Below, one piece after another: positions 1 through 64,000 of a stretch of 64,000 bases of DNA; positions within the stretch are counted from its first letter, which is position 1; the number at the start of each line of letters is the position of its first letter. Origin of the DNA: Haliotis rufescens (taxonomy: Eukaryota). The translations under genes were made by a program, and so were the position numbers. The notes under the pieces are model-generated. The model had not been told where the DNA came from, searched no databases, and saw only the letters and a list, made by a program, of their open reading frames with translations. Location of the stretch: contig NW_025964334.1 of the NCBI RefSeq assembly GCF_023055435.1, positions 15,376,001-15,440,000 of the forward strand, written 5' to 3'.

Positions 1-371
1 ATATCTGCATTAGTTCCTGTGTCCGATGTTGCTTCCATAACAAGCATTAAAGACTTAGGTCTACAGGGGGAGTGAGTCGGCCTCTTGATTGCCCCCCTGG
101 GAGTTTCTACCCAGAGGCTGAATGGCGTTAATCCCTAATTAGGATTTTATTGGCCAGGGGATATGGCTAGTTCCTAATCATCAAGGAAATTTGTTTTTGG
201 GATGACTGTTTATAGAATGTTAAGAATTATGAGATCTTAATTTTAGAAGTTGAGGAACATAATTTGAGTCTTGAGTCATATCTGTGATTATTGTCCGTTA
301 TCTTCCGTATGTCTTGAGTCATATCCAGAATGTTGTGTCATATTTGAAGTAAGGATAATAAAAATAGTGGT

Positions 372-878
372 CTCAAGCATATATATCTGATGTATTGTGA
401 CATTGACTCAAGGATATATATCTGATGTATTGTGACATTGACTCAAGGATATTTCCGTTGTATCGTGACATTGACTCAAGGATAATCTGCTGTATTATGA
501 CATTGACTCAAGGATAATCTGCTGTATTGTGACATTGAATTAAAGATATATATATCTGTTGTATTGTGACATTGACTCAAGGATATATATCTGTTGTATT
601 GTGACATTGACTTAAGGATATATCAGTTGAATTGTGACATTGACTTAAGAATATATATCTGTTGTATTGTGACATTGACTCAAGGATAATCTGTTATATT
701 GTGACATTGACTCAAGGATATATATCTGTTGTATTGTGACATTGACTTAAGGATATATCGGTTGTATTGTGACATTGACTTAAGGATATATATCTGTCGT
801 ATTGTGACATTGACTTAAGGATATATCGCTTGTATTGTGACATTGACTCAAGGATATATATCTGTTGTATAATGACAT
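372..878. repeat. Minisatellite, ~34-38 bp unit (tgtattgtgacattgactcaaggatatatatctgt), ~14 copies
   Basis: Visible tandem repetition; length varies in the (at)n part of the unit. Confidence 0.95.
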
Positions 879-906
879 ATATTCACGGCAGCGGCTGAAG
901 TGACAA

Positions 907-1144
907 CTTGTGAGGGTTCTAAGTAAGAACTAGTCACTACCAACCTATTCTGGTCATAAGAGGTAACTTATTGGATTGGGTTGTCAGGCTCGGTGACAGT
1001 GTTGATGGCATGTCAACATACCCTGACATCATTGATTGTTGTTCATAATATCAATCACTGAATTGTCTGGACCAGATTTTATTATATCCATGCAGCTGTG
1101 ATATATAGCTGGAAAATTGCTGAGTGCTGCATACAACGACAAAC
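907..1144 (+). mobile_element. Diverged copy of family B (SINE-like element without tRNA head)
   Basis: Colinear with the 1264-1531 copy: ggtcataagagg..., gtcaggctc, tcaatcactgaattgtctggaccaga, tatagctggaaaattgctgagtgc, caaac tail. Confidence 0.8.
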
Positions 1145-1175
1145 ACACAGTGAATAATCCCATACATCTTTCTCA

Positions 1176-1586
1176 GGAGCAGTGGGGTAGCCTTGTGGTT
1201 AAAGCATTCGTCGGTTGTGCCAAAGCCCGGTTTCAGTACCGGACATGGGTACAATGTGTGAAGACCCATGGAGATCTGGGGTAGAATAGGTCTTTAGCAA
1301 CCCATGCTTGCCATAAAAGGCAACTATGCTTGTCATAAGAGGCGACTAACAGGATTGGGTGGTCAGGCTTGCTGACTTGGTTGATACCTGTCATCGATCT
1401 CACTTGCGTGGATCGATGCTCATTATGTCAATCACTGGATTGTCTGGCCCGGACTCGATTATTTACAGACCGCCATCATATAGCGGGAATATTGATAAGT
1501 GCGGCGTTAAACAACAAACAAACAAACAAAAGCAATGTGTAAAGCTCATTTTACACTCCTACTGTGATATTGCAATAATATGCTAC
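1176..1586 (+). mobile_element. Diverged family A tRNA-SINE split by a family B insertion
   Basis: Head gggtagccttgtggttaaagc...catgggtacaatgtgtgaag (1176-1263) resumes after the B copy as caatgtgtaaagctcattt...gtgatattgc (1533-1586). Confidence 0.8.
1264..1531 (+). mobile_element. Family B SINE-like element, full length
   Basis: Starts acccatggagatctggggtagaatagg and ends ggcgttaaacaacaaac(aaac)n. TSD caatgtgt(g/a)aag at 1252-1263 and 1533-1544. Confidence 0.92.
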
Positions 1587-3227
1587 ATTTGCTTTCTCAT
1601 ATAAAAAACATTTGCAATATATCAGTGTGTCAAAGCCTTATGACTGATCTATCAGCTTGGAGAAATGTACATCACAATTGCATGTCTATTACAACATACT
1701 GATGACATAACGGCACCCTCCGCCATGAGACACTGTCTTGTCTGCTCTGTGCAGTTTGTTTAAACCCCTCCCAGTATAAATCTGGATCTGACATGGGTGT
1801 ATATTTCCAACATCAACGTCAATCATTAGCCAAATCTTTCTTGTGCGTTTCATATCATGCGTTCTCTTTGATCTTTCTGAAAGTAAATAAAACCAATTTG
1901 CCAACATAATTGCATCCTTTCTCTAAAACTTTGATGTCCTTTCAAGGTGTAGACAATATTTTTATAGATAATCAATGTTTTTGCATATATTTTTGTAATC
2001 AAAGCTTCAAAGTATTTTTAATCAATTCAATTCCAACCAAAGCTGGTTAACCTGACTTAGAAAGTACGGGAACTGCCATGCTTTCCTTCATTGATTCTCA
2101 TTGCCTCTCATATGTGTTCTGGAAATGGGTCTATTTTTAGAATTATTAGAATATTGCATGAGCAAGAGCAATTTCTCAAGGAGGTATGGGACTAATAAAA
2201 AGCAAGATGGCTTGACAATTGATGCTTGATGTTTCCATTCAATTTGTAATATTGTCTGAAATGTTACATGTGTTTCCAATGTACATTTCAAGTTGATGAA
2301 GTTTTTACCATTTAATATTCCTTGTATTACATCATGTCATTTTGAAGTGAAATTGACATTGTTTTTGCCTTATATGGCCAGCCTAATGAAACTAATATAA
2401 AAATCTAATGGATACCTTAAAGGACTGATTAGGGGTTACATTAAAATTGAAAGGAAACAGAATTTTAGAAGTAAAGACATTCTGTGGGATTTCATTGAAT
2501 TTTTAAAGGAAAACAGAATTAAGAAAACGTAATAAGATGGACTTTGATTTGATGAATCACCAAACTCATAATGGAAAGAAAATGTTTATTAAGTTGTGTT
2601 ACTATTTATTTCTTTTCAATAAAATAGAAATATGTAACATCAATGCCATAGAATAATCAGTGTCGAGCACCCTCTAAAACACATTACACCCAGCGTCAGG
2701 GCAAACTAGTGGTGAAAACTTTATGAAAATTTATCAGTGATGACACCAGGTGTTCACAAAAAAGGTAAGCATGTCCTGCTTTACTGATAACTCCGGCCTC
2801 TAATATAATTTTCACGTGAAGAAGTACCATATATCGCTGTGTATAAGGCGACTTTTTCATACCTAGAATTAGGGGGATTTCAGGGGGTATGTGTTTGTTG
2901 TCTGACACACCACAAAAGTACTCCTACCATACCAAGGGAAGTTGAAAATAAACAAGACAATCAGACAATCAAGAAAGTGTTCCTGTTCATGTTCATGTGG
3001 AAAAATAAAAAAATGGTTTATATGAAGATATGTTTAAATTTGCATTGTATTGTTGCATGTACATTTAGCTGTCAATCAAAGCCTTTTCATAGCAATAGAA
3101 GCGACCTTAGACCTTTCCATAATAATAAGAAATATCTTCTAAAACAATCAAATCTGTGCATAACAACACAATCAGTTTAAAAAACAGCTGGTAAAATTCA
3201 GTTTTTCATATACGTCAAAATTGTATT

Positions 3228-3354
3228 TTAGATCAGAGGGTTTTTATCAGATTTATAATCCAAATCCAAGGGATAAAACCGAGGGTCGCAAGCCCCTCTC
3301 ATTAATCCCGATGATGATGGTTTTAAATCTCATACAAAACTGTGTTTTATCTAA
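3228..3354. repeat. Long imperfect palindrome centred on gaggg-tcgcaagc-ccctc; possible non-autonomous Crypton-like DNA element
   Basis: Nested pairings: ttagat/atctaa, agatttataatcc/ggttttaaatct, gggataaa/ttaatccc, gaggg/ccctc. Family assignment is only a recollection of similar central motifs. Confidence 0.55.
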
Positions 3355-5017
3355 CTTAGAAACTGAAAAAAAGGAACTAAAAACAACTTTTATTAACATT
3401 TTTTTGTTTCAAATGCACCTGAGGAAACAGGCATTAAATATCTGTTGCTGGCGTATGGGCACTTGAAAAAAACATTCTTAAAGAATTATTATCAGCTTGT
3501 CTGTAGCCTAGTGGTACACTCACTGGGCTACTGATACAAAGGTTGCATGTTCGAATATAAGGAAAACATTTGGCATTTGGTTTTACATTTCATTACATTG
3601 TGTTCTGATGCAAAATAAATTTCTAGCAAACATTCAATCATATGTTACAATATAAACAGAAGTTGTATAATAAAATCCCTGCAATATGATATAAACTTCC
3701 CGGGATATTATATAAAACGCCTGGGATATTATATAAATTCCCGGGGATGTTATAACATCCCTGTTTATGAGATTTAACCCGACTGGAGAACAATAGGATG
3801 ACGTCATTGGAGGTTGGTAAGTTCGTCTAGACTTCTGGTACCTCTGGTTTGCCAACATCAGCAACAGGTGTCCACCACACCAAGCTGAACTGATGATGCT
3901 AACCTGGTGAACGCTGAACAACCTTATCTCAAGCCTTATCTGCAAACAACCACCAGTTAGCAGAGTCATTCAGCTGGAAATGGGATTCAAGATTTTATCT
4001 TGCTTTGAATTGGCTTGTCATATTTGAAATTAATTTGAAATTGATCACACAGGGTATACCAGATGGTGGTCTGCCGATCTGATGCACGGAACAATGAAAT
4101 AGGCTCCGAACAGACATTATGTAGGATTTTGTGAAAAATAGATCAGAAATGATAAATCCTCAGTGATCATTGTCTGCTAACATAATACTTTTCGAATCAT
4201 ATGAAGATCTGTCCAAAAGGGACTGAGACAATATTATTATGAACTGGTTCCAGGATATTATGAAGATGAAATCAATCATTAGTTGCGGTCATAGATTTCT
4301 CAGATGTCAGCTAAATTATGACTAATTGTCACTCAATCAGATGAAAAGATATTATTGCCATAATCTGTTAACAAGCATGGCATATCCTTTTATTACACAA
4401 GATGAACCGCGGCCATAATGCACGAACAAGGGAAACGTTATTCCATCGAAAGAGATGATGACACAGGGGAAATATGGATATTTTAAATCACTCTTTTGAT
4501 TATCACAACAAAGACAGGCTGTCAAAACAGTAAGTCAATTCTTGGCGTTTCACTCCATCAAATCAAAGAGCTTCCAACAAAGGGAGGTAATTAGCTTCGT
4601 CTGACAATGACCAGTAATGGCTAGGTAGGACCATAACTGGAGGAACTTGGTCAATAACTGACCACAACCCACGCCAGCTGACCGCTAAGTATAGCATTCC
4701 CTACTCCTGTAATAGCTAAGTGCACCAGAAGGTATATCTTCGTAAACTGTCGGTTTAATGTCAATATGACTATTAAGGGACTTTGGAACTAGTCTAGCCA
4801 TTTTAATTAAGGGGTGTATTTTTGTCCCAAAATGAAGTTAATTTTAGTCTCGTTTCCTTTAATCGGATGCACATGATATGTGTCTTGTTGCTTTGCAGAC
4901 TGAGAGCAAATGGTTTCTGAAAGATTCGAAGTATATATTACCTCTCTGATTTGTATACATGTGTACAAGGTCCGCGCTTTTTCTTGTCAACATCCGTATA
5001 TGTTTACGAGGACAAGT

Positions 5018-5365
5018 GGACTGCCTCCGTGGTCTAGTGGTAGAGCGTCCACCCAGAGAGCAGAAGGTCGGCAATTGATTCCCGGCTGCGTCATGCTAAA
5101 AGAGGTTTAAAAATGGTACTTGTTGTTACCCTGTCTGGCGTTCGGCATTAACTGGTTAAAACAAGGACTGGCCAGCTCGGAGTCAGCATACTGTGTCTGA
5201 GTGGGGTATTCATGTTAAACTGCGGCATGGTATCTCAGTGGGCTGGCATTATAAAATTGGCATTAGTCCAGACTAGTACAATTTAAGCAGCCACACACAC
5301 ATGTGCATGCATGTCACTCTTTAAGTGCAATAATCTTGGACATGATGTTAAACCCCATTTCACCT
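5018..5365 (+). mobile_element. Family C tRNA-SINE with Meta/MESC-like central domain
   Basis: A box gtggtctagtggtagagc and degenerate B box, then gtcatgctaaaagaggtttaaaaatggtacttgttg...ggcgttcggcattaa (Meta-domain-like) and a (cctca)n tail. Homologous to 11492-11763 and 57134-57580. Confidence 0.85.
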
Positions 5366-6016
5366 CACCTCACCTCACCCCACCCCACCTCACCCCACCC
5401 CACCTCACCTTTAGCACTGAATCTGTACCTTCATGTCCAGATATTTGTGACAGAGACTGTCAGACACGACAGACACCATATTATCTCACCTCACCTCACC
5501 TCACCTCACCTCACCTCACCTCACCTCACCTCACCTCACCTCACCTCGTCTCACCTCACCCCACCTTTAGCACTGAATCTGTACCTTCATGTTCAGAGAT
5601 TTGTGACAGAGACTGTCAGACATGACAGACACCATATTATCTCACCTCACCTCACCTCACCCCACCCCACCCAACCCCACCCCACCTCACCTCACCTCAC
5701 CTCACCCCACCCCACCCCACCCCACCCCACCTCGTCTCACCTCACCCCACCTTTAGCACTGAATCTGTACCTTCATGTTCAGAGATTTGTGACAGAGACT
5801 GTCAGACATGACAGACACCATATTATCTCACCTCACCTCACCTCACCCCACCCCACCCCACCCCACCTCACCCCACCCCACCCCACGCCACCCCACCTCA
5901 ACTCACCTCACCTCACCTCGTCTCACCTCACCCCACCTTTAGCACTGAATCTGTACCTTCATGTTCAGAGATTTGTGACAAAGACTGTCAGACATGACAG
6001 ACACCATATTATCTCA
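5360..6016. repeat. Four-copy composite tandem repeat: (cctca/cccca)n tract plus a ~78-bp unique block
   Basis: ctttagcactgaatctgtacc...caccatattatctca recurs near 5409, 5565, 5751 and 5937, separated by pentamer tracts. Confidence 0.95.
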
Positions 6017-6596
6017 TTTTACCTTGACAATGGCTAAGAAGCCATAGATAGAAACATCCACTATGGCTTTCCTAATCATTTGACCATTCACTGACTGACC
6101 GATCATCACGTGAAGCACGATGGACATCACTCTCTGTAGAAATGTAAAGGTCATTCGTCAGATTTGTTGTCAGAGATGACTAGTTTCCCTGCCGTATTCA
6201 TTTCCGTCAAATTGGACACTGATATGATGTGTGTACATTTCAGAAACTGACATGAAAGGTCATTCAATTGATTGATTCCTATATGTAGAGAAATATGGCA
6301 AGGTGTTTGCCCTGCAAAGTAATATCAACATCACTCTTCCATTCTGAAGCCTTGCAGTAGCTTTGGTCCAGAGATACAAAGGCTGGGAGACTGTGGCAGT
6401 GTAATGTTGCGGCGTCTGTGAAGAAATTGTCATCAGACAAAGGTTTCAGTCCGTTCATCTTCTGGGAACTGACTGATTGACATCTAAAATGTCCTATGAT
6501 TTTTGTCGCGATTTGTTCATGGTGTCAAGAAAGTTATGTCAAGAAAAATATACAAAATGTCCATATGCCATTTGTCTACAAACTGGCTCTATCGAG

Positions 6597-6873
6597 GATG
6601 TGACACTTTACAAACTGGCACTCTCAAGGATGTGACACCACAAACTGGCACTGTCAAGGATGTGACTCTACAAACTGGTACTCTCAAGGATATGACTTTA
6701 AAAACTGGTACTCTCAAGGATGTGACTCTAAAAGCTGGCACTCTCAAGGATGTGACTCTACAAACTGGTACTCTCAAGGATGTGACTCTCCAAACTGGCA
6801 CTCTCAAGGATGTGACTCTACAAACTGGCACTCTCAAGGATTTGACTCTCCAAACTGGTACTCTCAAGGATGA
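6597..6873. repeat. Minisatellite, 30-bp unit (ggatgtgactctacaaactggcactctcaa), ~9 copies
   Basis: Direct repetition; accounts for the 10-aa-repeat ORFs on both strands. Confidence 0.95.
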
Positions 6874-7027
6874 ACAGCTAGCTTTACCTTTTAAACCTGA
6901 TCTGAAATACTTTTAGTCAAGAAGTTTGACATAGTTTGACGTAAACATGCGTATCGCGATACATATCATGTCGTGACCTATGTATCATGATGCGTATCAT
7001 ATGATGACCTGTATCATGTCATCCCTT

Positions 7028-7090
7028 GTGTTCCCCCTGGTGATATTGCTGAAATATTGCTGAAAGCAACACAAAACTCCCTCACGCACC
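7028..7090 (+). mobile_element. 3' fragment of family A SINE
   Basis: gtgttccccctggtgatattgctgaaatattgctgaaagc matches the family A 3' end. Confidence 0.65.
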
Positions 7091-7999
7091 CTATTTCTAA
7101 GCTGTTGCTGTGTCAATGAGTCAGCCTCCTAGATGACACCCCTCCTTCTTTGGTAGGAGATAAATCTCCCAGGAAGTACTCTCTGTAGACAATGGCTTCA
7201 TGCGTGCTGAAAAACAAATGTGTGTAATACAAATTTATTGGAACATTTCCATCTAAAGAGATGTAAATAGTCCCCCAATCACATAAATTGGACTCACATA
7301 ATATGCATGTGCATTGTTGTGGCTTTGAAACTTATTTCATGTACGTTTGCAATAGACGAGACATTCACAAGGGAAACCTCCAGCCCACTCTCTAGAGCAG
7401 ATGAAATGTACGAGAATAGTGAAACGTCAATCAACTGTCTGATATATGTGCCAGTGTGCATGAAACACTCTCAAGAGATTTGATCAGCAGCAAATGTCAC
7501 AACGCTTACTACTTAACTGGCCATACGGTCTTGCTATGACCATCAGAGGCATACTAGAAGTCGTAAAGAACATACTGAAATTTTAGAGAAAAACTTTTAC
7601 AGATAGAAGAAAGTGTTTTTTGCCATTTCAAATAAAAACTGCATTCTAAGCGATTGTTTATTGTCATGTTGATACAGGAGATCTTAGAGAAAGTTCAGAA
7701 TGTCTCCTGGAGGCGTCTTTAGTATCGTTTTCAGATTGAAATATTTTTAAATAATGTCAAGGGTTGTGTGACGATCATAGCTTTGGCAAGAACAGCAGAG
7801 TTGCAGAGCCCTGGCGTTGTGTGGTGGATCTGTTCATCTCATATAGCCAAGCAAATTAAGAAAAGATTATATTAAAAATTAGGCATCAGATTTAGATGAT
7901 GGAATTGTGTGTGGATGATAAGGGATTCCTCGGGAATCAAGATTCTTGTCAGTCCTTGGTTTCAAATTGAAGTGTCCTTTTTACAGATTCAGGATTAGG

Positions 8000-8133
8000 A
8001 ATAATAATAAGCCCATTTATAATGTGCCAGTTTCCCTTCACCAAGTGGATGCTCAGAGCGCTACACTATTATTACCCCGGTCAATGGATCAGTGAGCACT
8101 CGATTTTCATTCTCAGCTTCCTGGGGATCATAC
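8000..8133 (-). mobile_element. 3' part of family D SINE (L2-like tail ending in (att)n)
   Basis: Reverse complement of 33167-33325 (shared ctgatccattgaccgg, gctgagaatgaaa). The gcgc..tgagc...ataaat...(att)n end resembles L2-dependent SINE tails. Confidence 0.75.
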
Positions 8134-8241
8134 AAATAGTATGAGAATGAAGATCTACTGTACTTGTTGCTCTTTACAGTGTTGGAATTGTGTGTGATTT
8201 AATGTGCAGTAATGTCATGATCCATAGGATCATCTTCAGTA

Positions 8242-8550
8242 AACCCGTGAAGATCCGGGGTAGAATAGGTCTTCAGCAACCTATGCTTGCCGTGAAAATC
8301 CGAGGTAGAATAGGTCTTCAGCAACCCATGCTTGCCGTAAAAGGGGACTATACTTGTTGTAAGAGGCAACTACAGGGATCGGGTGGTCAGGCTAGTTTGG
8401 TTGATGCAAGTCATCGTATCCCAATTGCATGGATCGATGCTCATGATATCAATCACTGGATTGTCTGGTCCAGACTCGATTATTTACAGACTGCCGTCAT
8501 ATAGCTGGAATATTGCTTAGTGAGACGTTAAACAACAAACAATCAGTCAG
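8242..8550 (+). mobile_element. Family B element with tandemly duplicated 5' domain
   Basis: Perfect 12-bp TSD tcatcttcagta (8230-8241, 8551-8562). The ccgtgaa.atcc...caacc.atgcttg block occurs twice. Confidence 0.93.
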
Positions 8551-9210
8551 TCATCTTCAGTATGTCATGCTCAGTAATGTCATGCTTATAAACATCAACA
8601 GTATTGTCATGCAGTGACATGGAATGTGGTTGCGCTGTCATGTTCAGTAATCTCATGCTCTATAATGACATGTTCTGTGATGTTCAGTGCATCGACATGA
8701 ATTTTGTTTGTGTCCGCATTATTAAATCTCAGTTTGGCCATGTTCCTAAAGAGTCGTGTGGGATGTCATGTTCACTGCAATGACGCTGGCTAATCAGGTT
8801 AGTCAATTAACATCAGAGTGGCTATGATTTAAGACATGAAATAGAGGATATAATTTGTCAAAATATGTCTGGAGTTTTAGATGGGATGTTCTGAAGAGAA
8901 CAAGGTGATTATGGTAATTATTATTGAAAGTGTAAATACCAACATCAAAGCACGTTAGTCGTCAACACATGTGAAATGGACGTGCTGTCAGTCACGACAA
9001 TCACTCGATGACAGGTGGTTTACAAATCAATATCTGTGTTTGTACAAGACTTTACTACTTCCAACAGAAATAATGCACAATGACAAATAAAAAATTAGGA
9101 ATGTCAAAAAATGTAAAGTTTGATTTCCCATGTCAAACTTCAACAAACAATGTCCTCTTTGATGTTGATAAGGCAACAATCTCAATAATTATTCATAGAG
9201 GCATGATTGA

Positions 9211-9480
9211 CAGGGTGTGTTAGTTCGTCTAAGGCCACGCAAATCTCTATGCAGAGTTGCGTCCCTTCGGCACACTCGAAATCTATGATTCTAGGTTCGA
9301 ATCCCAGTTCGCCCTGATTATGTTTCTGGGTTTGTCGGCACCATACCCATGCTTGTTGGTTTCACCAAAGTGGTAAACGTCCAAGACCTACATCACTTCA
9401 GGCTTTCATCCCACATCAAGCTGACACGCCGCGATATAACGGGAATACTGTTCAAAGCGGTATTAAACCGAACTCACTCA
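9211..9480 (+). mobile_element. Family E tRNA-SINE (V-domain-like body, (actc)n tail)
   Basis: gtctaagg (end of A box), ggttcgaatccc B box, 3' end cgccgcgatataac...aactcactca. Reverse complement of 13551-13830. Confidence 0.85.
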
Positions 9481-10479
9481 GGGTTAGCCAGAGATCAGAA
9501 ATTCATGATCAACAAAGTATCATTTCAGTACCATGGGTCCCTGGGTTGTGTTGCCATGACAACCACATTTATATACACAAAATTGTAATTATATACAGGA
9601 TATGAACATGCATGATCAATTTCCATATATTGGTGTTAGGGTTTTGATTAAATTCATAGTATCACCAGAGGGAGCGGGATTCATCGAAGGAGTTGTGAGG
9701 TATTCAGCTATATCGACATTATGCACACTGAATGATCATGTCCATGTCATTATCCAACAGTGTGGATTATATTTGTCACAAGAAATATTATAAACACACA
9801 AACAGAACTACTCTACCGCAGAATATCAGTCAAGCAAGGTTGCTAAATATAAGCTTGGTTTAGGCGACTGCACAACTCGGTGACACACATATTGAGCATC
9901 CTAATGACTGTAATTGAAAGAAATCCTGCTCGGAAATCTACATCATGTGAACAACAATGTGCTGAGCCATCTTGTAATTGCTTTAGCCTTTTGATTGTAG
10001 TGTAAACTTTCGGAGCAAATTGAGCTACGACGTTGTGCTTAGTTACAGTCGTGATTCAATCAATTGTAGAGATTCAAGTAATTCAAAGGTTTCAATACAT
10101 TTGTAAGTTGGGAGGGATGGAACGAGTATTGAGAGGAATGTGCATTTCATGGATGAAATAGACATGAAATTGACGTCATAAATTATGGTTGATTAAAGAA
10201 AGAATGCAGTTGTGAGTTGATATGAACACTGATGGGTTATGCTGATTCGTGGGTCAGTCGGTGGGAGATTTATGATCAGAAAACCCATCCTAGATCCTCT
10301 AGTGTGAATAGATTTAAACTGATATTGCTATATAATTCTTATGATTTGAAACATTTAGTCCATGGATTTGAATTATGTCCCGAATAAATGTCTTCTTATT
10401 GTTTACGCTGTGAAAATCATTATGGTATCAATACCATGGAGATCTTAGACTACTTAGAAAATTAGGTTTAACATGGTAT

Positions 10480-10990
10480 ACAGAAGAGATTGTAGACTTA
10501 GTAACCATGGAATACTATGGTAGAAAAATTGAGCTTCAACAGTTTAGCATGGTGTACCAATGTAGATTAATATGGTGAAAAGCTAAGCTACCACAGCTTA
10601 GCATGGTATTCCATGGTAGACTAACATGGTGAAAAATTGGCTACCACAGCTTAGCATGGTATTCCATGGTAGACTAACATGGTGAAAAATTGGCTACCAC
10701 AGCTTAGCATGGTATTCCATGGTAGACTAACATGGTGAAAAATTGGCTACCACAGCTTAGCATGGTATTCCATGGTAGACTAACATGGTGAAAAATTGGC
10801 TACCACAGCTTAGCATGGTATTCCATGGTAGACTAACATGGTGAAAAATTGGCTACCACAGCTTAGCATGGTATTCCATGGTAGACTAACATGGTGAAAA
10901 ATTGGCTACCACAGCTTAGCATGGTATTCCATGGTAGACTAACATGGTGAAGAAATAGGCTACCACGGCTTAGCATGGAATACCATTGTG
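10480..10990. repeat. Minisatellite, 53-bp unit (gctaccacagcttagcatggtattccatggtagactaacatggtgaaaaattg)
   Basis: About 7 near-identical central copies with diverged edge copies. Confidence 0.95.
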
Positions 10991-11090
10991 CCCATTTCAC
11001 TGGGGTGGTTAAAGAGGGGACTTGGTCGACTCACCTTCATGTGAAATAGACATAAGATTAATAAGGATAGATATATGGACACCTTTTTTA

Positions 11091-11294
11091 TAACATATAT
11101 GGATGAACAACTTCTTTATTACAATAGGGCGTGATGTTTCGGTGTAGGTTCTTTCACCATTATCAAGCAATTGACGTACAGAGTACACTGCTTCCTACCT
11201 GTATGCTGTATCACTTGCTTGATAACGGTGTAAGAATCTACACCAAAACATCACTCCCTATTGTAATAAAGAAGTTGTTCATCCATATATGTTA
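11091..11294. mobile_element. Inverted repeat (~84-bp arms, ~36-bp spacer) derived from a Penelope-like element terminal repeat
   Basis: 11091-11174 is the reverse complement of 11211-11294. Each arm has a variant minimal hammerhead core followed by AATAAA. Confidence 0.75.
11219..11252 (+). ncRNA. Degenerate minimal hammerhead ribozyme motif (UUGAUAA variant core); mirror copy on - strand at about 11133-11166
   Basis: ttgataa c ggtgta-agaatc-tacacc aaaac atc. The - strand copy reads ttgataa t ggtg..cacc gaaac atc, with GAAA intact. Confidence 0.6.
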
Positions 11295-11491
11295 ACCTTA
11301 CCTAGTACTCCAACTTCTAAATGCCTCTCAAAGAAGTAAGACGTAAGATGTTTATACCTGTATCATACTCAAGTGATGCCAAAGATTTATTAAGTGTAAT
11401 GTTTGAGGCAAATATCATCTTGGGACAGAGTCTTATGCTGTGTTAACAAAATCTCAGCCATTTAGTGACATATCTGTTTTGGGTGTGGTCA

Positions 11492-11763
11492 GAGGTGAGG
11501 TGAGGTGAAATGGGGTTTAATGTTGTGTTCATGATAATCACACTTATATAGCAATGTGTGTGTGGCTGCCATGCCTCAGTTTAACATAGATACCCCACTT
11601 AGACACTGTATACTGACTCTGAGCCGACCAGTCCATAATTTAACCCCTCAATGCTGAGTGCGAGACAGGGTTACAACAAGTACCATCTTTTAACGTCTTT
11701 TTGTATGACATAGACTGGATTAAAATTCTGAACCGAAACTCTACCCACTAGACCACGGTGGTC
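11492..11763 (-). mobile_element. Family C (Meta/MESC-like) tRNA-SINE
   Basis: Reverse complement of 5018-5365: (gaggt)n tail, caacaagtaccat, ctacccactagaccacgg head. Confidence 0.85.
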
Positions 11764-13170
11764 ATTTCTGTTGACAGAGGTCATGAAATGGTGTATTAGT
11801 TGTCAGCAAATTTAACACTAAATGGCTTGAGAACAACATTTATGTGAATCAAATATTTCAATGTTGGTTTCCAAAGAACGTCACATTTCCTCTAAACCAA
11901 GCCCTGGTCAGAGAATCAGACCAGTACAGAGACCGCTCTACACCAGCCCTGTCATTTAAAAGTCTAATTTATTTCAATTTACTTTTAAAGAAATTGAGTT
12001 TTCTTTGATTGAATAAGTCTCTCATACTCATTCAAGCTTGTTTAGCAGCAAATAGGATTAATTAAGCCAGTGTTGGTGACACTGAAAAAGTCCCCAAAGC
12101 AAATGAGTTAACTTTCCAGTGTATGGAATATTAGTGTCACTGTTGGGTTGTCATGGCATCCATTACGAAAACTGTCATTTTAAACTTATTTAATTTCCCG
12201 AAAAACTACGTTTTCAAATTGACAACTAATCCTAGTAATTCATTTTCACACAATTGTTACACAACTGAAAAGAAGCTTGAATGAGAATTTGCAATCATGG
12301 AAGGTTTTGTGCAATCGAATGTTCATTGGAAGGTGTCTATAGCAAACGTATATGAAAAACCCCCATGTAAGTCAGGGATCAGTTTGAAATGTACGTCGTA
12401 AGTTTCAGTCACTCGTCACAATTCAACTGAAAACACCTTGCCCATTGAAGCTCTCCCACATGTCATTTTTATCAGCATGGTGGAATCAAAAACATGGCCT
12501 CCTGCCGCCAAATTTCAATTCCCTCTGTAATCGGTGAACCGCAAATGCTTGCTTTTCATGGTTAATGATGCGACGAGCTTCAGTATGGGTGCCTCGGAGT
12601 GGGCTAGGGAAAGTTTTGCGTTGCTGGTGAAATGAGATCACATCTAGCGGCAGGTGAATACTGTCCTCCTCGCTCGTATATTTCGCTAGCCTCTGACATA
12701 GGTTGTTTATTGCCAAAAATGTGTAAACAGCTGATTTTATGAAGACTCTTTCGAATTTTGAAGATTTAGATACTGAACTTCAACATCGTCTTGGAGTTAT
12801 TCTCTTGAAATGTATTACACATTTTGTCAATTTCAGCAGTATTTTTCACTGTCATGATTCTAAATAAGACTTATCTTTCATTTCCTGATAACATCAGTTT
12901 TACAGCCTTGGCTATAAAAGTAAATTCTTTAACAATGGTAAGATTTTTTAAATGTTTTTGTCGAGAAAAGAAATTGATACCTTTGTTGAAATTTTGAAAG
13001 ACCTGATCATGGTGTGGTTGTTTTGTGTGACATTGATGACAGAAACGTACACCTCTATCTGATAGCTGTATATCCTGACAACACCTAGCTGGCCCCTCGC
13101 TGACAGTAATGGCCGTCACTCACATCACTGCCCCAGCCTGCTTCCCCATCATGATACTGTACAAAACCAT

Positions 13171-14030
13171 GTGTTATTGTATAGCTTTATAGCTCTGTAT
13201 GGCTTATGTATGTTATTGTATAGCTGTATAGCTCTAAATAGCTTATGTATGTTATTGTATAGCTGTATAGCTCTGTATAGCTTATGTATCTTATTGTATA
13301 GCTTTATAGCTCTATATAGCTTATGTATGTTATTGTATAGCTGTATAGCTCTGTATAGCTTATGTATGTTATTGTATAGCTTTATAGCTCTAAATAGCTT
13401 ATGTATGTTATTGTATAGCTGTATAGCTCTGTATAGCTTATGTATCTTATTGTATAGCTTTATAGCTCTATATAGCTTATGTACCTTATTGTATAGCTTT
13501 ATAGCTCTATATAGCTTATGTATGTTATTGTATAGCTCTTTAGCTCTGTAGTGAGTGAGTGAGTTGGGTTTAACGCCAGTTTTAACAGTATTACAGTTAT
13601 ATCGCGGCGTGTCAGCTTAATGTGGGTGGGAAGCCCTAAGTGATGCAGGTCTCAGACGTCTACCACTTTGGTGAAACCCACGAGCACGGGTATGATGCTG
13701 ACAAACCTAGAAACATAATCGGGGCGAACTGGGATTCGAACCCACAATCATAGGTTTCTGGCGTGCCCAAGGGACACAACTCTTCACAGCAAATCGCAGC
13801 ACCTTAGACGGCTGGGCCACCCGTGCCCCCTTATAGCTCTGTATAGCTTATGTTCCTTATTATACAGCTTTATATTTCTATATGGCTTGTGTATGTTATT
13901 GTTTACCTTTATTAAGCTCTGTATAGCTTATGTATGTTATTGTATAGCTTTATAGACCTATACAGCTTATGTATGTTTTAGAACAGCTTTTAGCTCTATA
14001 TAGCTTTTGTATGTGATAGCTTTATAGCTA
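13171..14030. repeat. Minisatellite, 39-bp unit (ttatgtatgttattgtatagctgtatagctctgtatagc), interrupted by a SINE at 13551-13830
   Basis: Direct repeats on both sides of the SINE; homogeneous on the left, diverged on the right. Confidence 0.93.
13551..13830 (-). mobile_element. Family E tRNA-SINE, full length
   Basis: Minus strand reads ggggcacgggtggcccagccgtctaagg...gggttcgaatcccagttcgcccc (head) and ggcgttaaacccaactcactcac (tail). Flanked by tagctctgta. Confidence 0.9.
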
Positions 14031-15180
14031 TGAAAGCGAAGACGTGAAAGTTATCAGATGTGCTCATATAAATGGGATTTGTTCATCCTAGCACTTGCAT
14101 GTAGATAACGCCAACTGTAAAGTATGTTTTATTCATCAAAGGTAGCCATCATTAGGCAGTGTTGTCTGACAGCCAAATCGTCATGTCCTATCATTCATCT
14201 CACCTTCTCTTACAACATTAGCAAACTGAATATCATCTGATAAAAAATGTACATTTCGATAATATATGCAGCTGATGATAAATATCCTTCCCTTCTCCAA
14301 CTACGAGGTACAATAGACAACTTGACGCTCCTTCCTTTTGACGGAACAGAGGAAATCTTTTTATGATTCTCATCATCATAACCATCCCATCATGTATATC
14401 ATTCGAAATTGACGATCGTCTATTTCACCCACACAGGAGCTCATTTCAGCATTTGAATGCACTGTCCTCCTAAATACCTACGTAAGATGGTTCGTATTTC
14501 ATCATTCAGGCGTGAGTTTGGTTTATGGCACATTAGACTTGTATATGGTTTCGTCTTATCCTTGCACAATCTTTATTACGAGTGTATCGGCGATACCTGA
14601 GACGACTGAATGACAGCAGATCAACAAGGGATTTCATTCCTGTGATATAATACCACTGTCAAACTGGTGCTTAGGGAGGTGTTAAGAAATATACAAGATA
14701 ATCAGCCTCTGTATCACCAAATGTCACATTTATGCAAATGTGTATATCCTGCACTAAGTCATGTTGAGTAATGACGGGTAGATTATTTTGACTCAAATTT
14801 TCTACAAATCTAGTGCTCCTTTAAAAGAGAGGAATGTTTGGGCAGTATATTTTAATCTTTGAAGATTTTGGTTGCATCGGGAATCATATTTTAGCAGTGC
14901 AATTTAATAACTGCAATCTTTCCTGATTTTGTTGATATCAATTTTCAGAAGGTTTTTTTATATTGTCAATCAGCCAGGCTTAGAACATTGAAATCTTCAT
15001 TGTGAGACTTTGACTCTTGAACAAAGAAGTTCTGTACAAAATGATTTGTTACTGGGTATTGTTGTGGAGATAGACAAAAGTTTGCAAAATTAACATAATC
15101 ATATGAGCTTGGCAACAGAGGGGAGTAGGTTCAAAATGTGAAGTTTGGTATCTGTTAAAAAACAATTCAAATTATTTGAA

Positions 15181-15429
15181 AAATATATTCTGCTCAAAAG
15201 AAGTTTGAGAACACCTGAGTTTTCAAATTGCTATAGTTAATCTGTCATCCCCGATTCTTTCAAATTGCTATAGTTAATCTGTCATCCCCGATTCTTTCAA
15301 ATTGCTATAGTTAATCTGTCATCCCCAATTCTTTTGAATTGCTGTAGTTAATCTGGCATGGCAGGACAGATGAACAATAGTAATATGAAAGAATTGGGTG
15401 TTCTCTTTTTTTCAGTGGTGAATATATTT
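15181..15429. mobile_element. Palindromic MITE-like element with a 37-bp internal tandem expansion in the left arm
   Basis: aaatatattc...gagaacacc on the left pairs with ggtgttctc...gaatatattt on the right. Unit ttcaaattgctatagttaatctgtcatccccgattct occurs ~3.5 times, with one inverted copy at about 15364-15397. Confidence 0.65.
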
Positions 15430-16649
15430 ATCACCATAACAAATCCCTGCTATTTTATTTAAAATTAGTCTTAAATTGATAGTTTTTCCTCCTTCTGAAG
15501 AGACTGATAAGAAAAACTATCATAACTTGATATCACATGTTATATGAACATGCATGTTATATTGGGTTGTTTCAACAACAAAACACAATATTTCATGACC
15601 AGTTACACGATCCCAAAAATAAAATTAAGCCTTTCACATTTTATAAAAACATATTGTGTAAAAAAAGTTTTTAAAAAACATCCTTTGAAGATCCCATTAA
15701 TGTAGAAAAAGCTTGCGAAACATTCTCAAATGATGTGAGCCCAGTTGGGGATGCATGGCCTCCTCTGTGCCTATTGCCGAAAACTGAAATGATGAAGTTT
15801 AGACAGCATGCAGGAACAATGGAGACCAAGGTGTCCTAAGGGACGACTTCTAATTACGGTACAGAGGGACTGAGGTGAATGTCAGCGTATTTCATACACC
15901 CAGCCATCTCCACACCCTAAATGCACCGGACAAAGACGAGACTGGCTTTAGAATGGAGCTGCAAATTTTGCTTTCAAAGCTTTCATGTTGAGGGCATAAT
16001 TTGGTTGGGATTTAATCCGACAAGGACCTATCATAACTGTGTTTGACAAAAGCAGTAATCAGGCTTAAACCTTACATGTAACAAGAGATTAGATCCTCGG
16101 GGGACACAACAGGCGTATTTGAAAAATAAAAGGTGAAAGGAAATTCTATTTTAACCATTTTTACGCCAAGAAGAAGTGCAAACTTGTGTTGTGCCTCCAG
16201 TGATACAGTTCAGAAAGGTTCTGATGTTCACCTTGGTATTAGCATCAGATTATTGGAATCCTGAAATGTCAGGTCAACCTTGAATATTTGAGTTTGTATC
16301 ATTGTTGAAGTTATTGTATGAATATTTTCAATTTGGTGGTAACAATGTCCCTTCTTGTACAACTTCTGTGAGGTTTTTTTTCTATTAAATTCATACTGGA
16401 AGCTCAAACAGTTGGGTGGGAATATTAACTGTAGTTACAATGTGAAAATACACATTGTCTGAGTCTGATGGTTGTGCTTCTGTAGTCGTGATACCTAACC
16501 TGGAATCCAAAGGGTAATGACATCGTTGTTGCAAATTAAAAACATCAATGCCAGAGAATCATCTTGCTCTAACAAATGCATTAAATTGATTTTGGCAGCC
16601 ATCTTTGATTTTCGAAATAGAAATAATCCTTGCCCTACATTTCAAACTT

Positions 16650-18735
16650 TAAAACCTGCATTACACCCAACCCACCCTCTCTACTCTACACGACAGAAAC
16701 AAACAGATGACCGCACAAAACCTGCTTTAAAACCCATCCCACCCTCTCTACTCTACACCACAGAAACAAACAGATGACCGCACAAAACCTGCATTAAACC
16801 CATCCCACCCTCTCTACTTTACACCACAGAAACAAACAACAGATGACCACACAAAACCTGCTTTAAAACCAATCCCACCCTCCCTACTTTACACCACAGA
16901 AACAAACAACAGTGCAATGGATGACCACACAAAACCTGCATTAAACCCATCCCACCCTCTCACAGAAACAAACAACAGATGACCGCACAAAACCTGCTTT
17001 AAAACCAATCCCACCCTCCCTACTTTACACCACAGAAACAAACAACAGTGCAATGGATGACCACACAAAACCTGCATTAAACCCATCCCACCCTTTCACA
17101 GAAACAAACAACAGATGACCACACAAAACCTGCTTTAAAACCAATCCCACCCTCTCTACTCTACACCACAGAAACAAACAAACAGATGACCACACAAAAC
17201 CTGCTTTAAAACCAATCCCACCCTCCCTACTTTACACCACAGAAACAAACAACAGTGCAATGGATGACCACACAAAACCTGCATTAAACCCAACCAACCC
17301 TCTCTACTTTACACCACAGAAACAAACAGATGACCACACAACACCTGCATTAAACCCATCCCACCCTCTCAGAGAAACAAATAACAGTGAAATGGATGAC
17401 CGCACAAAACCTGCATTAAACCCATCCCACCCTCTCACAGAAACAAACAACAGTGCAATGGATGACCACACAGAACCTGCATTAAACCCATCCCATCCTC
17501 TCTAATCTACACCACAGAAACTAACAACAGATCACCACACAAAACCTGTATTAAACCCATCCCACCCTCTCTACACCACAGAAACTAACAACAGATGACC
17601 ACACAAAACCTGCATTACACCCATCCCACCCTCTCACAGAAACAAACAACAGTGCAATGGATGACCACACAGAACCTGCATTAAACCCATCCCATCCTCT
17701 CTACTCTACACCACAGAAACTAACAACAGATCACCACACAAAACCTGTATTAAACCCATCCCACCCTCTCTACACCACAGAAACTAACAACAGATGACCA
17801 CACAAAACCTGCATTACACCCATCCCACCCTCTCACAGAAACAAACAACAGTGCAATGGATGACCACACAAAACCTGCATTAAACCCATCCCACCCTCTC
17901 ACAGAAACAAACAACAGTGCAATGGATGACCACACAGAACCTGCATTAAACCCATCCCATCCTCTCTACTCTACACCACAGAAACTAACAACAGATCACC
18001 ACACAAAACCTGTATTAAACCCATCCCACCCTCTCTACACCACAGAAACTAACAACAGATCACCACACAGAACCTGCATTAAACCCATCCCATCCTCTCT
18101 ACTCTACACCACAGAAACTAACAACAGATCACCACACAAAACCTGTATTAAACCCATCCCACCCTCTCTACACCACAGAAACTAACAACAGATGACCGCA
18201 CAACACCTGCATTAAACCCATCCCACCCTCTCTACACCACAGAAACTAACAACAGATGACCGCACAACACCTGTATTAAACCCATCCCACCCTCTCTACT
18301 CTACACCACAGAAACAAACAGATGACCACACAACACCTGCATTAAACCCAACCCACCCTCTCACAGAAACAAACAACAGTGCAATGGATGACCACACAAA
18401 ACCTGCATTAAACCCATCCCACCCTCTCACAGAAACAAACAACAGTGCAATGGATGACCACACAAAACCTGCATTACACCCATCCCATCCTCTCTACTCT
18501 ACACCACAGAAACTAACAACAGATCACCACACAAAACCTGCATTAAACCCATCCCACCCTCTCTACTCTACACCACAGAAACTAACAACAGATGACCGCA
18601 CAACACCTGTATTAAACCCATCCCACCCTCTCTACTCTACACCACAGAAACAAACACCAGATGACCACACAAAACCTGCATTAAACCCATCCTACCCTCT
18701 CACAGAAACAAACAACAGTGCAATGGATGACCATC
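16650..18735. repeat. Complex minisatellite, ~60-75 bp modular units (aaaacctgcattaaacccatcccaccctct...cacagaaacaaacaacagatgaccacac), ~30 units
   Basis: Direct repeats with optional ctact/ctacac and tgcaatgg modules. Confidence 0.95.
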
Positions 18736-19544
18736 CAATAGGGATTGAAATGTACCAGATCGCGATTACAGCTGATCACTTCTGTCACTGGTGTGAAATC
18801 AACCCGCCCCAAGGAAGTATTTATAAAAAGCTGAATATGAGAAAAGTTGCTAGCTGCTGCCAGTGAAACAGTTAAATCATTACTGTTATCCACATACACC
18901 CCAAGGCAATTTCATGGCATCAAATCACTAAAAACTCTGTGTCTTCCTGCTTATGCTTAGCTAATCACGGATTTTGTTTGAAAACGAAGAATTAAGCTTT
19001 TTAGATGCAATCGGTGAAGAATATTGCTAAAAACTGTGATATTGTCTGTCGGCTGATGAGTTCATAAGCTGATGTTGATGACGAGAGACGTTACGATGTG
19101 TGAAACATTCGTACATCACCTACGGTTATGAGTGATATCGTTGATTACACTGGAGTTTGCTAAACACAGAGCACTGAACATCGGAAGCTTCCAGGTGTCA
19201 ATATCACTGGAAATTTACACCAGCTTGATTGCTGATTTGCCTACTGTTCCTCTGATATAGTTTAAGATATGTATTTGTGATGAAAGCAGGTTGTGTTTTG
19301 GATTTCATTGTTAGTGAAATGTACATAGGTATAATATTCCATATGTTGGCATGCCTCTGCAAAGGGAAATAATTACATAAGGTATCATTTACATACATTG
19401 ATGTCTTTTCATGTCCATGTTACTTATATTCTATTTCTGAAGCTGTATGGCAGTAATGACTTTCCTGTTGATTATTTGGAGGCAAATAATTGTCATTTGA
19501 TCAACGATATCATATATACAGATATTTATTCTGAAATTGAGAAA

Positions 19545-19629
19545 TGTTGTCAATATCATATAATGAAATATTTCTTTTCTTTCTTCTAGGTAAGTACTGG
19601 TTTCATTTCTCAGAAGATGTCTGGTAAGG
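19545..19629 (+). promoter_or_regulatory. Candidate recursive splice site with 34-nt cryptic RS-exon
   Basis: tttcttttctttcttctAG|GTAAGT (AG 19588-19589), no other AG for 46 nt upstream, and a second donor ctg|gtaagg at 19624. Confidence 0.65.
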
Positions 19630-19655
19630 ATTTTATGTCAAATATCAAAGGTCAT

Positions 19656-19873
19656 GTGATGGGTTTAATGCCACTCCTAATAATAGTTCAGTTATTTCAT
19701 GGCATCGCAGCGTACGTTAGGAGAAAGCTCAAAGTGGCACAGGCTCTAGACATTTGCCATTTTTGTTTAAATCAATGTCACAGGAATGGATTTGAACCCA
19801 TGGCCAGAGGATCCTGTCACAATTAAGGGGCATAACTCTGCACAGTGAATTGCTGTGTCTCAGAGCAGTTGGC
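19656..19873 (-). mobile_element. Highly diverged family E SINE
   Basis: Colinear with 13560-13818: gggtttaatgcca, cagttat, ggatttgaaccca, aaggggcataactc. Confidence 0.65.
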
Positions 19874-20024
19874 TTGTATGCATTGCATTTCAAAGACATA
19901 ACTTACATATAAACATATATGTACTGAGATATCTTTCAATAAAATGTTCAATACCTGTTTCAGGCAATACATACAGGCAATTCATAGACAAAGTGCATGC
20001 CAGTAGTTCATAGTATTTAGTCTC

Positions 20025-23000
20025 CTGTAGGGATTCCAAGATAGATTGGTCCCCAGCCACTTGTGGGGATCCAAGATAGAATAGGTCCCCAGCAACCTGT
20101 GGGAATCAAAGATAGAATAGGTCCCCCGCAACCTGTGGGAATCCAAGATAGAATAGGTCCCCAGCAACCTATGGGAATCCAAGATAGAATAGGTCCCCAG
20201 CAACCTGTGGGAATCCAAGATAGAATAGGTCCCCAGCAACCTGTGCTGGTCATGCTGTGGGAATCCAAGATAGAATAGATCCCCAGCAACCTGTGGGAAT
20301 CCAAGATAGAATAGGTCCCCAGCAACCTGTGCTGGTCATGCTGTGGGAATCCAAGATAGAATAGATCCCCAGCAACCTGTGGGAATCCAAATTAGAATAG
20401 GTCCCCTGCAACCTGTGGGAATCCAAGATAGAATAGGTCCCCAGCAACCTGTGGGAATCCAAGATAGAATAGGTCCCCAGCAACCTGTGCTGGTCATGCT
20501 GTGGGAATCCAAGATAGAATAGATCCCCAGCAACCTATGCTGGTCGTGCCATGTGGACCCAAGATAGAATAGGTCCCCAGCAACCTATGCTGGTCGTGCC
20601 ATGTGGACCCAAGATAGAATAGGTCCCCAGCAACCTATGCTGGTCGTGCCATGTGGACCCAAGATAGAATAGGTCCCCAGCAACCTATGCTGGTCGTGCC
20701 ATGTGGACCCAAGATAGAATAGGTCCCCAGCAACCTGTGGGAATCCAAGATAGAATAGGTCCCCAGCAACCTATGCTGGTCGTGCCATGTGGACCCAAGA
20801 TAGAATAGGTCCCCAGCAACCTGTGGGAATCCAAGATAGAATAGGTCCCCAGCAACCTATGCTGGTCGTGCCATGTGGACCCAAGATAGAATAGGTCCCC
20901 AGCAACCTGTGGGAATCCAAGATAGAATAGGTCCCCAGCAACCTATGCTGGTCGTGCCATGTGGACCCAAGATAGAATAGGTCCCCAGCAACCTGTGGGA
21001 ATCCAAGATAGAATAGGTCCCCAGCAACCTATGCTGGTCGTGCCATGTGGACCCAAGATAGAATAGGTCCCCAGCAACCTGTGGGAATCCAAGATAGGAT
21101 AGGTCCCCAGCAACCTATGCTGGTCGTGCCATGTGGACCCAAGATAGAATAGGTCCCCAGCAACCTGTGGGAATCCAAGATAGAATAGGTCCCCAGCAAC
21201 CTATGCTGGTCGTGCCATGTGGACCCAAGATAGAATAGGTCCCCAGCAACCTGTGGGAATCCAAGATAGAATAGGTCCCCAGCGACCTATGCTGGTCGTG
21301 CCATGTGGACCCAAGATAGAATAGGTCCCCAGCAACCTGTGGGAATCCAAGATAGAATAGGTCCCCAGCAACCTATGCTGGTCGTGCCATGTGGACCCAA
21401 GATAGAATAGGTCCCCAGCAACCTGTGGGAATCCAAGATAGAATAGGTCCCCAGCAACCTATGCTGGTCGTGCCATGTGGACCCAAGATAGAATAGGTCC
21501 CCAGCAACCTGTGGGAATCCAAGATAGAATAGGTCCCCAGCAACCTATGCTGGTCGTGCCATGTGGACCCAAGATAGAATAGGTCCCCAGCAACCTATGC
21601 TGGTCGTGCCATGTGGACCCAAGATAGAATAGGTCCCCAGCAACCTATGCTGGTCGTGCCATGTGGACCCAAGATAGAATAGGTCCCCAGCAACCTATGC
21701 TGGTCGTGCTGTGTGGACCCAAGATAGAATAGGTCCCCAGCAACCTATGCTGGTCATGCCATGTGGACCCAAGATAGAATAGGTCCCCAGCAACCTATGC
21801 TGGTCGTGCCATGTGGACCCAAGATAGAATAGGTCCCCAGCAACCTATGCTGGTCGTGCCATGTGGACCCAAGATAGAATAGGTCCCCAGCAACCTATGC
21901 TGGTCGTGCCATGTGGACCCAAGATAGAATAGGTCCCCAGCAACCTATGCTGGTCGTGCCATGTGGACCCAAGATAGAATAGGTCCCCAGCAACCTATGC
22001 TGGTCGTGCCATGTGGACCCAAGATAGAATAGGTCCCCAGCAACCTATGCTGGTCATGCCATGTGGACCCAAGATAGAATAGGTCCCCAGCAACCTATGC
22101 TGGTCATGCCATGTGGACCCAAGATAGAATAGGTCCCCAGCAACCTATGCTGGTCGTGCCATGTGGACCCAAGATAGAATAGGTCCCCAGCAACCTATGC
22201 TGGTCGTGCCATGTGGACCCAAGATAGAATAGGTCCCCAGCAACCTATGCTGGTCGTGCTGTGGGAATCCAAGATAGAATAGGTCCCCAGCAACCTATGC
22301 TGGTCATGCCATGTGGACCCAAGATAGAATAGGTCCCCAGCAAGCTATGCTGGTCGTGCCATGTGGACCCAAGATAGAATAGGTCCCCAGCAACCTATGC
22401 TGGTCGTGCCATGTGGACCCAAGATAGAATAGGTCCCCAGCAACCTATGCTGGTCGTGCCATGTGGACCCAAGATAGAATAGGTCCCCAGCAACCTATGC
22501 TGGTCGTGCCATGTGGACCCAAGATAGAATAGGTCCCCAGCAACCTATGCTGGTCATGCCATGTGGACCCAAGATAGAATAGGTCCCCAGCAACCTATGC
22601 TGGTCATGCCATGTGGACCCAAGATAGAATAGGTCCCCAGCAACCTATGCTGGTCATGCCATGTGGACCCAAGATAGAATAGGTCCCGAGCAACCTATGC
22701 TGGTCATGCCATGTGGACCCAAGATAGAATAGGTCCCCAGCAACCTATGCTGGTCATGCCATGTGGACCCAAGATAGAATAGGTCCCCAGCAACCTATGC
22801 TGGTCGTGCCATGTGGACCCAAGATAGAATAGGTCCCCAGCAACCTATGCTGGTCGTGCCATGTGGACCCAAGATAGAATAGGTCCCCAGCAAGCTGTGC
22901 TGGTCATGCCATGTGGACCCAAGATAGCATAGGTCCCCACAACCTATGCTGGTCGTGCCATGTGGACCCAAGATAGAATAGGTCCCCCGCAACCTATGCT

Positions 23001-23445
23001 GGTCGTGCCATGTGGACCCAAGATAGAATAGGTCCCCAGCAACCTATGCTGGTCGTGCCATGTGGACCCAAGATAGAATAGGTCCCCAGCAAGCTGTGCT
23101 GGTCATGCCATGTGGACCCAAGATAGAATAGATCCCCAGCAACCTATGCTGGTCGTGCCATGTGGACCCAAGATAGAATAGGTCCCCAGCAAGCTGTGCT
23201 GGTCATGCCATGTGGACCCAAGATAGAATAGGTCCCCAGCAACCTGTGCTGGTCATGCCATGTGGACCCAAGATAGAATAGATCCCCAGCAACCTATGCT
23301 GGTCGTGCCATGTGGACCCAAGATAGAATAGGTCCCCAGCAAGCTGTGCTGGTCATGCCATGTGGACCCAAGATAGAATAGGTCCCCAGCAACCTATGCT
23401 GGTCGTGCTGTGGGGATTCTGGGGTATACTTGGTTCCCAGAAACC
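20025..23445 (+). repeat. 3.4-kb tandem array of 36-bp and 50-bp units derived from the 5' domain of a family B-related element
   Basis: Core tagaataggtccccagcaacctatgctggtcgt aligns with family B tagaataggtcttcagcaacccatgcttgtcgt. Confidence 0.95.
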
Positions 23446-23625
23446 TTTGCTGGTCACAAATAAGTCCGGTCATCCGGCTCTGTGTCATGGTTGGTAGCGT
23501 GGAAAGTCGTGCACAATATCAATCACTGGATTGTCTGGCCCTGACTTGATAATTTACAGACTGCTGTCATATAGCTGGAATATTGCTGTGTCCCTCCCTC
23601 CTTAAACAACAAACACACAAACAAA
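23408..23625 (+). mobile_element. Body and tail of the family B-related element hosting the array
   Basis: tcaatcactggattgtctggcc...tttacagactgctgtcatatagctggaatattgctg...ttaaacaacaaac is the family B 3' half. Confidence 0.85.
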
Positions 23626-23657
23626 ACACTTATGGTGCCTGTCTTTCCACATCACCA

Positions 23658-23823
23658 GGGGTGGTCGGGTAGCCTAGTGGTTAAAGCGTTCGCTCGTCAC
23701 GCCGAAGACCCGTGTTCGAGTCCCGACATGGGTACAATGTGTGAAGCCCATTTCTGGTGTCCCCCGCCGTGATATTGCTTGAATATTGCTAAAAGCGGCG
23801 TAAAACCATACTCACTCACTCAC
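23658..23823 (+). mobile_element. Family A tRNA-SINE (~170 bp), full length
   Basis: A box gtagcctagtggttaaagc, B box gttcgagtccc, (actc)n tail, perfect TSD tccacatcacca (23646-23657, 23824-23835). Confidence 0.95.
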
Positions 23824-24108
23824 TCCACATCACCAATCCTATGTATATTATACAGGAATACAATCAGCCCATCAAACACTGGCCATTGTCTTCATCATGG
23901 ACAGAGCTATTACGTCATCACTGCATTGTGTCATATGATACTGATCACAATAATGATGAAGCTGGATACAATACTTCTGTTCAACAAGTGTTTCATGTGT
24001 TGTATTTCATGGCCTTCAATAAACAATAATGTCATCCAGATTTACTAAACTTCTTTATGCCAAATAAATGTGCTTTATCAGGCAATATAACTGAGACGCT
24101 ATATGGCT

Positions 24109-24344
24109 AACCCATGAAGAACATGTCTACAGCAGCCCATGCTTGTCGTAAGGATGACTAATGTGATCGGATGATCGACCTCACGGAATAGGTTGATGCA
24201 TATCATCATATCCCAATTGCGTAGGTTGATGCTCATGATGTCAATCACTGGATTGTCTTGTCCAGACTCAATTATTTACAGACTGTCGTCATATAGCTGG
24301 AATATTGCTGGTTGTTGCATTAAACAACAAACAAACATACAAAC
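24109..24344 (+). mobile_element. Family B element
   Basis: TSD agacgctata(t/g)ggct (24094-24108, 24345-24359). Starts aacccatgaag and has only one gtcgtaag..gac module. Confidence 0.9.
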
Positions 24345-26127
24345 AGACGCTATAGGGCTGAAATAATGCTGATGCAACATTAAATTTTAACTCACTTATA
24401 AAATTAAAAATTCAGAAAAGAATAAAGAATAATGATCATCATTCCTTCCAAATTTACCTGATTTTACAATGACACGGTATGTGTATTTGTTTTATTGCTT
24501 TTTACAACAAGACTGAAATGAACGTGATATTGACATGCGTACATTTCACCTCTCCAGATGACAGCCTGTGTCTTGTGTATCTATAACGCCTCCAACAGTG
24601 ACATTCCAAGTCTCTCATCTGATAATAATTCCCTACTTTCTCCATGGAATTATTTGCACAAATTGTGTCCTTTTTATAGAGGGGTTAATACCGTCATACG
24701 TCTTCAAACCCCCAAACCCTAGCTCTCCCCTAATACATTCTGTGAAGAATGATTTATGTGCTTGAGCGACATATTACAGTTAATAGCGTGGAAAATTGAA
24801 TCTAGTTTGGAGACTGTATGTTGGAGGTATCTGTTATGAACCAGAACCTTTAATATGCTTATAAATCCCCATTGTTTTAGCACATGATATAGTAATAGGA
24901 TTATCCTACACTAAGCCCTTGCCTCTGAGCGTGGCTTGTCATTTCCACTCTCGTGTCTTCATGCTCGAAATTCCCGAGAGGTCAATGTTTCAGGAGTGAA
25001 AGAGTTAGCTCCCTTTGATCAGAAATGCTACTTGTGGAATTCTTTTTGTTCAGTTAATCGCATTGAAAGGTTAATTTTTATTGAATTTAGGTCTTGTTAC
25101 AAATTGAATTGTTGTAACAAAAAATCTTACTGATTTTATTTCTGTTGAGTCTTCGAACTGTTTTGCTTAGGTTGAAGAACAATATGGGATATTTTATGAA
25201 TGCTTCAATGGGTGTTTTGCCATAATGGTCTGAATGAGTCGTTTTATAAATGTTCTGTTTTCCACTCATTAATGAGCCTTAATGGCTAATGTTTCAAAGC
25301 AGGAAGGAATGAAAAATGGTCAAGTGCGTCTCTTGTAATGCTGAAAAAAATAGAAATTTCTTCTCTTAATCTAGTCGATATTCTGCAATGCGCAAATGAT
25401 ATACAGAACAGAGTGTGATGGGCTATTATTTCTCAATGTGTTTTCTCGCACAAAAATTTGCACATTTTTTAGTGATCAATTCAGATTTTTTAGTCTATGC
25501 TTGTCTAGCACTTGTCAGATACTTCAGCTCGAATAAATGGTGAAAAAGTTATCAATTGCAAACAGAGGTTGATATCAAGCATTTGCAGAAGGGATTTAAG
25601 CGTCTTTACGTCCATTTGGCTGTGTCAGACGGTGTGAACATTTTGTTGTCAATTGCACAATCATTACACTGTAAACAAACTGTCTGTCACTGGAGTGTTT
25701 GCGTAATCTGGCGGGAATGAGCGTCCATTTCGGTGGTTCATTTCGAGTGGAATGTTGAAATGAAAATAATGTAGTCTAGAGGTCAAAAATGGAATTTAAA
25801 ATATTTTAAAATATTTTGCAAACACACTTGGGAGCATGAATGATGGCTGACAGGACATGTATGTTACCTTAGTGCAATGTATCATGACAGACAAGTAGGA
25901 CGAGGGTGAAATTGATGACTTTGAGTGCTGGTTCATTTCATTGTACAAAATGCCCTTACACTGAGTCAAGTGAATTCTACTTCACAAGTCAGTCATTTTT
26001 TCACACAGAAGTCATGTGATCAGATAATGAACTTTAACTGTTGAAAGAATTACTTTGAATGCAAAAAAATTCTCTAATCGTGCCATGAACATTCACATAG
26101 TTAATGGAATTTGGCACATTGTAAATT

Positions 26128-26139
26128 TTATTATTATTA

Positions 26140-26186
<47 letters not shown>
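26128..26186. repeat. (att)n microsatellite
   Basis: Direct reading. Confidence 0.97.
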
Positions 26187-29164
26187 ATAATTGTCAGGAT
26201 TAAAAAGATTCTGTGTTAATAAGTAGTTCTGTCATAATATCATTTGTAGATATGGAGAAATTCTTGACAGTAGTTGTCAGGAAAACAGAATCTCAAGAAT
26301 ACTTGGGTCTTCCTTAAATGGAAATCTGACAGTAAATACTTTGTTATCCAAATTAATTCTGTAATATTCCACACCAAGAATAAAGTTCATGTACATTACC
26401 TCAAAAGGATGAATTATAATACAACCTTCGAAAATGAGTTCATCTAGCATAATTGAAATTAGCAATTTACATTTAATTTATAATAAGCTAAATTTATGAT
26501 AAGTAATCAAAAAACTTATACAACTATCAAGACAAGACAAAAAATATAAGCCCAATTTGTTACCTCCCCTCTACCTTGCAATAGAACACATATCTGGAAT
26601 TCTTTGCAGGTTGATTTAAAAAAAACAAGACTTGGAACAGTGATTTGTGTATCAGAGCCGAGTAGAACAACGTCCTGCAGACCACCAGATTAGCCGGGCC
26701 AGCAAATTCCCCAATTCATCGCTAATAGGACAACTAATTACATAAAAGGTCACTTAAACGTATCGCCAGGATCCCATCCATCCTTAATCTGCTGCTAGAT
26801 GGGAGACATAGGAAATATATGTCCTTCTTTACTGGGTCATCTGCAATGTACGTAGAACCACCCTCCTGCCCTAGGCTTCAATCAATATTCTTTTAAGCAA
26901 TTGAGTATGGCTTAACGAACATGTAATAGTCACTAAACACTTGCCAATGTGTAGGTTTAGTTAACGTCGTTATACTGGCGTTACCAAGGGCTGCCTTGCA
27001 GACAGGGTTACTTGGTAATGAATTAAGATGATTTATTTAAATTGATTTCTTTTGCGTTTTGTAAATTTTTAAAACAATCAGTTTTCTTAAATGTAAAGTC
27101 TTTTTTCAGTTTTTGCTTCAAAAACTCTTTAAAGCTGCAGACCGGTAATCAGACATCACATTTTTTAATTTTTTACTTTATTTTATTCAAGTTATATTTG
27201 TTATAGAACATCTGTTGTCTTGACCTTGTTGGAGGGAGTGAGTGCGAAAGTAGAATTCACATTTGCTGAAGTGGTTTTTTGCTTAAAAGAGATTTTACTA
27301 AAAAGTTCTAAGAAGCTGACATCATGCATACAAGACTAGAAAGTTGAAAGGGGATTTTTAGGAATTAATGCAAATGAGTTCTTGTACCTTTAATAAAATG
27401 AGAAAGGTTTTGAACAATTTATCAATGATTTTTTCGTTTAGTTTTGTAAATTATTACAACCAAAATGTGTTTTTTAAAAATATGTTTTATTCAGTTATTG
27501 TTAAAAGGATTTATTGTCCTGTGATCATAAGTTTTGATGCATTTCTTCCTTTTTTAATCCTTTTTCAAAATGGATATCTACAAATGTACCAAACTGACCC
27601 CACGATATGGGAATGTAGGAGTCTGGAGATTGATGAAATATGCAGAAATTGACACATTCACAGACACCCCATCTTCCATCAAAGGAACATAATATTGGCT
27701 TTATATTACCGTTGTCAGTTTCATTCAATATGAAATAGAGGTATGTACTAGTTCACCCATGGTGGAGGTTTTTCACCTAAATAGATTGCAAACATGGAAA
27801 AATTTGGATTCATGTTTTTTTTTCAGATCCTGATTTCAATACAAATATGTATTTTTGTTTTTTGGTTATTTTTCTGATGTTATACAGTGATTTATAAAAT
27901 GCGAATTATTGAAACTGACAAGTTGAGTTATATTTGATATTTACAATTTACAATACAGAAATTGGCATCTGGTATTGAGTACATTTCGCCCTTGAAGCGC
28001 AGGAGTGTAGTCAAAGGGAGATAACTGAGTATTTGATCAATGAAAGCAGAAACAGCAAAGCACTGATGGATGACAACGTTCACGAGTACATTTCAGACTA
28101 TGTGGGAAGTGGATGAAATCTCTAGTGGTTTGATGACATTGTGTACCTAACTGACCAACAAAATAACAAATTGGCCTGTCTTTTTTCTGATTGTTTTATT
28201 GAAGTAATGCAGGATTGTCATGCTTTATGTTTGAGAGGAATGGTAATAATTTCAATATCTTTGGTTAAAAATAGTTTCATTTTGAATGGTGTCAATTCCA
28301 CATCTTTTTACATGGAATGTTTATGTAACTGTGTAAGCAGATATTTAACATTTTTTTCGTCAGTCTAATTTGTCTTTTGAAACTTTGGGAAAGCTTGACA
28401 TAAAATCATATTTCCAAGTTTATTTAGTTTTATGATAGGCAACATAGTAAACCCTGTTTTCTTTAAGTGGTGCATCGCAGACTTGGTGATTGCTGCAGCA
28501 TTAATAATATAAATTCTAGGAATGTTTTTGGTAGTAATTGTCGGAGTGATAAGTTTTATAGTTTGGAGGATAGTTTCTCTATATTTTAAAATCACATTAA
28601 CATTTACAAGAGTGTTTGTAAGAGCTTGAGATGAACGCTGCCATAAGTGTCAGTAGTCATCATGTACAAACGATCAGGGAAACATGATATGGATGGCATT
28701 TCAAGGGCAGCGTTACACGAGGAGCAGCAGCCTTTAATTCATCACTTTTTTTGTGTCAAAAAGGATTTCATACAGATTTAAATCCCATTAAAGCAAGAAG
28801 GCTTAGTACACCTTATCTAAATGTATTTACGACAAGTTTATGGAGATTGTGCGCGAAATCTAGATAAAGGGGACATATGTCATCTTGGATAACATGCTTG
28901 CCACGTTCACTCAGAAAATAATCAATAGTTGTTTTTTTTATCAGCTTGAGAGAGCTGATTTAGTTTTTATTAAATTTTGTCAAGTAAAATCAACTTACGT
29001 TATTGTTATTTAAGCATGAATGATGCAGAGTGTATCATAAATAATGTGTTTTTAGTGGTTTATATATTGGTTTGAGAGAAACTGTCTAATAATCCAGGAT
29101 GCAGATAAATTCAATATGTGCATGTATGTTGATGTTAAAACAATGTGGTGTTTAGTGTAAGACT

Positions 29165-29681
29165 CAATCTCATTTAAATCAGATCTTAGTTGTCGCTACC
29201 ACTAAACAAAGATCTGAAGACATCCCATTACATGATTACGGGTCACGTCAGACCGACCTTGCGCAAACTTTGACCGACCAATGGAATGACTGACAAGAAG
29301 TCAACATTAGCCAATCACAAGGCAGCTTTCTCATGCTTTACGGCACTAATTTCAAATTGGCTACTACACCTCGAAACATATTTTGACAAATTCCCGATTA
29401 AAAATTTGAAACCCGAACAAAAGAACATTCTCGAATGCCTCATATATGGTCTAGATTGTTTCGATTCAGTCGTTAAGCCCGTAACTATCGTTCGGAATAC
29501 CAGTTTTGAAGTTTTTGAGGCTGTATGATGAGAAATCACATTCCGACTGTCCCTTTCATGATCTGGTAAGCGACGCTCTGATTGGTCGGATGAAAGGTCG
29601 CTCTGACGTGACCCCTAATGGGATGTCCTCAGATCTTTGTTTTGTGGTAGCGAGAACTAAGATCTGATTTTAATCAGATTG
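29165..29681 (+). mobile_element. Non-autonomous DNA transposon with ~100-bp TIRs and a 10-bp TSD; AcademH-like
   Basis: TIR caatctcatttaaatcagatcttagtt... pairs with ...aactaagatctgattttaatcagattg. TSD gtgtaagact (29155-29164, 29682-29691). Internal helicase-like peptide. Confidence 0.85.
29391..29462 (+). pseudogene. Remnant of a RecQ-type SF2 helicase N-terminal motif 0/Q-motif region
   Basis: FPIKNLKPEQKNILECLIYGLDCF resembles the RecQ pattern F..xxLKPEQxxxLxxLxxGxDxF. The sequence breaks off before the expected Walker A (PTGxGKS). Confidence 0.6.
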
Positions 29682-29882
29682 GTGTAAGACTAAAAGAAAT
29701 AGCCTGTGTTGTTTCATTGGATGTATTTATTAAAGGAGAGTTGGGCTTGGTGAACTACCATGGGTAGATAGGGTAGCCCTGCGGTCCCGGTGTTCACTTG
29801 AGTTTGAATCTGGTCTTAGGTACACGCTCCCCTGTGTGGGATCAGACCAGGAAAGTTTCTCAGTGCCATCTTCTTGTTCCAA

Positions 29883-30122
29883 GGTGTAACATTCTATGAC
29901 ACAATGTAACATTCTTGTAAGATGTAACATTCTTGTTGGATGTGATGTTCTTGTGGTAAGATGAGATATTCTTGTAAGATGCGATGTTCTTGTTTTCGAA
30001 AATGACATTCTTGTAAGATGTAACGTTCTTAGATGTGACATGCTTGTTATTCAATGTGAAATACTTGTAGGATGTGATATTCTTTAAACTGTGACATTAT
30101 TCGTAGAACAATGTTCTTGTTA
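29883..30122. repeat. Diverged ~18-bp minisatellite (ttcttgtaagatgtaaca)
   Basis: Recurrent ttcttgt(a/t)agatgt words. Confidence 0.8.
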
Positions 30123-30159
30123 GCAGATGGGACAGTCAACAGTCAATTATGATGGCATC

Positions 30160-30162
<3 letters not shown>

Positions 30163-30217
<55 letters not shown>
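30163..30217. repeat. (ct)n microsatellite
   Basis: Direct reading. Confidence 0.97.
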
Positions 30218-30227
<10 letters not shown>

Positions 30228-33166
30228 CGAGTATGAGTTGAAAGGCAGACTAGATAAAAATCTTTCTAATTGTCAGTTTACCCCGTTTCATCTGCTCCAG
30301 AACATAATACGATATCCAAATTTCTTGTACTATATTACATTATCAATAGCAGAGATCTACCGGTGGTATTTTAAAAATACCACCGGATGTATTTATGAAC
30401 GTGGACTAGGATCTATTTGTGACATTTGAAATTGACATCTGTTTTTATGAGTGATTGTTTGACAATCCGGTGTCAGGGGTTATGCCCCTTTGATTACTGT
30501 TGACACAGTGTTATTGGTCCCCTGCTCCTGGCCACAGAGGCAACTCCCCACACAATTACACTTCCTCCACTTAACGAGTGATGGAGCTTGACGTACAGTG
30601 TATCACCATACATGGGTTCAACCCCAAACAGTGAAATCTTTCAGAAATTTGTATTATTAGTTATTTGTGTTGAGTGGATATATATTCGTTAATTAATACA
30701 GATATTATTTTACATTTGTACATATACCATGTAATACTAGATTGATTCTTACATTCTGTGTTCGACTGTACCTTCGATTTTGCAAAAGGCAATGAAAACA
30801 GAACAAAATGTTTCAGTGTTAAGAGATTTTATTTTAAACCCACTTTAATTTAAAACAATTTAGAAAAATAAATATCGTTATCAAAGCAAAGAATAACAAA
30901 GTAGTACAATGATCCCTCGCTACAACGCTACCTTCGTGGTCCAAAAATTGATGAGCGTTATAGATGATCAGCGGTTTAACAAAGGTCGAGTCGTAGATGG
31001 TAGATGACCAACAAAACAGTATACATGCTCTGCCTACCTAACACGATCTACGTTGCACGTTTCAGAAGTTGTTTATGATTTATAGCATAAAAAAAGAATT
31101 CATCGAGTATTAATATGCGCTTTCAAAAACACAAAAACACATTGTATCCCTTCAGGTGAATAAGCAAGTAGATCTATAACAAACTTGGTCAATAAAAGTA
31201 TGACATTCTAATAAAAGCAAGTTCCTGCCTTGCTTGATAAGAATATAAACCAGTTGGAGTAAGAGTAGCAGGATGTGTCCAATTTCAGGGGAAATATACA
31301 ATTTCGTAATTATCAAGAGCTCTGTCATTAATATTGCATAGAAAACATGACAATCCTGGATCATTAATTCAGAAACTGTTGTCAATAAACACACAGAAAA
31401 CAAGAAGGAACAAATTAAAAACCAGCATGGCTTTCTGTCGGATCCGTTTTCACTGCAGAGATAATGTCACATGGAAATATCTGACCATTCCACACAAAAA
31501 GGATGACACATAAAAACTGACTCTGTTATTGGCATTTGGTATCTCTCATCACATTACGCATGGAGGTATTGAGAAATGGACGATATTATGTTTCAAGATA
31601 CAATTTGTGACAGTTGCATGAATTTTTATTCAAATCTTTGCTAGCCCTCGTTTATCTGGACGGAATCAGCAATGAGAGGTCAGTGGAGGGGATAAACTCT
31701 AAAGTGGAACCAATATCACAGGATTACATTGCTGTCAATCAAACGTCTTTGCATCAAACTTAAGTACCGTTAATAAAAATTCATGATAGTAGAGAGCAAT
31801 ATTATGTCAGCTGCGGAGGTGGGGGTTCAGATGAGGTTTGTTCTGGGGTCCTTAATCTCTATGTACCCAGGGGATCATCCTGTCAGGGCTAAAGAAAACA
31901 GCGCATATTCTTTGTCCAGAGTTATATCAGCAAGTATGGTCTTGTGGTCATCAGAAATGTACATTAAAACAGGGGCATGCTTTCACAAGTGCAGATCACG
32001 CATGTGGAATTATTTCTTGTCAACCTGCAAACTCTAAAACGAAATTAATTTCATATGAAATTCGATCATTTAATGCATAAAGGGTTAGTCATTAGGATTT
32101 TTCTTTGAACCTGGATTAGGCTTCCATTCTTGCAATGAACCCCTTGATCCAAATTGAGTTTTTTAAGGAAGCTTTTTATTCAGTTTCAACTTTTGATGTT
32201 GGTAAATTATGTGAACATTTGTTAGCAGTTGTTTTGATGTGTGCTATTGGGGGCCTGGTGGATAATAGTTTAGTAGAGCGAGATGTGTTATGGCTACCAG
32301 TGGTTGTAATCTCCAGATTGATGTACATTTCAGTCAGTGTTTGACAGATATGTTATTAGGGTCGGCAGTATATGTACATGGTAACAAGTGCTTGTTGTTT
32401 CAAGAAGACACACATTTCATTAAGATAACAGCTGATGGTATGGTGATTACATGTGTCAAAGGTCAGATAGATACAGCTGATGATAACTTAATAGATGTTG
32501 ATTTCACCAAGAAATGATATCAGTGTGATTGCATTTCAGTTTGTCAATATCATAAAATAACATTTATGGAACTTCAGATGTCATTTTGTTCATTATTCAA
32601 ATAAAATAACACTTATAAGGTCAAATAAACATGTCAAGCTTACCAAGAGATATACAAGGCTGACATTATGGCTATCTTGGATTAAGTAAATACGTCAATT
32701 GCAATCAGCGTTGTCTGTTTGTCTGTGTGTCCTGCACAAAGTTGTCATTAGGTAAAGGCCAGGGGTCATCCTTTGTCGCATTAGCTGTCCTTGATGACCA
32801 CCAGGTGGACACCGGAAGAGGTTACCAGTCTGACCCGTGGAGTCAGAGGTCAGGGAGAAACTATAAATTGGAAATGAAATTTAGATTAGGATGAAATTAA
32901 CCATTATCCATTGGTCCAAACTGTTTCCTGTTTATTGTTTTCGAAGCACAGTTTCACGTGTTAATCCAAGTGATGCAGTTCCTTGGATATATTTTTCGGA
33001 TTAATAAATTAGCAAATCATTGCAATGAAGTAATGACAGTTGTATTAATATAGCATTCCTAACAGTAGTCATGAGGAAGGTAGGTTTTTCCGACCCAAAG
33101 GGTTTCACTGTATGTGAAATGATTTTTTGCTTTGCCCTGTAGGATGAGATGGTAATGTGTCAGTTA

Positions 33167-33325
33167 ACCTTCTAGCACCTCACAGGCAGTTTGGATGAAT
33201 ACTCCCCAGGGAGCTGAGAATGAAAGTCGAGTGCACACTGATCCATTGACCGGAGTAATAAAGTAGCGCATTGAGCATTCTTTAGGGTGTGGATTTAGCG
33301 TATTATAAATAGGCTCATTATTACT
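33167..33325 (+). mobile_element. 3' part of family D SINE
   Basis: ctccccagggagctgagaatgaaa...ctgatccattgaccgg...tataaataggctcattatta; homologous to 8000-8133. Confidence 0.75.
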
Positions 33326-33331
33326 GTTACT

Positions 33332-33497
33332 GGGGGCGGTCGGGTAGCCTAGTGGTAAAGCATCCACTCGTCACGCCAAAGACCCGGGTTCGATTCCCCA
33401 CATTGGTACAATGTGTGAAGCCCATATCTGGTGTCCCCCACCGCGATATTGCTGGAATATTGCTAAAAGCATCGTAAAACCATACTCACTCATTCAC
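33332..33497 (+). mobile_element. Family A tRNA-SINE inserted at the tail of the family D copy
   Basis: A and B boxes (ggttcgattccc), family A body and tail; ttactgg occurs on both sides. Confidence 0.93.
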
Positions 33498-34587
33498 AAT
33501 TACTGGACAATTCAATGAATTAAAAAATCATATGAAGTACATCAGTTGCCCATTCTTTAAATAACATTTGTGAAAAAAATGGAAATTCACGACAAAATAT
33601 CTTTTTCTGGAAGTAAAATGTGATCAAAATGGACAAGATTTTTCGAACGAACAGGAAATGCCCCCCTAATCCATAACATGCCTTGTAAAAATTCACATTT
33701 TTTTAAACATGAAAAGAGCTGAGAAGAAAAAAGTGCCTATTGTATTGTCAACATAGGCACCGTGTCCCCTCGCCCTAAATTTACCTGTAGTGAGGATAAC
33801 GAGCCCTCTTCTACCTGTTTGTTCGCTGTTCTTCCTTCAGACGCTGCGCTGTGTCAATACTTGCGAGTCAACGGGTTAAATCTATGTCCGAACTGTCGGT
33901 CAGATTTCTCAAGCTCTTTAGAGCCTCAGCTATGTTGGCAAAGCGACTGCTTTTGAAGATACGAGTGACTCTCCTGTCTGAGAAGATGAGAAAAGTTCAT
34001 TACGGGGATATAAGATTGTTGACTGAAGGCATTCATGGACACATGTGTATATTTAGCATGTTGAAGATATGCTCACTATGTTCCAAGTTATTTGTGTTTA
34101 ACTGTAAATTGGCTTGGCACTTGGTTAAGAAATCCTTCCTAAATGATTCTTTGATTGTGAATTATGATATTTCAACGTGACACCTCTACATTATTCCTCA
34201 AACCCAAATGTTAAGTTGAAACAGATGTGATTAATTTGTCTGTAAACTCGGGGAAGGGAAAGGTCAATTGCAGTTTCATGGCATTTTATGATGTTGACTA
34301 TTTACATAATAGGATTTGGATGTGGTGTTGTCTATGCTGTGTCAGGGATGGTCCTGTCAAAGGAATATTTGTTTGTCATTAATTACGTTAGTGAATATGT
34401 AATATAATAAAGTCCACTTTATCTAATATTAACTTTAGAGATGTGTTCTGAGGAGGAGATTGCGTAAGTGGATAAAGAAGAGGGTGCAGCACCCGTCGTC
34501 TCTCCCCCCCCCCCCCCCCCCCCCAAAAAAAACCAACAAAACAAAACCAAAAAATAGCCAACTCAACTTCACCCACCTTTGTTTTGA

Positions 34588-34729
34588 GTGAGTATGATTT
34601 TCTGCTGCTTTTAGCAATATATAGGGGACGCCAGAAATGGGCTTCACTCATTGTATCCATGTCGGGAATCGAACCTGGGTCTTCAGGGTTAAGAGCAACG
34701 CTTTAACCGCTAGGCTACCCGACTGCCCC
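34588..34729 (-). mobile_element. Family A tRNA-SINE with internal deletion
   Basis: Reverse complement of family A; TSD cctttgttttga (34576-34587, 34730-34741). Confidence 0.92.
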
Positions 34730-34908
34730 CCTTTGTTTTGAAGCAAACTCAACATTTATACATTCCGAAATAATGAATACATTGCAATGGAAATATCTAC
34801 TTACATATATCACCTAAGACTAACAACCACTATAACTCTGCAATCTAAGCTCTATATATCTTCAGGTATGAAATTGAAATGGAATCAGTTTTTTTTGTAA
34901 CAAGACGT

Positions 34909-35076
34909 GGGGCAGTGGAGTGGTCTAGTGGTTAAAGCGTTCCCTCGTCACGCCGAAGACCCAAGTTCGATTCCCCACATGTGTACAGTGTGTGAAACCC
35001 ATTTCTGGTGTCCCCCCAACCATGATATTGCTGGAATATTGCTAAAAGCGGCGTAAAACCACACTTACTCACTCAC
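34909..35076 (+). mobile_element. Family A tRNA-SINE
   Basis: Perfect 13-bp TSD tgtaacaagacgt (34896-34908, 35077-35089). Confidence 0.95.
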
Positions 35077-37436
35077 TGTAACAAGACGTCCATATTTCAG
35101 TCGATTGAATGATGTCCTCCATTGCACAAACATGGCAGATGGATTTCTTCCATTGGACATGGAGAAACTGCATTTCCCAGCTGCTGATTACAAAACCTAT
35201 TTTATTGTGCGAGCAGTATGTCATGTGTGCAAACTTTATTGATTTACGCAGGTAATAACTTGCCTCTTTGTTTACAATTAGCTTGCACTTAATGGTAGAA
35301 ATCACCTACTGCTGAAATTAGCATGGATAATGAGAGACTGTTCTGTGCTGTTACTTGGTGCTGAACAGGGAAGTCAAGCTGCCTACGAGTTTCCAGCCTT
35401 GTGATCTGTTAAATTTACAGTAAAAAACATTTCGAATTGTTTAAGTTTGTTCTCAACTCTTTGACCTTTACAGTGTGTGAGTGCCTAGCAAACCAATGAT
35501 TAATAGGACAGAGTTGTGAACCTTTTATTGGCTGTGGTAAGTAGTCCTATTTCTTTAGGTGATTAAAGCTTTAATTGAAAGATTTGCATCACATTTCTCG
35601 AAGTAATGTTAGAGTTACAACTGTCGTAAGTCTGGGTTTTGGACAGGAGTTACAACAGCTACAACATCAATAGGATTAACTTGTGTAAAAAATCCAGGAT
35701 CTCGTCTCAAAAGATGATGCAAATATACAACTCCAAAGAAGTTACAGAACACACAATTTTTTCATATGACTATAGTTAATCTCTCACGACGTGAATAATG
35801 TCATCAACTATCTACTATCCGCAAAAAGTTAAGTAGGGAGAAAAAAATAAAGTAGGAGCCTGAGTTTTTAAGATAATTTTTTAACAGGTTATTATTTAGT
35901 ATTTTGAATGACTTATTTATATGTACAGCAACATTAAGCTGAGGTTTTTAGCATTATGGTTCTCGTTTTTGTTTTTTCACTTTCACGTTTCAGTTTGTCG
36001 GAGTTTGCAGATTCGTAAACCAAGATTTAAAAAAGTCTGGCCTCAAAAAGACCTTATGTTGAACTAAAGTACTAAAAGGTTATTACCTTTTTAGAATGTA
36101 TAACCACAATTCTCACAGTTGGGGCTGAATGTATAGAAATTATACTGAAAAATACCTAAGTTGCTCTTTCTATGGTAATTATCAAGCAGTGAAGCGGAAT
36201 GGAGTCAGCATTACTCCTTTCTTGGTATATAGTCATTTTATGCCTGGAATCTACCCCTTACTAGCAAAAAGGCCAAGCCTGAGTGACTAACGTCAAACAA
36301 TGTGTGGGATATCTGAAGCGTAGAGATGATCTATTCTCTAGGTGGAAGCATGGGAGACATTACTGGAAACTGCTTTCCTAACTACCTATTATGTTAAGTT
36401 TCCAGAAATACTATTCTTTATGCTCAAATGGTTCAAAAGAAAAACTTGAAAAGAAAATATCACTGAGGTTTGTGGGTGAGTTCATGCTGACAATAGGATG
36501 GTAAGTATGTTTGAGAACTGGCTTCACAAATATCCATCGGTAAATGAACTTTGGGTAGCATATGAGCTGCATTTATTGTCCAAATCTGATCCCCATTTCT
36601 AAGGGCAACAGTGGAACCTCGAAAACATCAAAAATTGAATCTCTACGTTAAGCTACTCTCTGACTTCTTGTGTATAATAAAGCTCCTTTGTACCCCTGGC
36701 ATGGTCTTGTTATCTTGGAGGGGGGTCCTCTCTACCTGTCGTGCTTTACAGGTGAGTTTTATTGTCCGTGCAGGTTTAAGAACAAGCGCTTGTGGTCAAA
36801 CAGACTTTTGAACAATGGGGAGTATCAGTGACCATGTTTTGCTTAGTGGGATTAGCAGGAGAGCAGGCTCGGACAAAACGATGACCCTGTGTGGTCAAGC
36901 GGTCAGGAAGGACCCTGTGACCATAGTGCACAGGGCACAATGCCCCCCCAGCACACAGCAACGCCCTCTAGGCTGGGCAGGTGGACGGAGGATGATGAAT
37001 TGAACATTAACATAGGACACGCCCACTTACTTAAACATGCTCTTCTGGTTTGCTCATTAGCACTACAATTAAGTCTGGATTTCTCTGCACCAGGCACAGT
37101 AATTGATAGGAAATGTTGCAGCTCACTGAATGATGATTTAACATACAGACTCTTAAGGGAAGGAAAAGGGTTCTTCTGAGATTTACTGTAGATCAGAGGG
37201 GAGGGCGGGCTGTAGAGAATCAAGGGTCACCAAAACCACGTCAAGCTAAGAGTGGGGTCAGTAAGTTAAGAAGTTTATGGAGGGTAATTAAAATGACTTC
37301 CACTTTAATGTGAAAAAAATAAAAGTACAAAGTTGTTTTTTTGTCAAGAAGGGAGACTTGGTCATCCCAAATGATGAAAAACATTTATTGAAGGTAAAAA
37401 TGTCAGTTGTAATTAGTTCTGATGTCCTCTTTGATC

Positions 37437-37565
37437 TGTTTGTTTGTTTGTTTGTTTAACGCTGCACTCAGCAATATTCTGGCTATTTGACAGAGTGATA
37501 CAAACTATCGAGTCTGGGCCAGACAATCCAGTGATTGAAATCATGAGCATCAATCTACCCAACTG
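37437..37565 (-). mobile_element. 3' half of a family B element
   Basis: (gttt)n, cagcaatatt, ccagacaatccagtgattg, catgagcatc are the reverse complement of the B tail. Confidence 0.85.
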
Positions 37566-38913
37566 ATGGAAATTTGGTCCATTAACAGTCATTATTATGA
37601 TATCATGTGGTTTATTTCCAAAGGAATCTATTTTTTTAATTCTAGTTTTGATTTTCTGTGCAAGATTTTTTTATGTTCACCCCTCGTATTATTTCTTTTG
37701 TGAAGAGTTGAAAAGCTTTTATGTATCTATAGAAATGACATGAGGATACTTGCCCAAACAAGCCATGTTCTTGTCAATTTCATGCTGATTACATTTTGTC
37801 ACCTAATTATCCATATCTTAATGTGTCATTATCTTTATGCATGAAAACATTTTCTAAACACCTTGACTGCGAACCAAGCTGTTATGACTCCACGACATGA
37901 TCTCTTCCGCACTGACCAGGCCCATTTCACAGTCCCCTTTATATCAGTAATGCGTATATCACATGAAATGGACGACTCACTTGTAAACAATGTGAATATA
38001 GTGTCGTTATTGCCTAGGTGGGTAGTAACAGTAGGTGGCAGTTGTTCATTTCACCATGTATATATCACACTGGTGTACATTTCACTGTGGCGACAGTGTT
38101 GTGGATTTCAGGTGTGGTGCGGGTGCGGGTCTACAAGTGTACCAGTTCATGTCATTACATACCATAATTGACAGTGATGAAGAACCTATTTCACCCACTC
38201 GATGACAGTTTATGAAACAAACTGGTCATTGGGTGAATGGTGTGTTTATTTAATTGGGTTTTTGAGGCCCATTTCGGCAGGAAGTCACGATGAATGAAAT
38301 GGATATCCCTGTTGTATTTCGCCTGTGTCCTTTTGTCCATCATGTCTTGGGTGCAGCGCATGTCCCTAGCTACAACCCACTGTGAAATATACATCTGGTG
38401 AATCTCGCCAATATCGCAATTTCAATATAAACAGCTGTTCAAAACTTTTCCAACCTGGTAGAAATCTATAGCAGTGTGTGAGCAGACATATTCCACAAGC
38501 TCTTGTGAGAAAATGGAGTCAATTTCACTTGTGGTACATACCTACCAGTATACGATCAATTCTAAAGGCAAGCTATTATTGGTAGCATCAATGAATATAT
38601 CCATTATGCATATAGGAATAAAGTTGGTGTGTTAAAGGCCTTTCATCCTTCTTGTCACAATGGCTTGGGATGAAAGAATAACTAAGTGTAAAATTTTGAA
38701 AACAAGTCATTAGGATTTATTGTCAACCTTTCAGAATGACCTTGTGGCTGTTTTGTTTAGGTTTGATTTCTTTATAATTCTGCCCATAGTCCTGCATTCA
38801 ATGTGTCCAATGATGGGAAATTAACAACTCTTTTGTGAGGCCAATGAGTCATATTTGAATCAAATCCCTGTACATTTCTGAAACTGACGATGGTATGTAT
38901 GTTACATAGATCA

Positions 38914-39066
38914 GGGGGCGGTCGGGTAGCCTGGTGGTTAGCTCGTCACGCCGAAGACCCGGGTTCGATTCCCAACATGGGTACAATGTGTGAAGCCCAT
39001 TTTTGATGTCCCCTGCCATGATATTGCTGGAATATTGCTAAAAGCGGCGTAAAACCATACTCACTC
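38914..39066 (+). mobile_element. Family A tRNA-SINE
   Basis: Family A consensus; flanked by acatagatc at 38904-38912 and 39067-39075. Confidence 0.95.
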
Positions 39067-39077
39067 ACATAGATCGG

Positions 39078-39344
39078 GACCTGTGAAGGTCTGGGGTAGA
39101 ATAGGTCTTCAGCAACCCATGCTTGCCGTAAAATGCAACTATGCTTGTCGTAAGAGGCAACTAACAGGATCGGGTGGTCAGGCTTGCTGACTTGGTTGAT
39201 GCATGTCATCGTGTCCCAATTGCGCAGATCGATGCTCATGATGTCAATCACTGGATTGTCTGATCCAGACTCGATTATTTACAGACCACCGTCATACAGC
39301 TGGAAAATTGCTGAGTGTGGCATTAAACAACAAACATCCAAACA
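39078..39344 (+). mobile_element. Family B element, full length
   Basis: Starts acctgtgaaggtctggggtagaatagg; TSD acatagatcgg (39067-39077, 39345-39355). Confidence 0.95.
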
Positions 39345-42300
39345 ACATAGATCGGATGTCGTATATGGAATATTGTAAGAGGTTTCTGTTCGACTGCCAG
39401 CCATCGAGAGACACAGCCTCAGAATTTACGTCCCAGAGTCAACTGTAATAATTCATTTAAATGATAAAACTCGAGTTAAAACAAACTCATTGCAGTTTTG
39501 TTCAAAGCAAATCCAACATTATTAGATGTTATGTTAGCAAAGAGATGTATTGCACCCTGATTTACTATTTTGATGTTGACAGTCGATTTCTTGAAATTGT
39601 CTTTATTTGTCAGATTGAGTCCAAAGGGCTGCTGTTATGCTTGGGAGGTAATCCTTTGTCAAACATAAAGGTTGTATATAGCATTTATACAACGTAATGT
39701 GCAAAGATATTTGATAGAAATCAATATCAATTTCGGATCGTCAGTTTCAAAATGGCGTCAATTTCAGTACCAGATATACAGGGGTGCTCCAAGTAAATGA
39801 CAATTTCTCGGTTGTGTGTAAGTTTCATGTAGCTAAGTGGCGTTAGGCATAAAATATACTCATCAATTTCAAGGCTCGTCAGTTTGGGCATGCGTCTATA
39901 CATCAGCACTCAATACAGGTATGCCAAGGGAAGTGAGCAGGACGCACAGAGATGAGGCTATCTCGTTAAAGGCAGGTTTCAGACAGACTGGCTCCTTGGA
40001 GAAGTCACAGATTGCCGTGTACATTGCTAGTCACGTAACACTCCTTTCTTATCGCCATGCTTATTGCAGTTAGCCTCTGTGGTCCTAGCTGTGTAAACTG
40101 CTGTAGACAACACTTGGATCACTTCAAGGGACGTCAGTCATGCACAAATCAACTTCTTGTCTTTAATCTACAACAAAGGCTTTAATTTCATTTAAGTATG
40201 TTTCAATGAAAATTCAGTTTGTGTTGATAATGAATGTTTTAAAGATTAATTTTTCTTAAATTTAAGATTGAGAAAAATCTTTTTTTATTTTTTATAAAAA
40301 AAAATAATCTACTACACTGACTTTAATTTAATTTAAATATGGTTTCATGAAATTTCAGTTTGTGTTGATTACAGATGTTTTGAAATTTGATTTTAGATAA
40401 AGATTCCAGATTTAGGAAAATCTTATTGTTTCTTTCATTTGGTTAAGGTGACACATGTTTTAAACTTTGTTACATGAGGATTGAAATGAGAGCTATTTTT
40501 AAAATTTAAGAGACCTCATATTTGAGTTTTCAGTATTTAGAGTTAGAAATCTGGTAATCTTTTTCTTTGTGTATTTCACAAAGAATTCGACTGCAGTCAT
40601 TGTGTCGGCTAAAGACTGAAATATTTGACACCGAATCCTGCTTTTTCTTTCCCCTTTTTTCCCCGTTTCCTGAATTTAAAAAAAGGGTTTTATTTCAACT
40701 TCTGTTTCTTTTCATTATGGAAACAAAGGGATTTCAGTGATGTCAGAGTGAGGTGCTGGACGACGTCAACTATCACATGACAAAGAAAGTTCCCAGCACC
40801 AGTTCCCTTGCATTATTCTTTGAATTAGGAGAAAATCTCTAATTTCATTGTCTGCAAGCCTAAAATCCAAGTTCCTGGTTCCAAATTTACCGTAATCCTG
40901 ATTAGACAGAGTAGCGAAGAAGTCCCTAGGCCCACACAGAGGTGTGTCTATCATAGAGCTGTCACAAATGTCACTCACTTTGTGTAATTAACATGAAAAA
41001 GATGTGAAATCAACGACTTAATGCAAAACTAGGTCCTCGACGTTCCTTTCACTGGAGTTGCGTTTGAAATTGGAATTGCATATTTTGAAGTTGAACATTT
41101 TCCTAAATTAGCTGGAGAAGAATGATTATGTAAGATTTTTAAATAACTTTGCATGTTGGTTGACAATGACCAATAATTGATTTGTAAAGAGACAATAACA
41201 AATTTGGTGGAGTTGAAATTAAGGGGTTTATAATGTAATTTACATGGGGCCAGAGCCCTTGTTTCTACTAGCACACAGACTACACCAAAGAGCAGGGATT
41301 GATGGGCTTTTGAATTTCATTACAGCCGAAGATTCAGGTCTGCTGGCTGTGTCAGTTTTAATAGTCCGAGCACTTCATAATTAGCCACTTTTAATTAAAT
41401 TGTTCATTGCATCACAAAGCACTTTGGCCCCAGTGAAAGTTGCAACCTTTCTGGAGGTAAAAGCATGTCAATTTCACTCACGCTTCGCTCCCCCTTTGAA
41501 CTCAGGGTTGAAACATACAATTACTCATGTCAAGCATCAACTTGAAATTGAACACCTGTACATTTCACCTGAAATTAACGACTGGTCATTGGGGAAGTAA
41601 ATACAGGAATTTTGTCGCAAACCTTCTCCCTTATAGGGCATGTAATTATAGAAGTACATCGTAAATTACACCTTAAACTGCCCCCTGTATTTATTTTAAC
41701 TCCGGGGGACAGTAAAATTGAGACTGAAGGTCTTCGGTTAAAATCCCTTCTTCTCATCAATTCACTAGATAATAGACAAGCGGAATCTGCAAGTGATCGG
41801 CAATGCCTGCAAGAGACAGATCGGGCTTGTCTACTGCATGTCCATTTCGCTCTTCATTTTGTAGATTGCAGTCTGTCCGCTCCATTCATTACATCCTTGA
41901 TACCCCCGGGGCCTTTAATTACTAGACACAAGACTGATTACATAACTGTGAAAATTGTAGGTTTACTTAAATACTTTGAACTGTCAAAGGTCAACCAATG
42001 ATGCCTCATTAATTAAGTTGGAAAGAAAGTAAATCCATAAAAATTATAAGAGGTTCTTCCAATAAACTCCCTGCTTTTCAGAATTTCAGTGGGCGACGTG
42101 TCTTGTGGTTCCTTTGATAAGAACATCAATGGGGGACAAGATGAAGATAAATACCTCAGTAAAGTAGATGTTATTTGGCCAAAGAAGCAGTTTTGCGTTT
42201 TCAAGATCAAAGATTTCAAGATACACTGAAAACTAAATTTGCCATTTTTTCATGTTTAAATGGTCTACTTGAAGGTGCCATAGCCACAAACGAATTAAAA

Positions 42301-44173
42301 TGTCTACCGGTTGTTAGGTTCCATTGCAGGGAAAGCATTGATGCTGGGACCATTGAAGTGTGTGTCTGGAAGTGTTTCATGCTCCGCTTGGAAATTATCA
42401 ATTTGGTGCCATGTGTTTGTCATTACAAAAAGATATTCTCTTGTTTTGAGAAAATTGAATTAAGTATTTTGTTATCCAAACATGGTTTTGAAGGAGGGGA
42501 GGCTATTACACTTGACTAGAAAAGTATCATGTTATGCATGTTGGTGTTCTGAAATGACAAGCTTCATTTGGAAATATAGTTCCTGGAACCGAGATTGTAA
42601 AGAGTTTGGTGTTAAAGTCAAAGTTATTCTTTCAGTGATTGTCATTTAGGCTTTGAATATGATGAAAACACATAATGAAATTAAATACATTGATTTGATA
42701 TTTATCAAATATTTATGTAAAGTCAGTTGTGTTGTTTAACAACCCTGAAAATGGAATTATCTTGTTATGGAATTAAAATACAATATTACAAGATATATTT
42801 AATTTAATCTGAGTCTGATATGAAATGTCATTAAACAATAGGTTTATGTAATGTTTGTTTCCTTTTCAACAGAAGACAAATATCAACGAGGATGAACCCA
42901 ATATAATTTGGTACTCAATTTGTATAGCATCTGTTCTCAACCCTATTAGTTCAACCATACTGCACTTAAATGAAATATTTCTGATTTAATGAAGCCTGAA
43001 TGACAATTACATTATCTGAGCTTACCCATTTCTGCTTCCATAATGCAGAGAGCTCACACTAAGGGGAGATAACAAGTACAGATGTTGGCTTCAGACCAGA
43101 TGGGACGAGGGTGATTGGTTCAGGGTGAATTATCATTGACAAGAGTGTTTATTTGATTTGATAGATCTGTATTGTGCTAAAAGGACTCTGAATAGAATGT
43201 CCAGTCTCCTGAATAGGCGCCTGTCCACTATGCTTGACCAGTGCCTACTCAAAGAGGGATAATCTAAGATTAATTAGATAAGGAGCTTAGATTCAGATGA
43301 GGGTGGCTTTGATGTTCAATGTTTGAGAGCAGTCATGTGGAAGATAGTATCTCTGTCGGTGTGAGCCGTCTGGGCACAAGTGATCTTGTTGTTATTTGTC
43401 TCAGTTTGGTTAAGACAGTTCTATGATTTTAATCTCAAATATACCAAATTTTGACAGGATAATCAGTTTGACCGTTTTTAAATGTTTAAAGCACAGATGG
43501 ACAAACTTTTCGAAATGGTTTAATTTAGTCTGGAGATTTTATCATTTTGAAGACGTTGACAGAAAGAAATAGAATGCACAGGCTTAAATTATCTCCATAA
43601 TAAAGGTCTTTGATGGCAAGAGCTACTTGGTTTATTTGTATGACAAGACAATTATTACATCATGCCAATGAATAAAGTAGTTACATATCTGTAGACATGT
43701 TAGAAAAAATACAATTTTCGCAGTCATGCTTATGCTAATGTCATTTTCATAACCAACATAATTCTTGTCATTCTTTGGAATGTAAATGTAGTGTTCCCCA
43801 CAAAACTAGTTATTCATGCAATATGTTAAATGGTGAGGCTGGTGAGACAGCACACATGGCATCGTATCCCGACATGTTGGAGGGAGAAAAATATCTGAAA
43901 TGTCCATTTATTCTTTACATCTTCCATTCAGGTTTTCTTTCAACAAAGAAATAAAAATGTCGGGCCTGACACTGAAATAAAAATTCTCCAAGTGAAATAT
44001 ACATGACATACACATCGAAATTATCCTTATCTCAAATGCTATAGGTCACACCAGACACATTTATTTTTCAGATTCACTATATGGTTTCTTATCATTTAAT
44101 GGCCATGTTTTTTGCAGTCGGTGCTGACAGCAACATTTTAATCAATTACCAGTATTCAGTGATTTCACACGTA

Positions 44174-44522
44174 CCATATTCGACGTAATAAGCGCCAAGG
44201 GCGCTCTCAAAATTAGAAATAAGGGGCTCTTATTAGAATATAATTTTGGTGAAAGAGTCGAAAGATCGTAAATTTTATGGTTTCTGCTGACAGCCTGAAA
44301 TGATACAAAAGAAAAGTCTGTGTGTATTATACCTGACAGATATATTTTACAGAATTTAATTGCCCGTAATTAAGGGTGCATATAACACACGAGTGCGTAT
44401 TATACACGAATAAATGTACACGAATTGTGTACATTGATCAGTCGGAAGGGTGCTAATTGGGATTGTTCACTAACCAATATATTGGCAAATATCGCCGTGG
44501 GCGCTTATTACGTCGAATACAG
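44174..44522. mobile_element. Tc1/mariner (pogo-like) MITE, ~30-bp TIRs, TA TSD
   Basis: ta|ccatattcgacgtaataagcgcc... and ...ggcgcttattacgtcgaatacag|ta. Confidence 0.85.
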
Positions 44523-46734
44523 TATATTGAGGTGTGTAAGCAAATGGCAGATCACTAATGTCTCCCTGCCAACAATATGGAGACACTCTTGGTTCAATAG
44601 AAATATAAAAATATCAAACATATGTGTATAATGCATATATTGCAGTTTAGATTGGATTTATTTATATTGTATTTTTTTTTAAATAATTCCCGAAAACACA
44701 TTTAGTGCTGTAAATCTATTTAAAAACTACACCAATTGATGATGATGATAGTTGTTCTCATTTCAATTCTCTTTCACTCCCTTTAACTGCGGAAGTACAC
44801 CGTTGATGTCATCACAAATCTGAAAATGCCACCCTGCACGGAATTGGCTGGAAGAATTGCGAAATGTACTTGGGTCATTTTTATCACATAACTCCCAGCA
44901 GTTAAAGTCATTTGACAGCCTTAGGTTGGATCATTTAAGTTGTTTTGGTACTCGTGTGATGAGATCATTTCCACATCTCTGACCAGTGTGTGTTTATGGT
45001 CCTTCGTAATGGGTCTCTTTTTGACAGATTTTCCTCTTAATTTGAAGACTAATTCGGAAATACATGTATAAGAAATGAAGCAAATGTTGATGCAAACAAT
45101 TTTGTAGTCATTGTGACAAATATTATTCAATTTGCCTCTATAAATAAGATCAAACTTGATTCCACGGTCTCTAAGTTTGCTTATAATAAGATTATGCTGG
45201 GCTTTCAGAGTATAAAAAACTAACATGAAATGTATTGGAATTTGATCAGTTTCCAAAATCCGATTACTCCAAACAAGTGAAGTGTTATAATTTGTTCCAA
45301 AAGGCTAGGGTATGTAAAACTGCCAATTTGCTTTGAACTTGATCTGTCCGCTGAAAAGAATTAGCAAAAAATATCTCCAATGAAGAGGCTTGGTTGTTAT
45401 TGACTTAAAACGCTATTGGCCTAGTCCATTAGGATGTGCCGTTAGTCGCTCGACTGACGCAAAACATGCGTGAATAGATTTTAATACAGACAAGATTTGT
45501 CCAAGAAAATTGAAAATTAGGTTATTGATGGAGGAAAAATGATAAATCAATACTAGTCGAAGGAAAATATTTGAGTTATCTTTCGTTACAAACGAGATGA
45601 AAATTACCTGACAGAATACACGTTTCCATCCTGCATTTATTCACAGCAGACAAGAAAGATGGTGGTATGGCAAGGTTCAATTGACCTGGCTCTTTTGCAA
45701 GATTGACTCAGAAACTGATCGAAACACATTTGTTTTTTTCCGAAATGGACATCAATGTTTGTGAAATGGACGTCAGTTTCCGTGACATGGACATGCACAC
45801 TTTGCAAAAATGGACATGTATTTTTATCTTTGTTGGTTAATTTAATTGCACAGCCATGACAACACTGGCTAACACTGTCGAAATTTGATTTCTTCCAAGT
45901 TTCTAGAAGCGATCACGCCCAAGAGAGCATGATTACCCATAATGCTGTGTCATGGAGGAAATCGTGGACTGGCCTCTCGTTCCAACACACCTGCTTTGGG
46001 CTCAATGAAACGTCAAGCTGTGCCATCGTTTTCTTCCTTCACATCAGGAAACTCATCTTCTGTGAGAAACCTCGCGAAAACATCAGGTGCAAAATTAGCT
46101 TTCCAGTCCGGACAGTTTTTCTTCATTTTCTGTTAAGATTCCAAAAAGGCATTTTTGTTGTGAAATAAGATCCAATTTCTTTGTATATTGGATAAATGGT
46201 ATTAAATGAATGCTTCTGTGATTAAAGCTCAAGCAGTTCATCTCAATATGATGTTTTTCTACGATAATCTCGTCGTTTCCTCTAAGCAGTGTTCTAATTG
46301 ACACTGATATTGGTTTGAATTTTTTTCTTTCTCTTTGACGTCTTTGACGTTGTACATTTTTGCCAATATAAGAATTTTTATGTTGCTTTAGCACTTTTTA
46401 CTGTTTAGAGCTCATTTTTTTGGCGAGCAGATGTGAACTGAGCGCTCCGGGCACTGGAACTGGTTTCCGTAGACCAGGATTGTTGGTGTTGTCGCTTCAA
46501 AGCTCTTGAATCTTCAGTATGGAGCTCATTTACAAATGAGTAAATTCTCCAGCAGATATTTCTAGTTGATCACCTCTCAGTGGTGTGCTTGTTTGAGATC
46601 AGGGTAATCTGTATTGTTCTGATGAGTATCAGTTACTCCATTATGATTTGGTGTGCTGCCTCACCCACCCAGCTGCCGCCCACAACCGTGAACCCAGCTG
46701 TCACTCTGCTTCCTACTCAACAGGGCACAGCACC

Positions 46735-48063
46735 CTCTACCCTCACCATGTCCACCCCTCCCCTCACCATGTCCATCCCCTCCCCTGACCATGTCCACCT
46801 TCTGCCCTCACCATGTCCATCCCAACCGTCACCATGTCCACCCCACCCGTCACCATGTCCACCCCCAACCCCTCACCATGTCCACCTCCATCCCTCACCA
46901 TGTTCTCCCACCCCTTACCATGTCCATCCCACCCCTCACCATGTCCACCCCCACCCCTCACCATGTTCTCCCACCCCTCACCATGTCCGACCCCACCCGT
47001 CACCATGTTCTCCCACCCCTCACCATGTCCACCCCCACCCGTCACCATGTCCACCCCCACCCCTCACCATGTCCACCTCCATCCCTCACCATGTTCTCCC
47101 ACCCCTCACCATGTCCATCCCAACCGTCACCATGTCCACCCCACCCGTCACCATGTCCACCCCCAACCCCTCACCATGTCCACCTCCACCCCTCACCATG
47201 TCCATCCCACCCCTCACCATGTCCACCCCCACCCGTCACCATGTCCACCCCCAAACCCTCACCATGTCCACCTCCACCCCTCACCATGTTCTCCCACCCC
47301 TCACCATGTCCGACCCCACCCGTCACCATGTTCTCCCACCCCTCACCATGTCCACCCCCACCCGTCACCATGTCCACCCCCACCCCTCACCATGTCCACC
47401 TCCATCCCTCACCATGTTCTCCCACCCCTCACCATGTCCACCCCCACCCCTCACCATGTCCACCTCCACCCCTCACCATGTCCACCCCCACTCCTCAACA
47501 TGTCCACTCCCACCCCTCACCATGTCCACCCCCTCCCCTCACCATGTCCTCCCCAACCCCTCACCATTACCACCCCCACCCCTCAACATGTCCACCTCCA
47601 CCCCTCACCATGTCCACCTCCACCCCTCACCATGTCCACCCCCACCCCTCAACATGTCCACCTCCACCCCTCACCATGTCCACCCCCACCCCTCAACATG
47701 TCCACCCCCACCCCTCACCATGTCCACCCCCACCCCTCAACATGTCCACCTCCACCCCTCACCATGTCCACCCCCACCCCTCACCATGTCCACCCACCCC
47801 TCACCATGTCCACCCACCCCTCACAATGTCCACCCCCACCCCTCACCGTGTCCACCCCCTCCCCTCACTATGTCCACCTCCAGCCCTCCCAATGTCCACC
47901 TCCACCCCTCACCATGTCCACCCTTCCCCATGTCCACCCCCCACCCCTCACCATGTCCACCCTTCCCCATGTCCACCCCCCACCCTTCACCATGTCCACC
48001 CTTCCCCATGTCCACCCCCTCCCCTCACCATGTCCACCCCTCAGCATGTCCACCCCAACCATG
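46735..48063. repeat. C-rich minisatellite, ~18-22 bp unit (ccctcaccatgtccaccccca)
   Basis: Direct repeats; all three + frames are open and give low-complexity P/H/T peptides. Confidence 0.96.
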
Positions 48064-48645
48064 TCTCTGTTGTGTTGACATAGATTTTTCCACATATGAA
48101 GGAAATAATGACATGATCTGAGGTGACCCTCCAATAAACTTAATGATGTTTATATTCTATCATTTTCTTCATCTCAATATTATTCTGCCGATATCAGAGT
48201 TTCAAATTAAATGATTTTCTGATTGTATATTGATTATATCAAAAACAATTTCCTCTGATATATTTTGCCCTCTTTCACCAGGAACCTATTAGAGATGATG
48301 TATGTAATCTCAAACAGTACTTTGCACACTAAAGGTTATAGTGTTCCTATGCCAACACAACTTAGTAAATGCAAGGGAGTTTAAAATTCCTAAAGTTACA
48401 TTAAAAATTGTGCAGTAAGAATTACCTTGCAACCAATGTTCAAATGTCAATTGTTTGATAGGTTTTTCTTTTTCGGTAGAAAGCTGATTTAAAATCGGTC
48501 TCATGAGATGCTAAATTGGCATTGTGTCTTGGATGTGTGTTTCAACCCTAGCCTGCAGTGTTATAGAGGGAAATGTACTCACAGACATGTTGTGGCCATC
48601 TATGGCTTGTGAGATCCTCTGCCAGCTATGTGTGAATACCTGCAG

Positions 48646-48710
48646 TGTCTGTCTGAATGTCTGTTGTGTCTGTCTGAATGTCTGTTGTGTCTGTCTGATT
48701 GTCTGTTGTG
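48646..48710. repeat. 21-bp tandem repeat x3 (gtgtctgtctgaatgtctgtt)
   Basis: Direct reading. Confidence 0.85.
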
Positions 48711-50320
48711 TATATGTATATAATAAAACTAAACAAAATCTAGTTTCCTTGATCCCACAGAAACAGCAGAAAGATTCTTATTAAGACAAAAAAATACAAT
48801 TTGTTTAAAGAAATGTTTTCATAGACTAAGTGTTAGAATAATGGCAGTTGTGCCTGTGTTAGTGTCTGTGGTGAAGGCAACAGTGTTTTGGCTTGTGTCT
48901 GCATCTTCATATCACAGTTTTAGAGGGTTTGGCATTCCCAACACCTGGTGGTATCAGGCCTAGGCTGTCCTAAACAAACTGGCCACGTCACAACGAGTCC
49001 TACGACAAATCAAACTGTGACCATGGTCTGTTCATGTCAAGACATCGGTCTTACAAACTATCTTCATAACATGACATTGGTCAAAGTATTTTCATGATAG
49101 ATGTTTCCCAATTTCAAATTTTCATGTACTTTATAACACAACAGTTTGGTGGATCACCAGCATTTAGGCAGAGAATATTTCATATCATTCTAGATAGGAA
49201 TTTGATAACAAGATTTTCAAACTGCCTTTGTCTCAAAATCTATGATCACTAGGATTATGTATATGACATGAACATGATCCTGGTGGTAAATATGTACATT
49301 TCAAAATTCACGATTCGAAATTTACATCCGTCAATGTGACACGTATGACTCTTCACATCGCTATGTTATTTTATCGGGGGGGGTGGATTTGTGATCTTGT
49401 GTTGAGTTGACAAATATTTGATGACGGAAATACTTACGGTAAAGCGGGTGGATGGAGATTGACATGAGGAGTGATTTATTACCGGGTGCAATCCACGCTA
49501 GAAACACATCAAGCCATGCTCTTACTTTTGTTTGATCTGTATCAATAAAATCTGTAAACATTCTGTGATAAGTGTTGACAGTGTTTGGGGATCGCAAACA
49601 AGACGGGTGTAGCATTTCCCTATTTGAAATACTAATGTCCCATTCACGAGAAAGGATCGTAGTTTTGGCTTTAAGATCCTGAAAATTCTATTTGCTCATA
49701 TTTTCATACCCAATCCTCTATTTTCACACTTCCTACACTCTAAGCGGAATAACGGATTGATTTTACGGGTAAAAGGGTGCGCTTCTAGTGATGTAAATTG
49801 ATAAACATGCAAAGAGTCAGTTTCCGCTGTGTGATTGTCATTTCCAGATATTTCTCACCTCTGAACACACGTTGTTGTTATTCTAGTCATTCAAACTGTC
49901 ATCTTTAGGAGTGTGTCTTAACGCTGACGGCTATATCTCGGGCAATCTTGTCAATATCACTGATAATGTTACACATATCGCACTCAGATCACATGGTGCT
50001 TCATAATCTACCTTGTATCACTTGTGAATCTTGGGGTGAAGGATTTGAGAAGATTATGAAAAAAACGTTTTTAATGAAGGTGTTGAAATGTTTGGGTTGT
50101 GATACTTGAGATTGTCAGATTGAGAATGACAGGCCTGATGATTTTGATGGCAGATACTGACAAGCTATGTCTGCTAATAAGAATCACTGGTTTTTGGGTT
50201 GAAAATTACACTTTGTTTTTTTAATAATTCACACGTACATTATGAAAGGATGAAAAAAAAATTCTCTTTGTCACATTTATAAAAAAAAGGATATCATTTA
50301 TAATTGAATTCCAGCAATAG

Positions 50321-50322
<2 letters not shown>

Positions 50323-50363
<41 letters not shown>
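50323..50363 (+). repeat. Poly-G tract (~41 nt)
   Basis: Direct reading; homopolymer length may be unreliable. Confidence 0.9.
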
Positions 50364-50364
<1 letters not shown>

Positions 50365-50369
50365 GTTAG

Positions 50370-50502
50370 ATACTGAAAAAACAGAAGTTAGTGATCATGA
50401 AAATATTTTGGGGGATTTTTTTTGTAGTGAAGAATGATGACACAAATTAAGAAAAAATATCCTCCAAAATATTCATAATCCTTAACTTTTTTTGTTCAAT
50501 AT
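50370..50502. mobile_element. ~130-bp palindromic MITE (Tc1-like ends), copy 1
   Basis: atactgaaaaaacagaagttag..aatattttgg pairs with ccaaaatatt..taacttttttttgttcaatat; shares the centre tttgtagtgaaga with 58953-59082. Confidence 0.75.
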
Positions 50503-50596
50503 TTGTGTCATGTAGGTTGTTAAATTATGCATTATGTCATTGAAATGCAATGGAGTGGCTATGGACATGTAATTGTTTATTTCAAGTTGCTGTAGA

Positions 50597-50758
50597 GAGT
50601 TAGTGAGTTTAGTTTTAGTCCACTTTAGACAATGTTAAGACAATGTCAAGGTGGGTGACACCACAAATTGGCTTCACACATTGTACACATGTGGGGAATC
50701 GAACCCAGGCCTTTGGGAAGATGAGCATACACTTCAACCGCTAGGCTACCCCACCTCC
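50597..50758 (-). mobile_element. Diverged family A tRNA-SINE
   Basis: ggcttcacacattgtac, ggaatcgaacc, ctaggctaccc. Confidence 0.88.
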
Positions 50759-51607
50759 ATAATGCCCGCTACAGCCGTCCTCAATCTCAAACATGAACGT
50801 CAACTCAGTAAAGCCCAAGTGTGAAATCTACTACCAGTATCTAGTCTCCTTGACTGCCGATTTAAGAAGCAACCTTGCAGGTAACCGAGTGTCGAAAGGT
50901 AATCTGATGCACTGTACATTTTGAGTAACAACAAACGGAAATATGTCAGGAATATAACGAAGCATGAGGATTTGCATTGACACCCTAGTGACAGGCAGCA
51001 AAATGTCGGCTCACCAGACGACATGGGTGGGGTGGGGGGTGTCATGTTGCCGTGACTACCAAATCACTCATGGGTGGGTTTAGGGGTGGGTTTAGGGGTA
51101 GATTTCAGATAAGACATGAGTGATGCGTGCGCGTTATGGAGTTAAGCTCTGGATCGCTGCTCGTCATTGTCGGACCTGTTTTGGTGTGGGAAATCACATT
51201 CCTTACTGACTGAGACCTACTCGAAATGTACATGACGTGTGTGTGTTATGAACGTTGGCAGTGCCGCTATTGACAACACATGCAATATCTCCCCATGGCG
51301 GTATGTCAGACCATGAGGAATTCAAACGCTGGTTTTTATTATTGATAGACATGATAGTTATATTGAACACTATCAGACCTTCATGAGATTATTTGTTTGA
51401 TATTATTTTGATATTTAGCTTCACATGAGTATCATTGACAGTATTTTGACATTGTTTGTGACGTGTGTTATGTGGAGACCCTCTTGGTGGTATCAAGGAA
51501 GTACTCCACTGAAAGGGACCAGGTTCTCCAGTGATCGTAACTACGATTGTCGATAGTCCCACACTTGTTTATGTTGATATCTTTGTTGAAATATTTCTAA
51601 AAGCAGT

Positions 51608-51786
51608 CAGGGTGGTCGGGTAGCCTAGTGGTTAAAGCGTTGGCTCGTCACGCCGAAGACCCGGGTTCGATTCCCAACATGGGTACAATATGTGAAGCCC
51701 ATTTCTGGTGTCCCCCGCCGTGATATTGCTGGAATATTGCTAAAAGCGGCATAAAACCTCACTCACTCACTCACTCACTCACTCAC
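51608..51786 (+). mobile_element. Family A tRNA-SINE, young copy
   Basis: CpGs retained; TSD tctaaaagcagt (51596-51607, 51787-51798). Confidence 0.96.
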
Positions 51787-52409
51787 TCTAAAAGCAGTTA
51801 TCCCTTGTAGCATAACGGGAAAGCCAGTCATACAGATGACCCAGTTGAGCTATTGCCCACTTTGGTATATTTTCCGAAGGCCAGTTTAGTATCACCTGCC
51901 ACGCTATTGCAAGACTGGTAGGTTTGGCAGACCCATTCTTGTGTTGTCACTTGACATGATTTAGCTGGCATGTCTAATTGGGTTGTGGTCTTTTTAATGT
52001 TGATTGTGTTAGCCTTACCCATTCCTTTCCTGTTACTCAGGGACCCCCTACAAGCTTGCCACAGTGCTGTGTTTTTATTATCATCTTCCATAAGCATCAA
52101 ACATAATGTCAACTTCGTTCCCAGCGTATCATGCATTTTATGAAAATTTCGTGATAAAAACACCCTGTTCTCCCCATCTCAGACCCAAGTCAGTTCCTGA
52201 ATCACTCCCCTTGGGACTCCATCCCCCGATCCCCCTAATCCCCTACCCGCCCCCAATCCCCTACCCCCCATGCTGTAAAAGCAACTCAACCTCCCCATCT
52301 CATATTGCTTCCCTCACACACACAAATTTCTGATTCTGTCCCTACCATATCTCACACTAGCCTACACCCCCACTCCCATCCCATCCCAAGTGTAAGAGGC
52401 TCCCATCCC

Positions 52410-52785
52410 CACCACCCCCACCCCCCACCCCCCACCCCCGATGTGTATGACACTCCCCCCACCCCCTACCTCTGTATGTTTGACACAAGACGTAGTCTAT
52501 TTCACACCCACCGCCACATCCCCACCCTTATGTGTATGACACTCCCACCCCACCCCCCACCTCTGTATGTTTGACACAAGTAGATTTCACACCCACCGCC
52601 ACACCCACACCCAAGTGTATGACACTCCCACCCACCCCCATGTGTATGACACTCCCACCCACCCCCATGTGTACGACACTCCCACCCCCATGTGTACGAC
52701 ACTCCCACCGCCACCCCCACCCCCATGTGTACGACATTCCAACATCCACCCCCACCCCCATGTTTATGACACTTACCCACTCCCA
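52410..52785. repeat. C-rich minisatellite, ~23-35 bp unit (cccccatgtgtatgacactcccaccca)
   Basis: Recurrent tgtgta(t/c)gacactccca within a wider C-rich zone, about 52190-52985. Confidence 0.85.
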
Positions 52786-53840
52786 CTACAGCTTTATCGA
52801 CAGCAAACCAATTTCAAAAACAACCCATCACCTCCCACCCCTATCTCTGACTCCTGCCATCTCACCCCAAACCCCCCATCCCAAAACAGCCAATTACATC
52901 CCACCCCATACATCCTCCACCCCCACACACACCCTCAGCCCCCACCTACTCCCAACCCCCTAACCCCAACACTCTCCAAACCAGCATTTCATCTACAACA
53001 ATTTCAACTCTACTCAGCAAATGAGGGTTTGTCATTTTCTCGCTTATCACGGCCAAAAAACCGATTCGATCAATCATCCCGATCCTCCATGTTCTAGAAG
53101 ACACGGAGTCTATGTGAAGAACACATCCCCAGCTTCAGTGGCAGCAAAAAACATCTTCGATCTGCCCGTGAAGATTCCCTGTTGCACATCCCAGAAGGAT
53201 CACCACTCAAGTCGTCAATTTTGATCCTTAAGAGAAGAGATATGTACATATTTGTTCTCTGCTCCTCCATTTGTAAATTACCCCAAAAGGCACACTTTCC
53301 ACTAGCTCTCCGTCCCCTATTTAAACCCTAAATGGATCCCCCTTGCTCTCTGAGAGATTGATGATCTCCTGATGCTGTAATTAAAAACTAGCTAACGTAC
53401 TGGCGCCATCAAGAAGAGCTTACATTTGTCCAGTGTTCAAGTCCCTACAGCATCACTGTCAGACAGAAGCCAGGAAAGATTCATTATGTTTTTGACGAGA
53501 AATTCACGTGCATTCACGTATGTTGCATATCGGATGCAGCCATTGCTGTTCCACCCGTACCCTAGCGAAGTAAGCTGAATCTCATTCCATTAACATCTTA
53601 TCACAGAACACCTGTCTGTGAGAAATAGATTAAAGATCCTATTCCATATCTCATTAATTTTCAATTTTTGAAACCCAAATTAAAAGACTTTGTCATTTAA
53701 CCCTAAGTGTGGGGATTCATATGAAAGGAAATTCAATGATTAAGTGAAATATCTGGTAAAATTTACATTTTGTGATATGTTGTTAAAATTTGTAAATAAG
53801 TTTTGAGTTCTTGTATTGTGTTATATTTGTGTTCGGTAAT

Positions 53841-53943
53841 AGTGAGTGAGTGAGTGGGTGAGTGAGTATGGTTTTACGCCACTTTTAGCAATATTCCAGC
53901 AATATCACGGTGGGGGACACCAGAAATGGGCTTCACACATTTG
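53841..53943 (-). mobile_element. 5'-truncated family A SINE
   Basis: (gagt)n tail plus 3' body; flanked by gttc(g/t)gtaata. Confidence 0.9.
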
Positions 53944-55225
53944 TTCTGTAATACGATAGGTGGAACACAATTAGACTCCAACTCTTGCCAGTATTTATCA
54001 CTCATTCCTAGCTGCCAATCCTGCTGTGAATGTGTTTATCAAACTGCATCAAACATTAACTAATGTAGAGCTAGACTCTGAAAAGCTTTTCGTTGTCTAT
54101 CAGGCAGCATGTTAATCACTTTCAGACAACGTCATGTTGTGTCATTATCTTCCATATCTGCTAAGCGTCATATTTCATATTTCGATGCCTTCAAGAGGTG
54201 TAGCTACTGGCTGTGACCTCTCATTATTTTCATCATTGAAACCAGTATGCTGTCAAATCTATATCAGCATCTTAGGTCACAAAGTTTGTTTTAAAGTTTA
54301 TGTTCAAAAACTTAACTACAGTTCCTTCGAGTTCACGTCTTTTCACAGATAAAATGATAAAAACAGGTTTTTTCACTCATATCATTTGAAATTAAGAATT
54401 TTAAATTCAAAAAATCTTTGATGGAACCAACTCTTATCATTGTGGTGAGTTATTTATGGGATCCAAAATTTTATTTTGGAAAAATAATTTTCCATGTGTA
54501 ATGATTCTGATGAGAAGTCGTTGACGTCACACTTTTTGCGTCGAAGAGATCATTGGATGTGGATTTTTGATGAGGTGCGAGCAACATTAAATATTGAATC
54601 AGCAGTAATGAAAGTAACAATATCATCATGACCGAGGCGACGTGAGATTATAAATAAGTCATAACCAAGAGGAATCAAGGACGAAATCATCGTGTTAGTT
54701 TGCCGATTCCGATGAACACAAGCAAGATGTGTTAATGTACACTTGCTCATTTCAAGGAGTGTAAAAGGGGTGTGAAGATTTGTTGTCTCAAAATGTTTTC
54801 ACACATTATGAGGCTAATCCCAGACACGGCTCCACTAGCTGTTGCCATATTTGCCCAGAGTATCTTACAATAATGAAATTTGGATAAATCAATGTTTTTC
54901 ATCATGTTTCCTCGAAATATGAGCTGAAATTTGCATTTTGAAAATGCAGATTCTCACAAAAGTCCATGTTTGTGCTACTGAGTGTGTTTGACTTGATAAA
55001 AACCAAGAGAACGAAAATTCTTGGAATATGTCATGGCGGACAAAACAGGAAACAAATGGTAATTTCATATTTTTCTGTGGTCATCATAGTCATGGTCTAT
55101 TAATATGATTTTAAATTTTGTTCCGAAGAGGATTGAAAAACCATGACGGTGTATGCTGAAGATGAAGAAGAATTAGAGGAAGAAGAATTGTAATGTACGA
55201 AACACCCTGTTGGGACAAGACAGAG

Positions 55226-55433
55226 TTTTGTTTGTTTGTTTGTTGTTTAACCCTGCACTCTGCAATATTCCAGCTATATGATGGTGGTCTGTAAATAATC
55301 GAGTCTGGACCAGACAATCCAGTGATTAACATCATGAGCATCGATCCACGCAATTGGGATACGATGACATGCATCAACCAAGTCAGCAAGCCTGACCACC
55401 CGATCCCATTAGTTGCCTCTTACGACAAGCATA
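55226..55433 (-). mobile_element. 5'-truncated family B element
   Basis: Reverse complement of B from tgcttgtcgtaagaggcaactaa to the (aaac)n tail. Confidence 0.92.
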
Positions 55434-55605
55434 TTTGCCTGCAAATAGAGTACATTTATATGGCACAGAGACAAGAACATGGCCAACAGTTATACAGTAC
55501 CTAAATGCATGAAAACATGATGAGAATGAAAATAACAGGGACAAAACTCTTTCAATACATAAAATTACACAGATTCTAACATTATTTGCAATGTTCTCTG
55601 GCAAG

Positions 55606-55981
55606 GACAGGTCCAAACGTACTACCCAGGTACCCGACCCCCTATTATCCAACCCTACCTGGGTACCCGCTGTTGGTCTCAAGAGATAGGTACAAAATAT
55701 CCTATTGGGAATTGCCATGGCAAAAGGTTATAAGATGTACATATGAAATGATCTGGTCATGCATACACTGAAGTTGACAGAAGATTTGTCTTTATTCAAT
55801 CATATAAAAGTCAGAAGGACAGTGTGGATATTCAGCAGAAATGCGAACATTAGTGACATAGTGTCATTGTCATTAAACAATATACCGCGTGACTAAAAGG
55901 GTTGTCCTGTGGGTACCCGGGTCCTACTCTGTACCCACCCGACCCGAGTACCCGAGTACCCGAGTTACCCATCCCACCTCT
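55606..55981. mobile_element. Possible hAT-like DNA transposon remnant (clusters of acccg/gggtacc sub-terminal words)
   Basis: acccgagt x3 plus acccatcccacctct at 55942-55981, and gggtaccc clusters at 55620-55670. No TSD or matching second TIR found. Confidence 0.4.
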
Positions 55982-57133
55982 TCAGTGTACATCAGCATAC
56001 AAGATGAGGGTCTATGACTATAATTAATACACAGATGTAAATGAGATGTGTTTATAATCATGTGTGTGTTCATTCGTGACCAAATCGTGTTATTCCGGGA
56101 CAAGCCGAATAGCGACTCGTGCCCCTCTCATGGCCATTTTTGCGACCGGGTTCCGTCTTAGCGCAAACGGGCATACCTAAAACAGTTGTCAACTTGTTGC
56201 GTAATGGTTCACATATATTTCCCCATATATTATATATATTTTAGATGCAATTTAAAGCACATCAGGACATGCGGAATTATACAGTATGATTGAACACATT
56301 TAACTGTGTCTTGGGTATATTTTCGATGCAAGACATATGTAAAATCAAAAAATATTTCTGAGGGATTCTTTGACAAAGAACTTGAAATCATAGCGCATTC
56401 TGTTTGGTTTGTCGTATTTTCGCACATAACATTCATTGATAGGGGGACAAGTCTTCTTGCAGGTTACGAAAAGGGGCGAGTGGTGACGAATGGTGTGTGT
56501 TCCTTGCCAGCGGGTCCCTTTAAAACAACCTCAGAGAAAACAAGTAAAACTTTTGAAATGAACCAGAGCCGGTTTCAATGACTCTGAAATACACATGAAA
56601 TGCCTATGAGAAACATACGGGATACACACACCAACTTCATCAAAGAAAATGTTTAAATTAAATAAACAGATTGAAATCAGCCACGGTCATTCATCACAGT
56701 TGGGGATCTGTTCAATTTAGGCTGGTACAGCTTTTGACCTGACCCATGAGGGCAGCGTAGCTGGACTGACCAGTTCTGACCCCACCCCCAACGGAGCATC
56801 ATTTCCCCCTTGTGATGGGCGGATTCCATTTGTGTAATTACTATAATACCTGAATTATTAATGGCTGACTGGTAGTTACTGCATGAGTCAAGCACACATA
56901 ACAAGGATACGCTCTTGATTGACAGGCCGTTGTCTATGGCATCAGTAGCAGACACTCCAACCACCTTGCTAAACGTGTGTCACTTTGAAATGAGCTTCAT
57001 TGTAAATGCACTTAGGGCCAGTGCAATAATACATTGATATGGGATTGTCCCACTCAGGGTGAAATGTACATGATATTGACGACCTCAAATGTAGAACTGA
57101 CATGTTTAAACAAACGGGCTTCTGATGAAAGTC

Positions 57134-57580
57134 GACTGTCTCCATGGTCTAGTGGTTAGAGCGTCTGCCTGGAGAGTGGAGGGTCTGTGGTTTGATCCTG
57201 TCTGCCTCATACCAAAAGACATTAAAAGATGGAACTTGTTGTTTCCCTGCCTGCCACTCGGTATAAGAGGCTAAAACAAGGACTGGTTCGCTCAGAGTCA
57301 GCATACTGGGTTTGGGTGGGGTATTTATATTTAACTGCAGCATGGTATCTCAATGGGCTGGCACTATAAAACAGGCAAACAGGCATTGNNNNNNNNNNNN
57401 NNNNNNNNNNNNNNNNNNNNNNNNNNNNNNNNNNNNNNNNNNNNNNNNNNNNNNNNNNNNNNNNNNNNNNNNNNNNNNNNNNNNNNNNNNNNNNNNNNNN
57501 NNNNNNNNNNNNNNNNNNNNNNNNNNNNNNNNNNNNNNTTGAACATGACATTTAACTTTTTTTGCACCTCACCTCATCTC
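57134..57580 (+). mobile_element. Family C (Meta/MESC-like) SINE spanning the assembly gap
   Basis: tggtctagtggttagagc head, cataccaaaagacattaaaagatgg domain; the tail ttgaacatga...cacctcacctc follows the Ns. Confidence 0.85.
57389..57538. other. Assembly gap (150 N)
   Basis: Run of n. Confidence 1.
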
Positions 57581-58162
57581 TGATCAAAGTAAAGTTTCAT
57601 GAACTTAATTTAACCATTTCAAAATTAACAAAGTACAACCCAAATTGATTACAGCTGGAATAAATCAGAACTCGAGCGACAGTTCTCAACATTACCTTAT
57701 CAATAGATAATCATTGTGGTATATATTTCTTGAGAATTCTTCAAAAGTAACAAAAAGATACTTATTTATTCACAAACCACCATATATCTAGGCCACCAAT
57801 TGTCTATGTGGAGTTTCTCAAGGACATCTTTGAATGCGATATATGGATCTTTGTCAACTGATAATGGATGCTAATTCCAGTAACTAGAGTTCTCTCCAGT
57901 GATACATACTGTGGGTAGCCAAAGGTGAAATTGAGTAGACTTCAATGGCTTCTGATTTGTCTGTGTGAAGATAACCGTAGATCGTAAAGATGATGTGGTA
58001 TGCATGATTACTTTAGAAGGCAGTTATTTCACAAACACTCTGTAGTATTTATATTTCAAGTGACTTGTCATCAATGTTTGATCAGAACCAGCCTCTGAGA
58101 AAGTATGTTAAAATATCAATACAATTTAACAATACCTTTTATCATCTACAATCATTTTGAAT

Positions 58163-58181
58163 ATCATCATCTTCATCATCG

Positions 58182-58212
<31 letters not shown>

Positions 58213-58221
58213 AACCACCAC

Positions 58222-58251
<30 letters not shown>
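58163..58251. repeat. (cat)n microsatellite, with a complementary (gat)n tract at about 58329-58353
   Basis: Direct reading. Confidence 0.95.
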
Positions 58252-58254
<3 letters not shown>

Positions 58255-58952
58255 CCTCCTAACATCTTGACAGTGCCAGGATCACCCAAACCCTCTTTGC
58301 TGCATTTTATTTTTTAAATCAGTTAATAATGATGATGATGATGATGATGATGATAATAATATAAAAAAAATTAAATGATGCAGGTGCTTGTTTCTACGCA
58401 GGTGCTTGTTTCTGTTCAGGTGCTTCTGTCTTGTCTGTCTGGTAATGTTGTGTGACTGTACTTGACTCGTCAGTTTCAAGGTGTCACTTGTCTATTTCAC
58501 TAAGCCTCATAAATTAGCCTCTGGTATAGAATGACGGGGACAGTGTAATACCTTCAATCTGTGTTGTTAATCAGACTTAGGATGAAGCAAGCTCCACCAC
58601 TGAGATGCACCTCTGCTCTTATGTCGCGACATCACTGATGTCAGCTCCTTTTGTACTTGAATGATGATATTAGTCTTATGTTAGGCCATTTTGTCTCAAG
58701 TAGCCTGCTAATGCCTAACTCACATCTTGACCAGAAATTGACGTAGGTCTGTTTCGTCCCTGGTCTTGCTCTGATGATGACATGCCTTGTACGGAGTCTT
58801 GGAAATATGAAATATGCGTCTGTAATATCGAGATAGGATTATGACAAACAAATCCCTGAACTGGTATGATAAAAGGAAAAGGAGTCTGTATGGATCACGA
58901 ACATGACATGAAAGCTATTAGTAATCACAATTTAATTAACGCGCATGATAAT

Positions 58953-59082
58953 ATATATTGAACAAAAAACTTAAGGATCTTGAATATTTTTATGGATGTT
59001 TTTTGTAGTGAAGACTGAACTCACAATTTCATAAAAATACCCCAAAAAATATGAATGATCCCTAACTTTTTGTTTAGTATAT
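58953..59082. mobile_element. ~130-bp palindromic MITE, copy 2
   Basis: atattgaacaaaaaacttaaggatc... pairs with ...gatccctaactttttgtttagtat; homologous to 50370-50502. Confidence 0.75.
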
Positions 59083-59108
59083 TTTAGATAAATGTTCTCG
59101 TTAAACTG

Positions 59109-59277
59109 GACGGTTGGGGAGCCTAGTGGTGAAAGTGTTCACTCGTCACACCGAAGACCCAGGTTTTGATTCCCCACATGGGTACAATATGTGAAGCCCA
59201 TTTCTGGTGTCCCCCGCCACGATATTGCTGGAGTATAGCTATAAGCAGCATAAAACCATACTCACTCACTCACTCAC
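59109..59277 (+). mobile_element. Family A tRNA-SINE
   Basis: Family A consensus with (actc)n tail. Confidence 0.92.
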
Positions 59278-60339
59278 ATCACAGAATTAGTAAAACATGT
59301 AGTTCGGGCCCTGAACTGGCATATTCAAAGTAGACAATGTAGAGAAAGGTCCCTTGCCCAATACAATATGTAAACACAAACACACAATACCATTTATCCC
59401 CACCTGTCTGTGGTGCACTGTCAGATGGGATATTGCTAACTCATTAATATCAGTGCAAAACTCATCAATATCAGTGTATAGCTCGTCAATATCAACGCCA
59501 TGTGCAACCTCTCTCATCACAAAATTGCAAATCAATCGAAAATATTTTGATAAAAAAAGTCAACCAGACAGCTGATTTTACAGATTTTTGACTCATATAT
59601 ACGCCAAAATATTGATATCCTTTCAAATTTTATATTGATGGTTGCATGCAAGACTACAGCATATTGACGACTGATGCAACACAATGCATGTCAGTTGCTG
59701 CCTCTGACAGCTATATACATCACTGACATGCACATCGTCTTGGTCCATGCTCCTATCAGCGGTAGTGATAAGCAACATTAGCGTCATCGATATCACGTGT
59801 CGTCAGATGCAAGGACTTGACGACCCCATGACATGCTAGGCAATCACACAGTATCTACAAATGGCTGACATGAAAAACATGCTGCAAAAAGGTTTACATT
59901 TAACATTTACAACTTGGTGGAATAATGGTTGGAAGCACTAAAAGCCGTCCCTTTAATCTTCATCCTATATGGCCCGGTGATAAAGTATTAAGCGCGTTGC
60001 CATGTATATTGTACAGTCCATGCAATAGTAAATCACCTTGCATCCGTGCACACTATGCAGGCAGTCATCAAGAGCGATGTCTCTATCATGCTAATTCAAT
60101 CAGCCATGGCTATATGCGTTCAGGGATCCCATATACATGTCGTCAATAGCCTCGTCACTTTCATGCAGATTTAATTCACCATGGTCTTATATGGTGTGAA
60201 GTGTACTTGGAGATCGTCATTAGTGAGGTCGATGACAATCAGCCTCATCTTGTGGTCCAGCCATGAAAGTAGAGAATATTTCTGTGTCTATTTGTCAGCA
60301 TGATTGGTCCATGAGTGTTCTCCCTCATGCTCTGACTCA

Positions 60340-60852
60340 GGACCCAAAGTACCCCTATGTATCAGTGTGTAATTTCCATGACCTGACCCAAAATACCTGA
60401 TCAGTGTATAGCTCTCTCTCCTTCCGAGCTGACCCAAAGTACCCCTATGTATCAATGTGTATCCCCCAGACCTGATCTCTTTGTACCCCTATGTATCAAT
60501 GTGTATCCCCCAGACCTGATCTCTTTGTACCCCTATGTATCAGTGTGTATCCCCCGAGACCTGATCTCTTTGTACCCCTATGTATCAGTGTGTATCCCCC
60601 AGACCTGATCTCTTTGTACCCTATGTATCAGTGTGTATCCCCCAGACCTGATCTCTTTGTACCCCTATGTATCAGTGTGTATCCCCAGACCTGATCTCTT
60701 TGTACCCTATGTATCAGTGTGTATCCCCAGACCTGATCACTTTGTACTCCTATGTATCAGCGTTTGTCCCCTGAGACCTGATCCTTTTGTACCCCTATGT
60801 ATCAATGTGTATCCCCCGAGACCTGATCTCTTTGTACCCCTATGTATCAATA
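60340..60852. repeat. Minisatellite, ~42-45 bp unit (acccctatgtatcagtgtgtatcccccagacctgatctctttgt)
   Basis: About 9 good copies from 60440, with diverged copies upstream. Confidence 0.93.
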
Positions 60853-61936
60853 TATCTCCCCCTCCCCACCTCACGCCCCTGAGTATCCTTATGTGTAGGA
60901 GTGTGCCCCTAGGTGCCTGGGCTGCCCTTCATATCAGCTGATTGACAGGTACTTGATGGCTATGTGCATGACAGGTCATTGACAGGTCTGGCCACTCAAA
61001 CCTCATCAATGGCTGATTTGTTTTCTTATCACCCCCCAACACTGGGAGTTTGTGTATTCATGCACCGTGTTTACATACACACAGCCAGATCCTCTCCCCT
61101 CATGCAGATTAATTCATATTGATCAGTAATCAATTTCAGGTTAGGCACGTCTTTGCCGCAATGTGCAAGTGTTTTGTTGCTAGTAACAACATGTACATTG
61201 CTGGGATTTACATATCATTGATACATGTCGCAGCGTTCGTTTCAGCCTTTGATGCCTACCATCACGGATGCTAAATATTTTGCGATGCTATTAGCAAATT
61301 ACCAGCGATGTGTCAAATCCACAGTCTGTGTTTGACTGTATCAGGGAATTGATATATACTTCAGAAAATCGATGCCATGCTAAAATATTTGCCTAGTTTC
61401 AAGATGGTCACAATATGGGATATTTACAGAAGGTCTCCTTTTGATGATTAAATGGTGCAGAATAACACAGTGGAAATCGATTTTCAAACTTTTTCCTTTT
61501 GTTTTGTGTTTTTTTTATAACTTCGGGTGATACTGACGAAAAACAGATGAGCTTATGAAATGAGTTGGTTTGTTTTATATAAATGATATATGATCAATGA
61601 ACCATGCAAATAGACAGTACTTGTTTAACTTGTATGTTGTTAAATGTCACAAACAAAATGATTATGAAATGGACAGCGTCTGTCATTATGTCCGTATCAC
61701 AAAGGTTGTCATGGTGTGTTTGTTTGGGAATTTAAAATTCAAACTTTAAATTTATATTCCTTCAAGGTAAAATTTTACATATATTAAAAAGATAGAAACT
61801 CAAATGACATTCCTCTTCTTTTACATCATATTTTAATTTCAAACTACTATTTTTAACTCTCTTTTTTTAACCAGCCTTTCCTGAACCATTCTGCTATTGA
61901 TTTTAACAGTTTTATTATTACAATGATGATACAATT

Positions 61937-62024
61937 TGTTGTCAATTTTATCAATTGCCTTTTTTTGTCTCTTTCAGGTAAGTACCTCTTCATTTATGAA
62001 TGACTGACATCGGAAACGGTAAGG
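61937..62024 (+). promoter_or_regulatory. Candidate recursive splice site with 41-nt cryptic RS-exon
   Basis: ccttttttttgtctctttcAG|GTAAGT-type junction (AG 61976-61977), no other AG for 66 nt upstream, and a second donor acg|gtaagg at 62019. Confidence 0.7.
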
Positions 62025-64000
62025 TGTTGTCATAACAAATCACTCAGCAGTGTCAGTGAATATATTAACGACACTCCGATTTTTTTCACCGTGAAGGAAT
62101 TAATCAGAGAATGTAGTGTAACATATGAAAGGATATTTGACGCCCTTTTCAATGAGTGGTCACACATGATGTCTCAAATCAATTTGAAATTTACGTTGAA
62201 ATTGACAAGTAATTTGCATTTCAAATTTAGGTGAAGAGGCATTCATTGTCCTTCCTCTGACAACAGGGGAGGTCACGATGACATCATACTTCTGACAATG
62301 ACTGTGTATTTAAAGGTGTCATGCCGCATTTATTCTGAATCATCCAATTCTGTGAAATAAATGTAGCTTTAACGTGTGATTTGTCTGTTGACTCACATGA
62401 TATGCAACAGACTGAAACATAAACAGATATCAACGTGCTATTGACGTTGTATTAACACACGCACTGATGCTGATAGTTCAACCAATTCCTCTCTAAAATG
62501 TTTGCAAATATCAATACAGAATGTCCTATGGAAGTGACTGCGATGATCAAATTAAGCAAAGGATGTACATACACCACTGGTGTCTATTTGCATATTCTTT
62601 GGTTACATATTTAGTAATTGGTTAATCAAATAAGACTATTGACGAATCATCGTCGCTGATTTTATAGGAAATGCATATTATCCCTCACTAACGCGGTCAC
62701 TCATTGTGAAATTGTTCTACTATTTCTAAGACCGGATTTATTTTTTTGCATGGATGTGTTCTTTTAGAGTGTGCGTTTGTTTTGCCAGCTGACCAATCAT
62801 TGGATGCAGATGAAATATATTTGCTCATCACTGGCTCATTTACCGTTACCAAGGTTACTAATGAGTCTTGTCAAGCAATCACAGAGAAGCAAACTGACCA
62901 ATCAGCAAGCATCCCACATATACATTAACTTTTTATTGGATGAATTATCGTTGCCATGGAAACATTTATATTGGTGGCACTGAAATTGGTCATGTGGAAG
63001 TGTCATGTTATCCTGTATTTGCAAAGTACCAACAAATGGTATTGACTAGGTGATATGATTTCGTATTGACCGTAATCACGTGAAATTAACAACCGTCACT
63101 GTGTTTGTTGTACACAAAACTTCCTTTTTGAAGCCCGTATCATTTTTCTTTTTTTTGGTCATCAATTTCGTCCACATTCAAATGTTTATTCACATCTTTA
63201 AGTGGGACAGGGGATAAGCAAAACTGATCAATCGTCAATTTCAATTGGGCATCAGCTGACTGGTGTTGGTTTCTCTGAGAGGAATCTATTCCATGGTGTT
63301 TATTTCTTTGTCGCTGGATATTTATCAGTTTTCATTGACTGCTAATCTATGAAAAGAAACCGCGGCAGACATCTGCACTTAAGATTAAAAACACTCAGTT
63401 GCAGATTAAGGGTGAATTTATTTACCTTTCCTTTCCAAATGAGTAAACTTCAAAGAAAGATATAATCAGCGCCTCCTATCATACATTTCAAGAAAAATCG
63501 GTATTGTTTTGCAAAATATCTAGGTTAGGGTGTTGAGTTTTTTAGAACTGTGTATTGGTCCGGATATTGGCAGGATATTGTGTTGTGGGGGAGTAGAGCC
63601 CCTTGATGTTGGTAGGCCACAGGTCGGTCCTGCTGGATATTGACGCATTGTTATAATTGTTGATTTCATTCATCAATTTTACATGCCGATTCACTGGCTG
63701 TTGTGCAGGCTGGTTATTTAATATCCTGCATAGATTATGATGTAGATTGCACACTTGTGTGTTTCCTGATGGGTGCTATTGGTTTGTGGAAACTGATCTG
63801 GTCAATTTCCAGATCAATGCATGCTGTGGTTAAAATATAAAGAGATAAGTATCATTTTATCCGTGTTGATGTTGATTCTGAAGTAATGTTAGACTGATGA
63901 TCTTTAGATTCCATTAAGGCTGAACATTTGAAATTAAGATGAAAAAAATGATTATATGCCACAATATATATATATAAAACTCTTAGATGCCTAATTTTTT

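What the first reader, a model, noticed from the sequence alone, without database searches (positions are those of the whole stretch)
19545..62024. Two matching recursive-splice-site (ratchet point) cassettes suggest a giant, recursively spliced intron in a probable mollusc
Seen: two + strand sites 42 kb apart, in unique sequence, share the same full architecture. Both have the decamer tgttgtcaat about 30 nt upstream (19545-19554, 61937-61946; branch-point distance), an AG-free zone (46 and 66 nt), a long polypyrimidine tract, YAG fused directly to GTAAGTAC (19589/90, 61977/78), ttcattt a few nt later, and a second donor G|GTAAGG defining a 34- or 41-nt non-3n micro-exon. I found no coding exon between them. 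Established: this is the layout of Drosophila ratchet points and vertebrate RS-exons in very long introns. Inference: the window is one intron of a very long + strand gene, removed stepwise; I know of no description of this in molluscs. Caveat: AGGTAAGT alone is expected roughly once per strand in 64 kb, so the signal is the joint architecture.
Basis: partly seen in the sequence, partly recalled or inferred. Interest (0 to 1): 0.85.

Follow-up and report, generated by a model that had tools for sequence, protein, structure and literature searches.

The report
Five recursive-splice sites, giant abalone intron
A mollusc (abalone-like) genome carries five evenly oriented, near-identical "splice acceptor fused to splice donor" signals spread over 182 kb of exon-free DNA, the hallmark of a giant intron cut out piece by piece as in fruit flies, but I could get no RNA data to prove it.

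Summary
Both sites are in the sequence exactly as described, and they belong to a larger series. In the window plus 100 kb on each side, the + strand carries five Y-tract-AG|GTAAGTAC junctions, 32 to 70 kb apart; the - strand carries none. Each has 17-18 pyrimidines in the last 20 nt, an AG-free zone of 46-82 nt, TT at -5/-6, and a second donor 34-45 nt downstream. That is the anatomy of a Drosophila ratchet point with its cryptic RS-exon.

The 14-mer YYYYAGGTAAGTAC occurs about 80 times outside one tandem array in the 1.33-Gb genome. Five hits on one strand within 182 kb is therefore far beyond chance (about 1e-9). The sites lie in unique, mutually unrelated sequence. I found no coding exon in the 264 kb.

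The main gaps are these:
- No annotation was available.
- The host gene was not identified.

Verdict: these are very probably genuine recursive splice sites of a + strand intron of at least 182 kb. This is a new member of a known kind, and I found no report of it in molluscs. Earlier first-reader notes of this scan flag other recursive-splice-like sites on other DNA of this genome; none has been followed up.

The parts
19545..19554 (+). Decamer tgttgtcaat, 35 nt upstream of the AG. It is a possible branch-point region (tcaAt). It is shared with site 4 only.
   Evidence: No canonical yTnAy match at this site.
19560..19589 (+). 3' splice-site half of ratchet point 3. It has a pyrimidine tract (18 of the last 20 nt), a 46-nt AG-free zone, TT at -5/-6, and ends in TAG.
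19590..19623 (+). Cryptic RS-exon of 34 nt that begins with the regenerated donor GTAAGTAC. Its length is not a multiple of 3, and TAA lies in one frame.
19624..19631 (+). RS-exon donor, G|GTAAGGAT. It matches the consensus less well than the ratchet-point donor.
61937..61946 (+). Decamer tgttgtcaat, 31 nt upstream of the AG.
61948..61977 (+). 3' splice-site half of ratchet point 4. It has a pyrimidine tract (18 of 20), a 66-nt AG-free zone, TT at -5/-6, and ends in CAG.
61978..62018 (+). Cryptic RS-exon of 41 nt that begins with GTAAGTAC. Its length is not a multiple of 3, and there are stops in all three frames.
62019..62026 (+). RS-exon donor, G|GTAAGGTG.
57389..57538 (.). Assembly gap (150 N) inside the segment between sites 3 and 4. 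Continuity is unknown and the gap was not filled.
1..64000 (+). The whole window is read as intronic sequence of an unidentified + strand gene. Three more ratchet points lie outside it, with junctions at G000:C556:15326190|91, 15358391|92 and 15507807|08 (window -49810, -17609, 131807).

Best explanation
The two sites are ratchet points 3 and 4 of a series of at least five recursive splice sites. They lie in one very long intron (at least 182 kb, probably over 230 kb) of an unidentified gene transcribed on the + strand of chromosome-scale contig C556.

Inferred mechanism, by analogy with Drosophila:
1. As RNA polymerase passes each site, the strong 3' splice site and the donor 34-45 nt downstream define a short cryptic RS-exon.
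2. The upstream exon is spliced to that exon. This places GTAAGTAC directly after the exon and so regenerates a perfect 5' splice site.
3. That donor out-competes the weaker RS-exon donor (GTAAGG, GTAAGA or GTAGGG). The cryptic exon is removed with the next intron segment.
4. The cycle repeats, and the intron leaves in segments of roughly 32, 37, 42 and 70 kb plus the two end pieces.

Shown here: the sequence architecture, its strand bias, its uniqueness and its statistical excess.
Inferred: transcription, the order of events, and skipping of the RS-exons.
For: 1. Five + strand AG|GTAAGTAC sites and none on the - strand in 264 kb.
2. Among the 29 AG|GT sites with strong 3' splice-site features on either strand, exactly these five have a perfect donor (score 4.7). 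The next best scores 1.4.
3. The 14-mer YYYYAGGTAAGTAC has 113 hits genome-wide. At least 30 of them fall in one tandem array, and the reversed control pattern has 232 hits. That gives about 0.006 expected per strand in 182 kb against 5 observed.
4. All five sites have TT at -5/-6. In the fly preprint 10.1101/006163 this holds for 99.5% of ratchet points against 44% of ordinary introns.
5. Four of the five sites have GGTAAG 34-45 nt downstream, and the fifth has GGTAGG at +40. The probability of at least 4 of 5 by chance is 3.5e-10 at the local GGTAAG rate, and this feature was not used to pick the sites.
6. This is the layout described for fly ratchet points: a cryptic RS-exon of about 50 nt, a weaker downstream donor, and usually out of frame (PMC8605326). 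Here four of the five lengths are not multiples of 3.
7. The sites lie in unique, mutually unrelated sequence.
8. No coding exon turned up by ORF listing, composition scoring or Pfam.
9. CpG observed/expected is 0.46 across 250 kb. It is 0.41 at other RS-like loci and 0.65 at non-RS-like hits. This fits methylated gene-body DNA.
10. Other same-strand pairs with the same anatomy exist on C2, C190 and C334.
Against: There is no RNA evidence of any kind: no junction reads, no saw-tooth coverage, no lariats. There is no gene annotation.

The flanking exons and the host gene were not found. No homeobox, HMG, forkhead, nuclear-receptor, TALE or RRM exon lies on C556 between 13.4 and 19.6 Mb.

Conservation in other abalones could not be tested.

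The CpG-rich island at window 153.6-162 kb could be a promoter. If so, the 3' end of the putative gene is unclear, and in principle the CpG-poor domain could belong to a - strand gene.

Short or non-coding exons between the sites, or inside the N gap, cannot be excluded. The series might therefore span more than one intron.
Confidence: 0.75

Rival explanations
1. The units are ordinary, expressed cassette micro-exons (34-45 nt) of an unannotated coding or non-coding + strand gene. They are included in mature RNA, and their GTAAGTAC start is not used as a donor.
For: Each unit has a strong acceptor and a good donor. Fly Ubx mI and mII show that such exons can be included (PMC8605326).
Against: All five begin with the same perfect 8-nt donor, which coding micro-exons have no reason to do. 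Four of the five lengths are not multiples of 3, and every unit has a stop in at least one frame. The units share no other sequence. They are 32-70 kb apart.
Confidence: 0.1
2. The sites are strong U1/U2AF landing pads kept in a long transcription unit for another reason, without actual re-splicing. One such reason would be U1-dependent suppression of premature cleavage and polyadenylation.
For: A perfect U1 match (GTAAGTA) recurs at intervals on one strand.
Against: This does not explain the obligatory fused 3' splice site with TT at -5/-6. It also does not explain the second donor at +34 to +45 at every site.
Confidence: 0.05
3. The cluster is chance, a compositional effect, or copies of a dispersed repeat or segmental duplication, in intergenic DNA.
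For: AGGTAAGT alone is expected about once per strand per 64 kb. The region is rich in SINE-like pieces and minisatellites.
Against: About 0.006 sites are expected against 5 observed, all on one strand. The 3-kb flanks of the five sites match each other nowhere at the junction. A reversed control 14-mer shows only one mixed-strand triple.
Confidence: 0.02
4. The region belongs to a - strand gene whose promoter is the CpG-rich island at window 153.6-162 kb. On this reading the + strand motifs are irrelevant to it, or at most serve an antisense transcript.
For: The CpG-poor, presumably methylated, domain ends at that island. In invertebrates gene bodies are methylated and promoters are not (PMC11292947, abstract seen).
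Against: No RS-like or otherwise notable splice architecture exists on the - strand. This reading leaves the five-site series unexplained.
Confidence: 0.08

Closest known systems
Drosophila intronic ratchet points with cryptic RS-exons. Examples are luna (five ratchet points in a 108-kb intron), Ubx, kuz, Antp and Bx.
   Same: - The (Y)n-YAG|GTAAGT junction, with TT at -5/-6 and a prominent pyrimidine tract.
- A cryptic exon of a few tens of nt closed by a weaker donor, mostly frame-breaking.
- Several sites per intron on the sense strand, tens of kb apart (10.1101/006163; PMC8605326).
   Different: - The host is a mollusc.
- The segments are 32-70 kb, against a fly mean of 18 kb and maximum of 64 kb.
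- The span of at least 182 kb exceeds the largest fly recursive intron (133 kb).
- All five sites carry C at +8, which is not a general preference in this genome.
- Use in vivo and conservation are not shown.
Vertebrate RS-exons in very long first introns of brain genes (Sibley et al. 2015, as cited in PMC8605326). Examples recalled from memory, not checked here: CADM1, ANK3, PDE4D, HS6ST3.
   Same: The logic is the same. An RS-exon is defined first, the 5' splice site is regenerated at its start, and the two donors compete.
   Different: Vertebrates have few fully suppressed intronic sites: nine were noted definitively (PMC8605326). From memory, not checked here, there is usually one per intron. 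The abalone series of five in a row is of the fly type.
Splice-junction minisatellites of this genome
   Same: They also contain many AG|GTAAGT units and dominate genome-wide pattern counts.
   Different: Those are tandem copies of one exon boundary with periods of 29-56 nt. The five sites here are single, unique and tens of kb apart.

Membership tests
Drosophila-type intronic ratchet point with cryptic RS-exon | 3' splice site fused to a consensus 5' splice site: (Y)n-YAG|GTAAGT | tested here: met
   Five of five sites read YAG|GTAAGTAC.
Drosophila-type intronic ratchet point with cryptic RS-exon | TT at positions -5 and -6, and a pyrimidine tract more prominent than at ordinary acceptors | tested here: met
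   TT at five of five sites. Pyrimidines are 17-18 of 20 and the AG-free zones are 46-82 nt. The fly figure is from 10.1101/006163.
Drosophila-type intronic ratchet point with cryptic RS-exon | Downstream donor that closes a short cryptic exon (about 50 nt) | tested here: met
   Donors at +43, +45, +34 and +41 (G|GTAAGA or G|GTAAGG) and at +40 (G|GTAGGG, weaker). Chance probability is 3.5e-10.
Drosophila-type intronic ratchet point with cryptic RS-exon | The ratchet-point donor is stronger than the RS-exon donor | tested here: met
   By match to consensus only: GTAAGTA against GTAAGG, GTAAGA and GTAGGG. No calibrated splice-site score was available.
Drosophila-type intronic ratchet point with cryptic RS-exon | The cryptic exon is frame-breaking or carries stops | tested here: met
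   Lengths are 43, 45, 34, 41 and 40. Four are not multiples of 3, and TAA lies in one frame of all five.
Drosophila-type intronic ratchet point with cryptic RS-exon | Branch point 21-36 nt upstream of the AG | tested here: inconclusive
   yTnAy matches lie within -19 to -54 at four sites. There is none at site 3, which has only tcaAt within the decamer. No lariat data.
Drosophila-type intronic ratchet point with cryptic RS-exon | Lies on the sense strand inside a long intron of an expressed gene | not testable with these tools
Indirect support: no coding exon in 264 kb and CpG depletion.
Drosophila-type intronic ratchet point with cryptic RS-exon | Junction reads from the upstream exon, saw-tooth coverage and recursive lariats | not testable with these tools
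Drosophila-type intronic ratchet point with cryptic RS-exon | The junction is more conserved than its flanks in related species | not testable with these tools
Dispersed repeat or segmental duplication | Sequence similarity extends beyond the motif between copies | tested here: not met
   Sites 3 and 4 are single-copy. There are no junction-spanning matches among the five 3-kb flanks.

The most novel reading that the evidence does not exclude
Fly-type zero-nucleotide recursive splicing, with several ratchet points per intron and cryptic RS-exons, operates in a lophotrochozoan. It appears there with the same TT(-5/-6)-YAG|GTAAGT signature. The mechanism would then be ancestral to protostomes, or to bilaterians, rather than an insect speciality. 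This abalone intron, with six or more steps over at least 182 kb, would be longer than any recursive intron listed for Drosophila (133 kb).
Probability: 0.6. Interest if true: 0.7.

Novelty: new member of a known kind. Interest (0 to 1): 0.62.

Why it matters
In the papers I could search, recursive splicing is documented by experiment in Drosophila, human and mouse. There is also some evidence in lungfish and a predicted site in locust. A full-text search for recursive splicing together with molluscs gave only two incidental mentions.

A clean series of five sites in a mollusc would show that the fly-type mechanism is not restricted to insects. It would also offer a concrete locus for RT-PCR, lariat mapping and minigene tests.

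Other same-strand pairs and triples in this genome (C2, C190, C334, C57) suggest a genome-wide set. Such a set could be used to ask how long introns are handled in large invertebrate genomes, and to improve mollusc gene annotation.

Tried and rejected
I stopped there and did not use read laying.
- Host gene by Pfam coordinates: homeobox, HMG box, forkhead, zf-C4, TALE homeobox and RRM searches gave no exon on C556 between 13.4 and 19.6 Mb. I abandoned this as inefficient.
- Rfam over all 264 kb: only two tRNA-like SINE heads, and no intronic snoRNA or miRNA that could have given the strand.
- Genome-wide pattern AGGTAAGTA-N(20,45)-GGTAAG: swamped by splice-junction minisatellites and uninformative. 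TTYYAGGTAAGTAD was likewise swamped by amplified gene arrays and did not list C556.
- Sense-strand depletion of strong donors (11 on + against 39 on -): rejected as evidence, because the - strand excess comes from one (GTGAG)n microsatellite at 5352-5950.
- CpG peaks near -51 kb as a promoter: rejected, because they coincide with SINE-like copies.
- Neighbouring windows in the scan's notes: the tool only accepts places inside the window.
- Organism: earlier notes call this genome red abalone. I did not verify this.
Full report
OBSERVATION
Both sites are exactly as described. Site 1 reads tgttgtcaat (19545-19554) ... tttcttttctttcttcTAG|GTAAGTAC at 19589/19590. It has a second donor CTG|GTAAGG after 34 nt. 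Site 2 reads tgttgtcaat (61937-61946) ... ctttttttgtctctttCAG|GTAAGTAC at 61977/61978. It has ACG|GTAAGG after 41 nt.

The AG-free zones are 46 and 66 nt, and 18 of the last 20 nt are pyrimidines at both sites. A pairwise alignment shows similarity only at these motifs. Each 261-nt site region matches the 1.33-Gb genome once.

The window is G000:C556:15376001-15440000 on a 61.5-Mb contig. Earlier notes of this scan call the genome red abalone. I did not test that.

ASSEMBLY GAP
The 150 N at 57389-57538 lie between the two sites, 4.4 kb upstream of site 2. The two flanks share no repeat or overlap, so continuity is simply unknown. No reading frame is at stake. Only the 42.4-kb distance and the claim that no exon lies between the sites depend on the gap. 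I did not fill it.

THE SERIES IS LARGER
I fetched 100 kb on each side of the window. In these 264 kb the + strand holds five AGGTAAGT sites, and every one reads YAG|GTAAGTAC. The A of each AG is at window position -49811, -17610, 19588, 61976 and 131806. The junctions in genome coordinates are C556:15326190|91, 15358391|92, 15395589|90, 15437977|78 and 15507807|08.

The - strand holds a single AGGTAAGT, with a poor pyrimidine tract (10/20) and a 5-nt AG-free zone. The spacing is 32.2, 37.2, 42.4 and 69.8 kb, a span of 181.6 kb.

All five sites share these features:
- 17-18 pyrimidines in the last 20 nt.
- An AG-free zone of 46-82 nt.
- TT at -5/-6.
- A second donor downstream: ATG|GTAAGA at +43, ATG|GTAAGG at +45, CTG|GTAAGG at +34, ACG|GTAAGG at +41, and a weaker CCG|GTAGGG at +40.

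I then listed every AG|GT in the 264 kb with at least 15/20 pyrimidines and an AG-free zone of at least 30 nt. There are 17 on + and 12 on -. Their donor scores fall into two separate groups: the five sites score 4.7 and the next best scores 1.4. The five are therefore a discrete class, not the tail of a distribution.

STATISTICS
Genome-wide, YYYYAGGTAAGTAC has 113 hits (51 forward, 62 reverse). The same pattern read backwards has 232. At least 30 of the 113 fall in one tandem array on C594.

With about 80 remaining hits in 2 x 1.33 Gb, a 182-kb stretch of one strand expects about 0.006 and shows 5. The chance that any hit has four further same-strand hits within 182 kb is about 3e-9 (my calculation).

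The downstream donor was not used to choose the sites, so it is an independent test. GGTAAG occurs at 9.7e-5 per base locally. The probability that at least 4 of 5 sites have one in a 30-nt window is 3.5e-10.

The five 3-kb flanks share only SINE-like pieces away from the junction. This excludes duplication.

The decamer occurs 8 times on + and 4 times on - in 264 kb, against about 1.5 expected per strand. Two of those copies belong to one repeat family. It precedes only sites 3 and 4. The ttcattt motif is also limited to those two sites.

These motifs are real coincidences between two sites. The decamer may contain their branch point. Neither is part of the common architecture.

SURROUNDINGS
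No long ORF outside tandem repeats, no protein-like composition peak and no Pfam hit among the ten best + strand ORFs was found in 264 kb. No ORF over about 200 aa exists outside minisatellites. Rfam found only two tRNA-like SINE heads.

CpG observed/expected is about 0.46 from -100 kb to +152 kb. It then jumps to 0.9-1.6 between 153.6 and 162 kb. That stretch holds a TATA-like box, and a CAG|GTGAGT donor lies at 162884/5 on the + strand.

Low CpG is what germline-methylated gene bodies show in invertebrates (PMC11292947, abstract seen). Eight RS-like loci elsewhere pool at 0.41, against 0.65 for nine non-RS-like hits of the same 14-mer. This fits a transcribed gene body, but it says nothing about strand.

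COMPARISON WITH WHAT IS KNOWN
The fly papers give these features of ratchet points:
- TT at -5/-6 in 99.5% of ratchet points, against 44% of all introns.
- One to six ratchet points per intron.
- Segments of 2.6-63.6 kb and introns of 11-133 kb. The luna gene has five ratchet points in a 108-kb intron (10.1101/006163).

The abalone series meets every one of these sequence criteria. Four of its five cryptic exons are not multiples of 3. It differs in host, in scale (32-70-kb segments, a span of at least 182 kb) and in an invariant C at +8. That C is not a general preference in this genome, where roughly 19% of TTYY-AG|GTAAGTA hits carry it (my estimate). I cannot explain it.

GENOME-WIDE HINT
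Among the non-array hits of the 14-mer, neighbours 10-200 kb apart are on the same strand 11 times and on opposite strands once (my count). About one such pair is expected at random. A control 14-mer gave one same-strand and one opposite-strand pair.

I could read three of those pairs:
- C2:18972754 and 19062574, both +.
- C190:5193752 and 5290499, both -.
- C334:33826315 and 34011340, both +.

Most members show the same long pyrimidine tract, and four of the six also show a donor at +36 to +48. The phenomenon is probably not limited to this locus.

WHAT IS MISSING
- Coordinate-only Pfam searches (homeobox, HMG, forkhead, zf-C4, TALE, RRM) found nothing on C556 between 13.4 and 19.6 Mb.

The host gene, its flanking exons and its transcription therefore remain inferred.

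LITERATURE
In the searchable library, recursive splicing is documented in fly, human and mouse. There is some evidence in lungfish and a predicted site in locust. Combining the term with molluscs gave two incidental mentions only. A broader spiralian query returned nothing relevant.

VERDICT
The most likely explanation is a recursively spliced giant intron of the Drosophila type (confidence 0.75). The remaining doubt is entirely about expression and gene context, not about the non-randomness of the signal. It is a new member of a known kind, of moderate to high interest for splicing evolution and mollusc annotation.

Noticed in passing
G000:C2:18972754 and 19062574 (+); C190:5193752 and 5290499 (-); C334:33826315 and 34011340 (+). 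Loci L023, L024, L033, L034, L036, L037.: Three further same-strand pairs of TTTCAG|GTAAGTAC, 90-185 kb apart. Most members have long pyrimidine tracts, and four of the six have a donor at +36 to +48. They are likely recursive sites in other giant introns. An HMG-box exon lies at C190:4664911-4665033 on the same (-) strand, about 530 kb downstream of the C190 pair.
   Followed up: partly
G000:C57:15837405, 15987040, 16096703 (+); C112:70613975, 70645440, 70676153 (+); C1:71497455 and 71588184 (+); C594:8954827 and 9113640 (+).: More same-strand series of Y-tract-AG|GTAAGTA hits, seen only as coordinates. The C112 triple has a regular spacing of about 31 kb and could be a segmental repeat.
   Followed up: no
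Outside the window, at window coordinates 153600-162900 (G000:C556:15529600-15538900; loci L021, L022).: A CpG-rich island of about 9 kb (observed/expected 0.9-1.6, GC only 0.34-0.46) ends the 250-kb CpG-poor domain. It holds a TATA-like box and a TGACGTC motif about 165 nt upstream of a CAG|GTGAGT donor on the + strand. This may be a promoter with a non-coding first exon. No Pfam-recognisable ORF.
   Followed up: partly
G000:C223:59298596-59565677 (+): About 90 tandem copies, with a period of about 2.74 kb, of an open frame of 121-136 aa that matches the TALE homeobox model (Homeobox_KN, E = 2e-8 each).
   Followed up: no
G000:C1:48668270-48820630 (-): A cluster of about eleven near-identical full-length forkhead-domain ORFs within 150 kb.
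   Followed up: no
G000:C24:837058-1097521 (+) and C79:23344688-23440393 (+): TTCCAG|GTAAGTAA recurs every 4.0 kb (C24) and every 4.46 kb (C79). These are amplified head-to-tail units that each carry the same splice junction.
   Followed up: no
G000:C594:26961984-26979080 (-) and C35:9971034-9974276 (-): Minisatellites whose units (spacings in multiples of 36 nt on C594, a 29-nt unit on C35) each contain CAG|GTAAGTAC or AG|GTAAGTAC. They are splice-junction arrays of the kind earlier notes describe.
   Followed up: no
window:5352-5950: A (CTCAC)n microsatellite with 156-186-nt higher-order units. On the - strand it reads as dozens of GAG|GTGAGG donor look-alikes. Together with other C-rich minisatellites on the + strand (16651-18701, 46731-48040, 52232-52773), it puts the G-rich, donor-like strand antisense to the proposed transcript.
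   Followed up: partly
window:20024-23408: A 3.4-kb array of 36/50/86-nt units (CCAAGATAGAATAGGTCCCCAGCAACC...) begins 430 nt downstream of ratchet point 3.
   Followed up: no
All five ratchet points (window 19597 and 61985; C556:15326198, 15358399, 15507815).: Position +8 of the regenerated donor is C at all five sites. The chance of this is about 3e-4 at 20% C. C at +8 is not enriched among similar 13-mers genome-wide. From memory, the canonical U1 5' end would not explain it.
   Followed up: partly

Follow-up and report, generated by a model that had tools for sequence, protein, structure and literature searches.

How LINEs without a promoter and SINEs without a tRNA head come by a precise 5' end is an open question. 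It is raised here by a short element which starts at position 39078 of a 64,000-nt stretch of Haliotis rufescens DNA (the window). A sequence-only reading of the window had assigned this element to a SINE-like family, B, with a sharply defined 5' end and a structured, ribozyme-like 5' domain. The head of this SINE, about 70–95 nt long, is common to intact LINEs of the same genome and to the 3' UTRs of RNA viruses.

Family B copies and their 5' ends

Family B is a SINE of about 250 bp which carries no tRNA head, is flanked by TSDs and is represented by at least 10,222 heads genome-wide, counted as exact matches to a 25-nt head pattern. Its copies in the window are listed in Table 1. The four TSD-bounded copies of the sequence-only reading could all be confirmed, and the diverged one at 907 is a decayed copy. 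Two features had been overlooked. In a young subfamily the hairpin unit of the head is tandemly duplicated (about 22–23 nt), and the copy at 24109 has lost the middle of its stem domain: its pseudoknot domain is partly deleted and one hairpin unit only is present. The proposed hairpin gtcg-taagagg-cgac belongs to a domain that is conserved across families, but it is intact in no window copy. The tRNA head upstream of the copy at 1263 belongs to another SINE family, A, because the TSD shows that B was inserted into A. B copies often lie within or adjoining A copies, and the 3' tail of family A is common to family B and to LINEs; the LINE-related tail of the 39078 copy is likewise related to it. 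The satellite at 20024 ends in a family-B-like body followed by a (CAAA)n tail. Beyond this satellite, head duplications were seen at 8242 and elsewhere in the genome.

Table 1. Features of the family B copies in the window, related repeats, and the motif in a DNA virus contig. Stems, loops and domains are those of the predicted fold.
Feature	Position	Strand	Remarks
Family B copy, putatively LP-type SINE	39078..39344	+	249-bp head, body and tail, then (CAAA)n-like repeat
TSD of the 39078 copy	39067..39077 (5') and 39345-39355 (second copy)	+	11/11 match
Pseudoknot stem S1, 5' strand	39078..39083	+	from the first base of the element; predicted partner 39092-39097
Loop L1	39084..39084	+	single U; nucleotide 7 in all four start-mapped families
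Stem S2, 5' strand	39085..39091	+	7 bp; partner 39104-39110; covaries; stem of the sequence-only reading
Stem S1, 3' strand	39092..39097	+	GGG-rich
Loop L3	39098..39103	+	AGAAUA, near-invariant
Stem S2, 3' strand	39104..39110	+	
Second domain of the 39078 copy	39116..39169	+	outer stem P3 around hairpin units and UAA
Outer stem P3 in the 39078 copy	39116-39120 with about 39164-39169		decayed here; covaries across families
Tandem GUCG-UANNAGG-CGAC hairpin units of the 39078 copy	39125-39139, 39147-39161		CpG decay in both
LINE-related 3' tail of the 39078 copy	39290..39326	+	28/40 aligned columns identical to tail of intact LINE L268
Family B copy inside tRNA-headed family A SINE	1263..1532	+	TSD 1252-1263 / 1533-1544, 11/12
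Family B copy, first ~48 nt of head tandemly duplicated	8242..8550	+	TSD 8230-8241 / 8551-8562, 12/12
Family B copy	24109..24344	+	TSD 24094-24108 / 24345-24359, 14/15
Old diverged family B copy	907..1150	+	73% identity over body; CM E=0.011; no TSD established
Family B copy, 5'-truncated	55226..55440	-	without pseudoknot domain
Family B 3' fragment	37437..37566	-	
Related older copy, head amplified to 3.4-kb satellite	20024..23626	+	36/50/86-bp units, 71 head units
Family A SINEs (tRNA-headed, (ACTC)n tail)	1176-1600, 23658-23823, 33333-33497, 38905-39068, 51614-51702		
Motif in 212-kb DNA virus contig L230	L230:3000-3071		solitary, between genes in an AT-rich gap; both neighbours have the same sense

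For the position of the 5' end 58 genome copies were examined, five of which had no tail; the remaining 53 with a recognisable tail were used. TSDs were found in 32 of these 53; in the shifted control the number was 4 of 53. Among the 32 copies the TSD abuts the first base, G1, exactly in 18 and within one nucleotide in 26, which confirms the precise start; as the copies had been picked by similarity to the full element or to the head, this result shows that nothing lies upstream and has no bearing on how rare 5' truncation is. An Rfam search of the window gave no tRNA or 5S match at family B, and with the TSDs abutting G1 the claim that no such head lies upstream held. The absence of Pol III boxes was borne out: the four window copies scanned contain no B box, and for the A box there are only look-alikes with one mismatch, in three of them. 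The same scan detected both boxes in the family A copy at 38905. In miRNA-seq data (three runs under the label of a related species) 51 reads fell on the SINE, without accumulating at +1, and 135 on the LINE head, nearly all of them antisense and 85 sharing one start; both sets are uninformative for sense 5' ends. These 85 antisense reads, of about 30 nt and thus piRNA-like in size, lie over the pseudoknot of the LINE head (L272:6892-6921) and stem from one run.

By its described features, rather than by alignment to the Hdi_LP consensus, family B matches the LP ('LINE promoter') type of SINE already published in 2016 (PMC4758252). In the accessible part of that paper, Matetovici et al. describe the LP-SINEs Hdi_LP and Hmi_LP of Haliotis, 255 bp long, the first ~70 bp of which match the 5' ends of the elements Nimb-17_LMi, I-3_DR and RTE-9_CPB; the ~70-bp head occurs in scallop MESC SINEs as well (PMC4758252). 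LP-SINEs and family B are alike in the tRNA-less head, the TSDs, the terminal short repeats, here (CAAA)n tails, and a length of about 255 bp (PMC4758252). The published Hdi_LP has an AATATA hexamer; the window copies have AATATT or AAAATT near the tail. Judged by eye, the 'Nimb-17 homology' block of the scallop elements (Fig. S2 of PMC4758252) has the same core and the same order of parts as the family B head. As in LP-SINEs, the first ~70 bp are LINE-derived, since the same motif heads 19 of 20 APE-RT-RNase H LINEs fetched from this genome. The SINE type and its LINE-derived head have been known since 2016. Matetovici et al. suggested the head as a promoter and mentioned the parallel to the promoter/ribozyme of L1Tc, without a test; unlike the present analysis, the paper, as far as accessible, describes neither an RNA structure nor an occurrence in viruses nor an HDV-headed sister LINE (PMC4758252). 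A description of these three was not found in our literature search either, whose scope lay outside Repbase, Dfam, subscription papers and bioRxiv supplements. An identity with the MetaSINE/MESC superfamily was considered and rejected. These too are mollusc SINEs, with a deeply conserved domain of ~66 bp, but according to the accessible account they have a tRNA-derived promoter first and the domain in a central position (PMC4824008), whereas family B has no tRNA head.

A predicted pseudoknot at the 5' end

From homologues in this genome, JGI metagenomes (at least 120 loci), GTDB contigs (three) and IMG/VR a model of the head was derived. It predicts that the head begins, at its extreme 5' end, with an H-type pseudoknot, which a hairpin domain follows. 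Stem S1 comprises 4–6 bp, loop L1 one base and S2 7 bp, and AGAAUA lies in loop L3. Pairing was evaluated over 21 family representatives, which are related and not independent of each other. S2 forms 6.38 of 7 pairs; with the partners swapped the figure is 4.04, and 0 of 20000 permutations did as well. For S1 the values are 4.33 of 5 and 3.78 (2 of 20000); as S1 is mostly invariant, there are few changes (in L062, L063 and L320) behind its covariation. P3, scored in a separate run in which the row L136 is out of register, forms 4.33 of 5 pairs compared to 2.20 (0 of 20000). The registers of S1 and S2 had been optimised by a descriptor, with which 20 of 21 real but also 39 of 210 shuffled sequences reach 10 of 11 pairs. 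L136 was left out of the 21-row test of S1 and S2, the register of L233 is uncertain in both runs, and L104, L165 and L327 lie outside the 21-row tests. In an independent count over 15 non-viral rows, 77% of the cells are paired and 23 changes affect both sides, each value being reached by 0 of 500 shuffles, whereas slid controls in this count gave 38–52% paired cells. P3 is weak in three of five viral examples.

Across families, covariation supports S1, S2 and P3. The stem tgaagatc/ggtcttca, S2 in the model, is real and covaries. Two of the four pairings proposed earlier are wrong. A pseudoknot between the loop gggt and the downstream accc forms only 2.52 of 5 pairs over the 21 families, with 1940 of 20000 permutations as good, and a closing helix acccg/cgggt only 1.76 of 5 (2737 of 20000). 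In the revised model, the GGG strand of the loop pairs with the element's own 5' end, as S1, and the ACCC strand belongs to the outer stem P3 around the GUCG/CGAC hairpin. The invariance of this inner hairpin is partly built in by the search pattern; when its stem was freed, no new true match appeared in the viral contigs.

In four families whose start could be mapped, the uridine of L1 is nucleotide 7 although the first base differs (G, T, A and G), and the invariant AGAAU box lies at +21, +30, +24 and +37. Single window copies, which are decayed, fold no better than shuffled sequences (z 0.31, -0.82 and 0.08), while the loci L320, L065 and L281 out-fold them with z of about -2.5; both results refer to nested folding only. 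Neither in the window nor in the viral loci did Rfam return a match to the head. The earlier statement that the fold does not map cleanly onto known ribozymes stood, as a fit by eye to the HDV, twister, pistol, hammerhead and hairpin cores failed. An HDV descriptor found no match in the window and none upstream of 198 other heads, and the SINE head has neither the nested double pseudoknot P1/P2/P3/P1.1 nor the catalytic C in J4/2 of HDV-like ribozymes. The expectation that a conserved, structured RNA domain is present in other invertebrate repeats was correct.

The motif in LINEs, viruses and metagenomes

The LINEs were retrieved with the APE domain of the motif-headed LINE L233. All 20 fetched elements have a 3' tail related to the tails of SINEs A and B, and the retrieved LINEs are intact, with APE, RT and RNase H; in the 19 mentioned above the motif is located in the 5' UTR. 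Hence, the head is derived from a LINE 5' end, as had been supposed. No LINE with the (CAAA)n ending of the SINE was found, as all 20 end in (ACTC)n.

Two sister families, M and H, can be distinguished, with ORF2 78% identical. Family M starts at the motif: there is a T at -3 in 26 of 29 copies, some rows being duplicates, and random sequence beyond; in L281 a 10-bp TSD abuts the motif. In family H the start lies 57 nt upstream of the motif and coincides, in 30 of the 30 copies sampled, with G1 of an HDV-like module. The full descriptor of this module (nested double pseudoknot, L3 UCCUCGY, GG, CUAA) fits 27 of the 30 copies, and against Rfam RF02682 it reaches E=0.002, under the gathering score. 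Judged from these models we consider it a genuine predicted HDV-like ribozyme. It is very compact, with 57 nt and P4 almost absent. The family itself (L264-L283, L284-L313; for instance L272:6928-6984, minus strand) is abundant and intact, with an ORF2 of ~1230 aa and 827 exact head matches, and the literature search found no paper joining Nimb elements and ribozymes. About half of all copies starting at the motif would show non-T at both upstream test positions. This random-flank signature was seen in none of 827 family H heads, where a control pattern found 820. At the same time, the motif is kept at 94% identity in family H, compared to 76% for ORF2. Its retention without a role in the start may point to an additional function, for instance in translation or in the binding of a protein, or else to recent swapping of 5' UTRs.

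Outside of animals the motif was searched for with a CM trained only on animal repeats; since the viral loci had been preselected for the core, their scores are inflated, but each of them also supplies the upstream stems. The CM finds the motif in L065, L061 (twice), L063 and L062 with E from 4e-14 to 3e-8, in a DNA virus, L230, with which the set spans 4e-14 to 2e-4, and also in L320 and L327 (twice). Six distinct RNA-virus contigs (L061, L062, L063, L065, L320, L327) thus have it in the 3' UTR. In all six its orientation is sense and it follows the last long ORF, with no more than about 125 nt left to the end of the contig; in two, L061 and L327, it is present in tandem. RdRP or capsid Pfam matches were obtained for five of the six: RdRP_3 in L063, L065 and L327, RdRP_4 in L320 and a Peptidase_A21 capsid in L062. 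The ORF of L061 has no Pfam match and is polymerase-like only by eye. In the DNA virus the motif has neither SINE body nor tail; its place is one gene downstream of the gene for an NAD-dependent DNA ligase, and about 145 nt separate it from the ATG of a long ORF which is kinase-like by eye and has no Pfam match.

Looser searches added little. Among 15 new loci of the viral search only L320 and L327 are clear; L322 and L328, one sequence found twice, score 25 bits and the rest below 17. Loosened viral patterns gave mostly chance matches, as seven of ten were one phage sequence and, in another set, three of seven lacked this fold. Three phage loci fitting looser patterns were not found by the CM, and the phage database yielded only a 22-nt chance match. 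A GTDB scan gave three matches, all animal-repeat-like and in symbiont assemblies, which probably represent host DNA. These bacterial symbiont assemblies (L233, that is NZ_JRAA01000003.1, L231 and L232) contain the 5' half of a LINE, with head, ORF1 and APE domain, and SINE-like copies. In one metagenome family (L122, L125, L131, L134, L162, L171, L198) the motif is followed directly, by eye, by a tRNA-like sequence with A and B boxes, an arrangement resembling scallop MESC; ARAGORN predicted no tRNA gene behind the motif in six of six loci of this family. A large metagenome family (L100, L111, L118, L144 and related loci) lacks the 5' half of the module with the pseudoknot; the part that is kept, AGAAUA box plus hairpin domain, is fused behind (AAGT)n-containing sequence.

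Explanations for the fixed start

The explanation which we favour, at somewhat less than an even chance, is that the head is a candidate exonuclease-resistant RNA (xrRNA) of an undescribed class and sets the first base of the element. A SINE copy, for which the lack of Pol III boxes is an observation, would be transcribed by read-through from a host promoter. Decay of the Xrn1/Xrn2 type would then trim this RNA and come to a halt on reaching the pseudoknot, with six nucleotides left ahead of the L1 uridine, in keeping with the fixed start observed in four families. The protected RNA would be reverse-transcribed by an APE-RT-RNase H LINE, the presumed partner, via the common 3' tail to give TSD-flanked copies; the similarity of the tails and the TSDs themselves were found directly. 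In family H, the HDV-like module would cleave to give an RNA with a 5'-OH end. Such ends are not attacked by Xrn enzymes, and the longer start would be kept, as is observed. Because the 5'-OH product of the ribozyme is not an Xrn substrate, an exonuclease barrier predicts the start patterns of both M and H. In viruses, a short RNA from the 3' end would be shielded by the same fold.

By analogy, the position in viral 3' UTRs and the tandem copies fit such a barrier. Known xrRNAs are located in the 3' UTRs of viruses, frequently as tandem copies (PMC8374639), those of plant viruses are described as halting Xrn1 'precisely at the base of P1' (PMC12397905), and work on R2 posits that 5' folds also bar 5'-3' exonucleases (PMC11331408). 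As far as the accessible accounts go, the flavivirus class 1/2, plant tombus/solemovirus and coremin xrRNAs share with the head a small pseudoknotted fold (PMC12397905, PMC8374639, PMC10520033), the location in 3' UTRs of unrelated virus families, tandem copies and a 5' boundary at the base of the first stem. [quoted passage not shown] The head, the resistance of which is a prediction, differs from each class in sequence and secondary structure: class 1/2 is described as a three-way junction with two pseudoknots (PMC8374639), whereas S2 of the head encloses no hairpins, and coremin as a 5'-proximal 4-bp hairpin with a YGAD/YGNNAD loop and a conserved spacer of 8–10 nt (PMC10520033), whereas in the head the hairpin is not near the 5' end and its loop, UANNAGG, comprises 7 nt. 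Our literature search gave no xrRNA in a retroposon. Several points speak against the barrier. As modelled, the fold fits no described xrRNA class and no Rfam family, a plain H-type pseudoknot need not stop Xrn1, the motif is strongly retained in family H, which suggests a different or an additional role, and the origin of the RNA 3' end is left unexplained. The head is also reminiscent of s2m, which is known as a short, highly conserved motif distributed patchily over the 3' UTRs of unrelated RNA viruses, with an unsettled function; s2m is unrelated in sequence and fold, and the sources consulted in part do not describe it as the head of a retroposon.

The sequence-only reading had proposed a self-processing RNA or an internal promoter in a LINE 5' UTR. 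Both are weakened by family H, as the HDV module kept there speaks against a cut, or a start of transcription, at the motif's first base. We think it unlikely that the head belongs to a new ribozyme class with self-cleavage, or signals to a host endonuclease, with a cut just 5' of S1 that frees the element from read-through RNA. Such a cut would strip off the HDV module, yet this is present in every sampled copy of family H, and the signature of motif-start copies is absent from its heads, even if the 3' strand of the HDV module might inhibit the motif there. In viruses it would sever the 3' end of the genome, and neither the HDV descriptor, in the window or upstream of the other heads, nor the Rfam ribozyme models gave a match. 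A ribozyme would nevertheless be in line with the near-invariant loops, which are like a catalytic core, with the motif in family M standing exactly where family H carries the HDV-like ribozyme, and with the start at the base of the first stem. The latter is known from the HDV-like ribozymes of R2 and L1Tc/NARTc, similar structured 5' modules fixing the start of a non-LTR element (PMC3383444, PMC11331408), although in family H this module exists separately, upstream of the motif. Ribozymes are known from UTRs of RNA viruses as well, some as tandem pairs, but those described, in the accessible part of the report, are mostly in 5' UTRs or before ORFs (PMC13725137).

A recruiting function, by which uncapped RNA acquires ribosomes, translation factors or some other host protein through the fold and the 5' end is a by-product of the bound protein, is slightly more doubtful still. 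It would be a cap-independent enhancer for viruses and LINEs and would bring, with the same low probability, the SINE RNA to nascent reverse transcriptase. The motif is highly identical right behind the HDV-like ribozyme of family H, where the RNA would be uncapped, it precedes an ATG in the DNA virus, and in tombus/noda-like contigs it comes soon after the last stop codon. This is where 3' translation enhancers are typical in such viruses. Taken alone, recruitment does not explain a start fixed to ±1 nt independently of the flank in non-coding SINEs, and Rfam has no match to known enhancers. Still less probable is an internal RNA polymerase II promoter which starts at its own first base, as suggested by Matetovici et al. 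(2016). It would account for the very 5' position in SINEs and some LINEs (PMC4758252); many of the invariant bases could be protein-binding sites in DNA, and one sequence can be promoter and RNA structure alike, as reported for L1Tc Pr77 (PMC3383444). But the stems covary, the distance from +1 to AGAAU ranges from 21 to 37 nt, the +1 base varies too, and the copies of family H do not start at the motif. The location in 3' UTRs of RNA viruses, which have no DNA stage, weakens the promoter further. Explanations other than these four we hold to be very improbable.

Should the head indeed be an exonuclease barrier, retroposon 5' ends may be reached by a third route beside internal promoters and ribozymes. 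It is possible, though we would not yet call it probable, that a new xrRNA class lets decay trim read-through transcripts to unit length, and that the same ~70-nt module has moved among LINEs, SINEs, a large DNA virus and several lineages of RNA viruses and, in sister LINEs, can be exchanged for an HDV-like ribozyme. The motif is a 70-nt RNA, and one cheap assay each can decide on barrier, ribozyme, translation element and promoter. If the head cleaves, it would represent a new ribozyme class. As an xrRNA, it would stand for a new class of fold and, within the literature searched, be the first used by retroposons of a host genome, and a functional RNA module would have been exchanged between animal transposons and viruses.
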